From an uncultured Clostridia bacterium (GTDB lineage: Bacteria > Bacillota > Clostridia > Christensenellales > UBA3700), in NCBI GenBank assembly GCA_947176265.1, contig CAMWQA010000002.1, positions 321 to 64,320 on the forward strand: a DNA stretch of 64,000 bases. The letters run 5' to 3'. A program made the position numbers and the translations under genes. This document shows positions 1 through 64,000 of the stretch, piece after piece. How positions within the stretch are numbered: the first letter of the stretch is position 1; each line of letters opens with the position of its first letter. The notes beneath the pieces were generated by a model. The model did not search any database. It was not told the origin of the DNA and saw only the letters and a list, made by a program, of their open reading frames with translations.

Positions 1-138
1 AGCGCTTTGGAAATATCCTTGGCAAGCCGAGACAAAGCAATCTCGCGCGAAGACGCGATAGCCGAACTCAACTCAACTTTGGGCTTCTCCCTCGAAGAGA
101 TCCCCGAATGCGCAATAATGAAGGAATATATAAAGTGA
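1..138 (+). CDS. 3' end of an upstream gene truncated by the window edge (function unknown)
   Basis: Frame 1 is open from nt 1 to TGA at 136-138 (45 codons, ...LEEIPECAIMKEYIK*). It is truncated, so it is absent from the ORF track. Same strand as the next genes. Confidence 0.3.
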   Translation, partial: SALEISLASRDKAISREDAIAELNSTLGFSLEEIPECAIMKEYIK

Positions 139-818
139 CAAACGCGATAGTATATTATTCAAATACCAATCAATCCAAACGCATTGCGCAATATTTTGCC
201 GACAATCTGCATTATCCAATTTGGGATATTTTCGAAATACCAATTCACGATTTTGACAATCTCGTATTGGTATTCCCGATACACTGTCAAAGTCTGCCCG
301 ACACAGTCAAAGAATTTTTAGCGCAGGCAAAAATATCAAACCTAACGCTGATAGCAACTTACGGCAGAATGTGCCACGGCAACGCGCTGTATGAGGCGCA
401 AAGATTATATCCTCACAATATCGTAGCGGCAGCGTACGTCCCTACCCGCCATTCTTATCTGCAAGACAAAGAGTTCGACGGTTTTGACGCTCTGCAACCA
501 ATCGCACAAAAAGTCCTTGCGCCGCTGCCAATCAAGATACCTAAGTCTTACAAAAATCCATTGTCCAATCTATTTAAACTCAAGAGAAGTCAACTCGGCA
601 TCAAGATAAAAAGGACCGAAGAATGCGACGGCTGCGGACTGTGTTCGCAAATATGCAAACACGGCGGCATAACCGACGGCGTGACGAATAAACAATGTAT
701 TAGATGCCTCAAATGCGTTAGTTCCTGTCCAAAAGGCGCATTGAAATTTTCGCTGTCCTTACCGATGAAAACTTACCTTAAAAAGAAAAAGCAAGATAAA
801 TTGGTAATTTATATTTAA
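108..818 (+). CDS. Flavodoxin-like domain fused to a 2x[4Fe-4S] ferredoxin domain (EFR1-type ferredoxin-like protein)
   Basis: 236-aa ORF. The N-terminus is flavodoxin-like (AIVYYSNTNQSKRIA). The C-terminus carries the cluster motifs CDGCGLCSQIC and CIRCLKCVSSCP. A GTG at 135 with an upstream GAAGGA is an alternative start. Confidence 0.7.
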   Translation: MRNNEGIYKVTNAIVYYSNTNQSKRIAQYFADNLHYPIWDIFEIPIHDFDNLVLVFPIHCQSLPDTVKEFLAQAKISNLTLIATYGRMCHGNALYEAQRLYPHNIVAAAYVPTRHSYLQDKEFDGFDALQPIAQKVLAPLPIKIPKSYKNPLSNLFKLKRSQLGIKIKRTEECDGCGLCSQICKHGGITDGVTNKQCIRCLKCVSSCPKGALKFSLSLPMKTYLKKKKQDKLVIYI

Positions 819-846
819 CAAATATCTCCCCTTTAGGCAGAAAGAT

Positions 847-875
847 TTGACAAAAAAACCTGTGGGATATATACT
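847..875 (+). promoter_or_regulatory. sigma-A-type promoter of lysA
   Basis: TTGACA (847-852), 17-nt spacer, TATACT (870-875). GGAGA at 896-900 and ATG at 909. Confidence 0.55.
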
Positions 876-908
876 TTTAATATCATTAAAAACACGGAGA
901 ATACGAAA

Positions 909-2165
909 ATGAAAAAAGTACCCTTTGTGACAAAGGAACAAATCCAAGAAATAACCAAGACTTACCCTACGCCGTTTCACATATACGACGAGAAAGGCAT
1001 AAGAGAAAACGCAAGATTGCTCAAGAAAGCTTTTGCGTGGAATAAAGGATTTAAGGAATATTTTGCCGTAAAGGCTACGCCAAATCCGCATATTTTGCAG
1101 CTGCTCAAGGAAGAAGGCACTGGAGTTGACTGCTCTTCTTTAACTGAGCTTATGATGAGCGAAAAAGTCGGCTTTAAGGGACACGAGATTATGTTTTCTT
1201 CCAACGTAACTCCCGAGGCAGATTTCAAACTCGCCGCAAAGCTTGGCGCAATAATCAACTTCGACGACCTTACCCATATAGATTATTACAAGAACTTAGC
1301 TCCATTCCAAGAGACTATGTGCTGCAGATACAATCCGGGCGGAGACTTTACTCTCAACAATGAGATTATGGACACTCCAAAGGACGCAAAGTACGGCATG
1401 ACAAAAGAGCAAATCAAGATTGCTTACGCAAAGCTCAAGGAGTACGGCGTAAAGAATTTTGGTATACACGCATTTTTGGCAAGCAACACGGTAGGCACGG
1501 GATATTACCCCACCTTAGCGAAGATACTCTTTGAACTTGCAGTAGAAATCAAAAAAGAGGTTGGAGTACACATTTCATTCATCAACTTATCAGGCGGCGT
1601 AGGCGTACAGTACCGCCCCGATAAAGAAGGCAACGATATACTTGCAATCGGCGAAGGCGTTCGTAAAGCGTACGAAGAGGTACTCGTACCCAACGGTATG
1701 GACGACGTGGCAATCTTTACGGAACTTGGCAGATTTATGCTTGCTCCCTACGGCGCTCTTATAGCAAAGGTAATACACAAAAAACATATATGGAAAGAAT
1801 ACGTAGGACTTGACGCATGCGCGGCAAATCTTATGCGTCCCGCAATGTACGGCGCATACCACCACATAACGGTGCTTGGCAAGGAGAACGAACCGTTGAC
1901 GTATAAGTGCGACGTAACGGGCGGTCTTTGCGAAAACAACGACAAATTTGCCGTCGACAGGATGTTGCCTCAAGTAGAAATCGGCGATTACGTAAATATC
2001 CACGACGCAGGCGCGCACGGCTTTGCAATGGGATATAATTACAACGGCAAGTTGCGCTCTGCAGAGCTTCTCCTCAAGGAAGACGGAAGCGTCAAACTCA
2101 TAAGAAGAGCGGAAACTCCAGAGGATTATTTTGCAACGCTAGACTTCTCAGAATTTAAAAAATAA
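909..2165 (+). CDS. lysA: Diaminopimelate decarboxylase (type III PLP-dependent decarboxylase family)
   Basis: 418 aa. YPTPFHIYDE start region, PLP-lysine context FAVKATPN, C-terminal GGLCENNDKF...GAHGFAMGYNYNGKLRSAELL typical of LysA-type enzymes. Confidence 0.8.
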   Translation: MKKVPFVTKEQIQEITKTYPTPFHIYDEKGIRENARLLKKAFAWNKGFKEYFAVKATPNPHILQLLKEEGTGVDCSSLTELMMSEKVGFKGHEIMFSSNVTPEADFKLAAKLGAIINFDDLTHIDYYKNLAPFQETMCCRYNPGGDFTLNNEIMDTPKDAKYGMTKEQIKIAYAKLKEYGVKNFGIHAFLASNTVGTGYYPTLAKILFELAVEIKKEVGVHISFINLSGGVGVQYRPDKEGNDILAIGEGVRKAYEEVLVPNGMDDVAIFTELGRFMLAPYGALIAKVIHKKHIWKEYVGLDACAANLMRPAMYGAYHHITVLGKENEPLTYKCDVTGGLCENNDKFAVDRMLPQVEIGDYVNIHDAGAHGFAMGYNYNGKLRSAELLLKEDGSVKLIRRAETPEDYFATLDFSEFKK

Positions 2166-2180
2166 TTGCAATCAACTCAA

Positions 2181-2210
2181 AGGCGAATACTCTATGACGG
2201 ATATTCGCCT
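2181..2210 (+). terminator. Hairpin after lysA (weak terminator, no clear U-tract)
   Basis: AGGCGAATA (2181-2189) pairs with TATTCGCCT (2202-2210) across a 12-nt loop. It is followed by ATAAAAATC rather than a T-run. Confidence 0.3.
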
Positions 2211-2232
2211 ATAAAAATCTTAAGAGGTACTT

Positions 2233-2799
2233 ATGAAGAAAAAACAACAAGACGAACTTGCTACTCAAGAGGTTACCGTAGACGAAATTTCTCAACCTGC
2301 TGAAGAGAAAGAAAAAAAGAAGATGAGCAAACTGAAAAAACTGACTATCCTGTGGACGGTAATAATGTTTTGCGTTTACATAGCTCTCGACGCAAGCAAA
2401 ATCGTCAAAAACGGTTGGACTGCAATCAATATAATAGTGACGGTATTCCTCGCTTTGCAAATAGTGTTGTTTATAATTTTCGCATTGATAGGCGCAAAAG
2501 ACAAAAAGCAAAAAAAGATGCAGAAAGCCACTATGAACTACGTCAAGAAGACGAAAAAAATTACGGTAAAACTACTTACCGTAATTACTTCAATCATGAT
2601 GATCATAGGAGTTGAAAGCGTGAGTTTCGGCGACGTACTCGCAATAATCGTAGCAATAATCTCTTTGCTATTGGCGATGTTCTCTCTCGCAATGGCTATC
2701 AGAAAGCAAGTAAACAAATCAAAGAAAGCCAAAGAAAAACAGAAAAAACTGCAGGCAAAGCAAGATAAAAAACAACAAAAACTAAACGACGGTAAATAA
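2233..2799 (+). CDS. Small membrane protein with Lys/Glu-rich termini (unknown function)
   Basis: 188 aa with about four hydrophobic helices (LTILWTVIMFCVYIAL, INIIVTVFLALQIVLFIIFALIG, etc.) between highly charged K/E/Q-rich N- and C-terminal segments. AGAGG RBS before the ATG. Confidence 0.6.
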   Translation: MKKKQQDELATQEVTVDEISQPAEEKEKKKMSKLKKLTILWTVIMFCVYIALDASKIVKNGWTAINIIVTVFLALQIVLFIIFALIGAKDKKQKKMQKATMNYVKKTKKITVKLLTVITSIMMIIGVESVSFGDVLAIIVAIISLLLAMFSLAMAIRKQVNKSKKAKEKQKKLQAKQDKKQQKLNDGK

Positions 2800-2807
2800 A
2801 AAACAAA

Positions 2808-3590
2808 TTACTTTTTATCGGTAAATTTGCGAACTTTCATTGCATACTTATCGGAAGCTTTTGCATTATCCATATACTTTTTAAATACTCCAACGTAGTC
2901 CGAAAGTCTATCGTTTTCTCTAAAAGAATAGTAGCCTTCGGACGCAATGATTATATGGTCAATTACGACGATACCCAACACTTCGGCAGCAGAGATTAGC
3001 CACCTCGTAAATTCGCAATCGTCAAAAGACGGCAAGGGATTACCCGACGGATGATTGTGCGCGAGCATAATACAATTGCCTTGCGAATCTGCCGTACGCA
3101 TAATAAACTCGCGTGTGTTTAACTGACAGGTATCGATATTCCCCACTCCGATTTTGCAACTTGAAAGCAACATGCCCTTTGCGTTGAGAATTAGCATATA
3201 CATAGCCTCTTCTTTTTCATTCAAGAATAGCTGTTGAAAATACTCCACTGCGTGAGCAACCGTATCAAGCATAGGTTTCGGTCCAAACTTTTGGAGATTG
3301 TATCTTTTGATAATTTGCGGAAGCACGTTGAGAAACAAAGCGGCGTTGTCCGTCATATTTTTGACATCTAAGAGCACTTTTGGCGAAGCGTCAAACACAT
3401 TCTCAAGACTGCCGAACTTATCAATTAAATCATGCGCAATGGGATTGGTATCTTTATAAGGAATGAAAGGATAAAGCAGATATTCCAAGACTTCGTGATC
3501 AGGCAAATAAGCAATACCCTGATTCTTGATTTTTTCTTTCACTCTCTCGCGGTGTCCTTGATGAGGATTGTTTTTCTTCTCTTGCGCCAT
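2808..3590 (-). CDS. radC: RadC-like JAB/MPN domain protein
   Basis: 260 aa. N-terminal HhH-like region (LIDKFGSLENVFDASPKVLLDV) and the JAMM signature MLAHNHPSGNPLPSFDD. Confidence 0.85.
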   Translation of the reverse strand: MAQEKKNNPHQGHRERVKEKIKNQGIAYLPDHEVLEYLLYPFIPYKDTNPIAHDLIDKFGSLENVFDASPKVLLDVKNMTDNAALFLNVLPQIIKRYNLQKFGPKPMLDTVAHAVEYFQQLFLNEKEEAMYMLILNAKGMLLSSCKIGVGNIDTCQLNTREFIMRTADSQGNCIMLAHNHPSGNPLPSFDDCEFTRWLISAAEVLGIVVIDHIIIASEGYYSFRENDRLSDYVGVFKKYMDNAKASDKYAMKVRKFTDKK

Positions 3591-3625
3591 TTTATCTTTT
3601 GTCTCTGATTGATATAAATTTTGTA

Positions 3626-4501
3626 TTAAGCCGCTTCTCCGCTACCCGTAGATACAGGCGTAGTCTTATAATTGATTTTTGCATTCTTGATACTGTCAAG
3701 AAAACCGATAATCGTACTCGTCGGGATTGCGCAACTTAAGCCGTAGGTACTGCCGCCATCTATTCCAATTCTTGAGCAGATGATCCCGCACACTCTGCTA
3801 TACGCATTGAACACAGGTCCTCCGCTGTTGCCGTGATTGATATTGCCGTCAAGTACTATCGAATTAAAACTATCGCCTGAATTTAGTTTTATTTCGGGAT
3901 TGCCAACAGTCAACTCCGAGAGAACAAGACCTATATTCTCGGGATTGCCGATAGTATATAATCTTTCGCCATAATAGAGTTTCCTTTGAGTCTCGAATAC
4001 AACAGGTTGGAACTTGTTGGATAAGAGCGGCATATCGATTTTGAGCACTGCAAGATCGGCAGACAAACTATATGCGATAAGCTTTACTTCTTTATACTGT
4101 ATGTTGTCGGCAAATACTACGCTGTAATCGGCAGACATGGGCTTATCCGACGCATTCTGAGGCACATCGCTGCTTGTCGAAGAGAATCTAACCACGCCAT
4201 GTCTATTGGTAAGCACGTAACCGTTTTCCGATATAATAAAACCGCTGAGAGCGCTGGTCGTGATCGTAGAGCCGTTCTTGTATTCTGCTATTACACGCAC
4301 GCAAGACGCGATATTATTGTTTGCCACTATGCTTGCGGTGCGCGCGTCGTCTACAGTCCCGATATCGATATAGTATCTAGTCGGGTCGGCTTTGTTCACA
4401 AATATGCTGTCGCACGCTGTCATAGACAACGTCAAAACAACTGCGAGTATCAAAAGTATTACTACAAAGCTTCGCTTTTTCATTATTTTGTCAAACTCCA
4501 T
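3626..4501 (-). CDS. Trypsin-like (S1C/HtrA-like) serine protease, probable lipoprotein
   Basis: Signal/lipobox LTLSMTAC. Catalytic triad contexts LTNRHGV (His), DLAVLKID (Asp) and GNSGGPVFN (Ser). An alternative ATG at 4483 would remove the 19-nt overlap with the upstream gene. Confidence 0.8.
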   Translation of the reverse strand: MEFDKIMKKRSFVVILLILAVVLTLSMTACDSIFVNKADPTRYYIDIGTVDDARTASIVANNNIASCVRVIAEYKNGSTITTSALSGFIISENGYVLTNRHGVVRFSSTSSDVPQNASDKPMSADYSVVFADNIQYKEVKLIAYSLSADLAVLKIDMPLLSNKFQPVVFETQRKLYYGERLYTIGNPENIGLVLSELTVGNPEIKLNSGDSFNSIVLDGNINHGNSGGPVFNAYSRVCGIICSRIGIDGGSTYGLSCAIPTSTIIGFLDSIKNAKINYKTTPVSTGSGEAA

Positions 4502-5328
4502 TTTTCCGTATGTACGACTTCTTCGCCCACTGCCATACTCTTGATTGGAGAGAGCGTCTCTATCTCCAACATAATATCGTTGGTGTACGTCTCGATATTG
4601 CAGTGATGGTCGCCGTACTCGCCTTCGGGAGAATTTATCTCAATAGTAAACTTCATGCCCTTGATATCCACGCTGACCGGTCCGCAGGCGAAAGTGCCAA
4701 TTTTAATAGGCTGTTTTACGTCTTTTTGTTGCAAGGTAATAGCGTCGTTGAGTATGCAAAGTCTGTCGTCCTTAAGATCGGTATAGCTCCAAAGCGTGAT
4801 ATTTCTATTGGGAAGCAATCCCGTGTCTTCCGTAGATATTGGAATATACGCTTTTGCCGTCTTATCCATTACGGACAGAGCCCACAGCGCAACCGGCGGC
4901 GTAACGCATTTTCCTTTGTTGACAAATTTATGCTCCAATCTAGCGTCGCCCATTTCGTCCATAGTTATCTTAATACTCTTTTGCAATCCCGTTGTACTCT
5001 CAACTTCGCTGACAAAAGTCACGCTCTCGCCCTCTTCAACGACTTGAACGGGCGCATTATCGGGATAATACGTGTCAAGATACTCGGGGCATTTCCAAAG
5101 TCTGTGTCCGCCGTAGATATGCCAAATGCCCTTGCCGGGGAGATTGGTATCGAAGTATTCTCCGCCCTTGTTGATAAGGTCTTTCTCGTCTTCATAGAAA
5201 ATATTCTCTCCGCCGTCAAAACCGTAATATATCACTCTCGGGCCAAGGTCAACTGTGACTAGCATCGTCTTGCCGCCCCTTGACAATTTTGCGCATTTGC
5301 CATATTGTTTATAATCTACGTATTGCAT
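4483..5328 (-). CDS. Hypothetical cytoplasmic protein
   Basis: The long ORF runs 4483-5340. The second ATG (5328, MQYVDYK...) has GGAG 6 nt upstream. I recognise no family motif. Confidence 0.6.
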   Translation of the reverse strand: MQYVDYKQYGKCAKLSRGGKTMLVTVDLGPRVIYYGFDGGENIFYEDEKDLINKGGEYFDTNLPGKGIWHIYGGHRLWKCPEYLDTYYPDNAPVQVVEEGESVTFVSEVESTTGLQKSIKITMDEMGDARLEHKFVNKGKCVTPPVALWALSVMDKTAKAYIPISTEDTGLLPNRNITLWSYTDLKDDRLCILNDAITLQQKDVKQPIKIGTFACGPVSVDIKGMKFTIEINSPEGEYGDHHCNIETYTNDIMLEIETLSPIKSMAVGEEVVHTEKWSLTK

Positions 5329-5370
5329 AAATATCTCCATTCGATTAAATTATATTTGCTAAACAACATT

Positions 5371-5399
5371 ATTTTATCACACTATTTTTGCGATTTCAA
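5371..5399 (-). promoter_or_regulatory. sigma-A-type promoter (extended -10) for the 4483-5328 gene
   Basis: Minus strand: TTGAAA (5394-5399), 17 nt, TGaTAAAAT (-10 at 5371-5376). Confidence 0.45.
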
Positions 5400-5454
5400 G
5401 ACTAATAAAATTTTTTTAATATATTTATATAAAGATTTTACAATCATTCTAATT

Positions 5455-5481
5455 AAAAAGTGGAACGCGTTTGCGTTCCAC
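5455..5481 (-). terminator. Rho-independent terminator of the giant gene 5489-12025
   Basis: A 9-bp stem GTGGAACGC/GCGTTCCAC (5460-5481) with a 4-nt loop, followed on the minus strand by TTTTTAATT. It begins 8 nt after the stop codon. Confidence 0.7.
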
Positions 5482-5488
5482 TTACCGG

Positions 5489-8400
5489 TTATTTTTTGCT
5501 TTTTATTGCGCGTTGTTCTTTGAGCAAGTCTTGATATCTTTCGATTTGATCCTCTCTGAGGTCTATCATATTCTTTGCTACCTTGCAAGCCTGCGCGTCG
5601 GATATTATGACTTCCGTCTCTTTGACTTTGACCTTTGTGCCGTCGCTAGTCGCGTCTCTCTTGATGTCCTTCAAATACTCGTCTTCCATCTTAAAGAGCG
5701 CCACTACGGTGTCTTTCTTGATTGTCAACTTCATAAGAGGATTGACCGTAGACTGCCCGAATACTATGAAGTAAGTCGATTTCTTTTCCTTGCACTTGTC
5801 TTTCGTCAATGCGTACTGTCTCAATCCGTCGAAATACTTTTGCTGTTGTTTAGACAATTGAGCGTAAGCTTCGTCAAGAGAGAGCTTGGGCGCAACTTCT
5901 TTTTTAGTTTTAATAGGCGCAGATGCTTCAATCGGAACTTCAACTTTAACCTCTTTCTCTATTATTTTCTCGACGACTTTTTCTACCGGTACTTCCTTGA
6001 CGATTTCTTTTTCTACTATTTTCTCTACCTCGACAGGGACTTCAACTTTGACTTCCTTCTCGACTATCTTTTCGACAATTTGCGGTTCTGCATCTTGCTT
6101 CTTTGCCATCTCGTCAAGTCTTTGCATAATCAATTTTTGTCCTTCAACAAGGTTCTTTATCGTCTCGTCGTTAGCGCCCCCTACAGCCACTTCGCGCGCT
6201 ATGACTTTCTCGACAGGCTGTTGCTCGGAAAGTCTTTGCATAATCATCTTTTGTCCCTCTACTAGGCTCTTGATTATATCGTCATTATTGGACGGTACGA
6301 CAGTTGCGGCAACCATTGCATTTGAACTTATTTGATCTTGCAGTCTTGCAATCGTGTCGTTTAGCCTTTGGATTGTATCGTCGCCCATCGAGGATTGCTG
6401 TACTGGCGGTAATTGCTGAATATTGCGCGACATAGCGTCGTCTATCATACCTTGGATTGCGCCCATATCTATGGCTGCGCTTTGTACCCCTTGTCCGCCG
6501 CCGTTGTTGCCAAGCATTCCCATAAGCATCATCTGCATTTGGTCGGCGCGTTGTTTGTTCTCTATCTCAGCTTTGTTTGCGTTGTACTCGTCTCTTGCAT
6601 TTTCAAGCTCGCGTTCTGCCTTGTTGTATCCGCTCTTCTCTATCAACATAAATACAAAGCTCAATACTCCAAGTCCCATAAGTACGCAAGCTATCGCAGT
6701 CCATGCCGTCATTGACAAGCCGAACAAGCCTACCATTCCCGCATAATACGCCGAATTGTATTTATTCTTTATCGTATTCTTGGCTTGTTTTTTCTTGCTT
6801 GCGTAACTAATACCCTTTGAAGTAAATATAATAATCAATATAATACTAATTACGCTAGCAATGATTTGCCACCACTCTTTAAGCACTTCTCCTACTTTGC
6901 CAAAGTCAACTACTCCTCCCGTCTTGTTTTCTTCGGGGTCTTTATTTCCTTGCGCTTTCGGGTCGTACGTAACTTGTTCTACGACATCTTTATTTACGTC
7001 TATAATATCGTAGTTGCCATTGTCAATCTTAGCGATTACTTTTGCATACTCCATACCGTCGGCGATTTCTGCCAAAGTAAGTTCAAAGCCGTCTGCGTCA
7101 AGATAGGTATACTTAAACTCTATATCGCTATGTCCTCTGACTGTCAGCTTAGGTAAGCCGTTGGCGTCAGTAGCCCATACCAAAGTATTTTGCGATACCG
7201 TCGCCTTGTCTATCTTCACGGTATACGTATAGCTGTCATTGCTTCCGTCCTCCCAAGTATAGACTTCTCCGTCTAGACTTACCGTTATTGTATATTCTCT
7301 CGCGTCCGTCATTTCCTCTACGTCAAACTTGACTCCCTTTCCCGCAGGTTTCTTCAAGAACTCTTCGACCGTGTGAGTATTGCCGTCGTAGGTTATTGTC
7401 TTTTCTTCGTCGAATATCGGCTTTGCAACCTTGACTGTACCCAAACTTATGGACAAAGTCTTTTTGCCGATTATCTCAATATCATTCTCATAGCCTGCTT
7501 TTGCGCACAGCTCTTTGGTATAGATTTCGCCCAACTGCATATTATTGCTGTTGACAGTATTGCCCTTGCTGTCGGTAATTCTATAGCTAACAAAAGCTTT
7601 TACCCAAGTATCTAGATTAACCGTCGCATTTTCATTACTACCTTGCCATTCCTTGACGTCTATCTTGTATTTTTCTACCTCTACCGTATATCCGGTTGGA
7701 TCGGGACGATCTAGCCACAACACGTTCGTCACGTCAGAATTAGAAGTGGGCGCTATAAGCTCAAACTTCACTAGATATTCTCCCGCCTTGATTGCCTTGT
7801 ACTGCTTATCAGTCAAATGGTCGTAATCATCTCCACTCAAACCTGCGTATTCTTCGCCGTCTTTTGTTACAATCATATTTATATACAATTTCCAATCGTT
7901 GTCGGTAATTCCAAACATACCTGCAAAGTCATGTACTTCGCCGTCAAACATAGTCCAACTTCCGTCATATACAGGCTTGTCTAACTTCTTTGGCTCAACT
8001 TCCCAATTGAATTTTGTAAGCAATCCGCTTGGCATTACCAAAGTTTCATAATTATTCGTGTCAAAGTTGTCAATACGATACGTTGTGGAATAACTGCCTA
8101 CTTCAGTCGTTCCGTCAGTTGTGCCAGTGTACTTAATAAAGTCTTTCAACTCGTCAGGTACGTTGATGAGTTTAACGGTGTACTTGACTTCTCCGCCCTC
8201 TATTCTCGTATACGGTAAATTATCTGTGTAAGCGATTTCGTCCGCGCTTACTCCTACGGAATATCCCCATACGATATTCGACGCGTCTATCTTGGCTTTT
8301 GCTATACTCCAAGATAGCGAATCGGGGAAATTAGGCGCATTGTAATTATCGGTATCGTACGTGTAAGTAACTTGCGCGGTATATGCGCTTCCCGCGTTAG

Positions 8401-11400
8401 TCTGCTCGTTTCCGCTTACTGTAATTGTCAAATTATCAATGCCGTCTTTGCCCTCTAACGTCAACGTGTGCGGAGTTGTATCATAAGTCATAGGTTGTAT
8501 TTCGCTACCGCTTGCGTCAAGCCACTTGCTCTGCGTTAAATCATAAGTCGCGTTCACTACGTTGCCGTCTTTATCGGTGTGCGCGTACGTCCATTTAAGT
8601 CCGCTTACGTCAAAGTCGGCTTTGATTATCTTAAATTCAAACTCTGCGCTGTCGTTATCTATATAGTTGAGATCTCCGCCGTAATTCAACTCTGCCGTAA
8701 CTCTATAATTTCCCACCGTCGTAGGCGCGTCGGTTGAATACGAAGTGCTTCCGTCCTTGAAATATTTGAGCGTAATATTTGCGGGTATAATTCCGCCGTC
8801 TGTCTTGGTTATCTCTATCGTCGGCGCAATGGCTTGCCCCGTATATGCAATTTCCGCATCGTCTATATTATTGCCGTTGTATTTGAGTATCAACGTAACG
8901 ACATATTTATCTTTACCTATCGTAAAGGTATACTCGTTTGTACCGGCTTTGAACTTATAATTTCCTGCGTGCGCCGTCTTGAGCGTAGCAACAGCCTTAA
9001 ACGTCATCTCTTGCGTTACGTTGGTTGGCAAGGTCGTAACGACGTTATTGCTGCTGTCATAATAGGTATAATCTACCATTGAGTCTACGTCAAGATTACC
9101 TATGCTTTTGAGAGTAGGCAATTTATAAACTGTACTGCTTCCATTGTTATCGTCTTTCCAACTTACGTCCAAAGTAGCTTGCTCAATAGCCCAAGCAAAG
9201 TCAAAATCAAAACTTCCCTCGTAGGTATCAGTCGCTCCCTTCGTAGGTACGTAATAGTTATCGGTATCGCTTACTATAAACGTGACAGTCGTGGTATACG
9301 GACCTACAGGCATTTTATCGTTGCCGGTATACTTTACACTCAAACCTTGCGGTAAACTTCCCGACAGTTCCATACTCTGCGCTATACCTTTTTTGTACTC
9401 CGTAGTATTAGTTGTCGGCCAACTCAACCCCGACAAATCGTATTTAGCCTTGTCTATTGAATAGTTCAAAGTATACTGCGAATTGTGAGTCTCGTAAGTA
9501 TTGTCGTAGTTAGTGACGTACACTGTGACGGAATACGTACTCTTTGCGTTTGTGACGTTGACGTCTCCGCTATAGCCATTTGTACCCTTCGTTATATCTA
9601 CCTTTGCGCCGTTTGTTCTCAATACGGTTGCGTCTACGCTGAATTGATATGCGTTGCCGCTGTAAATCAACTTAACGTTGCTAGTGTCGGTAATGACGGT
9701 ATTGTTGTACATCCATACTATCTTTGACGCGTCTATCGTCACAGCGCTACCCTTGACGGTAAACATCGCCGTCTTAGGTACGTCTAAAGAATAATTATCA
9801 TTGTCATTGTTGCTGCCGTACAGCTCTACTCCAATAGTGTAACTGCCTTGCGCTATATCGCCCGGCATAGTGATAGTTCTCGTATTACCGACTGTAACTT
9901 TATTTGCGTTGATTCCATCGTGCTTTACCGACGGATTTTTACTGTCGATATAATAGATATATAAATCCGTAGTATCGGTAGTGAAAGAATCTTCGTCAAT
10001 AATAATCGTCGGGGTATCTCCTACGTTCCACTCCCAACCTGCAGCTGAGCAAGTTATAGTTATGATTAAAGGTTTCTTCGTTATCTCATAGTCAAAGTAT
10101 TGCGCTCCTATACTGCCGTCGGGCCATTGCGTAGATACTCCGTTATCCGCAAGCGTGGCTTTAACTTTATACTGTTTAGCGTTCTTTGCAATCAAAGTAT
10201 TGGTATTGCGATTGTCGTCTTTCCAAGACATACCGTCGGGCAATTCAAAACTTATATCAGAATTATTTCCACCCATCAATGTGAACTCAATATAGTCGCC
10301 TATGTATTCTTGAGTAGACAGCCCTGATTTCGCCGGCAGCGTTACGTCCTTCTTATTTATTTTGAACGAGATTGAATACGTATCATCCAACTCATAACTA
10401 CAGTCGTTGGTAATTATTGCAGTCGCAGTGTAAGTACCGACCGCAGTAGGTAAAGTCGTCGTTGAACCACTTAAACTTGCTCCCGAATACGAAAAGCCAA
10501 GCGTAGGCGCTCGCCCGTTTGCCTCGGTGTCGCCTGTAAATACGTCGCTCAAGTTAGCCAGCGATACAACAGGCATTTCGTTTGTATCCTTTGCAACTAC
10601 TACGCCTATTTTCTTTTTTGTGATAGTGTAAGTAAAGTAACGTACCGTTTCACTTTCTTTATGAATTGGATCTGAAATATCGGGAGTACCTGAAAATTTA
10701 AGTCCGCTTTCTTCTGCCAAATCAGGATCTATCTCTGCTTTAATCGTGTATTTTCCTGCGTTTTTCATTCCGGTAGACGGATAGGTCAACGTAATTTTGG
10801 CGCTGTCAAACCAACTTGTCTTTGTTTCGTCAGTTATGTCTGCCAAAGTCTGGTCTTGACCATTATATGGATTCGTTACATCCACCGGCTCTTCCAAGCC
10901 CAAATAACCTGCCTTTGCCGCCGCCTTGCTTAAATTGAGATGAAATGCGGGACGAACCATATATGAATTATCTATCCATGAATTAGACATACCGTTGCCA
11001 CCCTTGTTTAACAGATAAGCATGATATGAACTAGTACAACTACCTGAGCGAGTCCAGTAATAAGATTGATAAGAGTTGTTGAAATTACAACTAAAGCGAG
11101 TATTACTGGATGCTTGCCATATTCCATCTACATCACTTACTCCGGTCTCCGCTACACTTGGAAGCCACAAGCTATCTGAACCCCAATTCTTATAACCGGT
11201 CTTGTTCAAAAATGATCCAGCCGCTCCGTCACCGCCTACATATAGTGCGTCGTTGTTGTTATTGTATTTGTAATCAGTCGTATATGCCGATGCCGTCACG
11301 CTGTTTTTTGCATATTGATAACGTTGCCACGATACATTGTTAGGCACTTCAATAAATGATTTAAGACTTCCCTTAGCGCTCGCCATTGTGTATATCGCAT

Positions 11401-12025
11401 ATCTACTACTTCCATCTTGATTGACAGAGGTCAATTTTGACGCATCGTATGATTCTGCATAAGAACCGCCATTGTTTAGAGTAACTGCGCGCATATAACT
11501 CGTTCCATACATACTGTCTGGATATTTGATCGTACCTGTTGCGTTAGAAGACGAGCTACTAGTATGCCATTTGGAATTTGTGCTACTTGATTCTATAGTG
11601 TTTGCCGCCCACAACGTAAGTATAGGAGCCCCGCTCGAATTCTGCGACAAATATGTAGCAATCCAATTTGCTCCGTTTATCTTGACGACTACGTCATTGC
11701 CGTCATTATAACTTCTAAAGTCTGCGCTGGTCTTTGTCATTGAATTCAAAGCGCTCATTTCACTGAGTTTGGTCACATCGCCATTGGTAATTTGGCTCAT
11801 AAGCGTCCAAAATACTTCTCCGTCAAAAACGTTGCCTGTAGGATCATCTGCATAACCTGTTAACAACATTTCATCAAGATTTGTGGATTGCGTGTCAAAA
11901 TATACAATAGCCTGCGCTTTTTGACCTATCCCCGATATTATTCCTATACAACTCATTAGCATTGCAAGCGCCAATATTGACGCTATAAATATCGTTATTC
12001 TCTTTGTCTCTTTTGTCTTATTCAT
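5489..12025 (-). CDS. Giant membrane-spanning surface protein 1 (2178 aa): head domain, Ig/MBG-like repeats, TM segments, long cytoplasmic tail
   Basis: N-terminal signal/anchor (ITIFIASILALAMLMSC). Head domain with LWLPS...YWTRS...VRPAFHLNL motifs. Many roughly 90-aa modules with YxG...AGxY...NY signatures. TM segments encoded at about 6641-6874, then a 383-aa charged tail. GAGGAA RBS at 12029-12034. Confidence 0.9.
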   Translation of the reverse strand: MNKTKETKRITIFIASILALAMLMSCIGIISGIGQKAQAIVYFDTQSTNLDEMLLTGYADDPTGNVFDGEVFWTLMSQITNGDVTKLSEMSALNSMTKTSADFRSYNDGNDVVVKINGANWIATYLSQNSSGAPILTLWAANTIESSSTNSKWHTSSSSSNATGTIKYPDSMYGTSYMRAVTLNNGGSYAESYDASKLTSVNQDGSSRYAIYTMASAKGSLKSFIEVPNNVSWQRYQYAKNSVTASAYTTDYKYNNNNDALYVGGDGAAGSFLNKTGYKNWGSDSLWLPSVAETGVSDVDGIWQASSNTRFSCNFNNSYQSYYWTRSGSCTSSYHAYLLNKGGNGMSNSWIDNSYMVRPAFHLNLSKAAAKAGYLGLEEPVDVTNPYNGQDQTLADITDETKTSWFDSAKITLTYPSTGMKNAGKYTIKAEIDPDLAEESGLKFSGTPDISDPIHKESETVRYFTYTITKKKIGVVVAKDTNEMPVVSLANLSDVFTGDTEANGRAPTLGFSYSGASLSGSTTTLPTAVGTYTATAIITNDCSYELDDTYSISFKINKKDVTLPAKSGLSTQEYIGDYIEFTLMGGNNSDISFELPDGMSWKDDNRNTNTLIAKNAKQYKVKATLADNGVSTQWPDGSIGAQYFDYEITKKPLIITITCSAAGWEWNVGDTPTIIIDEDSFTTDTTDLYIYYIDSKNPSVKHDGINANKVTVGNTRTITMPGDIAQGSYTIGVELYGSNNDNDNYSLDVPKTAMFTVKGSAVTIDASKIVWMYNNTVITDTSNVKLIYSGNAYQFSVDATVLRTNGAKVDITKGTNGYSGDVNVTNAKSTYSVTVYVTNYDNTYETHNSQYTLNYSIDKAKYDLSGLSWPTTNTTEYKKGIAQSMELSGSLPQGLSVKYTGNDKMPVGPYTTTVTFIVSDTDNYYVPTKGATDTYEGSFDFDFAWAIEQATLDVSWKDDNNGSSTVYKLPTLKSIGNLDVDSMVDYTYYDSSNNVVTTLPTNVTQEMTFKAVATLKTAHAGNYKFKAGTNEYTFTIGKDKYVVTLILKYNGNNIDDAEIAYTGQAIAPTIEITKTDGGIIPANITLKYFKDGSTSYSTDAPTTVGNYRVTAELNYGGDLNYIDNDSAEFEFKIIKADFDVSGLKWTYAHTDKDGNVVNATYDLTQSKWLDASGSEIQPMTYDTTPHTLTLEGKDGIDNLTITVSGNEQTNAGSAYTAQVTYTYDTDNYNAPNFPDSLSWSIAKAKIDASNIVWGYSVGVSADEIAYTDNLPYTRIEGGEVKYTVKLINVPDELKDFIKYTGTTDGTTEVGSYSTTYRIDNFDTNNYETLVMPSGLLTKFNWEVEPKKLDKPVYDGSWTMFDGEVHDFAGMFGITDNDWKLYINMIVTKDGEEYAGLSGDDYDHLTDKQYKAIKAGEYLVKFELIAPTSNSDVTNVLWLDRPDPTGYTVEVEKYKIDVKEWQGSNENATVNLDTWVKAFVSYRITDSKGNTVNSNNMQLGEIYTKELCAKAGYENDIEIIGKKTLSISLGTVKVAKPIFDEEKTITYDGNTHTVEEFLKKPAGKGVKFDVEEMTDAREYTITVSLDGEVYTWEDGSNDSYTYTVKIDKATVSQNTLVWATDANGLPKLTVRGHSDIEFKYTYLDADGFELTLAEIADGMEYAKVIAKIDNGNYDIIDVNKDVVEQVTYDPKAQGNKDPEENKTGGVVDFGKVGEVLKEWWQIIASVISIILIIIFTSKGISYASKKKQAKNTIKNKYNSAYYAGMVGLFGLSMTAWTAIACVLMGLGVLSFVFMLIEKSGYNKAERELENARDEYNANKAEIENKQRADQMQMMLMGMLGNNGGGQGVQSAAIDMGAIQGMIDDAMSRNIQQLPPVQQSSMGDDTIQRLNDTIARLQDQISSNAMVAATVVPSNNDDIIKSLVEGQKMIMQRLSEQQPVEKVIAREVAVGGANDETIKNLVEGQKLIMQRLDEMAKKQDAEPQIVEKIVEKEVKVEVPVEVEKIVEKEIVKEVPVEKVVEKIIEKEVKVEVPIEASAPIKTKKEVAPKLSLDEAYAQLSKQQQKYFDGLRQYALTKDKCKEKKSTYFIVFGQSTVNPLMKLTIKKDTVVALFKMEDEYLKDIKRDATSDGTKVKVKETEVIISDAQACKVAKNMIDLREDQIERYQDLLKEQRAIKSKK
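5927..6079 (-). repeat. Coding tandem repeat (VEK/VEV short-period repeats) in the tail of giant protein 1
   Basis: Translates to IVEKIVEKEVKVEVPVEVEKIVEKEIVKEVPVEKVVEKIIEKEVKVEVPIE. The periodicity is also visible at the nucleotide level (repeated ttctc/gac/ttt units). Confidence 0.65.
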
Positions 12026-12035
12026 AATTTCCTCA

Positions 12036-12158
12036 TTCCAAAAAAGGTATACTTTTACTGACCCAAAGGTATTGCAAAATTTCTATGCTTGAAGTATAAT
12101 GTATTTGAGAAAAAGTGCCCTTTCACGGGCAGTCAGTAAAAGTATACTTTTTTTGGAA
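12036..12158. repeat. 27-bp inverted repeats (26/27) flanking a 69-bp segment that contains a consensus promoter (candidate invertible promoter)
   Basis: Left arm 12036-12062 (ttCCAAAAAAGGTATACTTTTACTGAC) and right arm 12132-12158 (GTCAGTAAAAGTATACTTTTTTTGGaa). The spacer holds TTGCAA (12072-12077), 17 nt, TATAAT (12095-12100) on the plus strand, pointing away from the giant gene. Confidence 0.7.
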
Positions 12159-12190
12159 AAGTTAAAAATCCCATTAAATAAGACTATTAT

Positions 12191-12230
12191 AAGAATAAAA
12201 ATACGGCTCTCCACTTATGGAAAACCGTAT
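12191..12230 (-). terminator. Rho-independent terminator of trmL
   Basis: Minus strand: ATACGGTTTTCC-ATAAGT-GGAGAGCCGTAT (12-bp stem including two G-U pairs), followed by TTTTATTCTT. Confidence 0.55.
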
Positions 12231-12253
12231 TGACAAATTGATAATTTTTAAAT

Positions 12254-12808
12254 TTAATTAAATGATTTTGTAAGTTTGCCCACTTCGTTGAGCCCCTTAT
12301 ATCCGTGTTGGCGATGGTACTCGTAAATAATTATCGCTACGCTGTTGGCAAGATTGAGCGAACGCGCTTCTTTGCGCATCGGTATGCGTACGCAGTCGGC
12401 GTAATTTTCGTGCAACAACTCTTCGTCAAGTCCTTTGGTCTCTCTGCCGAAAAATACCCAGCAATCCTCATTATATTTGACGTCGGTGTGATTGTGGTCG
12501 GACTTGGTAGACGCAAAGAAAAACTGCGCCCCGCTATTTACTTTGGTATTCTTGACAGCCAAAGCTACGTTGTCGCAAGTATCCGCTTTATCGCCGAAGT
12601 TTACCGACAAAAAGGCTTGCATATTCTCATAGCGATTTACGTCGGAGATTTCCCAATAGTCAAGTCCGCTACGCTTGAGATACTTGTCTTCCCAACTAAA
12701 TCCGCACGGCTCGATTATATGTAACTTTGCGCCCGTAACTGCGCAGGTGCGGACTATATTGCCTGTATTATTTGGTATCTCGGGGTTTACTAATACTACG
12801 TTTATCAT
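12254..12808 (-). CDS. trmL: tRNA (cytidine/uridine-2'-O)-methyltransferase, SpoU/TrmL family
   Basis: 184 aa. VVLVNPEIPNNTGNIVRTCAVTGAKLHIIEP, the FGRETKGL motif and C-terminal SLNLANSVAIIIYE are typical of TrmL. An insertion of about 30 aa is present mid-protein. Confidence 0.85.
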   Translation of the reverse strand: MINVVLVNPEIPNNTGNIVRTCAVTGAKLHIIEPCGFSWEDKYLKRSGLDYWEISDVNRYENMQAFLSVNFGDKADTCDNVALAVKNTKVNSGAQFFFASTKSDHNHTDVKYNEDCWVFFGRETKGLDEELLHENYADCVRIPMRKEARSLNLANSVAIIIYEYHRQHGYKGLNEVGKLTKSFN

Positions 12809-13275
12809 TTTTTACCTTCCGTTAAAGTTTTCTTCATAATATCGTATTTTAAAATTTTGCCGTCATTAATTTCTATAGAGTCGCTGTGAGTATAAACATA
12901 CCCTCTGCGAGTATAAAAATCTTTTGCCACAATCGACGTATCCAAGAGGCTTTCACGATAGTTTTTGGCAATTTCACTTTCTACAAAGTCCATAATTTTA
13001 CTACCCAAGCCTTGACCTATATGCGATTGCTCCACAAAAACTCTCATCAAATGGTTGTCCTCGACGGTTGCAGTTGCCAAGATTTTATCATTATCCAACA
13101 GTACGAAAACGATTCCCTTTGATATATCCTCTTTAATTGCTTCTTGACTGTGCAAAGCAGAGAAAAAATCTACTTCTTCTTTCGTATATGCGTCTTTATA
13201 CGCAGTACGTATAGTATTCTGTACCAAGAGAAAAATCTCTTGGGTATCTTTTATTTCCGCCTTTTTTATTTTCAT
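12805..13275 (-). CDS. GNAT family N-acetyltransferase
   Basis: 156 aa with the acetyl-CoA motif RVFVEQSHIGQGLGSKIMDFVE. 4-nt ATGA overlap with trmL. Confidence 0.8.
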   Translation of the reverse strand: MKIKKAEIKDTQEIFLLVQNTIRTAYKDAYTKEEVDFFSALHSQEAIKEDISKGIVFVLLDNDKILATATVEDNHLMRVFVEQSHIGQGLGSKIMDFVESEIAKNYRESLLDTSIVAKDFYTRRGYVYTHSDSIEINDGKILKYDIMKKTLTEGKK

Positions 13276-13347
13276 TTTACTACCTTATAACAAAGTTTGC
13301 GCGAACAAATATTGGTCGTCATTACTTTATTTGTATTGATATAATAT

Positions 13348-13434
13348 GTCATTTCGAGCGTATTCGAGAAATCTCAATCCGTTTATTTAATTTGCAAAGA
13401 TTTCTCCACGCCGCTCCGCTTTGGTCGAAATGAC
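13348..13434. repeat. Nested imperfect palindromic intergenic element (REP-like)
   Basis: GTCATTTCGA (13348-13357) pairs with TCGAAATGAC (13425-13434). Inside, GAGAAATCT pairs with AGATTTCTC. It lies between the dusB stop and the GNAT gene start. Confidence 0.5.
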
Positions 13435-13443
13435 GTATACAAG

Positions 13444-14367
13444 TTACTCAAAATATCTGTCTACAACTTGCCTAATATCGTCGATGGTCTTACAAACGTA
13501 CGCGTCAAGTTTGATTTGTCGTTGTCCGCGCATACCTCGGCAATAATACGCCAATTGTTTTTTGAAATTGCACGCGACGAAGTTGGGATGATGAAACTCA
13601 AGCATCGTATTGAGATGCGTCAATATATCTTGCTTAAGCGAATAATTCTCGATAGCAATTCCCTTTATGTCGCTGAAAAGTTTGGGATTGCCTAGCGCGC
13701 CTCTCGCAATCATTGCGCCGTCGCAACCCGTGACTTCCATTGCCTCTTGATAGCTCGCCCTATCCACTATATCGCCGTTGACAAATATGGGAATATCGAC
13801 TGCCTTTTTGACTTTGGCAATCTCCTGCCAATCAGCCTTGCCGGAATACATTTGCTCGCGCGTGCGACCGTGTACGGTTATTGCGCTTGCGCCTGCGTCC
13901 TGCATTGCCTTGCCGAAGTCTACCGCAACTATCTTATCCGCGCTTACGCCTATACGGTATTTTACCGTAACGGGTTTGCCTGTCACTCTTGCCGCCTTGA
14001 CGACCTCTTGCGCCAAAGGTATATTCTCAAGTAGCGCGCTACCCTCTCCGTTCTTGACAATCTTGGGGACGGGACAGCCCATATTGATATCTATTACGTC
14101 AAATTTCTCAAGCGCCTTGTGCTCTACCGCCTTGGATATGTAATAGGGCTCGCTGCCGAAAATCTGCACGCACTTGACCTTCTCGCTGTCGGTGGTACGC
14201 AGTAGATCTTGCGTCCTTTCGCTTCCGTAAATCAAGCCCTTTGCGCTTACCATTTCGGTATACGTCATATCCGCTCCGCGCATTGCGCACACCTTTCGCG
14301 CGCCCACGTCGCTGTAACCTGCTATGGGGGCGAATACCACGCCTTTAAACTCAATTCTTTGCGGCAA
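13444..14367 (-). CDS. dusB: tRNA-dihydrouridine synthase
   Basis: FAPIAGYSD, DINMGCP, ITVHGRTREQ and GDI...GCDGAMIARGALGNP motifs. The ORF track starts at TTG 14403, but GGGAGGAAG sits 6 nt upstream of a TTG at 14367. That start leaves only a 17-nt overlap with mazG. Confidence 0.85.
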   Translation of the reverse strand: MPQRIEFKGVVFAPIAGYSDVGARKVCAMRGADMTYTEMVSAKGLIYGSERTQDLLRTTDSEKVKCVQIFGSEPYYISKAVEHKALEKFDVIDINMGCPVPKIVKNGEGSALLENIPLAQEVVKAARVTGKPVTVKYRIGVSADKIVAVDFGKAMQDAGASAITVHGRTREQMYSGKADWQEIAKVKKAVDIPIFVNGDIVDRASYQEAMEVTGCDGAMIARGALGNPKLFSDIKGIAIENYSLKQDILTHLNTMLEFHHPNFVACNFKKQLAYYCRGMRGQRQIKLDAYVCKTIDDIRQVVDRYFE

Positions 14368-15730
14368 TTTTTGCTTCCTCCCAAAGTGCGTTGAGTTCGT
14401 CAAGGCTCTTGCCTTTCATATCTCCGTTACATTTATTTTCAACGTACTTAAATCTCTTTACAAATTTGTCTATGGCTCTTGACAACGCAATCTCCGGCTC
14501 GACGTTTTTCCATCTCAAAGCGTTGACTACCGCAATGAGTATATCTCCGCCCTCATCTTCGAGCTCGTCTGCCGTCTGCGCTTTGCAAAACTCGTCCGTC
14601 TCTTCTCTTATCTTATCTACTACCTGCTCAAAGTTGTCAAACTCAAATCCGACTTTGCCCACAGCCTTTTGCACTTTGTACGCTCTCATAAGCGCAGGCA
14701 AAGCGCCCGCTATCTTGTCAATCTTGTCGCTTGCCGAAGCATACTTCTTTTCTTTGGCTTTTGCGTTATCCCACGCTTTAAGCGCTTCTTCGGGAGTATT
14801 TGCAACCACGTCGCCGAATATGTGCGTATGTCTGTCGATAAGTTTGCGACATATACCGCTGAGGCAATCTTCCAAACTAAACTCTCCGCAATCCTCCGCT
14901 ATCACGCAATGGAAGATGCTTTGCAAAAACAAATCTCCGCTCTCTTCGATAATGTTGTCTATATCGTCGTTGTTGATAGCTTCGACGAGTTCGTAGGCTT
15001 CTTCGACAGCGTTTTGACGTATGCTTTCGTGCGTCTGAACTTTGTCCCACTGACAGCCGTTTTCGCCCCTTAAAATGCGCATAATCTGATATAAATCGGC
15101 AAAGTTGAATCTTTGCTTGTCCACAAGATTTTTGGGCGGAACATACAGCGTAGTTGCGTAGTTATACTCCCCCTGTCTGTCAAGCTCGTATATCGCGATT
15201 TGCTTATCGCCGAAAAATGCAATCTCTTCGTCGCCCAATATATTTTGAAGTATGAGTTTTACTTCGCTTGCTATAAATGCGTTGTCTATATCCGTAACGC
15301 AAAGCGACAGTCTCGTGTCGTAATTAAATCCTTTCATACTTACGAGTTCGTACGCGCTTATCACTACGCTTGCCACGCCCGGCTTACCGCCTGCAATACC
15401 GAACGATGCGGACGGAAGTATCTTGACCTCGCGCTTTTGCGCAAGCAAAGCCACTGACCTGTCCTCATATCCGCTGCCGTTTACGCAATAGACTATATCG
15501 CCCTTTTGCGACAAAAGGAAGTTAGCTATCTCCTCGTCAAGTTCGTCAAAGTTTTGGGATTTTTCATAGATGAAATCAAGGGAAACGCAGTCTATACCCT
15601 TGTCTTTAAAATAATCGTATGTATCCGTCAAAGCCGTCTTGACAAAGACCTTTTCGGCCTTGTCAATTTTCTCTGCGCCCGCTAACGTCAGTTGCCCTTT
15701 AGCGCAACCTAATGCCACTACTGTTATCAT
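14351..15730 (-). CDS. mazG: YabN-type fusion: tetrapyrrole-methylase-like domain + MazG nucleoside triphosphate pyrophosphohydrolase
   Basis: The C-terminal half has tandem MazG repeats (EEAYELVEAI..., EETDEFCKA...EDEGGDILIAVVN). ATG at 15730 (MITVVALGC) is preceded by GGAGG; the track start at 15760 is a GTG extension. Confidence 0.85.
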   Translation of the reverse strand: MITVVALGCAKGQLTLAGAEKIDKAEKVFVKTALTDTYDYFKDKGIDCVSLDFIYEKSQNFDELDEEIANFLLSQKGDIVYCVNGSGYEDRSVALLAQKREVKILPSASFGIAGGKPGVASVVISAYELVSMKGFNYDTRLSLCVTDIDNAFIASEVKLILQNILGDEEIAFFGDKQIAIYELDRQGEYNYATTLYVPPKNLVDKQRFNFADLYQIMRILRGENGCQWDKVQTHESIRQNAVEEAYELVEAINNDDIDNIIEESGDLFLQSIFHCVIAEDCGEFSLEDCLSGICRKLIDRHTHIFGDVVANTPEEALKAWDNAKAKEKKYASASDKIDKIAGALPALMRAYKVQKAVGKVGFEFDNFEQVVDKIREETDEFCKAQTADELEDEGGDILIAVVNALRWKNVEPEIALSRAIDKFVKRFKYVENKCNGDMKGKSLDELNALWEEAKIAAKN

Positions 15731-15939
15731 ATTTTCCTCCGAGCCTATACTTATGTTCACGCGGTAATCTCGCTATCGATTTTAGCGCTAAGTTCGTCTA
15801 GCCATTGCGAACGTAACTCTGCTACGCCCACAATGTCTATCCTGCTTATCGCATAAATCGCTGACGCAATCTTACTCGCGCTTACCTAAGCATAGTCTCT
15901 ATTATTTTATTCCTTAGTTTTCCCTATACTTTCACTCAA

Positions 15940-17502
15940 TTAATGAGATACTTTATAATATCCCGTCTTTGTCAAAAGACGAGTGAGTTTGCCGCCGAGG
16001 GGAAGCATTTGCATCTCTTTCTGCTCTACTGCTCTCATCACAAGTAACGATACGATATATACCGTTGCGCCTACTCCTACTGCGCATACGAGCGACCATA
16101 TATTATTACGAATGAATAACGACGGCAACATTGCCATTGACATTATAGCACCCGACAGTGTGATTTTACTAATACTTTTGAAGAGTTTTGCATTTTTACC
16201 CACAAGTTTGTTGTAATAAACGCCGTTGAGCGCAAACGCTGTCAAGTAAAAGACTATCGACGATACTCCGCTGACCATAATACCCCATCGTGGCACGAAT
16301 ATGAGTTCTATGAGTATTTTAATCGCTCCGCTTACCGCAATATTGACGAGCACCGGACGAAGTCTGCCAAGCCCTTGCAAGATCGCGTTGACCGCCTCGA
16401 GCATAGACAGCAACAATACGTTGATTGCCGTCAGCGAAAGCAAATACGCAGTCAGATCTTTATGCGCCTGTCCAAGCGAAGGATACAACACTCCCACGAC
16501 CTGTCTTGACATAATTGCTCCGCCCAAGAAAAACGGCATTGCAATCATAAAACACATTTTCAAAGTAGTCGCTGTTTTTTGTTTGACGGATACCACGTCG
16601 TAGCCCGCCATTGCGCTTGCCACCGCAGGCACGATTGCCACTGATATTGACATCGCAAGCACGATAGGCATATTTATAACAGACGCTACGGGACCCGTGA
16701 GTATGCCGTATTGACTTACCGCGTCTGACGCTCCGCCTTTGATAAGCAAATTGACGACCATAACGCTGTCGATAAATGCTATCAACGGAAATATAAATCC
16801 GCTTGCCGTGATGGGCAAAAAGGTGGGAAAAAACTTATATTCCGTAGAAAGCACAGGCAACGCTCTCTCGTCTTTTGCCGAGACCATAAACCATATAAAT
16901 ACCGTCAAAAGCGAAATAAATTCGCTTACGCTCACTGCGACCAATGCGCCCGCAACGGCTTGCATAAGTCCTCTTGGCATCATAAGGTATGCAAATAGCA
17001 AACCAAGAGCGAACTTGACGAATACTTCGACGATTTGGCTAACTCCCGACGGCGACGTATTACCGTGTCCCAAAAACCAGCCTTTGAATACGCCCGCCAA
17101 AGCTACGAAGATTATCGCAGGCGCAATGGCAACGTAGCAAATATATACGCTTGCCTGCGACTGCGCGCTTGCCATAACCTTTGAGAGCAACACTGTGACA
17201 ATCGCTCCCAACGCGCCCGCAAAGACTGCGTATAAGACGGCTTTCTTTATTATTGCGCGCACCGCTCCGCCTCTGTCGCGCGACAGCTCTGCGGAAATTT
17301 GTCTCGACAGCGTAAGCGGTATCGCATTGCTCGTGATTGCAAGCAAGAGAGCAAATAGAGGGAATACGAGTTGATAATATCCTATTCCCTCTGCGCCCAA
17401 CACGTATGTGAGGGCTATGCGGTATGCTCCGCCAAGCAACTTCGCCGCTATCGAACATACCGCCAGCAATATTGCGCCTTGCGCTATCGTACGCTTTTTC
17501 AT
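15940..17502 (-). CDS. MOP-superfamily polysaccharide/lipid II flippase-like protein (YabM/SpoVB-like)
   Basis: 520 aa with about 14 TM helices. The N-terminal GAILLAVCSIAAKLLGGAYRIALTYVLGAEGIGYYQ motif is typical of MurJ/SpoVB-type proteins. Its position between spoVT and yabN matches B. subtilis yabM. Confidence 0.8.
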   Translation of the reverse strand: MKKRTIAQGAILLAVCSIAAKLLGGAYRIALTYVLGAEGIGYYQLVFPLFALLLAITSNAIPLTLSRQISAELSRDRGGAVRAIIKKAVLYAVFAGALGAIVTVLLSKVMASAQSQASVYICYVAIAPAIIFVALAGVFKGWFLGHGNTSPSGVSQIVEVFVKFALGLLFAYLMMPRGLMQAVAGALVAVSVSEFISLLTVFIWFMVSAKDERALPVLSTEYKFFPTFLPITASGFIFPLIAFIDSVMVVNLLIKGGASDAVSQYGILTGPVASVINMPIVLAMSISVAIVPAVASAMAGYDVVSVKQKTATTLKMCFMIAMPFFLGGAIMSRQVVGVLYPSLGQAHKDLTAYLLSLTAINVLLLSMLEAVNAILQGLGRLRPVLVNIAVSGAIKILIELIFVPRWGIMVSGVSSIVFYLTAFALNGVYYNKLVGKNAKLFKSISKITLSGAIMSMAMLPSLFIRNNIWSLVCAVGVGATVYIVSLLVMRAVEQKEMQMLPLGGKLTRLLTKTGYYKVSH

Positions 17503-17503
17503 A

Positions 17504-18028
17504 TTAACCGATATTGTACGTCAAGTACCCTGCCATTGCGTCGCACAACGCCATGTCTACTGCGCCGAGCTTCTCTGCAGAAAGAATGATGCCGCCGTAT
17601 AAATCGCCGCTGCTGATAAGCGGAACGATATACTGTTCTCCGTTTCTGACAACTTGCATATCGTCGACGAGACGCACGCTTCTGTCCTTGATAAGACGGC
17701 TCTTTCTGTCGTCAAGCACGCCGTAAAGTTCGTCGCTAATGTCTTCGCCTTGCAAGCCCTCTTTACCGCCTACGTGCGCCAAAATACTGCTTGTGTCGCA
17801 TATTGCGACTTCTTTGCCGGTATTCTTATAAAGCACCTTGCTTATTGCGTCAAGCTGCTCGGGAGTAGCGCCGACTTCGTTGTATTTTTTGAATACCAAT
17901 TCTCCGCTGTCGTTGGTAAAAATCTCGAGCAATTCGCCCTCTTTGAGTTTGAGTACTTTCCTCAATTCTTTGGGAATTACTACTCTTCCCAATTCGTCAA
18001 TTCTTCTTACTATACCTGTCTCTTTCAT
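17504..18028 (-). CDS. spoVT: Stage V sporulation protein T (AbrB-family regulator with GAF-like domain)
   Basis: MKETGIVRRIDELGRVVIPKELRKVLKLKEGELLEIF closely matches the SpoVT/AbrB swapped-hairpin N-terminus. 174 aa, like B. subtilis SpoVT. GGAGG sits 6 nt upstream of ATG 18028; the track start at 18055 is an extension. Confidence 0.85.
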   Translation of the reverse strand: MKETGIVRRIDELGRVVIPKELRKVLKLKEGELLEIFTNDSGELVFKKYNEVGATPEQLDAISKVLYKNTGKEVAICDTSSILAHVGGKEGLQGEDISDELYGVLDDRKSRLIKDRSVRLVDDMQVVRNGEQYIVPLISSGDLYGGIILSAEKLGAVDMALCDAMAGYLTYNIG

Positions 18029-18071
18029 ATTGACCTCCGAGCATAGTATAAGCAATGCAAAAAAAATTATG

Positions 18072-18116
18072 TAATAAAAATGCGCTCCTCTGCCATCGCT
18101 GACATTTGGAGCGCAT
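18072..18116 (-). terminator. Rho-independent terminator of the LRR protein gene
   Basis: Minus strand: ATGCGCTCC (19-nt loop) GGAGCGCAT, stem at 18080-18116, followed by TTTTATTAC. Confidence 0.55.
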
Positions 18117-18146
18117 ATATTGATATTATATTATCTATATTGTATT

Positions 18147-19808
18147 TTACTGCAGCGTACCGCTGTAAGTTCTTGCCTCGATACCGTATTCGCCAAGCGT
18201 ACGCATAAAGTCTTCGATGCCTTGAGTATTGTTGAGTATCAATACTTCGACGTCGGGATTTCCGTCGGAAACCTTGCAGAAAGATTTTGAAGTCAACTCC
18301 CATGGTACGGCAGAAGTATAGCTAACCACAATCTTACTTCCGTAGAATATATAGTCGCCTACTTGCTTTATCGTCGTAGGAAGTTGGATATACTCAAAAT
18401 CAACTCCTGCAAACGCGTAAGACTTAATGGTATTTATGCTTGTCAAGAAGTTGCCCGACGCGTCCAAAAATCTGAAGGTTCTGCCCATAGTATTCGTAGA
18501 CGTAGCGTCGTAAGAACCATAGTATGCGTATACCGTCGAGCCGGTTGCGTCAGTGAGCAAACCTTGTTGATAGGTCGAAGTGGTATTGCCGTCTCTTCTA
18601 TTGTCCTCAAGTCTTGTGATAACGAAGTTTTCGTTTTCCTCGTCGACTTTCAATACGTGTCTTGAATAAGTCGTGACGTTTACGCTCGTGCCTCTGCCGG
18701 TGTAGATTGCAAAAGCTCCTTCTCCGATGGTTTCAACACTCTTGCCGATGACGAAATCGTTGTTGTATAAGAATCTGTAACAGCCCATAAAGGTTTTTGC
18801 AGGTATCTCCTTGATTTCCGTAGGCAACGTAACGCTGGTCAACTGCGTACAGCCCTCGAATACTCCCTCGCCCATCGTCTCGATTTTTGCGTCTTCCGCC
18901 ATGACGAACTTGCTCATAGAAGTACATTGAGCGAACGCGCTCTCGCCAATTGACTTTATCGTTTTTGGCAAAGCAAAGTAAGAGAAGTTGGTCTTTACGC
19001 TCTTGAAAGCGCTAGCGCCTATCGAAACGAGATTTGGGAAAGAAAGTTGATCGTTTTCTTTGGAAGTAAGCAAAGTATTATAAAAAGCCCAATCGCCTAT
19101 GTTGGTAACTTCGCTGTCTTTATCCACTTCAATATCGCTGAATTTCGTGCAACCGTTGAAAGCATAATCGCCTATCTTCTCGAGGTCTTTTGCAAAATGC
19201 GCTTCTACTATAGCCGTGCAACCGTCGAATGCGTGCGCGCCTATCTCAAGCAATGACGTAGGCAAATACATTGCGTCGTTTTTGATTGCGCCGGTTCCTT
19301 CCGTGGAATAATTCTCTTTGTTGTATATGAAGTTCAAAGCCGTGCACTCTCTGAAAGCGTTTTCGCCTATCACGGTAACTCCGTCCGCCATTATTACGCT
19401 CTTGAGCGACTTGCAACCTCTAAAAGCTCCGTCGGGAATTTCTTTGAGATTACGCGGCAATACGACTTTCTCAAGCGAACTCATATCTCTGAAAGCTTCG
19501 CTTGATATTTTAAAAGAAGAATACGAGCAATTAAACTTGATTGATTTGACAGCGCTGTCCTTGAAAGCGTCTTTTGCTATTGCCACCACTTTGTTACCCT
19601 TGACTTTATCGGGTACGACCACGTCGGTATCGCTTCCTTCGTAGCCTATTATAGTTGCTCTCGAACCGTTGAGTTCGTATCTAAATCCGTCGGAATACTC
19701 TGACAACTGCCCCGTGTTGACCAAAAGTCCAATCACCGTGCCGAGCGACGCCAGCGCAATTACGAATACTGCGACCACAACGATTATTTGTCTTGTTTTG
19801 TTTGTCAT
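18147..19808 (-). CDS. BspA-type leucine-rich-repeat surface protein, N-terminal membrane anchor
   Basis: 553 aa. N-terminal TM segment (IIVVVAVFVIALASLGTVIGLLV). Many repeats of the IGxxAFxxCxxL type (IGENAFRECTAL, IGAHAFDGCTAI, IGDYAFNGCTKF, IGESAFAQCTSM, ...). Confidence 0.8.
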   Translation of the reverse strand: MTNKTRQIIVVVAVFVIALASLGTVIGLLVNTGQLSEYSDGFRYELNGSRATIIGYEGSDTDVVVPDKVKGNKVVAIAKDAFKDSAVKSIKFNCSYSSFKISSEAFRDMSSLEKVVLPRNLKEIPDGAFRGCKSLKSVIMADGVTVIGENAFRECTALNFIYNKENYSTEGTGAIKNDAMYLPTSLLEIGAHAFDGCTAIVEAHFAKDLEKIGDYAFNGCTKFSDIEVDKDSEVTNIGDWAFYNTLLTSKENDQLSFPNLVSIGASAFKSVKTNFSYFALPKTIKSIGESAFAQCTSMSKFVMAEDAKIETMGEGVFEGCTQLTSVTLPTEIKEIPAKTFMGCYRFLYNNDFVIGKSVETIGEGAFAIYTGRGTSVNVTTYSRHVLKVDEENENFVITRLEDNRRDGNTTSTYQQGLLTDATGSTVYAYYGSYDATSTNTMGRTFRFLDASGNFLTSINTIKSYAFAGVDFEYIQLPTTIKQVGDYIFYGSKIVVSYTSAVPWELTSKSFCKVSDGNPDVEVLILNNTQGIEDFMRTLGEYGIEARTYSGTLQ

Positions 19809-19884
19809 ATTTACCTCATAACTAATTACTCTGATTATAGCAGAGAAGAGTACGTAATGATTATTCCCACCTCTACGTTTTTAT

Positions 19885-19913
19885 ATTATAGCATACCAAA
19901 AAGCAAATTACAA
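19885..19913 (-). promoter_or_regulatory. sigma-A-type promoter of the LRR protein gene
   Basis: Minus strand: TTGTAA (19908-19913), 17 nt, TATAAT (19885-19890). Confidence 0.4.
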
Positions 19914-19986
19914 TTATTTAAATATATTATATATTATAAGAAAAGCCTAAAATATCGGGATTTGCCGTCGCTTTTGGCAGCGCCTG

Positions 19987-21579
19987 TCAATTTGAGAATA
20001 ACTTGCGTATATATTTGAGAGCGACGTTGATACCGTCTACGCTTGCCGAAGTGATACCGCCTGCGTACCCTGCTCCCTCTCCGCACGGCATAAGTCCCTC
20101 GATAGAACTGTCGCCCGCCTCGTTGCGAAATATGCGTATAGGGCTTGACGAACGGCTCTCAACCCCTGTCAAAAGCGCGTCGCCGTCGGCAAATCCTTTG
20201 AGCTTTTTGTCAAAGACTTTTACCGCCTCGACTATGCTGTCCGTGACGTAACTCGGCAGGCAGGCTCTCAAATCTGCCGTCGTTACTCCAATTGGATACG
20301 TCGGCAAAACTTGACCGAAACTTCCGCTTTCCCTTCCCTTTGCCAAATCTTCGTATCTTTGGCAAGGAGCTTTATACGAATGCGATACCGCGTACGCAAG
20401 CCTTTCGTACTTGCGTTGGAATTCCACTCCCGCGAGCGGATTGCTACTTCCAAAATCGGACGGTTGAACGCCCACGAGCAACGCGCTGTTAGCGTTGACT
20501 CCGTCGCGCGCGTAATAACTCATTCCGTTGGTAACCACAGCGTTTTCTTCCGACGTAGCGGGCATTACGTAACCGCCCGGGCACATACAAAAGGTATAAC
20601 ACGATCTGCCGTTGTCAAGATGACAAGACAGCGAATAATTTGCAGGCGGAAGCCCCTTTTGCTCGCCGTACTGTCCCTTATCGATTGCGCTCTGCAAATG
20701 TTCTATACGCGCGCCGATAGAGAAGGGTTTTTGCTCTATTTCCACTTTAGAGACGAGCATCTCAAAAGTATCTCTTGCGCTATGCCCCACGGCAAGTATA
20801 CAGCAATCGCAATCTATGCTCCAACGTCCTCTGTCTTTTGTGTCGACCTCAACTGCCGTAAGCTTTCCGCTCTTCGTCTTGACGTCGACAAACTGGCTGT
20901 CGAAATACACTTCTCCGCCCAACGAAAGTATCTCGTTACGCATATTCTTAATTACGTCTCTCAACTTGTCAGTACCCACGTGAGGTTTTGCGTCGTAAAG
21001 TATTTGAGGCGGCGCGCCAAACTTGACGAACTCCCCGAATACTACGCTGATAAGCGAAGAACCTGTACCGGTATTGAGTTTTCCGTCTGAAAAAGTACCT
21101 GCTCCGCCTTCTCCGAATTGCAAGTTGCTCTGCGTATCGAGTACGCAAGTATTTATAAAGTCGCCGACGCTCTTCGCTCTTTCGTCTACGCTCTTGCCTC
21201 TCTCTAAGATTATAGGACGAAGCCCCGCTTTTGCAAGCGTTAATCCGGCAAAAAGTCCCGCAGGTCCAAGCCCTACTATCACGGGTCTTTTTGAAGGCGC
21301 TGGTACGTCTTTGGGCAAAATACTCTCGATTTGCCGCGACGGCGGAGTATATAGCGTAGCTTTGGGATGTCGGGAAAGATATTTATTTTCATCTTGCAAT
21401 GAAACTCCCGCGCTCAACACATATCTTATACGGGTCTTGTCTCTGCTGTCTATGGACTTTTTAATTATATCGTATCTTTTAATATCGCCTAAGTTTACGC
21501 CAAGCAACCTAGCGACGCCTTTTTTGACGTCGCTGTCGGAGTAATCTATGGGGAGTTTTATTTGGTCTACTCTTATCAT
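19987..21579 (-). CDS. FAD-dependent protein (COG2509-type uncharacterised dehydrogenase)
   Basis: 530 aa. Rossmann motif VIVGLGPAGLFAGLTLAKAGLRPIILERGK and the GEGGAGTFSDGKL motif characteristic of this family. Confidence 0.8.
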   Translation of the reverse strand: MIRVDQIKLPIDYSDSDVKKGVARLLGVNLGDIKRYDIIKKSIDSRDKTRIRYVLSAGVSLQDENKYLSRHPKATLYTPPSRQIESILPKDVPAPSKRPVIVGLGPAGLFAGLTLAKAGLRPIILERGKSVDERAKSVGDFINTCVLDTQSNLQFGEGGAGTFSDGKLNTGTGSSLISVVFGEFVKFGAPPQILYDAKPHVGTDKLRDVIKNMRNEILSLGGEVYFDSQFVDVKTKSGKLTAVEVDTKDRGRWSIDCDCCILAVGHSARDTFEMLVSKVEIEQKPFSIGARIEHLQSAIDKGQYGEQKGLPPANYSLSCHLDNGRSCYTFCMCPGGYVMPATSEENAVVTNGMSYYARDGVNANSALLVGVQPSDFGSSNPLAGVEFQRKYERLAYAVSHSYKAPCQRYEDLAKGRESGSFGQVLPTYPIGVTTADLRACLPSYVTDSIVEAVKVFDKKLKGFADGDALLTGVESRSSSPIRIFRNEAGDSSIEGLMPCGEGAGYAGGITSASVDGINVALKYIRKLFSN

Positions 21580-22742
21580 TTAATATCTTTATTTGCCGCC
21601 ATTGCGCTTGCCCAAGCCCAATGGAGATTGCAACCTCCGCAAAGTCCGTCGACGTCTACGCTCTCGCCTATACAGTAAAGCCCCCTATGCAATTTGGATT
21701 GCATAGAAGTCATATCCAACTCATCGAGACAAACGCCTCCGCACGCCACTTGCGCGTTGGCTTTTGCGCCCACTCCGCGTATATTTACCTCATACGCTTT
21801 ACACGCTTTTGCTATGCCGTCGGCTTTTTCGCGCGACATAATCAAGGATCTATCCATACGAACTCTTGCCATTACGTTTTGCGCGATAGCCTTGTGCAGT
21901 ATTCCCTCAAGCGGAGCGTACACGCTGCAATTGCCGTATATAAAGTCCGCCAGCCGTTCTTCCTGCATATCGGGTACAAAGTCAATAATAACTTTGCAAC
22001 TCTCAACTTTACCTTTGTATCTTGCAAGAGCGGAAGAAAGACGAAAAGCAAGTATTCCCGACAGCGCGTCGTCTTTGAATAAGAACTCTCCGCGCTCGCC
22101 CATTGCCTCTTTGCCATTGATAAACATCGTCGCGTAAACTTTTGCGCGCACTCCGTTCGCCCCTTTAATATCTTCGCATAACAACGGAGCTATTGCGTAT
22201 CTAAATTGATCTGCCCTATGTCCCAAAGCCCGTATGAGATGCAAACTGTCAAGTCCGCTCGTCGCGTTGCTTCCGCAGGCAAATACCGCTACGTCCGCCG
22301 TATATTCTCCATTTGAAGTAATTACCTTCCATTTATCTTTACAAGGTTGAATTTGCTCTACGAGAGTATCGCAAATTACCCTCGCGCCGTATTCTTCAAG
22401 TCGGCGAATAATCAAATTGAGTACGGTGTTTGCGCTCTCGCTGTATGGATAAACTCTGCCCTCCGCGTCAGCCTTTGTCAAAAGCCCCATATCCGCAAAT
22501 TCGTCTATCACTCTTTGAGGAGTAAACTCTTGCAAAATATCTTTGACAAGCACGGTATTGTAATCCTCAACGGCAAGGTTAATATTTGTCAGATTACACT
22601 TGCCGTTGCCTGTGGCAAGCAACTTCTTTCCGACCCGCGGATTTTTTTCAAGTACGGTTACGCTTTTTCCGCGCTTAGCAAGCAGCAACGCGCACATAAG
22701 TCCGCTCGCACCTCCGCCTATTATCACGATACTCTCCGCCAT
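21576..22742 (-). CDS. HI0933/YhiN-like (aminoacetone-oxidase family) FAD-binding flavoprotein
   Basis: IVIIGGGASGLMCALLLAKRG dinucleotide fold and the TGNGKCNLTN motif. ATG at 22742 (MAES...) is preceded by GGAGG; the track start at 22802 is an extension. 4-nt overlap with the downstream gene. Confidence 0.8.
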   Translation of the reverse strand: MAESIVIIGGGASGLMCALLLAKRGKSVTVLEKNPRVGKKLLATGNGKCNLTNINLAVEDYNTVLVKDILQEFTPQRVIDEFADMGLLTKADAEGRVYPYSESANTVLNLIIRRLEEYGARVICDTLVEQIQPCKDKWKVITSNGEYTADVAVFACGSNATSGLDSLHLIRALGHRADQFRYAIAPLLCEDIKGANGVRAKVYATMFINGKEAMGERGEFLFKDDALSGILAFRLSSALARYKGKVESCKVIIDFVPDMQEERLADFIYGNCSVYAPLEGILHKAIAQNVMARVRMDRSLIMSREKADGIAKACKAYEVNIRGVGAKANAQVACGGVCLDELDMTSMQSKLHRGLYCIGESVDVDGLCGGCNLHWAWASAMAANKDIK

Positions 22743-22769
22743 AACAACCTCCGTAATATACTTGTTTTT

Positions 22770-22799
22770 ATTATAGAATACCCAATCGACATTTTGCAA
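22770..22799 (-). promoter_or_regulatory. sigma-A-type promoter of the flavoprotein gene pair
   Basis: Minus strand: TTGCAA (22794-22799), 18 nt, TATAAT (22770-22775). Confidence 0.45.
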
Positions 22800-22809
22800 C
22801 AAAATCAGG

Positions 22810-22849
22810 TAAAATCAAAGGGACGCAACAGATTTCTCCGTTCCGTCCC
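22810..22849 (-). terminator. Possible terminator of the giant-protein operon
   Basis: Minus strand: GGGACG...CGTCCC stem (22820-22849) with a partly paired interior, followed by TTTGATTTTA. The loop is long, so confidence is low. Confidence 0.35.
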
Positions 22850-22888
22850 CAGATAATTGACTGCCTCTCTTTTAGCCCAAACTTGACG

Positions 22889-25800
22889 TTACTTTACTTT
22901 GACGGCTATGGTCACGCTATAGGTAATACCCGCGTTTACCACGTCGTAACTAACGTCGATAGAGTTAAGTTTCTTTGCATTGACGTCTACTGCTACGTTG
23001 ACCTTGCCGTTGACAGCCTTGTCAACGCCCAAGAATACGAGAGTCTCTTTAATATCTGCATTAAAGGTTGCCACGCCGTCATTAATCTCAAATTGCTCGT
23101 TGACGAAATACAAATCGTCAAACTCAAATCCTATGCCGTCCGCGCCGAAAGCCATACTCGACACGTCCAGTCTCGGGTCGATTTCTTCTTTGCCGTTTTC
23201 GTATTTATACAATGACTTGCCGCCCGATTTAACTTCAATCGTCAAGTCGCGATTGCCCGCGGATTGAGAATCTGACTGATATGATGCGATTCTATACAAA
23301 TCGGCTTTAGAAAACTTGCCGTCGTCAACCGGATTGCAACCTGCAAACACCGTCAAGCATACGAGCATTACGGCAACGACTGCAACGATTATTTTGCTTG
23401 CTCTCTTTGCATTGAAGCTGGCTTTCTTGTCGGAGCTAACGACTTGCTCGTCTTCTCTCTTCTTTTTTGCAAAGAACATAAATCCTGCTGCCAATACGCT
23501 TACTCCGCTCATTGAAAGCGCAATAGCCTTTGCCGAGCTGGAAGTCTTACCCGACTTTCCGACAGCCGTAGCGCCTGCCTTTTGAGCGCCTGCGATTACG
23601 GTATTTGCTCCGCGGAGAAGTTGCTCGTAAGAAGCTTGCAACTTAGCGTACTTAGCTTGGTCTATGAAAGCCAAATCGGCTTGAGATACGCTATCGATAT
23701 ACGCAAGGACTTTGCTCTCGTACTCGTCGATATTGGAGAAGTTGATCTTGTCAAATTTTTCAAGCGTGCTCTTTATTGACGATATATCTATACCTGTACG
23801 CAAATTGAAGACTAACTCTTCCGACTGCTTATAGTTGGCTGCCTCGGCAAATCTAACCTTGACAACGTACGGAGTATTTGCTTTAAGTCCTGCAAAGGTT
23901 GCTCTACTAACGTAACCGGCGCCGTCGAAGCTTACTTCCATACCGGATATTTTGCTTGAAAGCGAAATCTGGTTATAATTGACTAATATCTTGATATCGT
24001 CTGCAGAGACTTCGCGGTCAGCCTTCGTAATATAGAAGTCCATAATATACTCGCCTTGGAAGATATTAGAATCTACAGGCGTAACGTGCTTGAAGTATTG
24101 ACCTGCATTTACCAACGGCTCGTCGATTGTATCTCCGTTTTCTATTCTACGAATATACTTTCTAACGTAGAGACCTTCTGCGTCGTTACGCGTATATACA
24201 TATTTACCGTCAACCGTTTCTCTCGTATACTTGCCGTCGTTATCTCTGGCAAGAGCGTCCGCCTCTGCCTTAGTAAGACTCGAGATAGCCACGTATCTGA
24301 ATACTCTAAACTTAAGCGCGTTGAAAATTGTCGTGTTGGAAGTAATAACGCGGAAGTCTTCGTATCTGTCCTGACCGTTGTAAACTTCTTCGGAGCTACG
24401 CAAATTAACGAACTGCTCTATATTTTCGAGGTCTGCGCCGATTACGTGCAAATCGCCCGGGTTAATGGTGACATTGTAGTTGCGGTATCTCGGAACGATT
24501 ATTTGAATAGTGTCGCCGTGATAGCCTTCCGCTTCTTCCGTTATCCAATTGCCGTCTTCATCAAGGAAGTTGGGGTCTTGTTCCAGACCGTTGAATACTA
24601 TTTTAACCACGCCTTGCTTTACGCCGAGGTCTCTATAGTACTCGTCGATATACATCTTAGCTTGGAGATACTCGCCGTCTTGAACGAACTTATGTTTTTC
24701 ATTTTCCTCAGCGTCCTCATTGTCGAAAACGTAGTCGAACGGAGCAAGGTATCTTTCAATATCGTAAGCCATCGCCTCGTCTTGCGTGAAATAGTGGTAA
24801 TCTTCCTCTTCATAATTTGGATGAATACCGCCGTTTTCAGACGCGGGTCTGAGGATAGGCGTCAACGAATCTTCTACGGAATAGATTCTGTATGCAGGCA
24901 AAACGTTGATAGTCACGTCGCGCTTGTTGATCTTCATGATGATTTCAAGACGCGTGTACTCTTCGCCGAATACGATCGTATAGTTTTCGTTGGAAGCGTC
25001 TGATATAAACGCTCTGTAAGTACCTGCGTACGACGGATTTTCCGTAGCCTCTGTAGACATAACTCCGTCGACAATCTCGAAATAGTTGTAGTTGAACTCT
25101 ATCTTATCGTCGCCGAATACCTCTTCTGCAAATTGCGCAATTACGCTGGGTTTGTGGACGTTGCCGTCGTAATCGAATTCTTTGTCGCCCTCCTCAAGCT
25201 CTGCTCCAATTATCGTGAGCGTCTTGGGAACTATAGCAAACTCTGCTTCGTCAACTACGAGCTTATAGTTTTTCTCAGCGCCGTCTTCAGTCTTCTTCAT
25301 CTCAGCGCCGACGAAATACGTATCTACTTTGCTGCCTACTTCCACGTCGCCAAAGTTAGCTTCAAGCTCAATGCCGTCTTTGTTGAAGAGTTCCAAGTCT
25401 TTATCATTCACGACTCTCAACTCGATACATTCAGGCAAATCGTCGCCGTAAATTACGCTGTTGGTATTGAGGAATACTTTTACCTTAACCTCTCTCTCTT
25501 TGATATTGTACAATTCATTATTCGTCACTTCATCGGTCGTGTTGTTGACAATGTTGATGATATAGTTGTTGATTGTATTGTACGTCTTTGAATTTTCATC
25601 TTTAGGATTATACGCGTATACTCTGCCAGTTCTATGATCGACGTCGTCAGGTATAGTGATAGCATACTTACCTACGGACGCATACACTTCCTCAGTACTA
25701 AGCACAGGCTTGAGCACGATATTGTCTTCGGCCGCGAATTCTTTTCCATCCTCCGTCTCCGCGTATTTCCAAGCTCTTACGCTCGGAGAATTTGCATTGC

Positions 25801-28800
25801 CTATCAACTCGGGCAATTTGTCGCCGTAACTTCTATTTACTTCTTTTATTTCGACGTCTACCTGTCTCTTCTTTATAACTACAGTAAACAACTCGTCATT
25901 CACAATTTCGTAGTTGTCTTTTGCATTCTCGTCTATCTGCCAACCGGAGGAAGTCATACCGACTGTAAAGTCAATGCCTACCTCAACCGTATAACTTCCG
26001 GCGTCTCTTGCTTCGTTGAGCTTAATATCCGTATCTTTTCCGTTTTCGTCTCTCAAGATAAACTTATAGGTAGCAAAACTCGAACTATACTCGTAAGCGA
26101 ATATACCGTTTTCTCCCGTCTGTCTTTGGAAGGTAACGTCAAGTTTTTTATTCTCGGCATTATTTATCTTGCCGTTGATTACCTCGCCGTAGTCAACTTC
26201 TATGTAGTGATTTTCATAATCGAAATTAAAGCTGACCTGTCTCTTTTTAATAGTTACGTCAACCAAAATAGACGCGCCGTTGTAGTTGGTATACACAGAA
26301 GTGAGCAAATCGTATTTGATTTGATATTCTCCTGCGTCGAAAGGCTCTTGCTCCGTCTCTTCGAACACTCCGTTAATCTTCTTAAAATAAGTAGGTTTGC
26401 CAAACGTCAAGAGTTCGTGATATCCATTTCCGTCTTCCACGCCGGTAGCCGTAACTTCTGGATCAACTCTGTCCTGTACGAGGAAACCGTAAGGATATTC
26501 GAATTTCGTCTTGGTGCTGAGCGTAGCGTCCGTCGGTATAATTTCGACAACGTATTTAGTAACTTCCGGCATGATATAGTTGGTGGATTGGACGCCGCCG
26601 CGCATACTCATTCTCATCTCGAAAAAGCCTACGTTGCGCATATTCAACTCGCCTTCGCCGTAAGCGACGTATTCGAATTGGAGAATGTCGCTATCCTTGT
26701 CAAGCACGTTGTACAAAACTATTCTTGAAGTTGAATTATTTGCCTGCGCCAAATTTGGATATATTTCAATCTCATCTGCCAACATTATATTTTTAGCTTC
26801 GTAAGGTACTTTGATAAAGTAAGTATCTCCGTCCTGCTGAGCTGTAATCTTATTGATAAAGCCGATTTGACGAGCCTCAATCTCAAAGTCAATGCAGTAA
26901 TCGACCTTTCCTGCGCCAGGAAGAGCGTAGCTACTGTTGGACAAACCTGTGACGACGACCTTATAAGAGCCTGCGTTTACGCAGCTGTCAATATATTTAT
27001 ACTCTCCCGTATAACTATCGAGCGCTCTGTATTCGTATATCAGCGTACAAGTATCGGTACCAATCAAAGTGCCATCCGGCAACGACAAATCGAATACTAC
27101 GGGAAGGCCGTCATACAAAGTATTATATCTGCCGTATGAGACTATATTGCCTCCCGAAATTTCTTGATCGCCGACTTTTTCTATATCACTGGCGTGTCTC
27201 CATTCTATAGACACCGATTTCGGGAGTATTTGTTGAACTGCTCTCGGTTGCCAATCTATTTGCTTTTCGCCGTTTACGACAGGCTCGTAGCCTTCGTGCG
27301 TCTTTATAAACTCCTGATAGTCCGGGTCATCATATATATACGACACGTATCTATAAGATTCATTGATAAATTGGATATAGCTGTAATCTTTGCCCGGCTC
27401 GTTTTCAAGATACAAGAAAGATTGATAGGTATCGGGAGATAACATGTTATTGGTCAAACTTACCGGCATGTTGTTGCTAGAACTGATAGCTACCCAATAT
27501 TTCTTATTAGATAAGTCCATTATATGTTTTGTGCACGCTTTATCAGAATACAACTTCAAAGTTGGAGCAGTCAGTCCTGCGCCATATCTTGCCGAAGGCA
27601 TAACTATCTTATTAGTTTCGGGATCGACTGTACTATTATTAGGATAATCCTTTGTAAAGTATACTGCCCTTCCTTGAGTGTATTTAATAGTATAGTTTTG
27701 ACTTTGATTTTGATTGTTACCTCTTGATATTTCGGTATGCGTCACATTGTACTGCTTTGCCTCGCTGATTGACCTAACCTTATCGTAATAATACTCAAGA
27801 TCGGGATTATTGGGGTTGCTTGACCTCTCAATTGATTTTGACCAAAGAATGCAGTCGCTGTTTTTAAGGTCGTATACCGCCCACAATGGCGAAGAGTCGG
27901 CTGTACCCGAAAATGCCAAATATGCATTGACGTCGGAAGCTTTAGTATAATTATCCGAGTCGTCGGCTTGACCGAGTACGTCTTTAATAATTATGTTGGT
28001 AGAATAGCGTCTGCCATAGTTACTTCCTTCGGTTCCCTTCGTATTAGTATAATCATACGCTATGGAGAACTTATTACTACCCGTATAGAAATCGTCGTCC
28101 ATAAATATGTCGGAAACCGATGGGTCTGTGCTACCGCCAGATCTGCCTGTAACGCCGACGACAAGCCCCTGATAACCTGTATTAGAAGCATAGTTTTGGT
28201 CGTTGTTAGGAGTATATTCCACACCGTACGTCAAGAACTTAGCGTATCCTCTCCATTTGTTGATTACTCCGTTGATAATTCCGCAAGTACCAATCTTTCC
28301 GGCGAGAGAATCCTCTTCGTCCGAGTTGTCTCCGCCAATAATAGCCGCGACTATTCCCGAAAGAGCGCGGGTTCTGCTTTTTTCATCTCCCGTACATCTT
28401 GCATCAAGATTACCGCTGCCTTCGGTAACAATATTGTATACTTTTGCGCTGTTTGCGCACCAGCCTACCACTCCGCCTACAAAACACCTCGATTTTGGGT
28501 CATGCCATGCCGCACCGCCACTCAGATTATGACCTGCTATGGATATTTGGAAATTACCGTTGAGCGTCAATTTGCTGTTGGCAACTACTGCGTTACTGTG
28601 AGTCATTGCGCCTGCAAATCCGCCGAATGCAATAGTGTGGTTGGTTCTGCTCTCTGCGCCGAGATTTTGCGTTCCGATATTACCGTTCCAAGTTGTTGCG
28701 CTGTGGAACGTCACGTTTTTGCTGACAGTCAAAGAGCAATTTTCTATAGTACCCAAAGACAATCCTACTATTAAACCCATACATACCGAATTGGGCGTAG

Positions 28801-29443
28801 CATATCCTGTCGTATTATTGATACCGCCGTTAAATACAAAGTTGCAATTCTTTATTGTTTGATTATCTCGAAGAAAACCAAGTAGTCCGCCTTGAACGTC
28901 AACGTAACTTGAATAATGTGTTTTACTATACTCCCCTGCAAAGAAGGTAGACATGAACATCGTCCACTTTTCGGTTGTGTCGTTGGGGAATAACGCCTTA
29001 TTGCCGCCTTCGCCTTTAGCTATATGCGTTTCTGCCTGTGTCCACGAACCATCCTTCCGCGCAGCCACGTCAGTTGCCGTCAACGTAATGGTATGTCCGT
29101 TGCCGTCGAGCGTTCGCATATTTTCCGATGCAAGAGTACCGGTAAATTTACCGCCCCAGGAGAAATTGAAATCACTCATCAAATATCCGTTTCCATTGCC
29201 GCTTGTCAAAAAGGTTTGCAATTGTTGTTCGTTATAAATTGCAGTACCGTCTCTACTCTCTGGCGAAGGCGCTTTGCCGTTTGCCATAACGCCGTTGAGA
29301 GTTTGTTGCGTCTCGTTAATCTGTGTAGTCGAATCCGCGCTTGCAATCTCCGCGCTCTGTCCCGCGAAGGAGATCGCCAATACGAGAAGTAATATCAAAG
29401 TAATTCCCAAAACTGTCAAAGTTTTCTTTTTTATCTGCGTCAT
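22889..29443 (-). CDS. Giant surface protein 2 (2184 aa): GLUG/beta-helix-like head, MBG/Ig-like repeats, TM + embedded lipoprotein-type signal + 148-aa C-terminal domain
   Basis: Signal peptide (LILLLVLAISFAGQSAEIASA). LDGNGHTITL and GGxxG...N motifs (FVGGVVGWCANSAKVYN). Modules with YDGNVHKP...AGTYRA...NYT. TM segment AIALSMSGVSVLAAGFMFFA, then KKKRED..., then IIVAVVAVMLVCLTVFAGC. GGAGGA RBS at 29449-29454. Confidence 0.9.
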   Translation of the reverse strand: MTQIKKKTLTVLGITLILLLVLAISFAGQSAEIASADSTTQINETQQTLNGVMANGKAPSPESRDGTAIYNEQQLQTFLTSGNGNGYLMSDFNFSWGGKFTGTLASENMRTLDGNGHTITLTATDVAARKDGSWTQAETHIAKGEGGNKALFPNDTTEKWTMFMSTFFAGEYSKTHYSSYVDVQGGLLGFLRDNQTIKNCNFVFNGGINNTTGYATPNSVCMGLIVGLSLGTIENCSLTVSKNVTFHSATTWNGNIGTQNLGAESRTNHTIAFGGFAGAMTHSNAVVANSKLTLNGNFQISIAGHNLSGGAAWHDPKSRCFVGGVVGWCANSAKVYNIVTEGSGNLDARCTGDEKSRTRALSGIVAAIIGGDNSDEEDSLAGKIGTCGIINGVINKWRGYAKFLTYGVEYTPNNDQNYASNTGYQGLVVGVTGRSGGSTDPSVSDIFMDDDFYTGSNKFSIAYDYTNTKGTEGSNYGRRYSTNIIIKDVLGQADDSDNYTKASDVNAYLAFSGTADSSPLWAVYDLKNSDCILWSKSIERSSNPNNPDLEYYYDKVRSISEAKQYNVTHTEISRGNNQNQSQNYTIKYTQGRAVYFTKDYPNNSTVDPETNKIVMPSARYGAGLTAPTLKLYSDKACTKHIMDLSNKKYWVAISSSNNMPVSLTNNMLSPDTYQSFLYLENEPGKDYSYIQFINESYRYVSYIYDDPDYQEFIKTHEGYEPVVNGEKQIDWQPRAVQQILPKSVSIEWRHASDIEKVGDQEISGGNIVSYGRYNTLYDGLPVVFDLSLPDGTLIGTDTCTLIYEYRALDSYTGEYKYIDSCVNAGSYKVVVTGLSNSSYALPGAGKVDYCIDFEIEARQIGFINKITAQQDGDTYFIKVPYEAKNIMLADEIEIYPNLAQANNSTSRIVLYNVLDKDSDILQFEYVAYGEGELNMRNVGFFEMRMSMRGGVQSTNYIMPEVTKYVVEIIPTDATLSTKTKFEYPYGFLVQDRVDPEVTATGVEDGNGYHELLTFGKPTYFKKINGVFEETEQEPFDAGEYQIKYDLLTSVYTNYNGASILVDVTIKKRQVSFNFDYENHYIEVDYGEVINGKINNAENKKLDVTFQRQTGENGIFAYEYSSSFATYKFILRDENGKDTDIKLNEARDAGSYTVEVGIDFTVGMTSSGWQIDENAKDNYEIVNDELFTVVIKKRQVDVEIKEVNRSYGDKLPELIGNANSPSVRAWKYAETEDGKEFAAEDNIVLKPVLSTEEVYASVGKYAITIPDDVDHRTGRVYAYNPKDENSKTYNTINNYIINIVNNTTDEVTNNELYNIKEREVKVKVFLNTNSVIYGDDLPECIELRVVNDKDLELFNKDGIELEANFGDVEVGSKVDTYFVGAEMKKTEDGAEKNYKLVVDEAEFAIVPKTLTIIGAELEEGDKEFDYDGNVHKPSVIAQFAEEVFGDDKIEFNYNYFEIVDGVMSTEATENPSYAGTYRAFISDASNENYTIVFGEEYTRLEIIMKINKRDVTINVLPAYRIYSVEDSLTPILRPASENGGIHPNYEEEDYHYFTQDEAMAYDIERYLAPFDYVFDNEDAEENEKHKFVQDGEYLQAKMYIDEYYRDLGVKQGVVKIVFNGLEQDPNFLDEDGNWITEEAEGYHGDTIQIIVPRYRNYNVTINPGDLHVIGADLENIEQFVNLRSSEEVYNGQDRYEDFRVITSNTTIFNALKFRVFRYVAISSLTKAEADALARDNDGKYTRETVDGKYVYTRNDAEGLYVRKYIRRIENGDTIDEPLVNAGQYFKHVTPVDSNIFQGEYIMDFYITKADREVSADDIKILVNYNQISLSSKISGMEVSFDGAGYVSRATFAGLKANTPYVVKVRFAEAANYKQSEELVFNLRTGIDISSIKSTLEKFDKINFSNIDEYESKVLAYIDSVSQADLAFIDQAKYAKLQASYEQLLRGANTVIAGAQKAGATAVGKSGKTSSSAKAIALSMSGVSVLAAGFMFFAKKKREDEQVVSSDKKASFNAKRASKIIVAVVAVMLVCLTVFAGCNPVDDGKFSKADLYRIASYQSDSQSAGNRDLTIEVKSGGKSLYKYENGKEEIDPRLDVSSMAFGADGIGFEFDDLYFVNEQFEINDGVATFNADIKETLVFLGVDKAVNGKVNVAVDVNAKKLNSIDVSYDVVNAGITYSVTIAVKVK

Positions 29444-29458
29444 AATTCTTCCTCCAAA

Positions 29459-32400
29459 TTAAACAATGCCTGCTTTCTTTCTTTTCTTTACCACTACTAT
29501 TGCAGTGACTATCGCGCCAACCATCAATACGCCTACGGCTCCTATTGCAATACCGCCGTATATTGATATCTCTGCGCTGTTGATTTCGCCGACGTCTAAG
29601 TTCCAATATCTATCCAAATAGTAATTGCTATCAGTCAGTACAAGCACAACCGTATATCTTCCGTCCGGCAGTTTGCCGTCTTCATCCAATTCAACGACGT
29701 TGCCCTTTCTGTCGCGATATTGCAAAGCGCACTCGACAGTCGTTCCGTTTTCATCCACGTAATGACCTTTGTATTCGCTGAGGCTTAAACCGCTTGGAAG
29801 CTTTTTAGGCAAGGTATTGCCAATCTCTTTATACGGCAAGAGCGCCTGTCTGATAGTAATGTTGGTCTTGACTACCAAATCTTCATAGTTGGCAGAACTC
29901 AACGTAACTTCGCCGCTATAGTATGACGGACCTACGCCCTCTTCAATACGCACGTTGGTAGCAAAAGCGTTGCCGTCGGTGTTGCCGCTCTTGATAAGTA
30001 CCGTTTCGCCCTTATATTGATACGAACCGTTGCTGTAAACGAGATCGGGACCGGTAAATGTTACGCCGTGTCTTTTACCGTCGTATACGACGTCTACGAT
30101 AGAAGCGCTTATGTTCTCCATTTTAGCCTTTTTGATAACGACCTTAGTCTGCAACTCTTTGGTAGCGTAGCCTGATTTATCAACGGACATATACACGGTG
30201 TATTCTCTTGCGTCTTTGAAGGTAAATTGCTTAAGAGCCTCGTTTACCTCGGTGCCGTCGCAATAAATTATGTTGACGTTGTATTGTAAAGTAACTTTCA
30301 AGCCGGTGTAGTTAAGCAATCCGCCTACCGTAGGCAAGTGATTATTACCGTCATACACAACCTCTACAGGGTTAAAGGTAATACCTGTAAGCTCTGCTTC
30401 ATTGATAACCATAACTACGTCGATAGAGCTTTCATTATAATCGTCGTTGCCGAGATACTTTATTTTATACTCGTATCTTCCCGTCTCGGAGTACCAGCCG
30501 CCGCCCTCGTTAGGTTTTGCAGCGACGTCTTTAAAGGTTCCGTCGGAGTCTTTGTATTGAACTTTTACGACGCCTTCCGCAGGAGAACTTGCCGACCAAA
30601 GCTGCTTATTGCTCGAAGACCTAACCTCTGCGACAGCTTTGACCAAATCAAAGGTAAATTTCTCTGACGTGAAGCTGTAATCCAACACAACTTTTTCCAC
30701 GTTGACTTTCGTCTGCGCGCTTGTAATTACGAGATAGCCCTCAGCGTAATCGTTCTTGGGGAAGAAGTTGGGGTTATCTTTTGTTACAAACTCTACCTTG
30801 ACGAAGTAATAACCTCTTTCCGTCGGATAACTCGTCATAGCGTCATCGCTTACTTTGCCGTACACTTTTCTATCCGCAGCGTTATACACAGCGCCGTCAA
30901 GATACTTGTAATACGTTACTTGTACGTCTTCCTCTTCATAAAGTTCTTTTGACTCTTCAGGGATAATCAAGTCGTATTCTACGTCTCCTTCCGTAAAGTC
31001 TTTTACTCTTAAGCCCGTCTCAATTTCCAACTGTCCTCTTGCTATATTAAACTTGAAGGACGATTGACCGTCGATTTCGTAATTGCCGTCGGGCAAAGAG
31101 AGATTGACAGTATACAATCCTACCGCGCCCAAAGCATTGACCGGCTTGTCATCAAGCGTGTATTCGACGTTAGCCTTTTGAGTTTCGCCGTTGACGTCAG
31201 TATACGTACCGGTAATAGCATGCGTTCTGCCTGCCTTAACGCCTGTAGGTATGTTGCCTATCTCGCCGCCGTCAAATCTCAAATCAACCGAAACTAATTT
31301 GCGTTCTATTTTGATATTCGTAGAATTGACGTTATACTCAATATTATTGTATCCGTTGGGGTTTATACCCTTTACCGCATACTCGCCGAAATTTGCCGTA
31401 GACGAAGCCTGCGTTTCGATTTGAACGGTCACGTATTGATCCGTCTGCTCGACGTATACTTCTATCTCGGTTGGCACTTCGTCTCCGTAATAATAAGTTA
31501 TAGAACCGTTGAAAGCTTCTTGCTCGCTAAGTTCGATAGTGACTTGCAACTTATTGATCTTTGCGTCTATTTCAACGCTCTCCCTGTATGTATCCTCTGC
31601 GACCTCAACGTCTTCGTAGAAATTGATTGCCATCAAATCGGTAAAGTACACGATATAGTTGTAACCGTCAGTGCCTTCCAAAACTACTTGGAAAGACAAC
31701 TTCGTATCTCCCACTTCCGTCGACGCATATTTCAACTGAACGGGAACTATACCTTTGTTGCCCACGTTTATTTTAGGTCTTGAGAACATTCCTGCCGGAG
31801 AATATATTACTCCCAACTTGTGGTCCTCTTCGTCAAAGAAGAAGGGGCTTGTATTAAGTTTTGACAAGTCGGTATAGAACTTGTATTCTTTCTTGCCGTC
31901 ATACTCGTCGGTACCGTCGTATTGCTTGTCAAAGAACTTGGATTTTTCCTCTTCGTCTTGCAAAATTTCCTCAACGGTCTTTGTGACGCCGTTGTCGTCG
32001 ACAAAAATATTGTTAAGATTGGTATCAATATAGATATTGGCAATTCTCAGCCAGATTACGTACGAACCAATTACGTAGTCTTTCTGTGGATCGCCCGCAA
32101 TTACTTCGTCGTACAAACCGACTTCGTTGACCATCTTAAGCTTAAAATCGTCGCCTTTACCGGTAATTACGTCGCCCATATTCCAATCAATGGTAAAGGT
32201 CTTGACTGCTCCGCTATCCGCCGTCGACAAAGTATCGGAAGGTAGCCAAATATCATTGCCTTGCTCGTCTCTTTGATAGCTGTACCAAAGTTTCCAACCC
32301 GACGCGCCGAAATCCGCTCTATAGAATACCGATACGTTTTGAGTACTGTAATTAAATCTACCGGTATTACTGTACGACGTACCCGCAAACTTGAGTTTAC

Positions 32401-35233
32401 CTTGAACTCTGTCAACGTTGAAATGCAAATCTACGGTAGTCGTATTACCGCTTGCGTCCACGTAATACAAACTCATAGGATTGCTGTCGCTTATCGTAAC
32501 CACAACCGCTCTGTCTCCGTCGTTACTTAGGACGGTCTCGTCAATATACGCGCCGGTAGCCGCTATCGCAATACCCGACTTTTTATTATCGCTTACGGAG
32601 AACTTCGCCAAAATTTGATTTTTGGTCCACTGCTTTTGATCGTTTGCAAACTCGTCGTATTGCAACGCTTCCACTTCGTCTTCGGACAAAAGTCTTTCCT
32701 CGCCGTCTTCAATCATATAATACTCGATTTCGCTTACTTCGGGGGCTTCGTTGTCTATGCGCACTGTCACGCTTTCGCTGACTGCTACGACAACATACTC
32801 TCCAGTAAGAGCGTCTTGCTTATATGCGTAGAAGGTATATGACGTACCGTTTTTACCAGTACCTGCAGGCAAAGTGGTTTTATTTACTGTATATCTTGCT
32901 CCGTAGCCCTCTGCCGTAGCGATATTATTGATGAAATTCTTTGCCGAATCTGCGGGGAATACGCCGTTGCGTTGGAACTCAAATCTATCAAAGTCCGTTC
33001 TGCTGTTCATTATGAGTTCGAACGTAACGTATTCTTGCCAGCCGTCCGTAGTCGTAGTGCCATTACCAAACTTGAGTTCGCCTTGCAAAATGGTAAAGAG
33101 ATAATCAGACGTCGGCTGCCAAGCAAGCATTCTCTGCTCTTCGCTGTAATAACCGTACGTGCGTTGGCCGAGTTTTGTTTCAACCTTCATTCTGTACGTA
33201 CCAGGCATATATGCCTGACTAAGCGCAATTTTTTTATCGCTACGCGTGATATTCCACAAACTTTCATTTTTGAATACGTCAGAACTAAACGCAGGATAAT
33301 TTGTCATCGTCACTGTAGGAAGTTGAAGCGGATCGGCAGCGCCATTGTACGGCTTAACTAGTTTACCGTTCTCTCCATTGGTATCGGTATATTCCAAAAT
33401 ACCCATTCTGCCGAATTCATAGTTGTATTTACCGCTTTTTTTAGAAGATATCATATATATCTCCGCATATATTGGGTCGTCAAGAATAAGAGATATGTGA
33501 TTGGACGAATCATTGGCGCTTTCAAACTTACCTGACCAGATAAAGCCGCCGCTGTCGCCCGTATGCATCTTATATTGATAATATGACGCTCCGTTCAAAT
33601 CATAAGCGTCCATCTCGCTCTCGCTGAAATCGTCGTGACCGTCGGCAACTATATGTACTCTTATATCGAAAGCCGGATTCTCCATATCAAATTTTGCCGT
33701 GATATATCCGCCGTCCGTCGTTGGATTGATTTCCACCCAATTCTTAAATTTCATAGCGGAATCCAATACGAATTTTCCGTCGCTTGCCTTAAAGTGTTCT
33801 ATTTGACAAAAACCTGCATTTGGATTTACATTGGTTTCCGCCAACGTCTCTAAGCTATAGAGTAATGCAACGCTCAAAATGTTATCGTCAGTACCGACCG
33901 CGCCGAAAAGCGAACCGAACGTTTCTTTCGAATTATTGTCCATATTAGTAAATCTACTGCCTGTCCAAGACGAGATGATACCTTGTATCTGTCCGTATTG
34001 CAATTGCGGATCTTCATTGTCGCCGTAACAGTCCAAAATAGACATATTGCCGCCAATCTTAACGCAGCCTCCTACAACTCCTCCGGCATAAATCTTGAAA
34101 TATGCCGCCTTAGGAGCTCTGTTGCCAAATGCCTTGACAGCTCCCGTACCCGTCAACGCGCAATAAGTGATTTTTCCCGTACCGGAGTCAAGATTGCCGA
34201 CGAGTCCGCCTGCAACGGCAAAACTGGTACGGTCATCGGTAGAAAGTCCGCCCTGTCCTTGCGCTCCTGCAAAAACTCCAGTGCCGCTTGCGAGATCCAC
34301 CCAACAGTTGTTTATAACGCTGTTGTTTTCTGCTCTGCCGGCAATAGCGCCTGCGTAACAGCCGTTTTCAAGATACCATCCGTGTTTAGTACCCTCTTTC
34401 TTTACTACGGTAAAAGCGCTGGTAACGTTGAGTTTTACGTTGTCAATTGAACCGCCGTATCCGTTGAGTCCCGTGATGATACCTGCGCAAAGCATTCCCT
34501 CTTGACTGGAGAGTATCTTATTTGTGGCATCCATACCCAAAGCGCCGATTACGTCTTTTCCCGTTTGACCTTTATCCGCCTCTATATTAGTGTGAGGAGA
34601 GTTATAATTTATAGTACAGTCCTTAATCGTGCCGTAGTTTTGAGCAACCAAAAAGCCTGTGTATTCATACCATACGTTTGTACCGTCATATTTTTCGCCT
34701 TGTCTTCCGTACGTTGCTCTTGTCTCATCGGTAACAGCGGTAATTTTATCGCTGTCATTTGTTCCGCCGGCATTTCCAGATCCGCCGTAGATATTTATCG
34801 TATAACCGTTGCCGTCCAAGACGCGTCCCGACTGAAAAATGGCGTTGGAACTGTTGACGTTTACCCTATCGTATCCTGATCTATCGGAGTTGTAAGAAAG
34901 ATAAACGTCTTTAGTCAAAAAGCCTACTTTCCTATTCACGATGCCATTGAGGAAGTTATACAGCTCGGCTCCGGTTGATATTTGATATATATTGGAATCA
35001 GCCAAATTATCATATTTTTGTCTCATATCCGCCAATTGTAAATGAGCCGCAGTGGTACCGTTTTCGCCTTGATATTCTGCCTTATACAAAGTGCCTGCGG
35101 CGGCTTGCGCCTTAGGTTGGGAGTTGGATAAATGCATTACCCCAACCAAAGCCAGCGCAAGCGCCACTATTATGGCAACTGATATTAGGCTAATTCTTTT
35201 CAAAGTCTTTTCTTTCATCTGATTTTCCCCCAT
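29459..35233 (-). CDS. Giant surface protein 3 (1924 aa): GLUG/beta-helix-like head, Ig/MBG-like repeats, C-terminal TM anchor
   Basis: Signal peptide ending PKAQAAAG. LDGNGYTINI and AGGLVGNLDSGTGKITYC / AGGVVGGCVKIGGN motifs. YDGNNHLP and YDGKRHGV modules. C-terminal segment GGIAIGAVGVLMVGAIVTAIVVV followed by KKRKKAGIV. The start ATG at 35233 overlaps the upstream stop (TAATG); an ATG at 35218 with GGGGGA upstream is an alternative. Confidence 0.9.
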   Translation of the reverse strand: MGENQMKEKTLKRISLISVAIIVALALALVGVMHLSNSQPKAQAAAGTLYKAEYQGENGTTAAHLQLADMRQKYDNLADSNIYQISTGAELYNFLNGIVNRKVGFLTKDVYLSYNSDRSGYDRVNVNSSNAIFQSGRVLDGNGYTINIYGGSGNAGGTNDSDKITAVTDETRATYGRQGEKYDGTNVWYEYTGFLVAQNYGTIKDCTINYNSPHTNIEADKGQTGKDVIGALGMDATNKILSSQEGMLCAGIITGLNGYGGSIDNVKLNVTSAFTVVKKEGTKHGWYLENGCYAGAIAGRAENNSVINNCWVDLASGTGVFAGAQGQGGLSTDDRTSFAVAGGLVGNLDSGTGKITYCALTGTGAVKAFGNRAPKAAYFKIYAGGVVGGCVKIGGNMSILDCYGDNEDPQLQYGQIQGIISSWTGSRFTNMDNNSKETFGSLFGAVGTDDNILSVALLYSLETLAETNVNPNAGFCQIEHFKASDGKFVLDSAMKFKNWVEINPTTDGGYITAKFDMENPAFDIRVHIVADGHDDFSESEMDAYDLNGASYYQYKMHTGDSGGFIWSGKFESANDSSNHISLILDDPIYAEIYMISSKKSGKYNYEFGRMGILEYTDTNGENGKLVKPYNGAADPLQLPTVTMTNYPAFSSDVFKNESLWNITRSDKKIALSQAYMPGTYRMKVETKLGQRTYGYYSEEQRMLAWQPTSDYLFTILQGELKFGNGTTTTDGWQEYVTFELIMNSRTDFDRFEFQRNGVFPADSAKNFINNIATAEGYGARYTVNKTTLPAGTGKNGTSYTFYAYKQDALTGEYVVVAVSESVTVRIDNEAPEVSEIEYYMIEDGEERLLSEDEVEALQYDEFANDQKQWTKNQILAKFSVSDNKKSGIAIAATGAYIDETVLSNDGDRAVVVTISDSNPMSLYYVDASGNTTTVDLHFNVDRVQGKLKFAGTSYSNTGRFNYSTQNVSVFYRADFGASGWKLWYSYQRDEQGNDIWLPSDTLSTADSGAVKTFTIDWNMGDVITGKGDDFKLKMVNEVGLYDEVIAGDPQKDYVIGSYVIWLRIANIYIDTNLNNIFVDDNGVTKTVEEILQDEEEKSKFFDKQYDGTDEYDGKKEYKFYTDLSKLNTSPFFFDEEDHKLGVIYSPAGMFSRPKINVGNKGIVPVQLKYASTEVGDTKLSFQVVLEGTDGYNYIVYFTDLMAINFYEDVEVAEDTYRESVEIDAKINKLQVTIELSEQEAFNGSITYYYGDEVPTEIEVYVEQTDQYVTVQIETQASSTANFGEYAVKGINPNGYNNIEYNVNSTNIKIERKLVSVDLRFDGGEIGNIPTGVKAGRTHAITGTYTDVNGETQKANVEYTLDDKPVNALGAVGLYTVNLSLPDGNYEIDGQSSFKFNIARGQLEIETGLRVKDFTEGDVEYDLIIPEESKELYEEEDVQVTYYKYLDGAVYNAADRKVYGKVSDDAMTSYPTERGYYFVKVEFVTKDNPNFFPKNDYAEGYLVITSAQTKVNVEKVVLDYSFTSEKFTFDLVKAVAEVRSSSNKQLWSASSPAEGVVKVQYKDSDGTFKDVAAKPNEGGGWYSETGRYEYKIKYLGNDDYNESSIDVVMVINEAELTGITFNPVEVVYDGNNHLPTVGGLLNYTGLKVTLQYNVNIIYCDGTEVNEALKQFTFKDAREYTVYMSVDKSGYATKELQTKVVIKKAKMENISASIVDVVYDGKRHGVTFTGPDLVYSNGSYQYKGETVLIKSGNTDGNAFATNVRIEEGVGPSYYSGEVTLSSANYEDLVVKTNITIRQALLPYKEIGNTLPKKLPSGLSLSEYKGHYVDENGTTVECALQYRDRKGNVVELDEDGKLPDGRYTVVLVLTDSNYYLDRYWNLDVGEINSAEISIYGGIAIGAVGVLMVGAIVTAIVVVKKRKKAGIV

Positions 35234-38200
35234 TAACCCATCTGATTGTCAAGTACGTGGATCTTCATCGTACAAGTCTGGGCAATATCTCCGCTACATA
35301 CGGTTACTTCGACTTCCATTGCGCAGTCTGCAACTTCTTCAGCTGTGGTAATTACGTGATTGAGGTTCTTTCTCAAGTCGGTAATTACCATACTGCCTTC
35401 GGCGTCTTTGCTCCATCTGAGCGTAGCGGCATTCGTAGTATCGTACTTTATCTTCGTAAGATCAAGCGTAACGTCGTATTTGCCAGAAGTACCGTCGTCA
35501 AAGATGACGGTTCTGCTAAGCGTCAGCTTTTGGGTCGCCTTTGCAGTTTCGCTCAAGTTAGTTCCGCCGACCATGATATACTCTACGTCGCCCGAAATAG
35601 TAACCGCTTTCTTGGCTTTCACTTCAACTATGACTTTGTATTCCTTATTGAAGTTGGAGTTGCTAGCCTGCACGGTAGTTCTTACGGTGTAATAATCGGC
35701 AATACTGTAGTTGATTTCCGACAAGTTCCATACGATTGGCACGTTGAAGTATTCATAAACTTCCGCCGATTTAATCGTAATAGACTCGCCGTTGGTTGCA
35801 ACGAAGTCTTTGATATATTCAATATCAGTCTCCGTCTGGGTCAAAGTCTTGCCGTCTTGCTCATACGTGATCACGTATTTCAAGAAAGTCTTATTGACTT
35901 TTGAGATATTTGCCGACGCAACTTTTCTACCCACGATTTGATATGTCGCAAGATCGATCGTACCTACGCTTTGATACAAATTGGTATTGTCTGCGTAGAC
36001 GTCGTAAAGTCTGTTGCCTCTCTCGTCCATAGTATATATGTACGGGTCAATAGCCATTTCCGTCAATTCAGACTTGAGATTATTTCTGTCGATAATCTCC
36101 ACGTTGATGTCAAACGAGTACTGGTCATTGAGCTTAAGCGTAGCCGTAAGGTTCTTTCTGCCCTTCATGGTTATCGCAAAGTTTCTCTTCCAGTGGCTGT
36201 CGTTGACTTTGAGTACGGATGTCTTTCCGCTCATATATTTTACAGTTACTTCGCTTGGGAACGGCTCCATTCCGTAATACAATACCTGAACAGGATCGAT
36301 ATAGAATGTTCCGCCCATAAGTTCGCTACCTGCGACCATGATGCCTGCAGGCACACGGTTCTCAACTTGAACGTTGACGAACTTCTCTTGCAAGAGAGTG
36401 CCGTTGATTTGGCTGTACTCTACTATTTCGCCCGTACGAGTGTACGTGTCAATGTCAAAGCCTATTACTACTTCAAACTGTCTGAATTGAGCAGGTCTAT
36501 CCGGATTGATAATAAAGTCTTCAAGTCCCTTCCAAGCAATCGGCATATAGTATACCGCGCCGTTGGTAAACTGAACGTAAGCGTGGTCAGGGAAGTTCTT
36601 AACTCCTTCGCCGTTGATGATATATTGGAACGGATCTATGAAGAGCGCCGACTGCGTCAACTTCTCGTCAAAGTAGACTGCTTCGACCTCGTTTCTCAAT
36701 ACCGCTACCTGCGTCTTATTGAACGTCCAAGTAAACGAACTGTTTGGATAAGCTTCCTTGTCCAACGTAATTTCGACTTGATTTACTTGGTCGTTGTTGT
36801 TGTTCCAATCGAATAAGACGTTGTTCATCTTTCCCCAAGCGACGTGAACGTCCTCGTTGTACTCTTCTTTGATGGTCTTTTGATTGGTTGCGCTCTCCGC
36901 CTTATTAGGATCATACTTCGGATTTGCGTACTCGTCGAGATAGTTTGCTTCAACAACGCTCGGGAACGGATTTTCATCGCTCTCGCCTATCATATACATA
37001 TAGTATTTATATGGATCGATATTGATAGTATTTACAGCGTCGTTTATCGTCAACGAATATACTTTCTTTGTCTTAACGACGAAGGTCAACTCAACCGTCT
37101 GCGGAGCTTTTCCGTCGAATGCGGCAATTTTAGACGTGATTGTAAACTGACCGCCGCTTACGTCCGTAGAATATCCGTTTACGAGTTTTCTGCCAAAGAG
37201 GTTTTGCTGAGCCTCTTGGGTATTCCAACCGCCAATTACGTCAAGTCCGACAGCCTTACCGTCAGGATACTTGAAGAAGAGCGTCTCCGGAGTATAATCC
37301 TCAATGCTTGAAGCATTGGCATTTTCGTCTCCGATATTGATATTGAAATCGTACAAGTTAATGTTGACTTCGGTACCCTCAGTGCCGTCGATTATTATTT
37401 TGTCTATGGTACTGTCGAGATAGTGTATCGTCAACGGCAACTTAGCGCCGTTCTTGAAAGCAACGGTAGCTTCGACGTCGTGCTCCTCATATTTCGTCGG
37501 TCTCCAACCTGATACCGACAGATATTGAGTATTGATCTTTTGAGTCTTGCCGTCGTTGGTAACGATAGTCAAGAAGTCAGGCAACGAATCGTCGTAAGCG
37601 TGCATCTCTATGTCTTCAATTGACTTGAGACCGCCGCCGTCGCTACGCGGGTCAATGGATATCTTCAACTCTTTATGTATTCCGCCCGAGAAGTCGGCAA
37701 TTGCTTTTACTTTAAATTCTTTACCTCTATTCAACATTGCTTTAAGGTTTGCGGCAACCATATTTTGCTCGTCTTCGCCGTTCATAATCTTAAAGACAAC
37801 GTTGGCTCTCATGATAGTAGTACCCTTTTGGTAAATAGCTACCTTCTTTTCGAAATTGGTTGCAATAAGTTCATTGACGCCTGCGTCGATTGACGAGTAG
37901 ATATACGGTATGAAGGTAATATCTACCGGTATATCCGCCCAAGTCACGAGACCGTTGTTTTCGCCGTCAGCCGTAGATTCTCCAACGCTCTTTGAAGAGT
38001 TGTAGATAAATATCTCCGTGAAGTATCCGGGGTTGTCTTTAGCAGCGGAGTTGCCGCCTCTGGAGTCTCTGCCCTTGTCGTACGCTATACCCTTATTCGG
38101 GTCGTTATCTATATAGATATGTTCGCCTTTATCCTGTCCTTTGAAGTGGATATTGGATATAGTCGCGTCAACCACGTTGATTTCAAGCGTAGCCGTATTC

Positions 38201-41200
38201 CATACCGCAAACGGCAACAAACCTGATACTATCTGTCTTACTTGATAGAATATATCGCCTAACATCCAATCTAAAGCTCCCAGCGCGCCTGCCGCGGTGC
38301 CTTGACCGATACCTCTCAAGAAGCTTTGGAGCAAAGGCACGATGACTTCTCTTAAATCGCCCCAGAAAGTATTGCTCTTGCCTTTAGTGCCGTAAATTTC
38401 TCTTGTCCAAGTGACCATACCGAGATAGTCCTTGTCAAACATATCGGGTGCCATCTTTTGCAGATTGACTATTGATTCGTGGCCGGTATTTTTTGCAAAT
38501 ACGTGGCTCATAATATCGTCAATAAGTTTATTTATAAGATATACGTCGAAATTAATCGTAACATTGAAAGTTCCGTTGGCTCTAAGATTGAGCATTATAC
38601 CTCTCTCGCCAAGCAGCTTGACTATGTCAAGTTCTGCAAATACCTTTGCAAGTCCCGTAGGCTCTTCGCCGGCAGCAGGCTCGGCAGCGTACGTGGAAGG
38701 TTCGCCGCCCAAAGAAACTTGCGCCGCGTCATTATTGCCCAAATTATCGAGCGCGCCGTCTATAGTCGAGAACAAATTGTCGATTACAGGCGCCAACATG
38801 CCTACGAGATCCAAATCTATATATTGCATGCCCACCGTATCGCCGATATCGATACCTGCAACCGATACGAGATTGGAACAAATCGCCAACGTCAATTGAC
38901 CAGAAGTCTTTCTGTGGTCAAGTACGATATATACGAGCGGATCTGCGCTTGCATTTTTGGATTGATTGTCGTCGTACATTGCCTTGTTGATATGCGCGAG
39001 CGTAACTACGAAAGTGCCTTGCGGAGCAGTAGGAGTTCCCTTGACGTTTGTAAGTTTCTTACCTGCAGAAGCCGTGACTTTCTCGATGATGATTCTCGTA
39101 TACATCTTGTAGTCGTCGGATACTGTGTCTTTGTTAGAACCTTCAAGGTCAACCGTGTCGCCCGTAAAGTTGGCAAGGTCGATGGTAAAGCCTATATCGA
39201 GATTGTTGAGCAACGTCGTCGTAAATTCTTTTCCGCTTGCCGCATTCCAGTCGGGCACGTCGTCAAAGTTGATAGGTATATTGACCGGTTTACCCAGCGA
39301 CAAACTGAGCGTCAAATCCATAAAGACGTCTTCTACTTGGAAGCCCATCTTGAAACTGTCTCCAAATAGGTCGAATACGCCGTCCAATCCGAGGTTGAGT
39401 CCAAGATTGATGCCAATCAAATCGTTGAGCATACCGTTGATGATAGAAGACGTGAAGTCGATTACGATTGCCGTATTCTCCAAATGGATAGCTTGCGTCA
39501 AATACTTGACGAAATCTTTGATTTCCAAGCCTTCGCCAATCGTAGCGACGCCGCTGTCAGCTGCAACTTCCTCATTCAAAGCAAGTTTGTCTGTGCCTTC
39601 GGGAGATGCGCCTACCGTCGGCAAACCTGCATTCTTCAACAAATCGTTAATTATGTCGTTGAGGTCAAAATTGCCTATATTCTTTATGAGACCGTCTACC
39701 ATCGTAAATACCTTGGTAACTATCGTCGAATTGACGATTTCGCCGCTGAACAAGCCAAGACCCGTAAGATCGATGATTATGCTGTTACGGTGTATATACA
39801 ATCCCAAAATGTTCTTCAGACCGTACTTCAATTCAAGCGATATCTTGCTGTTGGAGAATCTTGTCAAATCAAGGTCCCAAGATATTGCAAGCTGAACTTG
39901 AGCGTTCCAATCGTCAAGGTCGAGGTACATCGGTAAATCGAGTTTCTTGCCCGCGTTTGCCAAAACGTTGTTAATCAAACGCGTGAGGTTCATCTCGTTG
40001 TCAAGAGTTTGAAGGTCAATATCAAGCACTACGGAAGCTCTTCCTACCGTGTCGAGAATTGCGTCTATCAAATCAGACTTAAAGTCGTTAAATTCTTGCG
40101 ATTTCTCCTCGATAGGATACTTGTGTTCCCCGAGATCGCCCACGATTACCGGATTGTCTGAAGTACCTGCCGAGAATACGAGATGCATATTGCTGCCGTA
40201 GTTATACTTCTTAGTCGTATAATAAACTACGTCAGGATTAGGTTTTTTCTCGTCAGCAGGTTTATCTTTGATATTTCTGTATACCTTGCCTGCCTCTTTT
40301 GCAATAGGCTCGCCTTTTGCGTCAAAGTAGTATACTGCCTCTCCGTTCTCGTCGAGTTTAGGTATAAAATCTCCGATAAGTTTAAAGATAAAGCCGTCTT
40401 TTCTGCCAAGTTCAACTGTCAAATCCACTTCCATAAGGCTGAGCGCCTCTGCAAGAGTATTGCCCAAATCGGTATTGGCTGCGCTTAGTAATGCAAGTAT
40501 AGACGCCAAAGATATAGACGGTATGAATTTATCGGTATTGAATGCAAATATTATTGCTTGAGCGGGATCGATTTCTCTCGCCTGAGCGTAAGTCGCAATA
40601 CCCGAGGTATTCTGCGTCGCGCCGTCAGCGCTTTGAGTTGCTACCTGAGAATTAAGTCCAAGCAATTCTTTAAAGTCAAGCTCAAATTTCAAATCTCCGT
40701 CCTGTACGTTGATTTTGGTAAGCAAATCTCCTACTACGTTGTCAAGTAACGAGTATATCAAATCAGTGAAGTTGAGCGAGAAACTCAATTTCGGCAATAC
40801 GATACCTGCAATATTGAAATTAGAGATATCTATATAAATATTATTATTATATCCGTATATACCCAACAATACTTTATTAGGCTCTATAATCTGATGGTTG
40901 CCTACTTTGATACCGCTTTCCGTCTTCATCTCCAAGACTATCATTGATTTTGCCGTATCTGTCTTATTGAGGGCAATTTGCAAGTTGAGCGAAGCGTCGA
41001 GAACAAAGTCGTTGTCAAACGTCCACAAAATCTGAGAATTCTCTACTTCTTGCACTCCAAAACCTGCAATAAACGGCGCAAGGTCATAAGTACCCTTATC
41101 AAAATTCATTGTAAATCCGCTGCTGAATCTAATACCGCCTAGTACATGGTCGATTACGCCGTTGAGCGACGTGAGATAATCCTCTCCGCTGCCCACTCTG

Positions 41201-43194
41201 CTGTCTATGTAATCCGCCAAATCGTCGTCTTTTAATCCGATAAAGAAATCGCCGATTGAAAGAGCAATCGCAAGCGCAGGATCGGTAACTATAATCGTGC
41301 CATTGCTATTCTCCGGATCGGGCACTTTAGACGTATTATTGAGCGTCGTGCTGACAGAAACGCTGTCAAGTCCAACTTCCGAAGTATTGATTGACAATAC
41401 TATATCGCCGATTTCTTTTGGCAAAGATATCGTTTTCAAAGCGGGTATAAGACCGCCAAGCGTTTCGAAGAAATTGTCGTTGACGACCAACTTTATACTT
41501 GCTCCGTCTACGAAGATATTGGGTTCTTGGACGACTACTCCGTCTTTAATTTTTTCATTCAAGCCCAATAGCTTTGCTATTGCGTCTACAAAATTGCTGA
41601 TACCTGCCGATAGCTTAAAGCTTCCGTCGTCTTCGGTAGCGAGGGCAACGACGCTTGCGCTAGTAGTAGAAAGTACTTTTTGCACTGCGGACATACTTGA
41701 GAGATTGAGCGAACCGTTATCGTTTACGGTAAGTTCGCTCTTGCGAAGTCCGGCAAAGTCAAGTCCGAATACTCCGTCGATAGCGTCGGTAATGAGATCT
41801 ACGAGATAATCAACCAAGTCTGTAAGACTTGCGTCGAGTTTTATGTTGAGACCATTGAGATAATTGGGCAACATATTATCCGTGTTGAGGTAGAAACTGC
41901 CTTCCGTATAATAGATTCCCATTTGAGGCTTGCTCTCAACGGGTACGCCGTCTGTATTGATAAGGAATAGTTCGATAGCAATCTTATTATTGTCTACCGG
42001 TAATTTGTCGTAGTTGAGGTCGAGATCGATCTTGAAAGCAAGTCTTATTCCAGTGCCGCCCTGCACGAGTATCAGACCTTCGGGTATTCTGAAAGTCGTA
42101 GACGCGCCGAGGAAGCTGTTGATCAATTTACCTAAGTCTAATCCTTTTTGATGACCTTCTTCGTCTTTGACGGAATCAACTATCAAGTCGATTGAGAATT
42201 GCAAATTGGTAAAGCTGAATTCAGATATAGCTCTGTCCGCCAAGTCTCCGGGCAAGCCTATATCCAAATCTGCGGTGTTGCGTATTTGGAAGAACAAGTC
42301 GATGTCAAACGTCTTGTCTTTACCTCCTGCGCTTTCTCCGCTCAAACCTGCTCCTGCAAAACTACCGTCGCTTGCGAATTGAGCGTCTATATACATGGTG
42401 TCATCGGGAATTAAATTAGCAATATAAGAAATAATAGGCTCAATGTCAATAGGGAGTTGTACGAGCGAGCCAATCAAACCTGCAGCTTTGCCTAAAAGCC
42501 CCTTAAGCTTCATTTCCATCCTTATTGTTTGGGAATTATCGTCATTATTAGTCACTACAGGTTGTTCAAAAAGCAAACCGAATACCATGTCAAGGTAGCC
42601 TGTAATATCAATTGTACCCAAGAGGTCTCCGACTTTATCGCCTGCGCCCTGCACTAATTGGACGACGTAATTGAAATCAAAATCAGACAAATAGATGAGC
42701 GGAGTCGTGCCGTCTGCCAAATCTATGTAAATCTTGTCGTTGACTATATAAATAGCAAAAACCAACTGCTTTTGCGTATTTGCAACGGAACTCTTTTGCT
42801 GTTGATAAACGGCAAGGCAAAGTTCGTTGCGAATTTCGTTGTAGAAATTGCCCTTCAAGTTTATAGTCGTAATCTTATCTTTGATATCGGCTTTGACCTC
42901 GATATCAATATTGAGAGCCTGCTCGGGCACTTCAACGGATTCTATAATCTTGTTAAACACGCCCATAGGATCCAGTGTAACTACTACAGGCGGCTTTGGT
43001 TTTGTTCCAATAAGAGGATCATCGGGATTATTAGGATCTTCTATTGGGCCTGGGTTTCCACTTTCAATCGGTTTATTTCCGCTTTCCCCATTGTTACCGC
43101 CGCCATTAGGCTTACAGGCAACGAGCGTCGTGAGCAGAGCAATCGCCAAAACTGCTATCAACACGAATACGGTAATTAACTTGGTCTTTTTCAT
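35233..43194 (-). CDS. Giant lipoprotein 4 (2653 aa): about 1650-aa uncharacterised beta-rich/helix-punctuated region + Big_4-like Ig modules
   Basis: Lipobox LLTTLVAC followed by a G/N/P-rich linker. The long N-terminal part has recurring LxDxLxxxLG-type helices. The C-terminal third has modules of the type FPSEVTVKYMSGKTSVLKVNDSHW and LPDFLTIVTNDGKTQKINTQYLSVSGW. GAGGGA RBS at 43198-43203. Confidence 0.9.
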   Translation of the reverse strand: MKKTKLITVFVLIAVLAIALLTTLVACKPNGGGNNGESGNKPIESGNPGPIEDPNNPDDPLIGTKPKPPVVVTLDPMGVFNKIIESVEVPEQALNIDIEVKADIKDKITTINLKGNFYNEIRNELCLAVYQQQKSSVANTQKQLVFAIYIVNDKIYIDLADGTTPLIYLSDFDFNYVVQLVQGAGDKVGDLLGTIDITGYLDMVFGLLFEQPVVTNNDDNSQTIRMEMKLKGLLGKAAGLIGSLVQLPIDIEPIISYIANLIPDDTMYIDAQFASDGSFAGAGLSGESAGGKDKTFDIDLFFQIRNTADLDIGLPGDLADRAISEFSFTNLQFSIDLIVDSVKDEEGHQKGLDLGKLINSFLGASTTFRIPEGLILVQGGTGIRLAFKIDLDLNYDKLPVDNNKIAIELFLINTDGVPVESKPQMGIYYTEGSFYLNTDNMLPNYLNGLNIKLDASLTDLVDYLVDLITDAIDGVFGLDFAGLRKSELTVNDNGSLNLSSMSAVQKVLSTTSASVVALATEDDGSFKLSAGISNFVDAIAKLLGLNEKIKDGVVVQEPNIFVDGASIKLVVNDNFFETLGGLIPALKTISLPKEIGDIVLSINTSEVGLDSVSVSTTLNNTSKVPDPENSNGTIIVTDPALAIALSIGDFFIGLKDDDLADYIDSRVGSGEDYLTSLNGVIDHVLGGIRFSSGFTMNFDKGTYDLAPFIAGFGVQEVENSQILWTFDNDFVLDASLNLQIALNKTDTAKSMIVLEMKTESGIKVGNHQIIEPNKVLLGIYGYNNNIYIDISNFNIAGIVLPKLSFSLNFTDLIYSLLDNVVGDLLTKINVQDGDLKFELDFKELLGLNSQVATQSADGATQNTSGIATYAQAREIDPAQAIIFAFNTDKFIPSISLASILALLSAANTDLGNTLAEALSLMEVDLTVELGRKDGFIFKLIGDFIPKLDENGEAVYYFDAKGEPIAKEAGKVYRNIKDKPADEKKPNPDVVYYTTKKYNYGSNMHLVFSAGTSDNPVIVGDLGEHKYPIEEKSQEFNDFKSDLIDAILDTVGRASVVLDIDLQTLDNEMNLTRLINNVLANAGKKLDLPMYLDLDDWNAQVQLAISWDLDLTRFSNSKISLELKYGLKNILGLYIHRNSIIIDLTGLGLFSGEIVNSTIVTKVFTMVDGLIKNIGNFDLNDIINDLLKNAGLPTVGASPEGTDKLALNEEVAADSGVATIGEGLEIKDFVKYLTQAIHLENTAIVIDFTSSIINGMLNDLIGINLGLNLGLDGVFDLFGDSFKMGFQVEDVFMDLTLSLSLGKPVNIPINFDDVPDWNAASGKEFTTTLLNNLDIGFTIDLANFTGDTVDLEGSNKDTVSDDYKMYTRIIIEKVTASAGKKLTNVKGTPTAPQGTFVVTLAHINKAMYDDNQSKNASADPLVYIVLDHRKTSGQLTLAICSNLVSVAGIDIGDTVGMQYIDLDLVGMLAPVIDNLFSTIDGALDNLGNNDAAQVSLGGEPSTYAAEPAAGEEPTGLAKVFAELDIVKLLGERGIMLNLRANGTFNVTINFDVYLINKLIDDIMSHVFAKNTGHESIVNLQKMAPDMFDKDYLGMVTWTREIYGTKGKSNTFWGDLREVIVPLLQSFLRGIGQGTAAGALGALDWMLGDIFYQVRQIVSGLLPFAVWNTATLEINVVDATISNIHFKGQDKGEHIYIDNDPNKGIAYDKGRDSRGGNSAAKDNPGYFTEIFIYNSSKSVGESTADGENNGLVTWADIPVDITFIPYIYSSIDAGVNELIATNFEKKVAIYQKGTTIMRANVVFKIMNGEDEQNMVAANLKAMLNRGKEFKVKAIADFSGGIHKELKISIDPRSDGGGLKSIEDIEMHAYDDSLPDFLTIVTNDGKTQKINTQYLSVSGWRPTKYEEHDVEATVAFKNGAKLPLTIHYLDSTIDKIIIDGTEGTEVNINLYDFNINIGDENANASSIEDYTPETLFFKYPDGKAVGLDVIGGWNTQEAQQNLFGRKLVNGYSTDVSGGQFTITSKIAAFDGKAPQTVELTFVVKTKKVYSLTINDAVNTINIDPYKYYMYMIGESDENPFPSVVEANYLDEYANPKYDPNKAESATNQKTIKEEYNEDVHVAWGKMNNVLFDWNNNNDQVNQVEITLDKEAYPNSSFTWTFNKTQVAVLRNEVEAVYFDEKLTQSALFIDPFQYIINGEGVKNFPDHAYVQFTNGAVYYMPIAWKGLEDFIINPDRPAQFRQFEVVIGFDIDTYTRTGEIVEYSQINGTLLQEKFVNVQVENRVPAGIMVAGSELMGGTFYIDPVQVLYYGMEPFPSEVTVKYMSGKTSVLKVNDSHWKRNFAITMKGRKNLTATLKLNDQYSFDINVEIIDRNNLKSELTEMAIDPYIYTMDERGNRLYDVYADNTNLYQSVGTIDLATYQIVGRKVASANISKVNKTFLKYVITYEQDGKTLTQTETDIEYIKDFVATNGESITIKSAEVYEYFNVPIVWNLSEINYSIADYYTVRTTVQASNSNFNKEYKVIVEVKAKKAVTISGDVEYIMVGGTNLSETAKATQKLTLSRTVIFDDGTSGKYDVTLDLTKIKYDTTNAATLRWSKDAEGSMVITDLRKNLNHVITTAEEVADCAMEVEVTVCSGDIAQTCTMKIHVLDNQMG

Positions 43195-43232
43195 AATTCC
43201 CTCACTTATGATTGCTGATTTATTACACGTTT

Positions 43233-43266
43233 ATTTTAGAATATAAACCTTAAACATACCTTAAAC
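43233..43266 (-). promoter_or_regulatory. Activator-type promoter candidate: two 11-bp-phased GTTTAAGGT repeats replacing the -35, plus a TAAAAT -10
   Basis: Plus-strand ACCTTAAAC at 43247-43255 and 43258-43266. Minus-strand TAAAAT at 43233-43238, 8 nt downstream of the proximal repeat. No TTGACA-like hexamer lies at the proper distance. Confidence 0.4.
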
Positions 43267-43390
43267 TTTTTTACCGCCTATATATACGCGTGCAATAATA
43301 GATAACGATTGGTCATATTTTTAACGCTATGCCCACTATATCTAGTGCACAGTGTCAAATAAAGCACTAAAAACCCATCAAAAAGCCTTT

Positions 43391-43412
43391 ATAAATTTTA
43401 CATAAATTTTAC
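43391..43412. promoter_or_regulatory. Exact tandem duplication of an 11-mer (ATAAATTTTAC x2), possible regulator binding site
   Basis: 43391-43401 and 43402-43412 are identical. It lies 43 nt downstream of the response-regulator stop and about 200 nt upstream of the giant-operon start codon. Confidence 0.4.
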
Positions 43413-43454
43413 ATTTGAATTATTAAAAGTTTCTTAAAATAGAATAAATATATC

Positions 43455-44138
43455 TCAATCCGACGCGGCAGATTTTGCGTCCGACCACATGTATCCCAAG
43501 TTTTTTATAGTCTTGAGATATCCTCCGCAACCGTAACTTTCCAGCAATTTTCGTAATTTCGACATATACACTTCAATGACCGTGATGACGGTCTCGCTGT
43601 CAAGTCCCCATATTTTATTGAAAAGTTGATCTTTGGAAACGATGATATTACGGCTGCGTATAAGACATTCCAAAATATCATATATTTTGCCCGACGTCTT
43701 AACGTATTCCCCGTTGATTTTGAGCATCTTGCTGTTGTAATCCAGCTCTATGCCGTCGTTGACGTACTTGCTGTAGAAGTTATCGTTATAACGACGGAGT
43801 ATTGCTTCGGCTCTTGCCAAAAATTCCTCTCTGTGAAAAGGTTTTACAATATAGTCGTCTGCGCCTGCCCGCAGACCTTCAATCCTTTTTTCGACGGTAC
43901 TGAGCGCAGAAACAATCAAAATTGGACAGTTGCTCTTTTTCCTCAAAGCCCTTATTATCTCTATTCCGCTCTTTTTAGGCAATATCAACTCCAAGACGAC
44001 TAGGTCGTACGCCTTAGCCTCTGCCATATACAATCCGTCTATGCCGTCGTATGCGCTTTCGCAACTTCCCAACTTGCTAAGCGTTTCGACGATACTTTGA
44101 TTGCTTTTATTGTTGTCGTCAATAACCAAAAACTTCAT
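43455..44138 (-). CDS. OmpR/PhoB-family response regulator, atypical (Glu at the phospho-acceptor position), orphan
   Basis: 227 aa. Receiver domain (VIDDN..., LVVLELILP, ILIVSALS, DDYIVKPF) plus a winged-helix output domain (IYDILECLI...VIEVYMSKLRKLL...TIKNLGYMW). Codon 50 is GAG at 43989-43991. AGGTGA RBS. Confidence 0.85.
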   Translation of the reverse strand: MKFLVIDDNNKSNQSIVETLSKLGSCESAYDGIDGLYMAEAKAYDLVVLELILPKKSGIEIIRALRKKSNCPILIVSALSTVEKRIEGLRAGADDYIVKPFHREEFLARAEAILRRYNDNFYSKYVNDGIELDYNSKMLKINGEYVKTSGKIYDILECLIRSRNIIVSKDQLFNKIWGLDSETVITVIEVYMSKLRKLLESYGCGGYLKTIKNLGYMWSDAKSAASD

Positions 44139-44190
44139 TTTTCACCTTGTTTAGACACAACTTGAAGAAAATATCGTATCTTTAATGTCA

Positions 44191-44220
44191 ATTATATCAC
44201 AAAAATGCGCAATAAATCAA
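44191..44220 (-). promoter_or_regulatory. sigma-A-type promoter (extended -10) of the response regulator gene
   Basis: Minus strand: TTGATT (44215-44220), 18 nt, TGaTATAAT (-10 at 44191-44196). Confidence 0.5.
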
Positions 44221-44262
44221 TAACTATTTTCGTCTAGCGCCCAAGCCAAGTGAAAAAGCTCG

Positions 44263-44799
44263 TTATTTCTTCAATTTCTTGAAAAATCCTTTTTGCGACG
44301 CGCAAAGTGGACACATTTGCGGAGCTTCCGCGCCTTGAGACGAATATCCGCACTTTATGCACTGCCATTTGACTGCCTTGCCGTCTTTATAGAGTTTACC
44401 CGTCTTAAGCTCTTCCATCACGCCTTTGAGTTCTTCTTCCGTCGCGCTGTCGACGCCGGCAACTTCTTCTATAACTCCCGCGATATACTCAAAGCCCTCT
44501 TGTCTTGCCGTCACGGCAAAGGCTTCTTTCAATCTTTCGGCGGAAGCGTGCAACTGACCCGCGCAATATATCAAATTAGCGAGCGTATCCACTTCGTCTC
44601 CCTCTTGCATAATTCTATACAGCGCTCTGCAGTGTTCGCTCTCTTGGCGGGCAATTTCGTCAAGTCTGTCCGCAACGGTAAAATATCCTTGCTCTCTTGC
44701 CCTGTCGGAAAAGACTCCCAACACAGCCATATTTTTCCCTCTGCTCTCTATCTCTTTGATGATATTTTCATACGTCTTGCTCTTGTCTATAGTCTTCAT
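44263..44799 (-). CDS. Rubrerythrin-family protein (ferritin-like domain + C-terminal rubredoxin-like CxxC...CxxC)
   Basis: 178 aa. QESEHCRAL (ExxH) in the first half and WQCIKCGY...MCPLCAS at the C-terminus. GGGAGG RBS. Confidence 0.8.
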   Translation of the reverse strand: MKTIDKSKTYENIIKEIESRGKNMAVLGVFSDRAREQGYFTVADRLDEIARQESEHCRALYRIMQEGDEVDTLANLIYCAGQLHASAERLKEAFAVTARQEGFEYIAGVIEEVAGVDSATEEELKGVMEELKTGKLYKDGKAVKWQCIKCGYSSQGAEAPQMCPLCASQKGFFKKLKK

Positions 44800-45103
44800 A
44801 AAAAAAACCTCCCTGTATCAATCTTGTCCATTTTCAGACCCGATTATACAGGGAAGTTTATAGTGAAAAACTCTCGGCGGTTGTAGTAAATTTTCGGAGG
44901 TAGTTTTACTTTTTATTATGGCAATTTATGTTGCCGAGAGCAAAATTTATTGTGCCGTTTTGTCCATAAACTCCAATTTTATTACGGAGATATTCTAAAA
45001 CGCATACGTTAACACTTTTGACGCGCAATATAGCTCTGTATGCTGATATATTTTTAATCAATCTCGCGTCGACGCGCAGTCCGCTTTACTATTTTATCCA
45101 TAT

Positions 45104-45985
45104 TTATACAAAGCGTTTTGCCACTATAAAATAGCTCCATCTTTTTGCTGAAATCTCCTCGATTACGGCATGGTCGGACGCGGTGTGGAGTATGTAATTA
45201 TCTCCTAAATATAGAGCTACGTGTCCCACTCTTTCCACTCCCGAATATCCTGCTCTGCCGTCGTTGGTAAAGAACATTACGTCGCCTCTTTGCAAGTCGG
45301 CGAGCTCAACTTTTTCGCCTTGCAAAACCTGCGTGCGGGTATTCAATTCCATAAGCGTTCCTGCGCCTTTATAGAATATATATTGCATCAGCGCAGAGCA
45401 GTCGTACTGTCCTTGAACGAAATTAGTATTGAGCGCGCCGTTGCCCCAATGATAGCGTTGACTGCCCCAGACGTAGGGATATCCCAACAATTCTTCGCCC
45501 ACTGCAATTACGCTCTCCACTTTGTCGTTCCCCTGCTTCATATATACTATATTTGCATAGTTATTGCCTGCGTATATGTAGGCCGGCTTTTGCTTATATA
45601 CCGTCTTGTACCAACCGTTTTGCTCGCCTTCAAACCTTACCATATCCCCCTTGTCCAAAGAGCCTAGCACCCGGCCGTTTACCGACGGCGCAGAACGCAC
45701 GTTGAGGTTGTTTGTTTCGCTCTTTATCATAGCCGTATACGTCACGGGATTAGTCGACGGTATAACTTCGTTTGGCGGTACTGTTTCTCCGCTGGGCGCT
45801 TGATTTCCCGGAGGTTGCTGTCCTGACGGCGGTTTTACGTCGGGGCGGTATCCGCTCCAATCTACTCCCCAACCGTCAAACGCTCCTTCCTGTTGCCGTT
45901 GACTTTGACACGCGACTGCGCTTCCCGCCAAAATCGCGCCCATTACGAGCATTATCATCGTCAATTTAGATATTTTTTTAATCAT
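45104..45985 (-). CDS. SH3b + NlpC/P60 (C40) cell-wall peptidase, lipoprotein
   Basis: Lipobox LAGSAVAC. SH3b-like segment LNVRSAPSVNGRVLGSLDKGDMVRF...GWYKTVY. Catalytic Cys context QYDCSALMQYIF and His context GHVALYLG. ATG at 45985 is preceded by GGAGGAGG. Confidence 0.85.
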   Translation of the reverse strand: MIKKISKLTMIMLVMGAILAGSAVACQSQRQQEGAFDGWGVDWSGYRPDVKPPSGQQPPGNQAPSGETVPPNEVIPSTNPVTYTAMIKSETNNLNVRSAPSVNGRVLGSLDKGDMVRFEGEQNGWYKTVYKQKPAYIYAGNNYANIVYMKQGNDKVESVIAVGEELLGYPYVWGSQRYHWGNGALNTNFVQGQYDCSALMQYIFYKGAGTLMELNTRTQVLQGEKVELADLQRGDVMFFTNDGRAGYSGVERVGHVALYLGDNYILHTASDHAVIEEISAKRWSYFIVAKRFV

Positions 45986-46111
45986 GTCCTCCTCCCGCTC
46001 AAATTGAGCCAAAGTCTTACTGTAACTTCATTTTAACATTCAAACCTTGCGCGTTCAATACACAAAATTTGGCAATGGGAAAATAAATGTCGCGCACGTC
46101 GGCATTATCTC

Positions 46112-46141
46112 TTGCATAGCAAGAACTTTATAGTATATAAT
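46112..46141 (+). promoter_or_regulatory. sigma-A-type promoter of the DUF815 ATPase gene
   Basis: TTGCAT (46112-46117), 18 nt, TATAAT (46136-46141). This supports the ATG at 46177 rather than 46147 as the start. Confidence 0.5.
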
Positions 46142-46176
46142 CATAAATGTATCGCAAAGCAAAAGAGGTAGCTACT

Positions 46177-47421
46177 ATGGCAATTAAACAAGCAAAAAAC
46201 TTAAGACTGTACGATTTGAAAGGGACTCTGTTAAACGATTTATTGGAGTATCCCGACAACAAACTTAAACCCTTTGACTTGATTGGCAAATTGATTGCTT
46301 TTGCTGAAAAGCACGCGGTACACGGCGACTGCTGGCAATATTATACGGCTTACTTCATAGCAAGCAACGTAAACGCGTTCTCTTTGGCGTGCGAGCGCAG
46401 AGAAAGCGTAGACGGCGCGCTCCTCGAGTTCGCCTACGACGACTGCCGTATACTTATGGAAGTTTTCAACACTTCTCCCACCTTCTTGCCTACGATGGAA
46501 AACAGCTTGAAGCTGATTAAGAACTTTAAAAGCACACTTACTCAATCGTCATTGCCCTACGCGCATCTCGTGGCGAACTTTGCTTGCAAACTGACGGCTT
46601 GCAACAACACGCAAGCGTTTTTGGATGCGGTCGTGGAGTTTTACCGTACGTACGGCGTAGGCGAATTGGGACTTAACAAAGCATTTAGAGTAGTTGACGA
46701 CAACAAAAGCGCAAAACTCATCCCCATCACTTGTATGGATAACAAGCGCCTTGACGATCTTGTAGGATACGATTTGCAAAAGCAGAAAGTCTTACAAAAT
46801 ACCAAAGCCTTCCTCGACGGAAAGAAGGCAAACAACGTTCTTTTATACGGAGATATGGGTACGGGTAAATCGTCGACTATAAAAGCGCTTATCAACGAAT
46901 TTTACGAGGACGGATTGAGAGTCATCGAACTTTATAAACACCAATTTATGCACATAAGCGACCTTATAAGCAAGATTGCCTGCCGCAACTACAAATATAT
47001 ACTCTATCTAGACGACCTCTCTTTTGACGATTTTGAGGTAGAATATAAATATTTTAAGGCAATAATAGACGGCGGACTGGAAGTTAAACCCGACAACGTG
47101 CTTATATACGCGACGTCCAACCGCAGACACTTGATAAAAGAACATTACAGCGACGGCAACGACATAGATCCAATGGACGAATTGCACAAGTCCGATACCA
47201 AGAACGAAAAACTTTCTCTAGTAGCCCGCTTTGGCTTGTCGATATACTATCCGTCGCCCGATCAACAGGAATTCTTGAATATCGTACACGAACTTGCAAA
47301 GAGATACGATATCCAAATTAATGAAGCTATTCTTGACCAAAAAGCTCTCACTTGGGCAATCCGCAACGGTATGAAGTCGGGACGTATGGCAGAACAATTC
47401 GTACACTCTTTATTACATTAA
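46177..47421 (+). CDS. DUF815-type AAA-like ATP-binding protein
   Basis: Walker A motif LLYGDMGTGKSSTIKAL and Walker B-like motif YILYLDDLSF. AGAGG RBS before ATG 46177. Confidence 0.8.
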   Translation: MAIKQAKNLRLYDLKGTLLNDLLEYPDNKLKPFDLIGKLIAFAEKHAVHGDCWQYYTAYFIASNVNAFSLACERRESVDGALLEFAYDDCRILMEVFNTSPTFLPTMENSLKLIKNFKSTLTQSSLPYAHLVANFACKLTACNNTQAFLDAVVEFYRTYGVGELGLNKAFRVVDDNKSAKLIPITCMDNKRLDDLVGYDLQKQKVLQNTKAFLDGKKANNVLLYGDMGTGKSSTIKALINEFYEDGLRVIELYKHQFMHISDLISKIACRNYKYILYLDDLSFDDFEVEYKYFKAIIDGGLEVKPDNVLIYATSNRRHLIKEHYSDGNDIDPMDELHKSDTKNEKLSLVARFGLSIYYPSPDQQEFLNIVHELAKRYDIQINEAILDQKALTWAIRNGMKSGRMAEQFVHSLLH

Positions 47422-47465
47422 TGAAATGTTATTAATTTATTTACATATAATAAAGGTAGTATATA

Positions 47466-47494
47466 TTGATTAAATTGGAAAAATATGGTATAAT
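47466..47494 (+). promoter_or_regulatory. sigma-A-type promoter (extended -10) of the SIS-domain gene
   Basis: TTGATT (47466-47471), 17 nt, TGgTATAAT (-10 at 47489-47494). The leader of about 80 nt contains a CGCCCTT/AAGGGCG hairpin. Confidence 0.55.
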
Positions 47495-47577
47495 CTTAAT
47501 ATAAGTCAATACTCCGCCCTTACTTTTCACGACAGTTGAAGGGCGAATCAAATACAAAAAAAGTTGAGAGGTGTAAA

Positions 47578-48612
47578 ATGACCACGTTAATGCAACAAGA
47601 AATTTTCAGCGAGCCTTCTATGATGAAGCGCACTATAGCCGCCTGCAAGCCTGTCTTGCCGCAAATCTACAAAGCGTTTAAGGAAAGAGGCATTACCAAT
47701 ATCCTGACGCTTGCCAGAGGCACGTCCGACAATGCGGCTACTGTATTCTCCTTCGTATGTCCTATCGTCACGGGTATCCACGTCGGCTTGTACCGTCCGT
47801 CGCTCACGACGATATATAATAAAGATATAGATATGAAGAATACGTGTATGGTAGTCATTTCTCAAAGCGGTATGTCTAAAGATACCATTGCCGTAACGGA
47901 AAACGCTATTAAAAACGGCGCAATGACCATTGCCGTAACCAACAACGCAGACAGTCCTGTTGCTAAGATGGCTGACTTCCATCTATTCTTGGACGTAGAA
48001 GAAGAGAAGAGCGTCGCTGCGACGAAGACCTATATCGGCGAACTTTTTGCCTTGTATATGCTTACAAGCGCGCTAAAAGGCAATTTTGAAATTGACTTCT
48101 ACAACAAACTCGCCGACAGAATCCAAGAGATTATCGACCTCAACCCGACTATCAAAGAGGTAGCTAAAAAATTGCAAAATATCGACAACGCTATAGTACT
48201 CTCCCGCGGCACTATGTTAGGCACGAGTGACGAATGCGCTTTGAAATTGACAGAATGCTGTTATATATTCGGTCGCTCTTTCGCTACTTCCAATTTTATG
48301 CACGGTCCGCTTTCCCTTCTCGCCGAAAACGCCAACGTTATTTTGCTTGCCCCCAGAGGCAACTGCGTAGCGGAATTTACGGCTATGGCTCAAAGGATTA
48401 AAGCTTCCGGAGCTAATCTTACCGTGTTTAGCAATATCCCTGAAGTTTTGGAATGCGGAACAAATTCAGTGGCAATGCCCGACGCCGATATATTTGAAGC
48501 TCCTGTGCTCTACGGAGTCGCTGCAAGCCTCTTGGCGCTCAATATAGGACTTGCTAAGGGTCTTAACGTAGACACCCCGAGAAACCTCAACAAAGTAACT
48601 ATAACGCTTTAA
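47578..48612 (+). CDS. Double-SIS-domain sugar-phosphate isomerase/deglycase-like protein (GlmS C-terminal / AgaS / FrlB-like)
   Basis: 344 aa from ATG 47578 (GAGAGG RBS). LARGTSDNAA and VVISQSGMSKDT SIS motifs, with a second SIS half (VLSRGTMLGTSDECALKL). Confidence 0.8.
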   Translation: MTTLMQQEIFSEPSMMKRTIAACKPVLPQIYKAFKERGITNILTLARGTSDNAATVFSFVCPIVTGIHVGLYRPSLTTIYNKDIDMKNTCMVVISQSGMSKDTIAVTENAIKNGAMTIAVTNNADSPVAKMADFHLFLDVEEEKSVAATKTYIGELFALYMLTSALKGNFEIDFYNKLADRIQEIIDLNPTIKEVAKKLQNIDNAIVLSRGTMLGTSDECALKLTECCYIFGRSFATSNFMHGPLSLLAENANVILLAPRGNCVAEFTAMAQRIKASGANLTVFSNIPEVLECGTNSVAMPDADIFEAPVLYGVAASLLALNIGLAKGLNVDTPRNLNKVTITL

Positions 48613-48648
48613 AATCAATATAAAATAGATTTAAATAATTATATAAAA

Positions 48649-48678
48649 AAGGCTGTCGCTTTTATTTGCGACAGCCTT
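48649..48678. terminator. Bidirectional rho-independent terminator between convergent genes
   Basis: An 11-bp stem AAGGCTGTCGC/GCGACAGCCTT with an 8-nt loop, flanked by an A-run on the left and a T-rich tract on the right. Confidence 0.75.
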
Positions 48679-48702
48679 AATTTACTTTAATTACTGACAA
48701 TA

Positions 48703-50232
48703 TTATTTTTTATCTTCGTCTTCGTAGTTTGCTTCAGCGAATTTCTGCGCGTCGTCTGACGTCATAAACTTTGGAATTTGATAATACTTTACTCCTTCCT
48801 CGTTTGCATCGTCCTTAACGTACTTGATAGTTATCTTACCGTCTTTGTCTTTTGTAAGAGTAGCTTTGCGAGTACCGCTGACCGCTTCGCCCTTTGCAGG
48901 TACAAAGTTGTTAGGCTCGCCTACGAACGCCGTAAGGTCAACTCTGAACATATAGTTGTAGGTATTGTCAATATAGTACAAATAGTTGCCTATTACCGAA
49001 CGCGTAAGCCACGAGGTATTGATTGAATCCTTGCTCAACTCTTGAGTGATAGCGTCTTTGTTGGTATAGTCAATCTTATAAAGCGTATTGCTCAAGATAT
49101 AGTACATATCGTTGCCGTCTACCTTTACGATATCTGCGCCCGTTGAATTAAGCGTTGCGCCCTTTTGAGTATTGTTCTCAATGGCGGTCTCGGATATCGG
49201 CTTGTAGATTTCAAGTTGGGCAGCCGCCGTATAAAGTATACCCTTATCTCCGCCGAGGTTGATTATCGACGAACCTGTGAGCGCGGTAGTAGCGTATCTT
49301 ACTTCCTTCGTCGTATCAAAAGTATACGTCTCGTCGAACTTATATGCGTAAGTAGACGTCTTCTTTGCGCTGTCGCCGCTATTGTTTACCTTGCTGTAGA
49401 AAAGCGTATTTTCTTTTGCGTCAAAAGCGAGCAAAGCAAACGTAAACTGTTTAGTCAAGTCGTCGGCGCTCAAATCGTTTTCTTTATCGTAAGTCGTATC
49501 TTGCGTGATCTTCTTTACTTGATTGTTGACGAAAGCGTACATATTATTGTTGACGCGCTTCTTCGCGTCGGTAGCTTTCAAATAGAATACTACGTTGGAT
49601 TTTGCAGTAAACAAAACCGCCGTTACGTCTTCTGCAATATTCTCCGCTTTCTTGTTTACCTTAGAATTGTCGTAAGATACTTTCTTCAAAGTGTTGTCTA
49701 CGTAATATATAAAAGCCTTGTCCGTAAACGTGTATTGCGTAGAATTGGACTCAAGCGTAGCTATCTCTTGCGTTTTAGTTCCGTCAATCTTGGTACGGAA
49801 AGCAACCAATTGCGACGAAAGTACGTTGGACTTGTTGTCCGTCTTAGTGTTGGGCGAAAGGTAATATATCCACTCTCCGTAGATATAAAAACCTCCGTTG
49901 GAAGCAGACGTATAGAACATCTTGGGGACTACGACAGCCGTATCAGTCAAATTGCCGTTGTCGTCAATTTTGCTCTTCATAATACTTCCCTTGACGGAAG
50001 CCTTACCGAATTTGTTGTCGTCGGGCTTGGTAATATTAGACGTAGCGTCCATACCGTTGACGTAATAGAGATAACCGCCTTGCTGTACTACCAGTCCGCC
50101 GTTGTTGACTACCGGACTGTCCTTGTATTCCATAGTGCCTACCGGACCGAAAGACGGATTACACCCCGTAAAAATCAAGGCGCCCATACATACCGTAAGG
50201 CAAAGTATCAAAATAATGGATATTTTTTTCAT
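48703..50232 (-). CDS. Beta-propeller-like lipoprotein (DUF5050-like YYxxxxxLYK repeats)
   Basis: Lipobox LIFTGC. Recurrent blades GYLYYVNG, EWIYYLSP, AFIYYVDNTLKKVSYD, TLFYSKV, DMYYILSNTLYKIDY, NYLYYIDNTYNYMFRVDL. ATG at 50232 is preceded by GGAG. Confidence 0.75.
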   Translation of the reverse strand: MKKISIILILCLTVCMGALIFTGCNPSFGPVGTMEYKDSPVVNNGGLVVQQGGYLYYVNGMDATSNITKPDDNKFGKASVKGSIMKSKIDDNGNLTDTAVVVPKMFYTSASNGGFYIYGEWIYYLSPNTKTDNKSNVLSSQLVAFRTKIDGTKTQEIATLESNSTQYTFTDKAFIYYVDNTLKKVSYDNSKVNKKAENIAEDVTAVLFTAKSNVVFYLKATDAKKRVNNNMYAFVNNQVKKITQDTTYDKENDLSADDLTKQFTFALLAFDAKENTLFYSKVNNSGDSAKKTSTYAYKFDETYTFDTTKEVRYATTALTGSSIINLGGDKGILYTAAAQLEIYKPISETAIENNTQKGATLNSTGADIVKVDGNDMYYILSNTLYKIDYTNKDAITQELSKDSINTSWLTRSVIGNYLYYIDNTYNYMFRVDLTAFVGEPNNFVPAKGEAVSGTRKATLTKDKDGKITIKYVKDDANEEGVKYYQIPKFMTSDDAQKFAEANYEDEDKK

Positions 50233-50277
50233 TCCTAAACTCCTATTTTGCGAGTTAATCATATAATAGCAAGTATA

Positions 50278-50306
50278 ATTATAATATAATATTAACTATA
50301 TTGCAA
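50278..50306 (-). promoter_or_regulatory. sigma-A-type promoter of the beta-propeller lipoprotein gene
   Basis: Minus strand: TTGCAA (50301-50306), 17 nt, TATAAT (50278-50283). Confidence 0.5.
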
Positions 50307-50432
50307 TTAGATTTTCAATAATTTTTCATTTTGTTTGGACAAATAATAGGCTTTTGCCGACCTAAATATACGCTTTTAGCAAAAATAAGTCAAAATCTTT
50401 TATAAGTTTGAAGCAATTGGCTGCAATTACGA

Positions 50433-51872
50433 CTAGTTTTCCGCTTTTGCCGTCTGCGCGAATAAAGCGTTGTAAGAATTTAATTCCTGCAACTTTTCGT
50501 ATCTATATTGCTGATTTTGAGGTTTTTGAATGCTCAACGCCAAAAAGATAAGCAAATACGGATACGTATACGTAAAAGAATTGCCGAATATCGCAGAAAT
50601 CAGATACGCAAACGTTACCGCAAGCAACGTAAGGTCGTTTACCGCGAGTATTTTTCTCGCTCTGACGGCTCTGACAAACCACCATACAACCGTGCCAAGA
50701 TACATGATTACCCCGGGTATTCCTATATTGCTCGCCATTGTAATATATTCGTTGTGCGATACGTCGAGCGACGTGTCGTAGATATTATTGCCATGATACA
50801 AGTCAAGCCCTTTGCCAAACCAAGGCACTTGCTTTATTACGGCAATAGTGCGCTTCCAAAGCCCGAATCTGCCCGTACCCGCAGAATTGTTGTTGCCGCC
50901 GCCAGTTCCGCCTTCGCCCGGCGCGATAACTCTTTTAATATCTTTAAAAAGTTGGATATACGACGCCCACATATTCGTTCTGCCCGATACCTCTACGATT
51001 AAATTGATTACGCCCGACAAAACGCAAGCTATCAACAGTCTCTTCCAATCGAGTTTTTTGGTAATAAATCCGCTGGAAATAATGAATACTATTCCGCCGA
51101 TATACGCTATATTCGCGCCCAAAGTATCGCACGCCAAAAGATTGAATACGTTAAACGGCAAAAGTATCGCAGACAAAAATATCTGCCATTTTCTCTTTGC
51201 GTAAACCAATGCGCCAAAAGTCGCCGTCGTCGACATTGCCAAGAAATATCCGTAGTGATTAGAGTTGTTGAAAACTCCCGACTTAAGCGAAGTCGGTATC
51301 TTGTAATTGGTTATTTCTATCCCGACGAATACTATACAGATTATACCCGCCATTATGATAAAACTCCAAAGCATAGCTTCTTTTGCCCACTTGATTTCGT
51401 CGCGAATAGCGTACGCGGAGAGAAATACCACTGCGTACTGCAAGACGGTAAAATATCCCTCGTTGATATATCCAGCGCCATACATAGATTTTTCAAAATA
51501 AGGAGACTTAAATGTGGATATTAAAGCCCATATAAGCATAAAGGCAAACGGCAAAAGTATAAGATTATCCTGCGTAAACTTACCGATGTTTATCTTTCTT
51601 TGCCCTGCCTTAATACATATTTTGACGATATAATACGTCAACAAAAATACCGTCAAAAGCATTGAGCAAAATTTAAAATACAGTTGGGAATAGTTCATGA
51701 AGTGCGAACCGTTGGAAACGGTGTTGGTAACCTTACCGACGAGCGTCAAACAAAAAAAGGCCTGCAAAAGCACCATCATTACGCCTGCAAAAAGCACGTA
51801 TGCTACCCGTCTTTGCAATACGTCGAATTTTTGACCTCTTTTATTTATTGCGCCTATTTCCATTCCGCTCAT
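50433..51872 (-). CDS. O-antigen ligase / Wzy_C-family polytopic membrane protein
   Basis: 479 aa with at least 10 hydrophobic helices. A large loop carries the HNEYITMASNIGIPGVIMYL signature typical of WaaL/Wzy_C-family proteins. Confidence 0.75.
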   Translation of the reverse strand: MSGMEIGAINKRGQKFDVLQRRVAYVLFAGVMMVLLQAFFCLTLVGKVTNTVSNGSHFMNYSQLYFKFCSMLLTVFLLTYYIVKICIKAGQRKINIGKFTQDNLILLPFAFMLIWALISTFKSPYFEKSMYGAGYINEGYFTVLQYAVVFLSAYAIRDEIKWAKEAMLWSFIIMAGIICIVFVGIEITNYKIPTSLKSGVFNNSNHYGYFLAMSTTATFGALVYAKRKWQIFLSAILLPFNVFNLLACDTLGANIAYIGGIVFIISSGFITKKLDWKRLLIACVLSGVINLIVEVSGRTNMWASYIQLFKDIKRVIAPGEGGTGGGNNNSAGTGRFGLWKRTIAVIKQVPWFGKGLDLYHGNNIYDTSLDVSHNEYITMASNIGIPGVIMYLGTVVWWFVRAVRARKILAVNDLTLLAVTFAYLISAIFGNSFTYTYPYLLIFLALSIQKPQNQQYRYEKLQELNSYNALFAQTAKAEN

Positions 51873-51878
51873 AACTTT

Positions 51879-51908
51879 ATTTTAAACTAATGACAAAACT
51901 TTTGTCAA
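51879..51908 (-). promoter_or_regulatory. Promoter candidate overlapping a 17-bp palindrome, immediately upstream of the ligase-like gene
   Basis: Minus strand: TTGACA (51903-51908), 18 nt, TAAAAT (51879-51884). The palindrome TGACAAAA-C-TTTTGTCA spans 51891-51907. The -10 ends 6 nt before ATG 51872, so the mRNA may be leaderless. Confidence 0.35.
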
Positions 51909-51912
51909 TAAC

Positions 51913-51938
51913 AAAACCCGACCTTGAAGTCGGATTTT
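51913..51938 (-). terminator. Terminator-like hairpin after the Wzz-like gene
   Basis: AAAACCCGAC / GTCGGATTTT arms (one mismatch) around CTTGAA, with T-runs on both sides. Confidence 0.45.
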
Positions 51939-51980
51939 GCCAAATTTTGTATATTTAATTCTTTTATTTTAATTTGATTA

Positions 51981-53453
51981 TTATTCTTCCGTTTTTTCAA
52001 TAGACTCTGCCAACTCTTCAGCGGACAAATCTTGCGATTCTACGCTTTGCTCGTCCTCGACAGCTTGAGCGTTTTCACTCAAGACTTCTTCCGATTGTTC
52101 TTCGTCGACTACCTTCTTTTTGAGAACCATCTGCCCTTTCTTGCTAGTTACGAGCATTGCTACGATAACTGCAATTATCAATACCATCAGTTCGACGATC
52201 AAACCTACTTTAACGGTAATGGGAGAATTGGTCGATTGCGTAGGCACAGCCGTCATTCTTACGAGAGAACTTACGTTGTAACCGCTGTTGTACTCTTCAA
52301 TCATAGCCTTATAGCTTTCTATTATCGAATTGTATTCGTTGATTACCTCGAGTTCAAGTTCGTCTGCTCTGTCGGTAAGAGTCTTCTTTTGGGCTTCGCT
52401 CTTGCTTGCAAAGTCGTTAGTATTGAAATACGTTTGACGAGTCTCCCAAGCATTTTTGTCAGTCTGCGCAACGGTCTTGTTGCTTATAGCGACGCTTATC
52501 GCCTCAGTCACAGCATTTGGATTTGGAGGATTAACTATTATCGTACCGGTGCTCGGCAAAGTCGTGTCAGTGTTTTGCATAAGCAACGCAAGCACTTCGT
52601 TGAGCGACTTTATTTCTTCATCGTATATGGCAATATTGTCGTTGGCTTCTTTCAACTTCAACTCTACGTATTGCGTCTCTCCGTTTGCGTCGATACCGTT
52701 GAAAAGCACGTAGTTGAGATAGTTTTCAAGTTTTTGCGACGCCATCTGTATGCGGGTATTCAACGAAGCGAACGACATATCCTGACTTGTCGATACGAAT
52801 GCGGGAGCTTTCTCCGCCCAAGTCTTGCTCTCTTCGGAGAATACGCTCAAATAACCGCGCAAGGTATCGTACTTTTGGAATGCATTGTAACTTCCCAACA
52901 CCGTCAAACTTCCAAGCGACGTGCTGAAAGAATACTTTTTCTTAAAATTCTCTATATGGTTGGTCGTAATTGCGCTCAAGATATTGTTGTAATCGTTTCT
53001 TGACTTCAAATGCTTGTCAATATCGCCGTCTTGCGACAAGACAATCTTATAAGTATAATTTGCGCTCAATACTGCGCCTGCATCGTTTGTGACCTCGTCG
53101 TCTACCGTTGACACTACGTTGAGATTTCTTATTATCAAATTAATTAGCGCGTCTTTCTCCGCGTCGGAGTATTGCAACTTTTCCAAAGCCGACGAAACGT
53201 TGCTTGCAGACTTAATGTCCGACGCCACGTCTTTCTGACCGCCCCATGGATCTTCGCCGTTCTCTACTCCCGCATAATAATAAGTAATTCTCGTCTCATA
53301 TTGACTTTCGCTTACAAATATATCGCATATTCCCAAGATTCCGCCGCAAACAATAAGAGCAATGAGAGCGTAAACTATCATTCTCACTCCGCTCTTTTTA
53401 ATTTGTTGCCAAATCTTTTTAAAAGTCAACTCGTCGTTGATATTCTCTTCCAT
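51981..53453 (-). CDS. Wzz-like polysaccharide co-polymerase (chain-length determinant topology)
   Basis: N-terminal TM (MIVYALIALIVCGGILGI) after a LTFKKIWQQIKK motif, about 400 aa of coiled-coil-rich ectodomain, a second TM (VGLIVELMVLIIAVIVAMLV), and an acidic tail. ATG at 53453 is preceded by GGAGGG. Confidence 0.7.
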   Translation of the reverse strand: MEENINDELTFKKIWQQIKKSGVRMIVYALIALIVCGGILGICDIFVSESQYETRITYYYAGVENGEDPWGGQKDVASDIKSASNVSSALEKLQYSDAEKDALINLIIRNLNVVSTVDDEVTNDAGAVLSANYTYKIVLSQDGDIDKHLKSRNDYNNILSAITTNHIENFKKKYSFSTSLGSLTVLGSYNAFQKYDTLRGYLSVFSEESKTWAEKAPAFVSTSQDMSFASLNTRIQMASQKLENYLNYVLFNGIDANGETQYVELKLKEANDNIAIYDEEIKSLNEVLALLMQNTDTTLPSTGTIIVNPPNPNAVTEAISVAISNKTVAQTDKNAWETRQTYFNTNDFASKSEAQKKTLTDRADELELEVINEYNSIIESYKAMIEEYNSGYNVSSLVRMTAVPTQSTNSPITVKVGLIVELMVLIIAVIVAMLVTSKKGQMVLKKKVVDEEQSEEVLSENAQAVEDEQSVESQDLSAEELAESIEKTEE

Positions 53454-53493
53454 AGTCCCTCCGTATGTCGCAAAACCGATAAAATACAAGAAT

Positions 53494-53523
53494 AGTATAA
53501 CACTGTCAAACCCAATTATGCAA
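53494..53523 (-). promoter_or_regulatory. sigma-A-type promoter (extended -10) of the Wzz-like gene
   Basis: Minus strand: TTGCAT (53518-53523), 18 nt, TGtTATACT (-10 at 53494-53499). Confidence 0.5.
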
Positions 53524-53711
53524 TCATAAATTGAGTAATGTTTTTATATTTAATAAAAATTTATGCAAAATTTTACATTATTTTCAATAAATATACACGA
53601 CTGCGCCCCAAAATTCACTCAACCGCGCAAATAGCCGGCCAAAAAACTCTCTTCGCCAAAGCCCTCTGCCCGCTTATATTTTTATTTTGCCCATTTTAAG
53701 CTATAAATTGC

Positions 53712-53740
53712 TTGCAAAAAAATCTTTTTTATGCTATTAT
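53712..53740 (+). promoter_or_regulatory. sigma-A-type promoter of tRNA-Ser
   Basis: TTGCAA (53712-53717), 17 nt, TATTAT (53735-53740), about 60 nt upstream of the tRNA. Confidence 0.45.
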
Positions 53741-53806
53741 CTCAATTGTTACGCAGGTTGACGTCAAAACTCTCCCTACCGCAACAAAAACTTAATACCT
53801 TTTTAT

Positions 53807-53896
53807 AGAGAGTTGGCTGAGTGGTCGAAGGCGCACGATTGGAAATCGTGTGAACGGCAAACCGTTCCGAGGGTTCAAATCCCTCACTCTCTGCCA
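53807..53896 (+). tRNA. tRNA-Ser (anticodon GGA), CCA encoded
   Basis: Folded by hand: acceptor AGAGAGT/ACTCTCT, D-arm GCT-GAGTGGTCGAA-GGC, anticodon stem CACGA/TCGTG with loop TTGGAAA, long variable arm (AACGG/CCGTT), T-arm GAGGG-TTCAAAT-CCCTC, discriminator G, CCA. Confidence 0.9.
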
Positions 53897-53906
53897 TTAG
53901 GGAACT

Positions 53907-53945
53907 GTACGAACACTCGGCTAGAGTGTTCGTACTTATTCTTTG
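53907..53945 (+). terminator. Rho-independent terminator after tRNA-Ser (island-borne copy)
   Basis: A 12-bp perfect stem GTACGAACACTC/GAGTGTTCGTAC with loop GGCTA, followed by TTATTCTTT. Confidence 0.65.
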
Positions 53946-53995
53946 GATGGGACTATTTTGGAGTGTGGCTGCCTCTTATAAGGTAGAAAAAATTA

Positions 53996-54970
53996 TTAAC
54001 GCTTCATATTAGCATTTAGGTAATCCGCAACAGCTTTTGCTATATACCAAAACATTACGGGAGGAATCGCATTGCCAATTTGCCTATATGCATCACCCTC
54101 GGTTCCCTCGAATATGAAAGATTCTGGAAAAGATTGTATTCGCGCTGCCTCGCGAGGTGTAAACCTTCTATACAACTCTTTTGCTGGATCAACTAGTAGA
54201 ACAGGATCTCGTGAGTTAATGCTTGTTTTTGCAAGATGACTCGTTATCGTTAGACAAGGAGTATCCAAAGATTGCGCCAAACCACGTTTCATATTGTTTT
54301 TAGCATTTTTCATGCCTAGCACCGCTTTTTCGGAAAAATAGTACTTTGCTTCTGATATTGCAAGTGTAGGAATAGCAACAGATAGAGGCACCCAATTTTT
54401 TGCGTTTGGCTTTTGTGGAAACTGAAATGCTTGAGTCATATCTTTTCGGACACAAATCATAATCATTCTTTCCCTCTTTTGAGGAACTCCATAGTCAGCA
54501 GCATTGACTAATTGACAATATGTAAAATAACCAGCATCATCAAAAGCATTTCGAATTGTTTGTAATATTTGACCATTGTGCAAAGTCATCAAGCCTTTAA
54601 CATTTTCGGCTATACATATTTCAGGCTGTTTATCTTTTGCTATGCGGACCATCTGTTTGTATAGATTTGCTCTATCATCAAAAGGGTCTTTTGTTGGATT
54701 GACGGTGCTAAATGATTGACACGGAAAACCACCAACCAAAACATTATGTGCAGGAATTTCATTTGAAGGTGTCTCACAAATATCTTTGCAAACAACTTGT
54801 TTAGTACGAAAGTTTGCCCTTAATGTATTGATTGCTTTTTCATTTATATCAGTCGCATAAATTATATCAAACGGCAACTTATTATAAGTTTTATTATTGT
54901 AATTAAATCCTCCAATAATACCACAATCGGCGCCGCCGCAACCACAAAACAATGAAACTACTTTATACAT
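53996..54970 (-). CDS. DNA (cytosine-5)-methyltransferase (second MTase of the island)
   Basis: All core C5-MTase motifs are present: FCGCGG (I), FPCQSFS (IV), ENV (VI), QKRER (VIII), TPREAARIQSFP and GNAIPP (IX/X). GGAG RBS inside the upstream gene's last codons. Confidence 0.9.
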   Translation of the reverse strand: MYKVVSLFCGCGGADCGIIGGFNYNNKTYNKLPFDIIYATDINEKAINTLRANFRTKQVVCKDICETPSNEIPAHNVLVGGFPCQSFSTVNPTKDPFDDRANLYKQMVRIAKDKQPEICIAENVKGLMTLHNGQILQTIRNAFDDAGYFTYCQLVNAADYGVPQKRERMIMICVRKDMTQAFQFPQKPNAKNWVPLSVAIPTLAISEAKYYFSEKAVLGMKNAKNNMKRGLAQSLDTPCLTITSHLAKTSINSRDPVLLVDPAKELYRRFTPREAARIQSFPESFIFEGTEGDAYRQIGNAIPPVMFWYIAKAVADYLNANMKR

Positions 54971-54972
54971 AA

Positions 54973-56376
54973 TTACTCCAAAACCGTATCAACTGCATTA
55001 TTTGTAAAATCAACTCTATAAATAGTAGGGACTATTTGTATTATGCCTTTCTTTTCTTTTTCATAAATATTTTTTAATGTAAAGACGACAACACCATCTC
55101 TAACAAAATATACTCTATAAATAGAATAAAATTCTTTATGCTGTTGAGCAGCCACCCATTCATTTCGGGTAATATTTATTGTATCCATCCAAGTATCATC
55201 TGTAATATTAGGAGCAGTAACTCGTTTAGTAGATTTTACCTCAATATATTTTACAAATTCCGCATTTTCGCCGTTCTCTGCAATAACTGACTGAATATCA
55301 TACCCCAAACCTTTCGTTCGCCCCAATGGCAACACTTTGTTAACCAATCTCGGATTGAAATTCTCAACCCTTTTTCTCTCATACTCATATACAAATTGTT
55401 CGCCCTCATCACCAAGTTCAACTTTTGAGTCACTATTTGAATGAGCTTTCACGGTCTGTTTTTCTTCCTCTATAATTAAAGCCTCAACCTTTGTATCAAA
55501 AATAGATGCTTCGTCGCTTATTTTAGAATAGTAAAAATCCCAAGATTGATATAATTGCTCTCTCCCCTCTATACTTGTAGTATCAAATGCATACATATCA
55601 AATGCAGGTTTTGCAAGACAACATTGAGCAAACACATTTATGCAAGCCGATTCTTTTTTGTTTAGGACAACTTTTTTATCATCATTTATGTAGATTAAAT
55701 TTGATAATTCTAAATAGTTTATTTGCTCTCGAATATGTTGCATCGTATACGATGTTGCTTTATCTGCGACAACAATTTTGCGTTTAATTCCACATTCCTT
55801 ATCGATTTTTATTTGTTCTAAAACCTCTTGCGGAGTTGATTTACCTTGCAACACATCCAACGAGTTCAAGATATAATAGCCAATATCGTTAATACTTAAT
55901 TTCATATTTATTTCTTCAGCAATCATCAAACATTTAATAATAAAAGGATATGGGCGCAAAGAAATTTTTAAATCAAGATGAGGTTGTAAAGTTTGAATTT
56001 TATTCATCCCATTTGGAAATTGCATTTTATAACATACGTCTTTAAAAAAAGCTGGTTGATCATTATCACTCAAAAATTTCTTTGTCCTTTCCGAGGCATA
56101 AAATACTCCGTCAGCCGATAGATAATACATACCGAACAATTTGCCAGCAATTTCCGTTCTATGATTATCCAAAGTCTTTTTTAATACTACTGAATTTGAT
56201 TTTTTACCATGCAAGACCTTCACAAATTCTTGATTAAACCGATTTTCAAATTCTTCTTTTACACAAGGACAAATCTCATCTATAACCATTGCGTATGCCG
56301 GCAATAAATTATCCAATTCTCGCTGGGATTTTCCTCTAATAATTATACACCTGTATTGATTTGAATGATTATACAT
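54973..56376 (-). CDS. Putative restriction endonuclease (C-terminal PD-(D/E)xK, DUF3883-like domain; N-terminal 300 aa unknown)
   Basis: 467 aa sandwiched between two MTases with an 8-nt overlap and a 2-nt gap. The C-terminal segment GEQFVYEYE...GLGYDIQSV...FVKYIEVKST...NEW gives a D...ExK nuclease signature. AAGGAG RBS. Confidence 0.6.
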   Translation of the reverse strand: MYNHSNQYRCIIIRGKSQRELDNLLPAYAMVIDEICPCVKEEFENRFNQEFVKVLHGKKSNSVVLKKTLDNHRTEIAGKLFGMYYLSADGVFYASERTKKFLSDNDQPAFFKDVCYKMQFPNGMNKIQTLQPHLDLKISLRPYPFIIKCLMIAEEINMKLSINDIGYYILNSLDVLQGKSTPQEVLEQIKIDKECGIKRKIVVADKATSYTMQHIREQINYLELSNLIYINDDKKVVLNKKESACINVFAQCCLAKPAFDMYAFDTTSIEGREQLYQSWDFYYSKISDEASIFDTKVEALIIEEEKQTVKAHSNSDSKVELGDEGEQFVYEYERKRVENFNPRLVNKVLPLGRTKGLGYDIQSVIAENGENAEFVKYIEVKSTKRVTAPNITDDTWMDTINITRNEWVAAQQHKEFYSIYRVYFVRDGVVVFTLKNIYEKEKKGIIQIVPTIYRVDFTNNAVDTVLE

Positions 56377-57451
56377 AATTACTCCTTAAATAATCTAAAA
56401 TTTGTCGAGCAATTGCTTCTGCCAAAAGTGGCGGAACAGCATTCCCAACTTGTTTTAGCTGGCTCGTTTTAATTCCAAAAAATCTAAATTTATCTGGAAA
56501 AGATTGAATACGCGCCGATTCTCTTGCTGTAGGGACTCTATTCTCTTTATAGTGGAAATGATGATTATGCCCCGTATCAATTGTAAAACAAGGCTTTGTA
56601 CTATCCATTCGTGTCCACGCTATATGCACCTTACGTGTGTGCCAAAGATCTCGTGGCAAATCTAAATAATTGCCGCCATCAGGTACCATACTTATTATTT
56701 CTTTCGTTTTAGTATTATGTATCGTAGCCACATGATTCCACAATGTATCGCAGCCTTTTCGCATTTGATATTGATAATCAGTCATAGGCGGTAATTTGTA
56801 TTGAGTTTCATCAGGCAAAGCCACTTCATCTGATATAAAATCCAAATCCGAGATAGCGTCTCTACAAGTTACTTTTTCACCTTGCGTTGTTACAATAGGA
56901 AAATCAAAAAATCTTTCGCTAAACAATTGCCGATTTAACCCAACAAAAAACACTCTACGCCTATGCTGAGGTACACCATAATCATCAGCTGATAAGATTT
57001 TCCACGACACATTATATCCAATGTTCGAAAAATCTTCTAACACAGAATCTTTTATTTTACCACCTGCCATACTAATCAACCCTGGCACGTTCTCCATTAC
57101 AAATACTTTGGGCTGAATTTCTGCAACCATTTGAACAAATGACTTATAAAGAATATTGCGAGGGTCATCAATCATCCTTTTGCCAGAAATTGAAAAACCT
57201 TGACAAGGTGGACCACCGATTATAACATCAACATAAGATTTTTTAGTATTTGCAACTTCAAGCAAATCTTGAGCAGACAATTTTGTGATATCTTCATTTA
57301 TAATTGCACTTGTAGGGAAATTATATTTATATGTATTTGTCGCATCCCCCCACATATCTACGCCCAAAATTGGGGTATATCCTGCTTGTACAAACCCTTG
57401 AGTAAATCCGCCACATCCACAAAATAAATCTATAAATTTTAAATTATTCAT
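56369..57451 (-). CDS. DNA (cytosine-5)-methyltransferase (first MTase of the island)
   Basis: FCGCGG (I), PPCQGFS (IV), ENV (VI), QHRRR (VIII), TARESARIQSFPD and GNAVPP (IX/X). ATG at 57451 (MNNLKFIDLF) is preferred over the TTG at 57469 given by the ORF track. Confidence 0.9.
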   Translation of the reverse strand: MNNLKFIDLFCGCGGFTQGFVQAGYTPILGVDMWGDATNTYKYNFPTSAIINEDITKLSAQDLLEVANTKKSYVDVIIGGPPCQGFSISGKRMIDDPRNILYKSFVQMVAEIQPKVFVMENVPGLISMAGGKIKDSVLEDFSNIGYNVSWKILSADDYGVPQHRRRVFFVGLNRQLFSERFFDFPIVTTQGEKVTCRDAISDLDFISDEVALPDETQYKLPPMTDYQYQMRKGCDTLWNHVATIHNTKTKEIISMVPDGGNYLDLPRDLWHTRKVHIAWTRMDSTKPCFTIDTGHNHHFHYKENRVPTARESARIQSFPDKFRFFGIKTSQLKQVGNAVPPLLAEAIARQILDYLRSNYV

Positions 57452-57522
57452 CCTTTTAGTCCTTTTCAATTGATTCTATATTTTGTGGCTTTGTCCAATA
57501 TTCTCTAACTTATCCGAACACC

Positions 57523-57570
57523 TATCTCACTACAAATTGCACAAGAAATTGTGTATTACATAGTGAGATA
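57523..57570. promoter_or_regulatory. Nested inverted repeat upstream of the R-M operon (possible operator)
   Basis: TATCTCACTA (57523-57532) and TAGTGAGATA (57561-57570) form a perfect 10-bp inverted repeat, with an inner CACAA-GAAA-TTGTG. It lies 70-120 nt upstream of the first MTase start and overlaps a weak TTGAAA-17-CACAAT promoter on the minus strand. Confidence 0.4.
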
Positions 57571-57753
57571 TTTCAATATTCAGCAGCTAGGTTTACTTTG
57601 AAATATTTGGATAAACAATATGATTATAGCATATTCGCTTTAAATTCGCAAACACAATTCAATATTGTAAATATAATTTTCTCAACATGCATTAAACATA
57701 AGATTGAGATTAATCGTTTTTGTACATAAGAGGCAACTCCCTGCCATTAAATA

Positions 57754-57790
57754 ATACGAACCCTCGGATTGAGAGTTCGTATTTTTATTT
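57754..57790. terminator. Bidirectional terminator (ancestral tRNA-Ser / DUF1893-operon terminator)
   Basis: ATACGAACCCTC-GGATT-GAGAGTTCGTAT (12-bp stem, one mismatch), followed by TTTTATTT on the plus strand and TATTATTT on the minus strand. Confidence 0.65.
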
Positions 57791-57834
57791 ACATGAGTTT
57801 ATTTGGCATATGCGTATAACAAATTAGTAATCCG

Positions 57835-58248
57835 TCAAGTCGTTACAAGACGTAACCTATCTTTTAGCGCGTTATACGCTTTTTCGGGATCGTCGGTATT
57901 TGCAACCGCTTTTTCCATTGGGCATATATCCGTGCCGGCGCGATTGATAATGTTCTCCGCAAGCGTTTCGTACTCGTACTCCACGCCGTACGTTTCAAAA
58001 ATACTTTTTGCTTTTTGAGAAAGAGTTTTTGCAAAGACTTTTTTTATACCGCACTTGACGAAAAGTAAAGCTGCCGCCTTGCCTACGACTATATCGGCAA
58101 CGGAATATCCCGATAGGTCTGCGCCGTTTTCGATGAAGTTCATCATAGGCGCGATACCTCTCTTTTCGCTGTAAAGGCAAACGCCGTCTTTGCAAAGGCA
58201 AATAGTATGTCCCGCAAGGTTATTTTTCGCCGTCTGTAAATCAGTCAT
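57835..58248 (-). CDS. DUF1893 (TM1506-like) domain protein
   Basis: 137 aa. LAGHTICLCKDGVCLYSEKRGIAPMMNFI, ADIVVGKAAALLFV and GTDICPMEKAV match my recollection of the DUF1893 family signature. Confidence 0.7.
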   Translation of the reverse strand: MTDLQTAKNNLAGHTICLCKDGVCLYSEKRGIAPMMNFIENGADLSGYSVADIVVGKAAALLFVKCGIKKVFAKTLSQKAKSIFETYGVEYEYETLAENIINRAGTDICPMEKAVANTDDPEKAYNALKDRLRLVTT

Positions 58249-58828
58249 TTTTACCTCTGTCCAAAAGCAATTTTAAGCCCATTACGGTAAACGGAACGAT
58301 AATCGATTGCAACAATAATCCTAAAAGTCCCGTTTGGACCTGCGACCAAATAACGGCGGGAGTGAACGGCGTAACGGATTGGAATATCACTGCAAGCAGC
58401 ATAAACACGGTTCTGCCCGCTATTTGCGCCAACAATACGGCGGGAAACGCCATCCAAGCATTTGCCACAATCTTCTTAGAAAACGCGCCCGATACGCTAG
58501 CGAAGACGGCAAGCTCAACTACCATAAACGGAAGTCTTGCTAAGGCCGGCATAGGATTACCAAACGCAAGCGTAACCAAAAAACTTACGATAGGCGAAGC
58601 AATACCTATACCCAATCCCCACGTCCAGCCTAATAGGCAACCGCCTAGCAATACTGGCATATACATAGGCAGCCACTGAACGCCGCCGGCTTGACCTGCG
58701 ACAATATGTACGAGTTGCGGCAAAATTACCGCAAGCGCGACAATGCCCGCAGATATAAGACTTTTAACGGTAATCTTTACTTTGAGCGAAATATTTTTTC
58801 TTACCAAAAAGTTTTCGATCATAATCAA
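58241..58828 (-). CDS. ECF-transporter S-component-like membrane protein (substrate unknown)
   Basis: 195 aa with about 6 TM helices. LPMYMPVLLGGCLLGWTWGLGIGIASPIVSFL and the MVVELAVFA motif resemble ECF S components. 8-nt and 4-nt overlaps with its neighbours. Confidence 0.6.
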   Translation of the reverse strand: MIMIENFLVRKNISLKVKITVKSLISAGIVALAVILPQLVHIVAGQAGGVQWLPMYMPVLLGGCLLGWTWGLGIGIASPIVSFLVTLAFGNPMPALARLPFMVVELAVFASVSGAFSKKIVANAWMAFPAVLLAQIAGRTVFMLLAVIFQSVTPFTPAVIWSQVQTGLLGLLLQSIIVPFTVMGLKLLLDRGKND

Positions 58829-59931
58829 ACTCCTTTACCAAAGTATTCGGCGATTGTTTTCATTTTATTTTGTTGTTTTACTTTAAATGGGCAACGCTTA
58901 TTGCAATGACCGCACTTAACGCACGCGTCAGCTTTTACTACAAGCTTGTCGTAATGGTTGGCTGCCATCTTATCTCCTGCAAGCGACAAATCGTAGTACT
59001 TGTTTACGATACCTATATCTATCCCTGCGGGACACGGCTGACAATGATTGCAGTAAACGCAGTTACCCACCGCCGCTTCGGGCGTAAACGCTCCTATCAG
59101 CGAGTAATCCCGTTCTTCACTTTTTGACGTAGGGTATTTCAACAGTTCGTTTAAATCTTTTAGATTTCTTACGCCGGGCACGACTGCAAGTACCGCAGGT
59201 CTGTCAAGGCAATACTGAATACATTGGTTTTTGGAAAGAGCCTGTTTGAAAGGCGAAGTCTTATCCGATAAAAGTTGTCCGCCGTGAAAAGGTTTCATAA
59301 CGGATATTCCCACGCCTTCGGCTTCGCAACGCTTGAATAATTGGGCGCGTTCGTTAGTCGTGCCGATGCCGTATTCGTCGCCGCACTCCAAATCGTACGC
59401 GGGATTTATCGAAAACATCATCATATCCATAATTCCCGTATCGAGCAACTTATTGGCAACGCTCGGCGTATGGGAAGAAAAGCCGATATGTCTTACGACA
59501 CCTTCTTCCTTCAATTCTTTAACGTAATCGAATATTCCGTTGTCGATTATATCCTGGAAATCGCTCTCCTCGTCAATACAATGCAAAAAGCCGAAATCGA
59601 CGTAATCCGTGCCGAGCGCTTTCATCTCCCACTCAAAAGTGCTTTTAATGGTTTTTAAATTACGCGACCAACCGTATTCGCCGTTGCCTTTATACACCGC
59701 GCCGAAGTGCAACTGAAAATAGATTTTATCACGCTTGCCCTCTATTGCTTTTCCAAAAGGTTCAAACACCGTTTTGCCGCCGGCGCACAAGTCAAAAAAG
59801 TTTATGCCGTTCTCAATAGCTTTCTCAATGACGGCTTGAATTTCTTTTGGCGAACTTTGTTGAATACCGCCCATCCCAAGTCCAAGCGTACCTATCATTT
59901 CGTTGCCGCGCGGCAGCTTCCTATATTCCAT
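58825..59931 (-). CDS. Aldo/keto reductase-like oxidoreductase with C-terminal 2x[4Fe-4S] domain (COG1453 type)
   Basis: 368 aa. AKR-barrel N-terminus, with CVYCNHCQPCPAGIDI and CVKCGHCNKRCPF cluster motifs. Confidence 0.85.
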   Translation of the reverse strand: MEYRKLPRGNEMIGTLGLGMGGIQQSSPKEIQAVIEKAIENGINFFDLCAGGKTVFEPFGKAIEGKRDKIYFQLHFGAVYKGNGEYGWSRNLKTIKSTFEWEMKALGTDYVDFGFLHCIDEESDFQDIIDNGIFDYVKELKEEGVVRHIGFSSHTPSVANKLLDTGIMDMMMFSINPAYDLECGDEYGIGTTNERAQLFKRCEAEGVGISVMKPFHGGQLLSDKTSPFKQALSKNQCIQYCLDRPAVLAVVPGVRNLKDLNELLKYPTSKSEERDYSLIGAFTPEAAVGNCVYCNHCQPCPAGIDIGIVNKYYDLSLAGDKMAANHYDKLVVKADACVKCGHCNKRCPFKVKQQNKMKTIAEYFGKGV

Positions 59932-61040
59932 TACCTTTCAAACTCCTTTGCAACGTCTTTGAGCAAATTGCGTATCGGCAAATGTTGCGGACAAGCCTTT
60001 TCGCACTTACCGCACTTAATACAATCCGAAGCTTTACCGCCGTTCTTCGTATGTACGTTTGCGTAATAGTAATCGGCGTTCCAATCGTGATATAAGTTTT
60101 TGGTATTCATGCACGCAAACAAATCGGGAATAGATATCTTTTTGGGACAGCCGTCTGTGCAATAACGGCAAGCGGTACACGGTATCAAGTTCATACTCTT
60201 AAACACCGCGCATACCTTGTCGACGGCTTTCATTTCTCTTTCATTAAGTTGTTTAAAATCTTTCATATACGATATATTGTCGCTCATCTGCGCCATATCG
60301 CTCATTCCAGACAGTACCATAAACACGCCCTTACAACCTGCCGCAAAACGAATTGCGTAACTTGCCGTACTTGCTTGCCCGAGTTCTTCAAAATACTTCT
60401 TTGCGTCTTTTGGAAGATTGACGAGATTACCGCCCTTTACAGGCTCCATTACGATGACAGGCTTGTTATGTTTGTTGCATACTTCCAAACACTTGCGCGA
60501 CTGTACAGCAGGGTCGTCGTAATCGACGTAATTGAGTTGTATCTGCACGACTTCGATTTGCGGATATTGGGTAAGTATTTGCTCCAAGACTTCCGCTCTA
60601 TCGTGGAACGAAATGCCGAAATGTTTTATCTTACCTTCCGCTTTAAATTCAAGCGCTTGCTCGTAAGCGCGACAACGCTTAAAATGCTCGAATATCTCTT
60701 TGCTTTGAGCGTGCATAAGATAAAAGTCAAAATAATCTACTCCGCAAATTTTCAGTTGGCTTTCAAAAAACGGACGCACGTCGGATTCTTTCTTGAAATA
60801 CGGTTGCGTCAGCTTGTTCGTAAGGATATACTTATCTCTCGGATAACGAGCCACAAGACAGTCATGCAAAGCAATCTCGCTTTCCCCCTGCAAATAGCCG
60901 TGCGCAGTATCAAAATAATTAAATCCGTTTGCAATAAACGTATCTATCATCTGATTGAACTCTGCGTAATTAACTTTGCTCCCTTTCATCGGCAAACGCA
61001 TACAGCCGAAACCAAAATTCTTCCGTACTTCTTTGAACAT
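59931..61040 (-). CDS. Aldo/keto reductase-like oxidoreductase with C-terminal 2x[4Fe-4S] domain (paralogue)
   Basis: 369 aa. NYFDTAHGYLQGESE AKR motif, with CTACRYCTDGCPKKISIP and CIKCGKCEKACPQHLPI cluster motifs. 1-nt overlap with the downstream paralogue. Confidence 0.85.
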   Translation of the reverse strand: MFKEVRKNFGFGCMRLPMKGSKVNYAEFNQMIDTFIANGFNYFDTAHGYLQGESEIALHDCLVARYPRDKYILTNKLTQPYFKKESDVRPFFESQLKICGVDYFDFYLMHAQSKEIFEHFKRCRAYEQALEFKAEGKIKHFGISFHDRAEVLEQILTQYPQIEVVQIQLNYVDYDDPAVQSRKCLEVCNKHNKPVIVMEPVKGGNLVNLPKDAKKYFEELGQASTASYAIRFAAGCKGVFMVLSGMSDMAQMSDNISYMKDFKQLNEREMKAVDKVCAVFKSMNLIPCTACRYCTDGCPKKISIPDLFACMNTKNLYHDWNADYYYANVHTKNGGKASDCIKCGKCEKACPQHLPIRNLLKDVAKEFER

Positions 61041-61092
61041 ATTATTAATCTCCTTTTAATGAGTATAGCAAAAAGAATAAGCAAAATCAAGA

Positions 61093-61251
61093 TTATTTGT
61101 TATTGAAAGGCTGATGCAGCATAAACCAATATAAGGCAAAACAATAATTATCTACGTCTTCTATATCTATGACTTTTGTTTCGTCACGTTGAGTCGATAA
61201 AATAGCGATTCGCACGTCATTAATAAATTTCTGAAGATTAATTTGGTCCAT
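61093..61251 (-). CDS. Candidate small protein (52 aa, unknown)
   Basis: The ATG at 61251 is preceded by AAGGGAG. Translation: MDQINLQKFINDVRIAILSTQRDETKVIDIEDVDNYCFALYWFMLHQPFNNK*. It is the only plausible ORF in a 313-nt gap and is below the ORF-track cutoff. Confidence 0.25.
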   Translation of the reverse strand: MDQINLQKFINDVRIAILSTQRDETKVIDIEDVDNYCFALYWFMLHQPFNNK

Positions 61252-61353
61252 TAGCTCCCTTATAGATCAATGATACACTAGTAATTGTCTAATTGGCAAG
61301 TAATTTTCTATAAATTTATAGATCTTTCTATTTGAAAATAGGTTAAAAATATT

Positions 61354-62154
61354 TTATTTTTGACAAATAATCTCAATACCTTGCGCCTTTGTATGCGCCA
61401 ATTTGCAAAAGACGTAACCCTGCATATTTGCTAAACACTCTTTTGCCTTTTTATCGTCGTCAAATACGCCGACATATGCGCTACCGCTACCCGTCATAAA
61501 CACGCGGTCAGTGAACTTTTGCAAATCTGCCTTAGCAACTGCAATTTGCGGATTGAGCATAACGGCTCCGCGTTCCAATACGTTGAAAGACGCTTTGCCA
61601 CTGCCTTTCTCCCCGCCTACTTCGTCGTATTTTGCGTATATATCTTTTGTAGAACTGCCAACTGTCTTTTGAGCAATGACCATAGTCAACGGCTGCAATT
61701 CAACGGGGGTAATTATCTCTCCCACTCCCTGCACCTTAGCGCCGCCGCCAAAGAGCATATACGGCACATCGCACCCCACTTTGAGAGCAAGCGGTATAAG
61801 CTCGTCAAATGATATGCCAAACAGTTTGCTTGCGCAGAAAAATACTCCGCTTGCGTCTGCCGAAGAGCCGCCCATGCCCGCCGAGAAAGGTATTCCCTTA
61901 ACGATATCCACTTGCATAGCAATACCGAATTTATCTTGCAATAGCTTGAGCGCCTTGACTGCGGTATTATTGCCCTCGACGGCTTTGCCGTCCATGGTTA
62001 CTTGCGACTTATCGCTCTTTTGAGCGGTAACAGTGTCATATATATCCACCGAAGTCATAAGCATATCCAAGTTGTGATAGCCGTCGGCTCTCACTCCCGT
62101 GATATCTAAAGACAAATTGATTTTTGCGTTGACCCTAATGCTAACGTAATCCAT
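61354..62154 (-). CDS. ispE: 4-diphosphocytidyl-2-C-methyl-D-erythritol kinase
   Basis: 266 aa. KINLSLDITGVRADGYHNLDMLM and the GHMP-kinase motif GIPFSAGMGGSSADASG. Confidence 0.85.
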   Translation of the reverse strand: MDYVSIRVNAKINLSLDITGVRADGYHNLDMLMTSVDIYDTVTAQKSDKSQVTMDGKAVEGNNTAVKALKLLQDKFGIAMQVDIVKGIPFSAGMGGSSADASGVFFCASKLFGISFDELIPLALKVGCDVPYMLFGGGAKVQGVGEIITPVELQPLTMVIAQKTVGSSTKDIYAKYDEVGGEKGSGKASFNVLERGAVMLNPQIAVAKADLQKFTDRVFMTGSGSAYVGVFDDDKKAKECLANMQGYVFCKLAHTKAQGIEIICQK

Positions 62155-62225
62155 ATATATATTATTTTATCATTATAACAATCAAATTTCAACTTATATT
62201 TGGACCTAAGAAAACAAAATGAGTA

Positions 62226-62254
62226 TTGACACCGCTAAGACCGTATGATATACT
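62226..62254 (+). promoter_or_regulatory. sigma-A-type promoter (extended -10) of the 62299 lipoprotein gene
   Basis: TTGACA (62226-62231), 17 nt, TGaTATACT (-10 at 62249-62254). AGGGAG RBS before ATG 62299. Confidence 0.55.
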
Positions 62255-62298
62255 GTAATTACTCCTAAATATATAGTATATTAGGGAGCGGGGGAAAT

Positions 62299-62955
62299 AT
62301 GAAAAATTTAAAAAGGCTTTTTATTGCCGCAATTTTGATTTGCGTATTGTCTACGTCGATTATTTTGTGCGCTTGCAATACCAATCAACAACCAATCGAC
62401 CAACAGCCAAAGGTTAAGGATACCGATGAGTCTACGACGTATGCAAATCAAGAAGTAGATTACGACGTCAAATTTTACAGCGTCGACTGCAAATCAAAAA
62501 AGAACGCTACGACTTCTTTTGTACTAAATTCTCTTGAGGACCTCAACACCCTTTGCGACGACGAAATCTCCCCGTATTTCAAAACGACGTCCATAGAAGA
62601 AATTAAAGGATATTTATCGAACGAATATTTAAACGACGAAGCCGCCATTGAAAACGCATACGATATGTTTAACGGCGAAAATAAAAAGGCAATTCAAATA
62701 TTAAATAACTATGACGAAGATTATTTCCAAGAGAAATCTATCGTAGTGCTTTTCAGATTCAGACCTTACGAAACGGTACGATACTCTTTGAGCAATTTCG
62801 ACGTAAATGGAAATACTTTGGATATCATTTTGTCAACAAAAAAACCAATCGGTCCTCTTCCCTGCATAGTAGGAACTCACATGTACGTCATCGAACTTGA
62901 AAAAGAAGCTGTGGCTGACGTAACGAAAATAAACGTCAACGAAATTCAAATATAA
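62299..62955 (+). CDS. Small lipoprotein (unknown function)
   Basis: 218 aa with signal/lipobox LSTSIILCAC followed by a Q/P-rich linker. I recognise no family motif. Confidence 0.7.
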   Translation: MKNLKRLFIAAILICVLSTSIILCACNTNQQPIDQQPKVKDTDESTTYANQEVDYDVKFYSVDCKSKKNATTSFVLNSLEDLNTLCDDEISPYFKTTSIEEIKGYLSNEYLNDEAAIENAYDMFNGENKKAIQILNNYDEDYFQEKSIVVLFRFRPYETVRYSLSNFDVNGNTLDIILSTKKPIGPLPCIVGTHMYVIELEKEAVADVTKINVNEIQI

Positions 62956-62969
62956 TAAAATTTAAATTT

Positions 62970-62997
62970 AAAGCCACCGAAATATCGGGGGCTTTTT
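62970..62997. terminator. Terminator hairpin between convergent genes
   Basis: AAAGCC-a-CCG AAATAT CGG-g-GGCTTT (bulged stem), followed by a TTTTT run. Confidence 0.5.
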
Positions 62998-62998
62998 A

Positions 62999-63886
62999 TT
63001 ACGGTAATTTTCTACCCAACGAATGATAAAGATCGTACCACTCGCTGCGCGTCAAGGTAACGTCCTTTGCTTTGGCAATTTGTTTTACGCGCTCGGGCTG
63101 CGTAGTGCCGTTGATTACGGCAAAGCCTGCGGGGTGCTTGAGCAGCCAAGCTGCGGCGATAGCGTTGGGAGTTACTTCGTATTTAAAAGCCAATTCTTTG
63201 AGAATCTTGTTGAGTTTGGAATATTTGAAATCTCCAATAAAGGATTTTTTATTGCCTTTATAAGGCGAATAGCATTGAATTTGCACGTCGTTGAGTCTGC
63301 AATAATCAAGCGTGCCGTCGTCTCTGTTGACGCCCGCGTCGTTGAAGCGGTTGTAATTCATACCGTACTCTATCATAGGACAGTGGAATATGCTTACTCT
63401 GATTTGATTAAACGCAATCTTTTGTTTGCAACCCTTTTGCAAAAGCGCAATTTGAGACCCTGCAAAATTGCTTACGCCGAATTCACTTACTGCGCCCTCT
63501 GAAGAGAGTTTGTCAAAAGCCTTTGCTACGTCGTCGGGATTGAAGAGCGCGTCCGGTCTGTGAATAAGAAATCTGTCGATCTTCTCTACGCCCAATCTCT
63601 TGATACTCTTGTGTACGCAGTCGATAAGATAATTGGCGCTGTTGTCGTATCTGTGACACGACAGATCTTTGACGATACCGCCCTTTGTCTGCAAGACTAT
63701 TTTGTCGCGCAATTCGGGAGCTTCTTTAAGCGCCTTGCCAAACAACGTCTCGCATTCGCCGCCGCCGTAAATATCCGCGTGGTCAAATACGTTGATACCC
63801 ATCTCCAAATTTGCGTCAATCAATTCTCTGACGTCAAACGTCGTCAAATCTTTGATACGCATACATCCCTGAATAAACTTATCCAT
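62999..63886 (-). CDS. Aldo/keto reductase (YdhF-like oxidoreductase)
   Basis: FDHADIYGGGECETLFG, VLQTKGG and DRFLIHRPD give the AKR D-Y-K-H tetrad contexts. ATG at 63886 (MDKFIQGC) is preceded by AGAGG; the track start at 63934 is an extension. Confidence 0.8.
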   Translation of the reverse strand: MDKFIQGCMRIKDLTTFDVRELIDANLEMGINVFDHADIYGGGECETLFGKALKEAPELRDKIVLQTKGGIVKDLSCHRYDNSANYLIDCVHKSIKRLGVEKIDRFLIHRPDALFNPDDVAKAFDKLSSEGAVSEFGVSNFAGSQIALLQKGCKQKIAFNQIRVSIFHCPMIEYGMNYNRFNDAGVNRDDGTLDYCRLNDVQIQCYSPYKGNKKSFIGDFKYSKLNKILKELAFKYEVTPNAIAAAWLLKHPAGFAVINGTTQPERVKQIAKAKDVTLTRSEWYDLYHSLGRKLP

Positions 63887-64000
63887 ACAACACCTCTTCA
63901 GTATTATTTTAGCACAATGAATAAACCTTATCAATACGCGTCTTGTAAAACTAATGTAATATTTTGCTTAGTTGGAAAGTAGTGGTTTGATGTCACTAAG

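Follow-up and report, generated by a model that had tools for sequence, protein, structure and literature searches.

The window, i.e., the whole 64-kb stretch of DNA that was analysed, carries on its minus strand a giant gene (5489–12025) for a protein of 2178 amino acids with an N-terminal signal/transmembrane segment, a DUF6273 domain, C-terminal transmembrane segments and a conserved C-terminal domain. The start region of this gene (12023–12034, minus strand) is composed of the ATG codon at 12023–12025 and a GAGGAA ribosome-binding site at 12029–12034. Its upstream neighbour, on the same strand, is a trmL-like gene for a SpoU-family tRNA methyltransferase (12254–12808), transcription of which is predicted to end at an intrinsic terminator hairpin at 12200–12231 (minus strand). 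An exact-protein look-up returned no identical protein on record for the giant protein, and the exact trmL and GNAT proteins were found only in the source MAG contig and in one 1.4-kb contig that ends inside trmL.

Between these genes, with trmL outside the putative switch, lies an element of 123 bp (12036–12158), which is composed of two 27-nt arms that are complementary at 26 of 27 positions (96%) and are separated by 69 nt. In an inverted-repeat scan these arms form the strongest short-range inverted repeat anywhere in the 64-kb window, and the 25-mer arm sequence is found at just two sites in the window, i.e., the arms themselves, where shuffled sequences lead one to expect 0 matches. The gene-side arm (12036–12062, sequence TTCCAAAAAAGGTATACTTTTACTGAC, conserved to 98% in the family described below) harbors a palindromic GTATAC core at 12047–12052 and, just outside this core, a gene-side-specific G at 12046 (arm position 11). 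In the terminator-side arm (12132–12158, sequence GTCAGTAAAAGTATACTTTTTTTGGAA) the GTATAC core is located at 12142–12147. Each arm is a near-palindrome of the form CA..AAAAGTATACTTTT..TG, where AAAAGTATACTTTT is a 14-bp palindrome.

The 69-nt interior (12063–12131), of which paralogous and orthologous copies are found facing either way between conserved flanks, carries a predicted promoter and a small hairpin. The sigma-A-type promoter is located on the plus strand at 12072–12100 (TTGCAA at 12072–12077, a 17-nt spacer and TATAAT at 12095–12100); it scores 10 of 12 against the consensus and is predicted to direct transcription toward trmL, i.e., away from the giant gene. On the minus strand, a terminator-like site (12107–12131) is composed of the hairpin TGCCCGTGAAAGGGCA (12131–12116) followed by the T-run CTTTTTCTC, which in the present orientation faces transcription that arrives from the trmL side. 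The function of this reverse-strand hairpin as a terminator is uncertain, its stem being short (4–5 bp), and the promoter and terminator activities of the element are predicted from sequence features. Outside the element, the segment at 12159–12199 (aagttaaaaatcccattaaataagactatta...) is homologous to a ~45-nt spacer found behind most members of the family, and the trmL terminator occupies the same position as the flank terminator of the family; the window copy thus has every flank part that is found in the family. A candidate fixed promoter, TGGAGA-N16-TATAAT (12213..12186, minus strand, 10 of 12 to consensus), faces the giant gene and overlaps the trmL terminator. Transcripts from this site would be expected to stop in the present orientation because of the minus-strand hairpin and T-run at 12131–12116. 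At the matching place in other copies the motif TAAAAT is frequent, as judged by eye.

A sequence-only reading that preceded this work had described the two arms, reverse complements at 26 of 27 positions around 69 bp, and the plus-strand TTGCAA-N17-TATAAT promoter that points away from the giant gene; the inverted-repeat analysis and the promoter scoring bear out both. That reading had placed the arm 2 nt from GAGGAA, where the actual gap between the outer arm end at 12036 and the ribosome-binding site is 1 nt, and its statement that no convincing fixed sigma-A promoter lies between the trmL terminator and the start codon of the giant gene was too strong in view of the match at 12213..12186. 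This minus-strand match and the internal minus-strand hairpin with its T-run had both been missed. It had also reported that the window encodes no recombinase, and the present searches agree: neither a recombinase nor a transposase domain was found in the window by Pfam analysis of all plausible open reading frames, tblastn and motif scans.

Computed folding of the minus-strand RNA of the element region yields a 27-bp stem with an energy of −54.7 kcal/mol (z = −7.3). A scan against Rfam 15 gave only matches below the gathering score (28 bits compared to 65.3, and 23.7 compared to 58.7). A small RNA as the primary function was rejected, as the plus-strand transcript folds no better than shuffled sequences (z = −0.48) and contains no ATG.

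The element family and its genomic context

A search with a 21-nt arm pattern in one genome per GTDB species identified at least 98 stretches, and the GTDB matches listed all come from about 10 MAG species that bear the label Clostridia, Christensenellaceae or Christensenella. The same pattern was found in 28 stretches of JGI metagenome contigs. When arms were paired among the GTDB and JGI matches listed, about 79 complete elements of 122–134 bp were obtained, together with about 36 half elements at contig ends. The window element is one member of a multi-copy family.

With the promoter reading rightward, family members share a layout of arm, CCAAAG..., TTGCAA, a variable 17-nt spacer, TATAAT, about 16 A-rich nucleotides, a GC hairpin and the second arm. 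Conservation across 43 aligned copies is 98% for the promoter-side arm, 93.5% for the hairpin-side arm, 98.8% for the −35 hexamer, 100% for the −10 hexamer and 77% for the promoter spacer. Promoter scoring of 61 family copies placed the promoter at element position 36–37 with an N17 spacer in essentially all of them, and gave no comparable conserved promoter on the opposite strand, where the best match is weak. The internal hairpin displays modest covariation (compensatory change) in the family alignment, and in a subclass of 133–134 nt it is replaced at the same position by a longer stem of different sequence. By minimum-free-energy folding, at least 31 of 60 copies have a hairpin with a T-run behind it on the non-promoter strand, compared to 0 of 60 on the promoter strand. 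Sister families in related MAGs have the same architecture and fully palindromic arms, GTCAG[AT]AAAAGTATACTTTT[AT]CTGAC; the near-palindromic arms of the present family and the fully palindromic sister arms fit a site for a dimeric recombinase. Collections of plasmids and phages contained no sequence similar to the element.

The setting of the copies is as uniform as their layout. A large open reading frame with a signal peptide or transmembrane segment begins 7–500 nt from one arm in every listed copy with enough flank, and the proteins beside other copies are paralogues of the giant protein of the window (25–68% identity) with a strikingly conserved C-terminal stretch of 144 amino acids. On the non-gene flank, most copies are followed by the ~45-nt spacer (..GAAAAAT..ATTAAATTAG..TTGAATAAAA) and then by a strong intrinsic terminator of variable sequence. 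In what follows, copies in which the promoter points away from the gene are referred to as OFF and those in which it faces the gene as ON. The first 150 nt of the non-gene flank contain a terminator in 32 of 43 OFF and 5 of 6 ON copies; for the gene flank the corresponding numbers are 8 of 44 and 1 of 6. Among copies with readable flanks, none was found inside a gene or at an arbitrary intergenic site.

At the window locus itself, relatives with a trmL that is 86–90% identical have neither the giant gene nor the element after trmL, and homology stops at the stop codon. These trmL relatives therefore provide neither a clean empty site nor a flipped copy, and the unit of terminator, spacer, element and giant gene therefore looks, from these sequence comparisons, like a lineage-specific cassette at this site.

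The search for a recombinase was extended to the window together with the related loci (about 0.93 Mb), in which no serine or tyrosine recombinase was found by tblastn, with Hin and XerD as queries, or by regular expressions for catalytic motifs.

Orientation of the interior and segregation of the arm halves

The orientation of each copy was assigned by scoring the promoter relative to the gene side and the spacer/terminator side. Seen against these fixed flanks, about 57 of the listed copies are OFF and about 10 are ON (L007, L051, L064, L065, L079, L086, L004/L094+L041, L105, L112 and L117). In the ON copies the hairpin-side arm is followed after 11–290 nt by the gene start, with the spacer and terminator at the other end, behind the promoter. 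Orientation differs at four loci that were matched across related taxa. The ON copy L079 shares with the OFF copies L118 and L060 a terminator-side flank that includes an HD-domain gene and is 92% and 87% identical, respectively, over more than 600 nt; L086 (ON) pairs with L055 (OFF); and the matches of L105 (ON) with L009 (OFF) and of L117 (ON) with L036 and L044 (both OFF) are limited to the terminator-side flank. For the window locus there is one assembly, in the OFF orientation, and its gene flank combined with the arm pattern gave 0 matches in the JGI metagenome contigs. The species from which the window derives is rare in public data. Where the same locus of one species could be compared between two assemblies, no orientation polymorphism was seen: the pairs L031/L121 and L081/L107, matched on both flanks, and the pair L056/L109, matched on one, are all OFF. 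A search within MAGs for one flank joined to both ends of the interior gave paralogue-level matches only (95–97%).

A marker within the arms makes it possible to follow the two halves of an arm separately. Arm position 11 is either A or G, and in all 36 informative arms the G is found on the gene side, whichever way the promoter points: it is in the promoter-side arm of 31 OFF copies and in the hairpin-side arm of 5 ON copies (L064, L065, L079, L086 and the half element L091), and never in the terminator-side arm. If the marker travelled with the element, a split of this kind among the first 21 informative copies would have an exact probability of 1/5985 (~1.7e-4). Variants of the inner arm (ACTGAC to CTTGAC or CCTGAC), on the other hand, are confined to the hairpin side in both states. 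Since the position-11 marker tracks the flank and the inner-arm variants track the hairpin side, the outer half-arm is part of the flank and the inner half is part of the invertible segment, which places the crossover inside the arms, near the palindromic GTATAC core. Two ON copies, L105 and L112, carry A in both arms at position 11, though their closest paralogues carry G.

Contig ends in two MAGs offer a further view of these junctions. In JAIDRT01, the contigs of L088 and L091 open with an identical stretch of 77 nt, which covers interior positions 8–68 and the inner arm up to GTATAC, and then branch, with A at position 11 and the terminator-side flank on one contig and G and the gene-side leader on the other. 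The end of contig_20 and the start of contig_56 (L041) share an identical 77-mer in which the arm lies between a single nucleotide of interior and 49 nt of gene flank, and in JAIDUV01 the contig of L071 ends precisely at the inner edge of the arm. Exact overlaps of 77 nt presumably are the trace of a de Bruijn assembler with k = 77 at branch points. The branch positions in JAIDRT01 are those expected of a two-state invertible segment in mixed orientation; we treat them as suggestive because paralogous loci with identical interiors do occur (contig_20 compared to contig_47).

Several other explanations of this family can be considered. The terminal inverted repeats, the small size (122–134 bp), the presence of dozens of copies per genome and the many contigs that break inside the element are all traits of a promoter-bearing, MITE-like non-autonomous transposable element that had inserted either way upstream of many genes. 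The sequence-only reading had noted that many copies with target-site duplications would point to such an element; many copies of the arm do exist elsewhere, but direct repeats of at least 3 nt flank 1 of 60 copies, which is at or below the shuffled expectation. Neither a transposase with matching ends in the window and related loci nor a match in the plasmid or phage collections was found, a clean empty site is lacking (the trmL relatives that have no element also have no giant gene), and the context is stereotyped, with the start of a surface-protein gene on one side, the conserved spacer and terminator on the other, and never a position within a gene. Furthermore, site-specific inversion with a crossover within the arm predicts outer half-arms that remain with the flank, as in the 36 of 36 arms above, whereas insertion of a mobile element in either direction does not. 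Taken together, these observations make a transposable element very improbable. The inverted repeat could also be a product of chance or purely structural, for example a bidirectional terminator or an operator pair, with no DNA rearrangement involved; a 14-bp palindrome in each arm could indeed serve as the operator of a dimeric regulator, and the region adjoins a terminator. However, chance predicts 0 arm matches, and operators or terminators leave unexplained the reversed interior that about 10 copies show between the same flanks, and we consider this explanation improbable in the extreme.

A different proposal accepts the family as functional and makes it static, i.e., a fixed module that no longer flips, in which a non-coding transcript of about 130 nt runs to the terminator, the long hairpin and the terminator act on RNA, and the inversions are rare evolutionary events such as RecA-mediated exchange between the 27-bp repeats. 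Consistent with this proposal, about 85% of the listed copies share the orientation away from the gene, the same-species pairs that were compared agree in orientation, the minus-strand RNA forms the very stable 27-bp stem, and no recombinase was found in the ~0.93 Mb of the window and related loci. Under such a scheme, however, about 57 giant genes would have no conserved promoter facing them, and arms that hardly vary across about 10 species, next to a promoter spacer that varies freely, point to recognition by a protein. The ON copies, moreover, have a normal architecture with the gene 11–290 nt downstream, and a mostly-OFF state is typical of multi-gene phase-variable families; cwpV of Clostridioides (C.) difficile, for example, is ON in ~5% of cells (PMC2784873). 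A corrected hand count of junctions also gave a higher ON-type share in half elements at contig ends (about 8 candidate ON-type compared to 19 OFF-type junctions, 6 of these ~8 assigned solely because no gene was found in the flank) than in complete copies (6 of 50 ON). A fixed module is thus unlikely.

The proposed switch and related systems

We consider it likely that the element is an invertible promoter (inverton), i.e., a phase-variation switch, which was assembled in the OFF state. This was also the interpretation of the sequence-only reading, and it is supported at the level of the family by the presence of both orientations and by the flank-bound position-11 marker; flipping at the window locus we infer. 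According to the proposed mechanism, a site-specific recombinase encoded elsewhere in the genome would bind both 27-bp arms and exchange strands at or near the GTATAC cores, such that the ~95 bp between the cores would flip. In the OFF state, the sigma-A promoter would transcribe toward trmL, yielding a transcript of about 130 nt that would meet the flank terminator, while the reverse-strand hairpin and T-run would stop transcription that reads through from trmL or begins at the weak TGGAGA/TATAAT site. Because the promoter points away from the giant gene and the hairpin and T-run oppose transcription from the other side, this gene is probably silent in the assembled orientation. Inversion (x → 24194 − x) would move the −10 hexamer to about 12094–12099 on the minus strand, so that the promoter would face the giant gene, a geometry that the sequence-only reading had predicted with correct arithmetic, including a leader of about 60 nt. 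In this ON state transcription would start near 12087, with a leader of about 60–62 nt into GAGGAA-ATG, and the hairpin would then have no T-run. Dozens of these cassettes would be present per genome, the window copy being one, and each would guard a different paralogous giant surface protein; with one cassette per protein a population could vary which of these proteins are displayed.

A more far-reaching possibility, which we put forward tentatively and with more doubt than conviction, is that a single recombinase acting in trans controls a standardised set of insulated promoter/terminator cassettes of 123 bp throughout the genome (20–30 per genome), switching individual giant adhesin-like proteins in Christensenellales. 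As all arms are identical, the same enzyme would in this case also act on pairs of arms at different loci, so that whole terminator-spacer-inverton-giant gene cassettes would move and large blocks would be inverted. Such recombination between loci would explain why the giant gene of the window and the operon downstream of it are absent or inverted in close relatives.

The inverton proposed here shares traits with several known systems. As in fimS of Escherichia coli (FimB/FimE) and hin/hix of Salmonella, a promoter resides on an invertible segment between short inverted repeats, and each arm, like a hix site, is imperfectly palindromic over about 26 bp, as would befit the binding site of a recombinase dimer; the GTATAC center is symmetric, whereas the core dinucleotide of hix is asymmetric. 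In both fimS and hin the switch exists at one locus, the recombinase gene lies beside or within it, and the segments measure 314 bp and about 1 kb, respectively. The Correia elements of Neisseria are of similar size, have terminal inverted repeats, occur in many copies and supply promoters or terminators to neighboring genes. Correia elements have TA target duplications and are inserted in many contexts; in the present family there is no such duplication, the context is uniform, and the two halves of an arm segregate with flank and interior.

Within the class Clostridia, the cwpV switch and other RecV-dependent switches of C. difficile (PMC2784873, PMC5386303) likewise control a surface protein, RecV is encoded elsewhere in the genome, and the assembled genome is in the OFF state with ON cells a minority. 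In cwpV the invertible region is 195 bp long, is bounded by 21-bp imperfect repeats and contains no promoter, and in the OFF state a stem-loop with a U-tract in the leader terminates transcription (PMC2784873). Unlike cwpV, the present element has a consensus promoter inside, in addition to the weak outside candidate promoter (12213..12186) and a hairpin and T-run that in silico are found in the OFF state only. In the proposed mechanism the flipping of a promoter, as in fimS, would be combined with a terminator in the OFF state, as in cwpV. Furthermore, C. difficile harbors a handful of switches with dissimilar repeats, compared to dozens with near-identical arms in the present family.

Judged by analogy, in scale and logic the present family most resembles the mpl family of Mycoplasma (M.) penetrans and the invertons of Bacteroides. 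The promoter invertons of the capsular polysaccharides of Bacteroides fragilis are flipped by the global serine invertase Mpi. Inverton groups identified with PhaseFinder in Bacteroidota and Akkermansia share inverted-repeat and embedded promoter motifs, are dispersed, control surface structures, have a presumed "master" recombinase acting in trans and are mostly OFF in the consensus, as proposed here. The Bacteroides invertons, many of which share one repeat motif (PMC11892184), differ from the present family in phylum, in the repeat motif and in the promoter, which is of a −33/−7 type rather than the sigma-A TTGACA/TATAAT type; their invertible segments of roughly 170–230 bp serve polysaccharide operons, compared to 69 nt and single giant protein genes here. 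In M. penetrans, according to the summary of Horino et al. 2003 given in PMC2268961, most of the 38 lipoprotein genes of the mpl (P35) family have their own adjacent invertible promoter. As outlined in that summary, a large paralogous surface-protein family is spread over several chromosomal loci with individual small, adjacent invertible promoters that are thought to be independent, and recombinases act on many sites, which is the arrangement that we envisage here. The differences are a mollicute host with lipoproteins of ~35 kDa rather than a gut anaerobe of the class Clostridia with giant proteins of 1000–2600 amino acids, an unrelated arm, here with the GTATAC palindromic core, and here the built-in reverse-strand terminator-like site and the conserved flank terminator; candidate recombinases adjoin the mpl genes, whereas none was found near the present copies. 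The mechanism is of a known kind. The family itself, the clade that hosts it and its scale appear not to have been described in the literature searched: full-text searches on invertible promoters or phase variation combined with names beginning in Christensenell, searches with the arm sequence, and two large inverton surveys contained nothing on this family.

Implications for possible surface variation in Christensenellales

Christensenellales form a gut lineage that is heritable, associated with health and scarcely represented in culture. If the switches flip as inferred, dozens of giant surface proteins can be turned ON and OFF independently of one another in these uncultured, Christensenellales-like gut bacteria, which would amount to a capacity for surface and antigenic variation comparable to that of Bacteroides capsules or mycoplasma lipoproteins. 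The literature searches returned no description of such a capacity in this clade. Should a single recombinase act genome-wide, this variation would be combinatorial and would operate in Firmicutes at the scale of Bacteroides capsule switching. The proposed switching would also account for the fragmentation of MAGs at element sites, and the 21–27-nt arm would constitute a ready sequence tag for the regulated surface proteome. The compact recombination site, with 27-bp arms and a cargo of 69 bp, would make the missing recombinase worth finding. In annotation, the giant gene should be treated as phase-variable and as probably silent in the assembled state.

Variants of the inverted-repeat element in related loci

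The probable promoter inverton upstream of the giant gene has relatives with other arm sequences. A more diverged member is located at positions 5036-5185 of L132 (and is found also in L133), where L132 is a related locus with a trmL gene that is 90% identical to that of the window. This element, with the arms TTCCAAATAAAGTATACATTTCCTGAC and GTCAGGAAATGTATACTTTTCCTGAC, lies upstream of a gene for a 1250-aa signal-peptide protein, and relative to the window family it retains the core GTATAC while the arm ends are changed.

A sister family, found in other metagenome-assembled genomes named 'Christensenella sp.', displays the same architecture as the window family, i.e., gene start, arm, TTGACA-N17-TATAAT, arm, spacer and terminator. 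Here, the arms are full palindromes, GTCAG[AT]AAAAGTATACTTTT[AT]CTGAC, at a spacing of ~135 nt. Copies are located at L018 1028-1190 and L027 6342-6503, and further loci of this family are L014, L061, L070, L102, L106, L122 and L125.

In a subset of the element copies (L005, L025, L043, L079, L095 and others), the inverton is separated from the gene by a conserved leader of ~150 nt or longer, which harbors the motifs ..TACAAACTTTGATTTATAGTCGAAA adjoining the arm, a palindrome, TATAGAATTTTCTATAC, and CCAAAATTTGTAT. The window copy has no such leader, since its arm lies directly next to the ribosome-binding site. Another short repeat, GAGATTTCTCC...(ACG)GTCGAAATGACA, is also abundant. It is REP-like and occurs in both orientations in the flanks of numerous related loci (L005, L025, L035, L036 and L049, for example); in many copies of the element it is inserted beside the flank terminators and within the long leaders. 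This repeat was not found in the 64-kb window.

Other large genes and repeats in the window

Three consecutive giant open reading frames (2184, 1924 and 2653 aa) occupy positions 22889-43194 on the minus strand and gave no Pfam match whatsoever. No copy of the element was found upstream of this row, where positions 43195-43454, after a response-regulator gene, are an ordinary intergenic stretch. Positions 53996-57469 hold a restriction-modification cluster, in which the gene for a BpuJI-N-domain endonuclease lies between two genes for C-5 cytosine DNA methyltransferases. Within the endonuclease gene, at 55957-56084, there is an inverted repeat of 25 nt with 80% complementarity.

The giant protein and its chromosomal setting

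Beyond the C-terminal transmembrane segments of the giant protein, the final ~144 aa (window 5489-5920) are 75-86% identical among paralogues (L088, L021, L085, L060, L083 and others), which outside this region are 25-40% identical. The segment has no match in Pfam and appears to be a conserved module that is presumably cytoplasmic.

Comparison with window 2808-12025 showed that in L136, L139 and L142, where trmL is 86-88% identical to that of the window, the RadC, trypsin-like and 282-aa genes directly follow trmL on the opposite strand, and the giant gene is absent. In two other relatives, L129 and L132, trmL is instead followed by a phosphoglucomutase gene. The window also has the RadC, trypsin-like and 282-aa genes; there they come after the giant gene and share the strand of trmL. 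This difference in strand and gene order indicates that, relative to L136, L139 and L142, the RadC block is inverted in the window, and that the giant gene and its inverton are additions.

Follow-up and report, generated by a model that had tools for sequence, protein, structure and literature searches.

An operon of three giant membrane-anchored proteins is probably an undescribed cell-surface system of uncultured gut Christensenellales

Three contiguous giant genes, A, B and C, lie on the minus strand of the window, by which we mean the whole 64,000-nt stretch of DNA analysed here. The operon is a conserved, regulated and undescribed cell-surface system, probably with a job in adhesion or as a surface coat; we call it undescribed because the three proteins match no described family, and a search of the published literature on Christensenellales giant proteins, MBG domains and Christensenellaceae adhesins found no description of it. 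Our leading reading, to which we would give roughly an even chance, is a lineage-specific surface module of uncultured gut Christensenellales in which three giant membrane-anchored proteins cooperate in an assembly that is most likely a fibrillar adhesin or a surface coat. The evidence that may point to a fibre, adhesin or scaffold role is of two kinds, fold resemblance and co-inheritance. Few members of the human gut microbiota are as heritable or as closely associated with health as the Christensenellales, most of whose lineages are uncultured. Since these small genomes (one carrier has 1.8 Mb) spend about 20 kb on three unannotated proteins with their own regulator, the module is probably central to how the cells meet their surroundings.

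Three giant genes form one predicted transcription unit

ORF calling returned three minus-strand frames with the coordinates and lengths given in a preliminary description of this DNA, and full-length homologues of each mark them as real genes rather than chance frames.

35233-43194 (-): gene A, giant lipoprotein of 2653 aa (ORF; homologues)
29459-35218 (-): gene B, type I membrane giant of 1919 aa from 35218, or 1924 aa from 35233 (ORF; homologues)
22889-29443 (-): gene C, 2184 aa; a signal peptide and head, then an MBG-type stalk, a transmembrane hairpin and a fused lipoprotein-like domain (ORF; homologues)
22810-22850 (-): terminator-like hairpin, GGGGACGG...CGUCCC and then UUUGAUUUU, about 40 nt past the C stop codon (fold z-score -2.78)

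A and B had been described as overlapping by 1 nt. The junction does read GGGTTAATGGGGG, i.e. TAATG, but the start used in the public annotation and by every B homologue is the second ATG (MKEKTL, 35218), so that B probably starts 5 codons later than first given and is separated from A by a gap of 14 nt; the junction is tight both ways. The 15-nt gap between B and C contains GGAGGA, as claimed, and Shine-Dalgarno-like sequences are present in both gaps. RNA folding gives the terminator hairpin as the centroid structure at 22810-22850. Within the operon, 13 terminator-like sites were counted on both strands (the coding strand has 4) versus 18.2 expected by chance. Tight junctions, a flanking promoter and terminator, and no excess of internal terminators thus support, at the sequence level, the single expression unit proposed earlier, with a predicted transcript of approximately 20.4 kb.

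The three genes take up about 32% of the coding capacity of the window. Together with a fourth giant ORF (5489-12025) they use 8,939 codons, which we recompute as 41.9% of the window (previously given as about 42%). The fourth giant is unrelated to A, B and C in blastp comparisons among the four and stands outside the module, which is flanked in the window by housekeeping genes.

The triad and its regulator are inherited together

The preliminary description had set linkage of the triad and its regulator across relatives as one of its tests. The genes are not scattered: the order regulator-A-B-C is found in 30 of 43 GTDB species-representative loci, with A identities from 73% down to 27%; the remaining 13 loci are contig ends, the paralogous cluster described below or fused giants, so that no relative with enough sequence departs from this order. 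It recurs, in places with a kinase after the regulator, in loci L002-L006, where the outer flanks differ. All carriers are metagenome-assembled genomes (MAGs) of uncultured Christensenellales, and the species-representative scan did not find the module in named cultured Christensenella. A mobile-element or phage origin was considered and rejected, since tblastn with A gave no match in plasmid and phage collections; a Tc-toxin-like or RHS-type three-giant operon was likewise rejected, as Pfam searches found none of the respective domains.

Among homologues, A, B and C are collinear, with few indels and even conservation along their length, which argues for a constrained architecture and not for free repeat expansion. 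C diverges faster than A (28% versus 39% identity at equal divergence). A paralogous cluster carries an A-like lipoprotein, two transmembrane-anchored giants and small lipoproteins.

These patterns bear on the strongest competitor of our reading, in which the genes encode three independent surface adhesins that share a promoter, each with its own ligand and without forming a physical complex. Gut Firmicutes commonly cluster their surface-protein genes; B and C resemble ordinary fibrillar adhesins in having a head, an Ig-like/MBG stalk and a membrane anchor; and the faster evolution of C is common in adhesins. However, adhesin repertoires usually differ among close relatives, whereas here order and content are constant in every locus with enough sequence even where A is down to 27% identity, lengths are nearly constant with few indels, and the paralogous cluster repeats the combination of an A-like lipoprotein, two transmembrane-anchored giants and small lipoproteins. 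We consider independent adhesins a serious but clearly less likely explanation, at perhaps half the weight of three proteins working together.

A dedicated regulator is paired with a direct-repeat promoter

Upstream of A, the window encodes a response regulator and contains the following elements.

43455-44138 (-): OmpR/PhoB-family response regulator (Pfam Response_reg, 8.7e-21; Trans_reg_C, 1.4e-15)
44191-44220 (-): sigma-70-like promoter of the regulator gene, TTGATT-18-TATAAT with TG (consensus scan only)
43395-43437 (-): upstream element, TTAAG-N6-TTAAT and then TGTAAAAT twice, with an 11-bp period throughout (read from the sequence)
43248-43265 (-): direct repeat TTTAAGG-N4-TTTAAGG, with an 11-bp period, at the -35 position (proposed regulator binding box)
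43233-43238 (-): -10-like hexamer TAAAAT, placed 9 nt beyond the repeat box, with the same spacing in homologous loci

The regulator has both the receiver domain and the winged-helix Trans_reg_C domain of the OmpR/PhoB family and shares 54-65% identity with the regulators that precede A homologues. The repeat at 43248-43265 is the sole TTAAG-N6-TTAAG match within the window. The same motif stands 66-106 nt upstream of A, adjoining the -10 box, in 30/30 regulator-linked loci, and in 0/3 regulator-less loci, which have an ordinary TTGAC-17-TATAYT promoter instead; the background elsewhere is 0.0036 per kb. We propose that the promoter at 43233-43265 is regulator-dependent, with the TTAAG box as candidate binding site. 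The dedicated regulation suggested earlier is well founded, given an OmpR-type regulator upstream in relatives and a direct-repeat box that replaces the -35 element in every regulator-linked locus. Farther upstream, the TGTAAAAT repeats are found again in close and distant loci and are preceded by an exact TTAAG-N6-TTAAG in the close loci L007, L009, L011 and L021; the element at 43395-43437 is possibly a second regulator site or promoter.

PhoB/OmpR-type activation uses direct-repeat boxes such as the pho box. The arrangement here is similar in combining a winged-helix regulator with two direct repeats of 11-bp period that replace the -35 element and lie approximately 10 nt from the -10 hexamer. 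It differs in its TTAAG repeat, its regulon and, in the window clade, the lack of a partner kinase and a Glu at the acceptor site. This Glu is at the end of beta-3 (YDLVVLELILP), where the phospho-acceptor Asp is expected, and is present in the window regulator and its kinase-less relatives. No histidine kinase was found beside the regulator among the window ORFs by Pfam, while 17 more distant loci have a kinase, and in 17/17 of these the acceptor Asp is kept. Loss of the kinase together with the replacement of Asp by Glu suggests that activation in the window clade is probably phosphorylation-independent. In other regulators the Asp-to-Glu change can be activating or inactivating, which makes its direction uncertain for the window regulator. 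The relatives form a natural series, from kinase-controlled via an orphan Glu-regulator to a constitutive promoter, and the TTAAG promoter and its regulator are a clean pair that is testable in a heterologous host.

B and C are tethered stalks with related glycine-rich heads

The following features were located in B.

33899-34981 (-): head of B, glycine-rich GLUG-like repeats, homologous to the C head (blastp; consensus motifs)
29489-29557 (-): C-terminal transmembrane anchor of B (residues 1893-1915), then KKRKK (hydropathy 2.74)

B has the N-terminal signal peptide (cleavage between AQA and AA), C-terminal transmembrane segment and K/R-rich tail attributed to it, and the anchor is kept in B of L002, L004 and L005. 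Residues 5-425 of B and 3-399 of C are 24% identical (blastp, E = 4e-5), and these two heads were the only related parts when blastp was used to look for repeats within the four giants and for similarity between them. The B head may be a beta-solenoid. For residues 41-1240 of B, the AF2 model (pLDDT 74) retrieves tandem Ig-like arrays in Foldseek, including MpIBP, the extender region of a large adhesion protein, invasin and FdeC, as well as the S-layer proteins Sap and SbsB and a pentameric S-layer protein at low probability (0.38-0.87). Sequence searches of the PDB, run with profiles of A and B and with C on its own, gave no match except, for B, a designed beta-trefoil at E = 0.033, which is a hint of such a fold.

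The earlier label of B and C as GLUG/MBG-type proteins holds in part. MBG is significant in homologues (MBG_3 in C of L006, MBG_2 in C of L051, and MBG_3 five times in the first giant of L028, E = 5.9e-35), but it is weakly supported in the window, where C scores 15.3 bits against MBG_2 (Pfam cut-off 25). A confident GLUG label (PF07581) does not stand: the motif pattern in the B/C heads is similar, although all matches are below the Pfam gathering threshold (best E = 0.0063, in 4/12 B/C head regions; E = 5.7 for window C). We describe B and C as Ig-like/MBG stalks with a glycine-rich head. As had been noted, Pfam and NCBIfam show no LPXTG, SLH, choline-binding or LysM anchors in A, B or C, nor CWB domains; a trace of the LPXTG_anchor model (E = 0.94) reflects the first transmembrane segment of C. 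The same two libraries contain no recognised adhesive domain for any of the three, and Pfam, NCBIfam, PDB and family-level searches all fail to assign them to any characterised adhesin family, in line with the preliminary description, which knew of no characterised system of this kind. All three products are predicted to be tethered to the membrane, A by its lipobox and B and C by transmembrane segments.

A membrane-anchored protein coat or scaffold, which would cover or stiffen the envelope in place of an S-layer and not bind external targets, is a further reading. The S-layer proteins among the B matches fit it, as do the large and evenly conserved share of window coding capacity (about 32%) and the apparent drift of the window clade's regulator and promoter towards constitutive expression; given that SLH or CWB2-type anchors are missing, membrane anchors would do their job. 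The S-layer matches, however, have low probabilities and reflect generic Ig-like arrays, and nothing in A, B or C is recognisable as a lattice-forming domain. In addition, the ancestral sensor-kinase control (17 loci) is more in keeping with a conditional function than with a permanent coat, and the module is absent from named cultured Christensenella in the species-representative scan. We regard such a coat as unlikely, somewhat more so than independent adhesins.

C ends in a second hydrophobic segment and a lipoprotein-like domain

The tail of C is more elaborate than the preliminary description had it.

23471-23527 (-): TM1 of C (residues 1973-1991), then KKKRED (hydropathy, sequence)
23333-23392 (-): second hydrophobic segment of C (residues 2018-2036), with the internal lipobox VFAGC (Cys2036) at its end (hydropathy, sequence)
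22892-23338 (-): C-terminal conserved domain of C, 148 aa, with homology to small lipoproteins that stand alone in the paralogous cluster

The signal peptide and membrane tether of C stand, but the simple C-terminal anchor does not: TM1 and KKKRED are followed by the second segment with VFAGC and by the 148-aa domain. The internal lipobox has the expected context, with a KRASK n-region and then IIVAVVAVMLVCLTVFAGC placed after TM1 and KKKRED in in-to-out orientation, and is kept as VFAGC or VFAAC in 7 homologues (P0092-P0096 and C of L050 and L051). In the alignment of the tail with the stand-alone small lipoproteins, whose ORFs start with an ordinary lipoprotein signal peptide, the lipobox Cys is in register. 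In L039, the ORF of 172 aa that follows the second giant is matched by the C-family profile (E = 2e-5), and a tail-only profile matches the ORF at the same position in 5 loci (E = 1e-3 to 3e-3). That the paralogous cluster encodes the tail domain as a gene of its own marks this domain as a functional partner. An internal lipobox is rare, and here it comes with evidence for fusion or fission.

A combines tandem LolA-like modules with an Ig-like array

Three regions of A were delineated.

43114-43125 (-): lipobox LVAC of A (Cys27), with the Cys invariant in 22/22 aligned homologues (sequence)
38020-42915 (-): core of A (residues about 94-1725), a tandem series of ~250-aa modules in which a helix accompanies a LolA-like half-barrel (AF2, Foldseek, hhalign)
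35236-38019 (-): C-terminal region of A (residues 1726-2653), Big_4-like Ig domain array (Big_4 in homologues; hhalign)

A KKTK n-region, a hydrophobic core and LVAC with its invariant Cys support the earlier assignment of A as a lipoprotein, with predicted lipidation at Cys27. We found 72 homologues, nearly all full-length (2436-3007 aa), with identities down to 26%. The A core is a new, unannotated protein family, with 77 clusters among 1.84 billion proteins. None of A, B and C has a match above threshold in Pfam (E up to 10) or NCBIfam (E up to 1), the model of A has no meaningful match in the BFVD viral fold library, and a Pfam search of ten distant members of the core family for informative fusions returned only one weak Big_4 match. 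The AF2 model of residues 80-1250 (pLDDT 68, pTM 0.60) matches LolB, LolA, LprF, MucB, SAOUHSC_02783 and ependymin in Foldseek at a probability of 0.97-1.0, with target-normalised TM-scores of 0.28-0.43 (9tpm, 4egd, 4qa8, 6jau, 8i34 and 9gtx). This medium-confidence model and its modest TM-scores suggest an open, LolA-like half-barrel. Blocks 316-600, 640-880 and 1000-1240 are mutually homologous (hhalign, probability 78-98%). The core has at least four and probably six such modules. Blocks within 1850-2375 are also related to each other (85-94%); precomputed searches give Big_4 matches in A homologues, and the consensus motif of this region is of the Big_4 type.

The A core shares the half-barrel with a helical element with LolA/LolB, LprF (LppX-LprAFG family), MucB/RseB, Staphylococcus aureus SAOUHSC_02783 and Clostridioides difficile GerS, and LolB, LprF and GerS are lipoproteins, as is A. 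By contrast, known LolA-fold proteins are single domains of ~200 aa, and A strings modules into a 1,650-aa core of a 2,653-aa protein; Pfam, NCBIfam and PDB sequence searches give it no membership in the LolA/LolB/LppX families.

Comparison with known surface systems

Staphylococcal Ebh and Embp are megadalton-scale, Sec-exported rods with a C-terminal transmembrane segment and a positive tail and without LPXTG; B shares such a segment and tail. Both are, however, single genes with FIVAR/GA-type helical repeats, lacking a lipoprotein partner as well as a neighbouring regulator, and they have no sequence or Pfam relationship to A, B or C. The S-layer proteins Sap (Bacillus anthracis) and SbsB (Geobacillus stearothermophilus) are likewise surface chains of Ig-like domains, but neither SLH nor any other wall-binding domain is present in the module, which shows no sign of forming a lattice, and the match probabilities are low.

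The module also resembles fibrillar adhesins (Monzon et al. 2021, PMC8286594), which are long multidomain surface proteins with beta-sandwich stalk repeats and a distal head. The module has a repeated stalk array (the Ig-like model of B, MBG in homologues, Big_4-like repeats in A) and cell-surface anchors (the lipobox of A and the C-terminal transmembrane segments of B and C). For members with no known anchor, the survey of these adhesins proposed and tested transmembrane anchoring, and it found transmembrane regions in about 20% of such members (PMC8286594). The module differs in having no recognised adhesive domain, a constant length and collinearity in place of a variable repeat number, and three obligately linked genes that include a giant lipoprotein and come with a dedicated regulator.

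A working model

In our preferred reading, of three proteins working together at the surface, the OmpR-family regulator would bind TTAAG-N6-TTAAG at the -35 position and activate the promoter, much as PhoB does at the pho box. A, B and C would then be exported by Sec, as their signal peptides suggest. A would be lipidated at Cys27 and stay on the outer face of the membrane, where its LolA-like core of ~1,650 aa could serve as a scaffold or docking platform while the Ig-like array reaches outward. B and C would be held by the stop-transfer transmembrane segments near their C-termini, their Ig-like/MBG stalks crossing the wall with the glycine-rich head at the distal N-terminus. The tail of C may re-cross the membrane and either present the small lipoprotein domain or release it after cleavage by signal peptidase II.

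A bolder version, which we consider improbable, is an envelope machine without precedent in a single-membrane bacterium: a three-subunit assembly of fixed length, in which the A half-barrels would form a hydrophobic track that moves lipids or lipoproteins, the cleaved C tail included, outward along a B and C scaffold, with C as a polyprotein processed by signal peptidase II. If true, it would be comparable in function to bridge-like lipid-transfer or Lol/Lpt systems, with unrelated parts. Slightly more doubtful still is a role for A by itself in carrying or conducting a hydrophobic ligand or lipid, in which acyl chains, lipoproteins or glycolipids would pass outward through its tandem LolA-like cavities and B and C would be structural partners. 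The best structure matches of A are indeed lipid- or lipoprotein-binding folds (LolA, LolB, LprF and MucB), its modules are in tandem, and both a second lipobox and a small partner lipoprotein are part of the system. Yet A belongs by sequence to none of the LolA/LolB/LppX families, and we know of no outer lipid layer in these bacteria that could receive the cargo. The LolA-like fold also has non-lipid roles in Clostridia: GerS allosterically activates an amidase, according to a bioRxiv preprint (10.1101/2025.01.13.632879).

Finally, the source is a metagenome-assembled genome, and the ORFs could in principle be an artefact of a mis-assembled contig, decaying or non-coding; this is effectively refuted by the recurrence of the same three genes, intact, full-length and with no internal stops found, in dozens of assemblies made independently by different studies, among them a 1.8-Mb record (L024) in which both A and B are whole, with C extending up to the edge of the retrieved sequence.

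Gene layout and membrane anchoring

An ORF scan of the window recovered the three giant minus-strand genes, here called A, B and C, exactly where the preliminary description had placed them as one operon of envelope proteins:

35233-43194, minus: gene A, ORF of 2653 aa
29459-35233, minus: gene B, ORF of 1924 aa
22889-29443, minus: gene C, ORF of 2184 aa
~40 nt past C, minus: terminator-like hairpin, then UUUGAUUUU (from sequence and fold)

Together with a 2178-aa ORF at 5489-12025 they account for the 8,939 codons calculated earlier (41.9% of the window). The TAATG at the A/B junction and the 15-nt B/C gap with GGAGGA are present as described. The 1-nt A/B overlap is not retained, as B starts at the second ATG (MKEKTL, 35218) in the deposited annotation and in all homologues; this start is preceded by GGGGGA and leaves a 14-nt gap. 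Terminator-like sites within the operon show no excess over chance.

A is a lipoprotein with a textbook signal (KKTK..., LVAC, Cys27), and B has the expected signal peptide (AQA/AA), C-terminal transmembrane segment and KKRKK. C does possess a transmembrane segment and a K/R-rich stretch, but not at its very C-terminus, where they had been put: after TM1 (residues 1973-1991) the chain runs through KKKRED, a short loop and another hydrophobic stretch, which closes with the lipobox VFAGC (Cys2036), into a well-conserved C-terminal domain of 148 aa. Searches with Pfam and NCBIfam agree with the reported absence of LPXTG, SLH, choline-binding and LysM wall anchors from all three proteins, and gave no above-threshold match anywhere in their 6,761 residues.

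Conservation and linkage among relatives

A collection of 5.8 billion proteins contains 72 A homologues with identity down to 26%, nearly all full-length (2436-3007 aa); fewer homologues are detectable for B and C, because these diverge faster. On contigs carrying A at 39%, 32% and 27% identity, the order regulator (an OmpR/PhoB-family response regulator gene; 43455-44138, minus, in the window), A, B, C is kept and the outer flanks vary; on the most distant of them a histidine kinase lies beside the regulator. By blastp, the neighbours of A homologues are true B and C homologues, and the regulators are 54-65% identical to that of the window.

Scanning one genome per GTDB species yielded 43 loci, all in MAGs (Christensenellales, Christensenellaceae, 'uncultured Christensenella', Candidatus Ornithoclostridium and unclassified Clostridia). 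A, B and C occur in order in 30 of these, contig ends interrupt four, seven are a paralogous cluster, and two hold an ORF of >6,780 aa with an A-like N-terminus (L047 9335-30193 and L049 9440-29788, both running off the fetched DNA). The co-occurrence check proposed in the preliminary description therefore found, from the order kept across loci, genes that are linked rather than scattered. Nothing similar to the module was found in plasmid or phage collections, and its flanks in the window are housekeeping genes (MazG, Dus, SpoVT and a SpoVB-like flippase). Three genes downstream of C (18147-22802; an HI0933-like flavoprotein, an FAD-dependent protein and a BspA-type LRR_5 surface protein) recur in the same order after C in locus L051 (21659-25406), where A is 41% identical to that of the window; this long-range synteny points to vertical inheritance.

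In locus L003, genes for a reverse transcriptase (RVT_1) and for phage XhlA (6503-8701) lie directly upstream of the regulator and replace its usual neighbours; they may represent a prophage end or a diversity-generating retroelement beside the module.

Regulation of the operon

The 260-nt intergenic region between regulator and A contains the following elements:

43395-43437: upstream repeat element directly after the regulator stop codon, TTAAG-N6-TTAAT, then TGTAAAAT twice, 11-bp period
43248-43265, minus: direct repeat TTTAAGG-N4-TTTAAGG, 9 nt from the -10 box
43233-43238, minus: -10 box TAAAAT, by sequence reading

The box TTAAG-N6-TTAAG occurs once in the 64-kb window. In 30/30 regulator-linked operons (background 0.0036 per kb) it precedes the start codon of A by 66-106 nt, each time adjoined by a -10-like hexamer, and in the three regulator-less loci (L014, L036 and L037) it is absent and a canonical TTGAC-17-TATAYT promoter is found instead. 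These counts, together with the linkage of the regulator to A-B-C, bear out the dedicated regulation that had been proposed. The same promoter geometry is known for PhoB/OmpR-family activators. The upstream element is conserved, and its TGTAAAAT repeats recur in distant kinase-linked loci; it may act as a further promoter that depends on the regulator or as a site of autoregulation.

The phospho-acceptor Asp of the regulator is kept in all 17 loci with an adjacent kinase (YDLI[IV]LDL[LM]LP); in this kinase two transmembrane segments flank an external loop of ~120 aa. The window regulator has no kinase beside it and, like kinase-less relatives, carries Glu in place of the Asp (YDLVVLELILP and similar); a third, kinase-less clade keeps the Asp. 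Asp-to-Glu replacement is partly activating in several well-studied response regulators, so by analogy the window operon may be constitutively on. Kinase with Asp, kinase-less Glu and regulator-less canonical promoter seem to form a natural series that leads to constitutive expression.

LolA-like modules predicted in protein A

An alignment of 22 A homologues distinguishes four regions: the lipobox with its invariant Cys, a low-complexity G/P/N linker, a strongly conserved core (residues ~94-1725), and a C-terminal third in which 'IDPY...PFP..V.V.Y.DG....V.W' recurs, as is usual in Big_4 Ig-like domains. A is evenly conserved from end to end, with few indels, and its homologues have Pfam records for Big_4 and Flg_new only. 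AlphaFold2 modelling of residues 80-1250 from 60 sequences (pLDDT 68, pTM 0.60) gave long beta-strands, grouped in runs that alternate with helices. All Foldseek matches of high probability belong to the half-barrels of the LolA superfamily, namely P. gingivalis LolB, H. pylori LolA, mycobacterial LprF, MucB, S. aureus SAOUHSC_02783 and ependymin (probability 0.97-1.0; TM-score normalised to target 0.28-0.43). By profile-profile comparison, blocks 316-600, 640-880 and 1000-1240 are mutually homologous (probability 78-98%), and the C-terminal blocks are likewise one family. The half-barrel matches and the homology between blocks lead us to model the core as a tandem array of ~250-aa LolA-like modules, at least four in the modelled part and probably six in total.

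When the A-core profile was run exhaustively (HMM) against 1.84 billion representative proteins, only 77 clusters came back, every one of them giants or giant fragments; among ten of the most distant members, a single weak Big_4 match was the only Pfam domain. This makes the A core a narrow family that has so far no annotation. A protein of 7,116 aa (P0106) has 15 stretches matching the profile, so the module can multiply into much larger proteins. A preprint describes GerS, a LolA-like lipoprotein of C. difficile, as an allosteric activator of an amidase (bioRxiv 10.1101/2025.01.13.632879).

Proteins B and C

The N-terminal ~400 residues of B and C are homologous (24% identity by blastp) and contain repeated glycine-rich, GLUG-motif-like sequences (GG[IV][AV]G...I.N). 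The earlier label 'GLUG/MBG-type' has weak support in the window: the GLUG model stays below threshold (best E = 0.006, in 4/12 heads), and we therefore name the head GLUG-like; MBG-type repeats in the C-terminal halves are significant in homologues and sub-threshold in the window. We infer a beta-solenoid for the head. An AF2 model of B residues 41-1240 (pLDDT 74) consists, in order, of a head of short periodic strands, low-confidence residues ~494-603, and beta-sandwich domains. Foldseek matched it to tandem Ig-like arrays (ice-binding adhesin MpIBP, the extender region of a large adhesion protein, invasin, FdeC, the S-layer proteins Sap and SbsB, and mastigonemes), and by predicted fold B and C would be fibrillar-adhesin-like. 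Conservation is even along B, with few indels; C is conserved most in its last, membrane-proximal 380 residues. Within the low-confidence stretch of B (~33410-33740), the B profile weakly matches a designed beta-trefoil (E = 0.033, profile positions 513-581), possibly the trace of a lectin-like insert.

C-terminal domain of C and a paralogous gene cluster

The succession of TM1, KKKR, loop, lipobox and domain is kept in close C homologues and in a clade of ~40% identity (L050, L051). Several genomes, some also carrying A-B-C, have a paralogous second cluster (L028, L030, L039, L041 and L042; e.g. L039 460-22541) in the order transmembrane-anchored giant, small lipoprotein, A' (an A-like lipoprotein), transmembrane-anchored giant, small lipoprotein. 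The first giant has MBG_3 five times plus YDG, A' has Flg_new, and in the A' promoters degenerate TTAAN repeats recur every 11 bp. The small ORFs (~160 aa) have ordinary lipoprotein signals (LTAC, ASAC). The C-family profile matches the small L039 ORF (E = 2e-5), a profile of the C tail alone matches the same-position small ORF in five loci, and the lipobox Cys is in register when tail and small lipoproteins are aligned, indicating homology between the latter and the domain fused at the C-terminal end of window C. Such fusion/fission is the best available evidence for the components as functional partners, and raises the possibility, which is topologically consistent, that signal peptidase II cleaves C at Cys2036.

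Possible role and nearest known systems

These data support A-B-C as an operon that is passed on vertically, is controlled by its own regulator and is dedicated to three giant, membrane-anchored surface proteins that function together. Their most likely role, to which we give about an even chance, is to assemble together into an adhesive fibre or a coat on the cell surface. That the three are independent, co-expressed adhesins would suit the adhesin-like folds of B and C and is considerably less probable. An S-layer-like scaffold, which the Sap and SbsB matches of B would suit, is unlikely. A hydrophobic-ligand conduit built on the LolA-like fold of A is very improbable, and lipid handling is not implied by that fold alone.

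A itself is new, a lipoprotein of predicted tandem LolA-like modules plus an Ig-like array. Staphylococcal Ebh/Embp are transmembrane-anchored giants, and giants of this type, single-domain LolA-fold lipoproteins, PhoB-type promoters and fibrillar adhesins (PMC8286594) are the nearest known categories. In none of them, however, does a giant lipoprotein with multiple LolA-like modules occur together with two transmembrane-anchored giants, a small lipoprotein (fused or adjacent) and a regulator of its own, and our literature search found no published description of the system. The system includes one new protein family and has a lipobox in an unusual, internal position, within a general category, the large surface proteins found in gut Firmicutes, that is already familiar. 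A-B-C is a well-defined target by virtue of its strict conservation, the series of regulatory states and the evidence from gene fusion.

Other features of the window

The fourth giant (5489-12025, minus; 2178 aa) has a signal peptide, DUF6273 at residues 280-364, a transmembrane cluster at 1721-1795 and a K/E-rich tail of ~380 aa. In blastp it shows no relation to the three operon proteins, and it lies outside the conserved module. A low-GC island at 53996-57469 (GC 0.34 versus ~0.43 elsewhere) carries the genes of a type II restriction-modification system, with a BpuJI-like endonuclease between two C5 cytosine methylases.

Follow-up and report, generated by a model that had tools for sequence, protein, structure and literature searches.

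Aspartate-less receivers and pseudo-receivers have been defined in earlier work (PMC4395418, PMC12632262). Among them, Glu is the commonest replacement of the phospho-acceptor Asp and is often phosphomimetic (PMC4395418, PMC12632262, PMC12548384), and such Glu-type pseudo-receivers are common. An Asp-to-Glu exchange alone leaves CheY, PhoB and Spo0A inactive (PMC4395418), and a 2025 review concludes that how pseudo-receivers are activated or inactivated remains a mystery (PMC12632262).

Glu-type aspartate-less receivers are already known from ChxR, CmrT and AtvR. ChxR of Chlamydia trachomatis is built like an OmpR/PhoB regulator, with Glu where the acceptor Asp would be, and has no partner kinase; it forms phosphorylation-independent dimers, binds direct repeats and activates transcription (PMC3960148, PMC4395418, PMC12632262). 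Its activity does not need its Glu (PMC4395418). CmrT, from cmrRST of Clostridioides difficile, and AtvR of Pseudomonas aeruginosa are, by their descriptions, OmpR-family pseudo-receivers that have Glu at the D position and keep most of the other conserved residues. For CmrT, constitutive activity has been inferred, and in this member of the Clostridia it governs phenotypes of the cell surface and the colony (PMC12548384); a kinase and a second regulator are encoded alongside it, it has a DGD motif and it is without the Pro at D+4. HP1043 (HsrA) of Helicobacter pylori is an OmpR-family orphan that works without phosphorylation; its receiver is highly degenerate, and it acts as an essential global regulator (PMC8345958). 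Finally, RitR and HP1021/CemR are orphan OmpR-type pseudo-receivers that use Cys chemistry instead of kinase input.

Here we analysed a regulator of this kind from abundant, uncultured gut Clostridia. Its gene lies within a 64-kb stretch of DNA (the window), upstream of an operon for giant lipoproteins (Table 1). The regulator resembles ChxR in its domain architecture, in its Glu and in the lack of a partner kinase; unlike in ChxR, every other active-site landmark is canonical, and the kinase-paired state with Asp, which would be the ancestral one, survives in congeneric species. No specific relatedness to ChxR was seen, as ChxR is not among the best 60 of 257 PDB matches. In contrast to CmrT, the regulator is an orphan with DD, P(D+4) and G(D+8) intact. 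HP1043 matches it over the full length (structure 2hqr, phmmer E 6.1e-20; Foldseek rank 32), but here the acceptor alone has been replaced and the predicted regulon comprises two operons. RitR structures are also among the Foldseek matches; RitR and HP1021/CemR differ from the regulator in that their acceptor residue is not Glu (it is Asn in RitR).

Table 1. Features of the regulator locus, in positions of the window
Feature	Position	Strand	Basis or remark
Rubrerythrin-like gene, 178 aa, immediately upstream of the regulator	44263..44799	-	Pfam RUBY_RBDX 3.4e-8, weak Rubrerythrin match
Regulator's own sigma-70-type promoter, TTGATT-18 nt-TG-n-TATAAT	44191..44220	-	Best in scan, 10/12 matches
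Regulator gene (OmpR/PhoB family, predicted pseudo-receiver)	43455..44138	-	ORF 227 aa, ATG start
Codon GAG of Glu50, phospho-acceptor position	43989..43991	-	Alignments to 1kgs, 1ys6, 2oqr
Control region, regulator to giant 1, 260 nt	43195..43454	-	Footprint
Distal TTTAAG-N5-TTTAAT repeat, just past the regulator's stop codon	43422..43438	-	Conserved
TGTAAA-N5-TGTAAA direct repeat, second 11-bp-phased element	43397..43413	-	Expected 0.02 per window
Proximal box, two 11-bp units TTTAAGGTATG + TTTAAGGTTTA	43244..43265	-	Predicted regulator site
TAAAAT, candidate -10, 5 nt downstream of the box	43233..43238	-	Fixed spacing
Giant lipoprotein 1 (2653 aa with lipobox LVAC), heading the predicted target operon	35233..43194	-	ORF
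Giant proteins 2 (1924 aa) and 3 (2184 aa), packed tightly after giant 1	22889..35233	-	ORF

Results

Glu50 occupies the acceptor column of an OmpR/PhoB-family receiver

The product of the regulator gene was matched by Pfam Response_reg (PF00072, residues 4-110, E 8.7e-21, 74.6 bits against a cut-off of 30.2) and Trans_reg_C (PF00486, residues 145-217, E 1.4e-15, 57.6 bits against a cut-off of 26.2). An AF2 model (pLDDT 91) showed a (beta/alpha)5 receiver and a winged helix. Every top Foldseek match of this model was an OmpR/PhoB regulator, and its receiver superposed on those of ArlR, DrrD and YycF with an rmsd of 0.8-1.1 A. The active-like look of the modelled receiver was kept out of the evidence because AF2 does not discriminate between states. 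NCBIfam matches to named equivalogs (PhoB, CtrA, WalR and others) all fell far under their cut-offs, the best being CtrA with 158.5 bits against 350. We read the gene product as an OmpR/PhoB-family transcription factor in which the receiver has turned into a pseudo-receiver.

When the protein was compared with solved OmpR-family structures by phmmer, 1kgs, 1ys6 and 2oqr aligned over its full length, and the column of the acceptor Asp was occupied by Glu50. The query reads 'ydlvvlelilp' where DrrD (1kgs) has 'fdvvildimlp', PrrA 'ivldinmp' and RegX3 'ivlldlmlp'. The further receiver landmarks are kept, namely D7, D8, P54 (D+4), G58 (D+8), S77 at the Thr/Ser position, Y96 (K-3) and K99. A receiver domain is thus recognised with Glu50, and no phosphorylatable Asp, at the end of beta3, which at the level of alignment confirms an aspartate-less receiver with Glu at the acceptor. 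The initial annotation of this DNA had described an OmpR-family orphan with exactly this replacement, had located the GAG codon at the positions given in Table 1 and had listed the acidic pair, the Ser/Thr position and the Lys as kept; the alignments agree with it on all these points.

Contigs from three gut-metagenome runs repeat the regulator sequence with the Glu codon unchanged, confirming that Glu50 is not an assembly error. The region is carried only by DNA gut metagenomes and by one doubtful 'RNA' virome run, and the ORF of the Glu type is intact in >25 sequence clusters across hundreds of samples.

Glu is fixed in a single subclade

Relatives were gathered by a genome search within the family, and the closest of them were regulators with Asp at the acceptor (D-type) in the same Clostridia family. 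A broader search of genome contigs was set aside, as the generic DDYIVKPF pattern dominated and only distant paralogs were returned. The acceptor residue was Glu in 30/30 non-identical sequences of the Glu type (E-type) and Asp in 37/37 D-type orthologs. Both GAG and GAA are in use at the E-type acceptor and GAT or GAC never; together with the unchanged metagenome contigs, this shows that Glu is a fixed trait and not a strain-level mutation. The E-type sequences form a monophyletic subclade (support 98/92) within genus g1, sister to a D-type subclade, which indicates one origin of the Glu type. Two Asp sequences with a very long branch that were placed inside the E clade (P0051 and P0053) were excluded from the counts because their placement in the tree is unreliable.

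The two types show fixed differences at only four receiver positions (7, 26, 50 and 77), three of which belong to the active site: Glu→Asp at the first acidic residue (DD1), Asp→Glu at the acceptor, and Thr→Ser. The recognition helix differs at 188 and 194, and the TTTAAG box described below is kept in both types. Pairwise dN/dS among E-type sequences was 0.05-0.12, with dS >1.3 and hence saturated, and E-type branches in the tree are longer than D-type branches. For alpha1, the kinase-specificity surface, the E/D entropy ratio of 1.08 gave no clear signal of relaxation after kinase loss. In G058, an E-type variant that evolves fast, DD2 and the D+8 Gly are gone, but Glu, the rubrerythrin-like neighbour and the giant remain.

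The partner kinase is absent from E-type genomes

The initial annotation had seen no kinase in the 64 kb, and a HisKA/HATPase_c scan of the whole genome likewise gave 0 matches inside the window (C2:321-64320). Every kinase in the 93%-complete source genome adjoins its own regulator. With no kinase adjacent and none unpaired elsewhere in the genome, the Glu50 regulator is an orphan. The nearest kinase is a fragment at the contig end (C2:70760+), which was rejected as a partner: it sits about 22 kb away in an RR-ABC transporter-HK module (C2:66478-71146) with its own Asp-type regulator. An RR/HK pair on contig C17 was also rejected, both for the regulator and for the giant-lipoprotein operon on that contig; it lies ~8.5 kb off, behind metabolic genes, and its regulator is 27% identical to the Glu50 regulator.

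The gene order SIS, DUF815, NlpC/P60, regulator, optional kinase, giant is common to the E-type loci and the D-type locus L145. An overlapping HisKA/HATPase_c kinase lies directly downstream of the regulator in 22/26 D-type loci, as opposed to 0/8 distinct E-type loci, and D-type sister species in the same genus retain both Asp and the overlapping histidine kinase gene at this locus. With the D-type kinase as query, orthologs were found at 78-100% identity in four D-type genomes; in the E-type genomes (93-97% complete) the ortholog was absent from 7/7, where only paralogs of <=33% identity were present. A genome-wide check for a cognate kinase, which the initial annotation had proposed, was thus negative in this and six other E-type genomes. 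When two cognate D-type kinases were compared by tblastn with the spacers between regulator and giant in the window, L017, L028 and L024 (1.2 kb), no kinase remnants were detected. By this measure, the presumed in-place deletion of the kinase is clean.

Conserved direct repeats precede giant-lipoprotein operons

The regulator's own promoter, including its TG element, and the 260-nt gap to a co-oriented giant operon were both found as first annotated (Table 1), and the promoter is kept in six orthologous E-type loci. Autoregulation is not evident, since the DNA before the regulator gene has no TTTAAG repeat. A phylogenetic footprint of four orthologous control regions between the regulator and giant 1 revealed discrete conserved blocks. 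The proximal box, TTTAAG(G)-N5-TTTAAG(G) in 11-bp phase, sits at -71 relative to the start codon of the giant and is kept in E-type and D-type loci and across genera. The arrangement of box, 5 nt and TAAAAT has a fixed spacing in 10 G1-type promoters of E-type and D-type species, and no TTGACA-like -35 was found at the right distance from TAAAAT. With TAAAAT as the -10, the box would cover roughly -39 to -18. In genus g11, exactly 10 nt separate the end of the box from TATAAT, a distance which we take to match pho-box spacing. The early-branching E-type loci L144 and L024 have no exact proximal pair; the second unit in L144 is the near-match GTTAAG, and L024 has one clear half-site only. Further upstream, the distal repeat is found at about -243 in four E-type loci and also in D-type G045, and the TGTAAA repeat, which presumably fits the WalR-type consensus, is shared by all six E-type loci and the congeneric D-type locus L145.

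Two matches to the TTTAAG repeat occur in the window, both within the 260-nt spacer (0.14 expected). Across the 1.77-Mb genome, the box has only two sites, each before one of two paralogous giant-lipoprotein operons, the second of which is on contig C17 and encodes proteins of only 23-27% identity. Genus-wide, 24/30 box sites in 23 genomes precede giant-lipoprotein genes. A loose count over the 23 genomes gave 43 sites versus 35 for the reversed control, which is no numerical enrichment, and the signal of the box is positional only. Two genus members without the regulator (G053 and G033) have no box site either.

A Pfam scan of giant lipoprotein 1 gave no match; the second genes in related loci are orthologs of 1885-1900 aa. 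Orthologs of giant 1 follow the regulator, or the regulator and kinase, in nearly every genome of the family, and the linkage persists across genera. In one genome (G056), the E-type regulator is intact, the adjacent giants are deleted, and the C17-type operon and its box are retained. Of the initial proposal that the regulator is dedicated to the giant operon, the link itself is supported, by family synteny and the direct repeat; exclusivity does not, given the box on the C17 operon and the arrangement in G056.

Discussion

We consider it reasonably probable that the regulator is a pseudo-receiver that lost its kinase, carries Glu as a phosphate mimic and activates giant-lipoprotein operons in a kinase-free manner. 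The ancestor would have been an ordinary response regulator whose gene overlapped that of a membrane histidine kinase, the two standing directly before a giant-lipoprotein operon. In the E-type lineage, the kinase gene would have been deleted in place, the acceptor Asp replaced by Glu, and two adjoining pocket residues (DD1 Glu→Asp and Thr→Ser) re-tuned. The remaining switch apparatus and the alpha4-beta5-alpha5 dimer face have been kept by strong purifying selection, which suggests that the Glu carboxylate most likely mimics the aspartyl-phosphate; such mimicry would allow the regulator to dimerise and bind DNA without a kinase. Loss of the cognate kinase from seven genomes and decay of DD2 in G058 point to independence from Asp phosphorylation, and the regulator would probably be constitutively active as well. 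From the sequence we infer that it binds the boxes and activates rather than represses, and that it most likely switches on the adjacent giant lipoprotein genes without phosphorylation.

As its target we predict a 22-bp box in which the 11-bp unit TTTAAG(G)nnnn occurs twice. Placed 5 nt before TAAAAT and with no -35, it would correspond to a PhoB-like class II activator layout. As in the pho box, two 11-bp direct-repeat units overlap or replace the -35; the half-site TTTAAGG is, however, unrelated, the box ends 5 nt before TAAAAT, and no phosphorylation input is predicted. A similar box would serve the second, paralogous operon on the other contig. Output would be set by the amount of regulator made from its own conserved, near-consensus promoter, possibly with some non-kinase input as extra control.

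To the alternative that the Glu form is kinase-independent and yet not constitutive, with redox chemistry at C26 or C204 or a rubrerythrin-like partner as its input, we assign a small but real chance. E-type sequences have C26 in 29/30, C158 in 25/30 and C204 in 29/30, whereas D-type sequences have Ser26 in 34/37, Tyr158 in 37/37 and no constant residue at 204. Among the only four fixed receiver differences is that at position 26. C26 corresponds to DD2+18, at the boundary of the alpha1-beta2 loop and the start of beta2 in the AF2 model, and C204 follows the recognition helix. Orphan atypical regulators that are redox-switched through a Cys at DD+19 in the alpha1-beta2 loop, as in HP1021/CemR, or through a linker Cys are documented (PMC12632262); C26 is close to the former site, and reactivity of C26 and C204 in the regulator is hypothetical. 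The degenerate rubrerythrin-like gene was gained on the same branch as the three cysteines. It adjoins the regulator in E-type loci and in no D-type locus, and G056 has lost it along with the giants. Since the conserved cysteines and this neighbour were gained, a second input is conceivable, and together they hint that activity is not simply constitutive. On the other hand, C158 aligns to a buried hydrophobic position in helix alpha6 and is probably structural, C71 is common in D-type sequences as well, the tie to the rubrerythrin-like gene may be mere adjacency, and the regulator runs from its own promoter. More doubtful is the specific scheme in which a new sensor input replaced the kinase and turned the Glu-locked receiver into a redox-, peroxide- or iron-responsive switch for giant lipoproteins.

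The preferred reading, a kinase-free activator, must also be set against a regulator that acts as a repressor or architectural factor on the giant operons, or against TTTAAG boxes that serve another regulator and a synteny that is historical. We regard this as improbable. The inferred position of the box would suit repression as well, the TGTAAA repeat in the same region means that more than one factor may act, and G056 has the regulator without adjacent giants. That genome nevertheless holds the second operon with its box, and box and regulator co-occur across genomes, both being absent in G053 and G033. Moreover, the promoter has no -35-like hexamer, which is typical of activator dependence. 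The 11-bp-phased direct repeat is also the standard geometry of OmpR/PhoB sites (PMC12548384).

We consider it very improbable that phosphorylation still rules, whether another residue is modified by a non-cognate histidine kinase or a small phosphodonor, or the DNA-binding domain is the target of a Ser/Thr kinase. The receiver keeps its acidic pair, Ser77 and Lys99, and Firmicutes OmpR-family regulators with Ser/Thr phosphorylation are known (PMC4601284). Against this, Glu is fixed and never reverts, the cognate kinase is missing in seven genomes where other kinases are paired with their own regulators, and G058 keeps the gene and its context without the metal-binding DD2. A signalling role of phospho-Glu in bacteria is not known (PMC4395418). 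That the gene is a functionless, decaying remnant of a broken two-component system, as kinase loss and the longer E-type branches might suggest, is scarcely credible, as it is contradicted by the low dN/dS at saturated dS, by an ORF intact in 8/8 E-type loci and in all those sequence clusters and samples, and by the conserved regulator promoter.

One genus thus holds a natural before/after pair that shares the locus, the promoter architecture and the DNA box: Asp with a kinase versus Glu without one, separated by four fixed receiver differences, three of them in the active site. This pair therefore offers a direct test of which substitutions turn a phosphorylation-dependent OmpR-type regulator into one that needs no kinase, along an unusually clean evolutionary trajectory from a kinase-paired to a Glu-type regulator. 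Were the redox reading true instead, this strict anaerobe would show a natural, stepwise conversion from a two-component system to a one-component redox sensor, with both states living within one genus. The locus also opens a first way into the regulation of the giant surface lipoproteins in these bacteria. The source genome contains dozens of genes for very large, mostly surface-type proteins, and the box stands before two operons only.

An OmpR-family regulator with glutamate at the acceptor position

The initial annotation had described an OmpR-family response regulator with Glu in place of the phospho-acceptor Asp, and re-reading of the sequence showed that its coordinates, receiver motifs, 260-nt spacing to the giant operon and TTGATT-18-TG-n-TATAAT promoter were all correct. 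Pfam assigned residues 4-110 to a receiver domain (E 8.7e-21) and residues 145-217 to an OmpR-type winged-helix domain (E 1.4e-15); no NCBIfam equivalog came near its cut-off, the best being CtrA (158 bits vs 350). Alignment to solved OmpR/PhoB regulators placed Glu50 exactly on the phospho-acceptor Asp, as had been proposed (lvvlelilp in the regulator vs vvildimlp in DrrD, ivldinmp in PrrA and vlldlmlp in RegX3). The remaining receiver landmarks are canonical, namely D7 and D8, P54 and G58 (four and eight residues after the acceptor), S77, Y96 (three before the conserved Lys) and K99. The AlphaFold model (mean pLDDT 91) folds as expected, into a (beta/alpha)5 receiver in which Glu50 directly follows beta3 and a winged helix whose recognition helix spans 187-201; its top Foldseek matches were all OmpR/PhoB regulators. 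Contigs from three gut metagenomes reproduced the sequence including the Glu codon, and the Glu-for-Asp exchange is confirmed. The regulator's promoter is conserved among orthologous loci; the TTTAAG repeat described below was not found in it, so that autoregulation is not evident.

Features of the regulator locus and of the related operon outside the window (E-type, orthologs with Glu at the acceptor position)
Feature	Location	Strand	Remarks
Regulator ORF	43455-44138	minus	227 residues
Glu50 codon	43989-43991	minus	GAG
Regulator promoter	44220-44191	minus	TTGATT-18-TG-n-TATAAT
Rubrerythrin-like gene	44263-44799	minus	beside the regulator in E-type loci only
Box (paired TTTAAG repeat)	43265-43244	minus	11-bp units TTTAAGGTATG and TTTAAGGTTTA; most widely conserved spacer block
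TGTAAA-N5-TGTAAA repeat	43397-43413	minus	exact, 11-bp-phased; ~219 nt upstream of the giant's ATG
Conserved block downstream of the giants	17504-18055 to 13444-14403	minus	HI0933-like flavoprotein, FAD-dependent protein, BspA-type LRR protein, SpoVT, Polysacc_synt flippase, MazG, Dus
Second giant operon	G000 C17:5382-15100		1826-aa lipoprotein and 1353-aa protein

Glutamate as the state of one clade

A protein search returned a tight ortholog group in uncultured Clostridia, followed by a gap before matches at ≤45% identity. Every ortholog down to 61% identity has Glu at the acceptor position, and in a sister group (56-65% identity) the residue is Asp. After removal of duplicates, Glu was present in 30/30 E-type and Asp in 37/37 D-type orthologs (those with Asp). 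Within the Glu clade the codons GAG and GAA alternate and GAT or GAC never occurs, though these are also one third-position change away; pairwise dN/dS was 0.05-0.12 (dS >1.3). When regulators from the family's species-representative genomes were placed in a maximum-likelihood tree, the E-type formed one supported subclade (98/92) within the window's own genus, beside a D-type subclade of the same genus. These comparisons indicate that within one clade Glu has long been established and is kept by selection.

Within the receiver, fixed differences between D-type and E-type are confined to four positions: 7, the first residue of the acidic pair (Glu to Asp), 26 (Ser to Cys), 50, the acceptor (Asp to Glu), and 77 (Thr to Ser). 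Three of them belong to the catalytic quintet, and because one side chain there became longer and two smaller, the pocket looks re-fitted around the Glu carboxylate, not decayed. The alpha4-beta5-alpha5 segment retains the family-invariant G92, A93, D94, D95, K99, P100, E105, R109, R115 and R116. A fast-evolving E-type variant (G058) lacks the metal-binding second Asp and the Gly eight residues after the acceptor, yet has retained Glu together with its rubrerythrin-like neighbour and giant gene, which argues against a continued need for phosphotransfer chemistry.

The recognition helix is also fixed differently at two positions, 188 (Thr to Val) and 194 (Asn to Lys); we take the latter, by hand alignment, to correspond to the base-contacting Arg201 of PhoB. 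The TTTAAG box is retained in both types despite these differences.

Loss of the adjoining kinase

None of the 8 distinct E-type loci has a kinase adjoining the regulator, whereas 22/26 D-type loci have an overlapping HisKA/HATPase_c kinase of 410-448 aa. E-type loci and the D-type locus L145 of the same genus share the gene order SIS, DUF815 ATPase, NlpC/P60, regulator, optional kinase and giant gene, and no kinase remnant was found in the regulator-giant spacers of the window, L017, L028 and L024. Searching with the L145 kinase recovered full-length orthologs (78-100% identity) from four congeneric D-type genomes; in each of the seven E-type genomes (93-97% complete) the matches were confined to catalytic-core paralogs at ≤33% identity. 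The annotation had reported no histidine kinase in the 64 kb, and a scan of the window's genome indeed placed no HisKA/HATPase_c kinase in the window and found no cognate partner elsewhere: each of the six HisKA kinases is encoded next to its own regulator, as is each of the three further HATPase_c proteins of kinase type. We conclude that the E-type lineage lost its kinase in place. In the earliest-branching E-type locus (L024), regulator and giant are separated by a 1.2-kb gene-free spacer (10667-11864) without kinase remnant.

The only other unpaired regulator in the genome is a 276-aa protein on contig C60, probably Spo0A judging from nothing but its length. With every one of the six HisKA kinases paired with a regulator, the 93%-complete assembly offers this presumed Spo0A no obvious orphan kinase for sporulation.

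Kinases were also lost independently in another genus, each time differently, at loci L141 and L146 (G011, G047) and L142 and L143 (G035, G023). In one group Asp is still there, but Ser stands at the second acidic position and His or Cys in place of the conserved Lys; the other group has every landmark, with Ser at the Thr position. The giant gene still follows in both groups, with a box that ends 10 nt before TATAAT.

Aspartate-less receivers constitute ~4% of receivers, with Glu the commonest replacement (26%), and ~2% of REC-OmpR architectures; Asp-to-Glu exchange is often, not always, activating, and ChxR with its Glu changed still binds DNA (PMC4395418). Glu also occupies the acceptor position in the OmpR-type regulators CmrT (C. 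difficile) and AtvR (P. aeruginosa) (PMC12548384), and the present regulator shares acceptor residue and architecture with both. As such regulators are documented, it is of an already known kind. Characterised atypical regulators are mostly orphans, and pseudo-receiver switching is still an open question in the field (PMC12632262). The present case contributes both states, Asp with a kinase and Glu without, in one genus, together with a predicted DNA site and regulon.

A possible replacement input

The branch that lost the kinase also gained near-invariant Cys26, Cys158 and Cys204 and acquired the rubrerythrin-like gene immediately upstream of the regulator. Its product has a clear rubredoxin-like C-terminal domain and a weak di-iron domain match (26.6 bits, no stretch passing alone). 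Orphan regulators with a redox switch are documented (PMC12632262); the Cys concerned is at DD+19 of the alpha1-beta2 loop in HP1021 and CemR, and RitR has it in the linker. Cys26 lies at DD2+18, at the loop/beta2 boundary. That a redox-type input through the cysteines or the rubrerythrin-like neighbour replaced the kinase is unlikely.

The giant operon promoter and the predicted regulon

Homologous giant lipoprotein genes (2600-3500 aa) come next after the regulator, or after regulator and kinase, across the family. In the window the operon comprises three genes (2653, 1924 and 2184 aa) whose products have no Pfam matches, and the genes behind them are housekeeping; the operon is an insert between regulator and housekeeping block.

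When the 260-nt spacer was footprinted together with three orthologous ones, conserved blocks emerged, among them the box. In several genera, E-type and D-type loci alike carry the box upstream of the giant start codon, at a distance of 67-108 nt where that codon is known. TTTAAG-N5-TTTAAK matched twice in the window, both times in this spacer (expected 0.14). D-type and E-type species alike have TAAAAT exactly 5 nt after the box in their G1-type promoters, and a -35-like hexamer is missing there; the box of genus g11 ends 10 nt before TATAAT. We read the giant promoter as probably dependent on an activator and as carrying a direct-repeat site of the OmpR/PhoB style; the identity of the binding protein and the sign of its effect are inferred.

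Genome-wide (1.77 Mb), TTTAAG-N5-TTTAAG matches twice, and the second match lies ~200 nt upstream of the 1826-aa lipoprotein gene (C17:9418-14898) of a second giant operon. This operon is preceded by TTTAAGGTAAATTTAAGG, with a third half-site 9 nt before GATAAT. Its proteins are only 23-27% identical to giants 1 and 2/3, so that shared ancestry of these distant paralogs cannot account for survival of the box in both promoters. Among ~48 ORFs >1000 aa in the genome, paired TTAAGG half-sites precede only these two genes. Of 30 box sites returned as loci from 23 genomes of the genus, 24 stand 67-255 nt ahead of a long ORF whose start encodes the same lipoprotein signal; no such site occurs in two genus members that lack the regulator.

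In genome G056, the E-type regulator is intact (75% identical), but the adjoining rubrerythrin-like gene and all three giants are gone, through two separate deletions flanking the kept regulator unless this is an assembly artefact. The C17-type operon is still present with its box, and the predicted regulon would thus be two paralogous operons, not one. The annotation had called the regulator dedicated to the giant operon: the boxed promoter and family-wide synteny favour this link, but the C17 box and G056 speak against exclusivity. Its interpretation, a phosphorylation-independent regulator of the giant operon, is largely supported at the level of sequence, though too narrow on the regulon. 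In G056 the regulator gene ends 16 nt before an HI0933-like flavoprotein gene (L140, C8:21000-40000).

All six E-type loci and L145 share the conserved TGTAAA-N5-TGTAAA repeat of the giant operon spacer, and the genome has only two further sites (C1:32026 and C47:11510). The repeat fits the WalR-type consensus, TGTWAH-N5-TGTWAH, and a second regulator may therefore act in this spacer.
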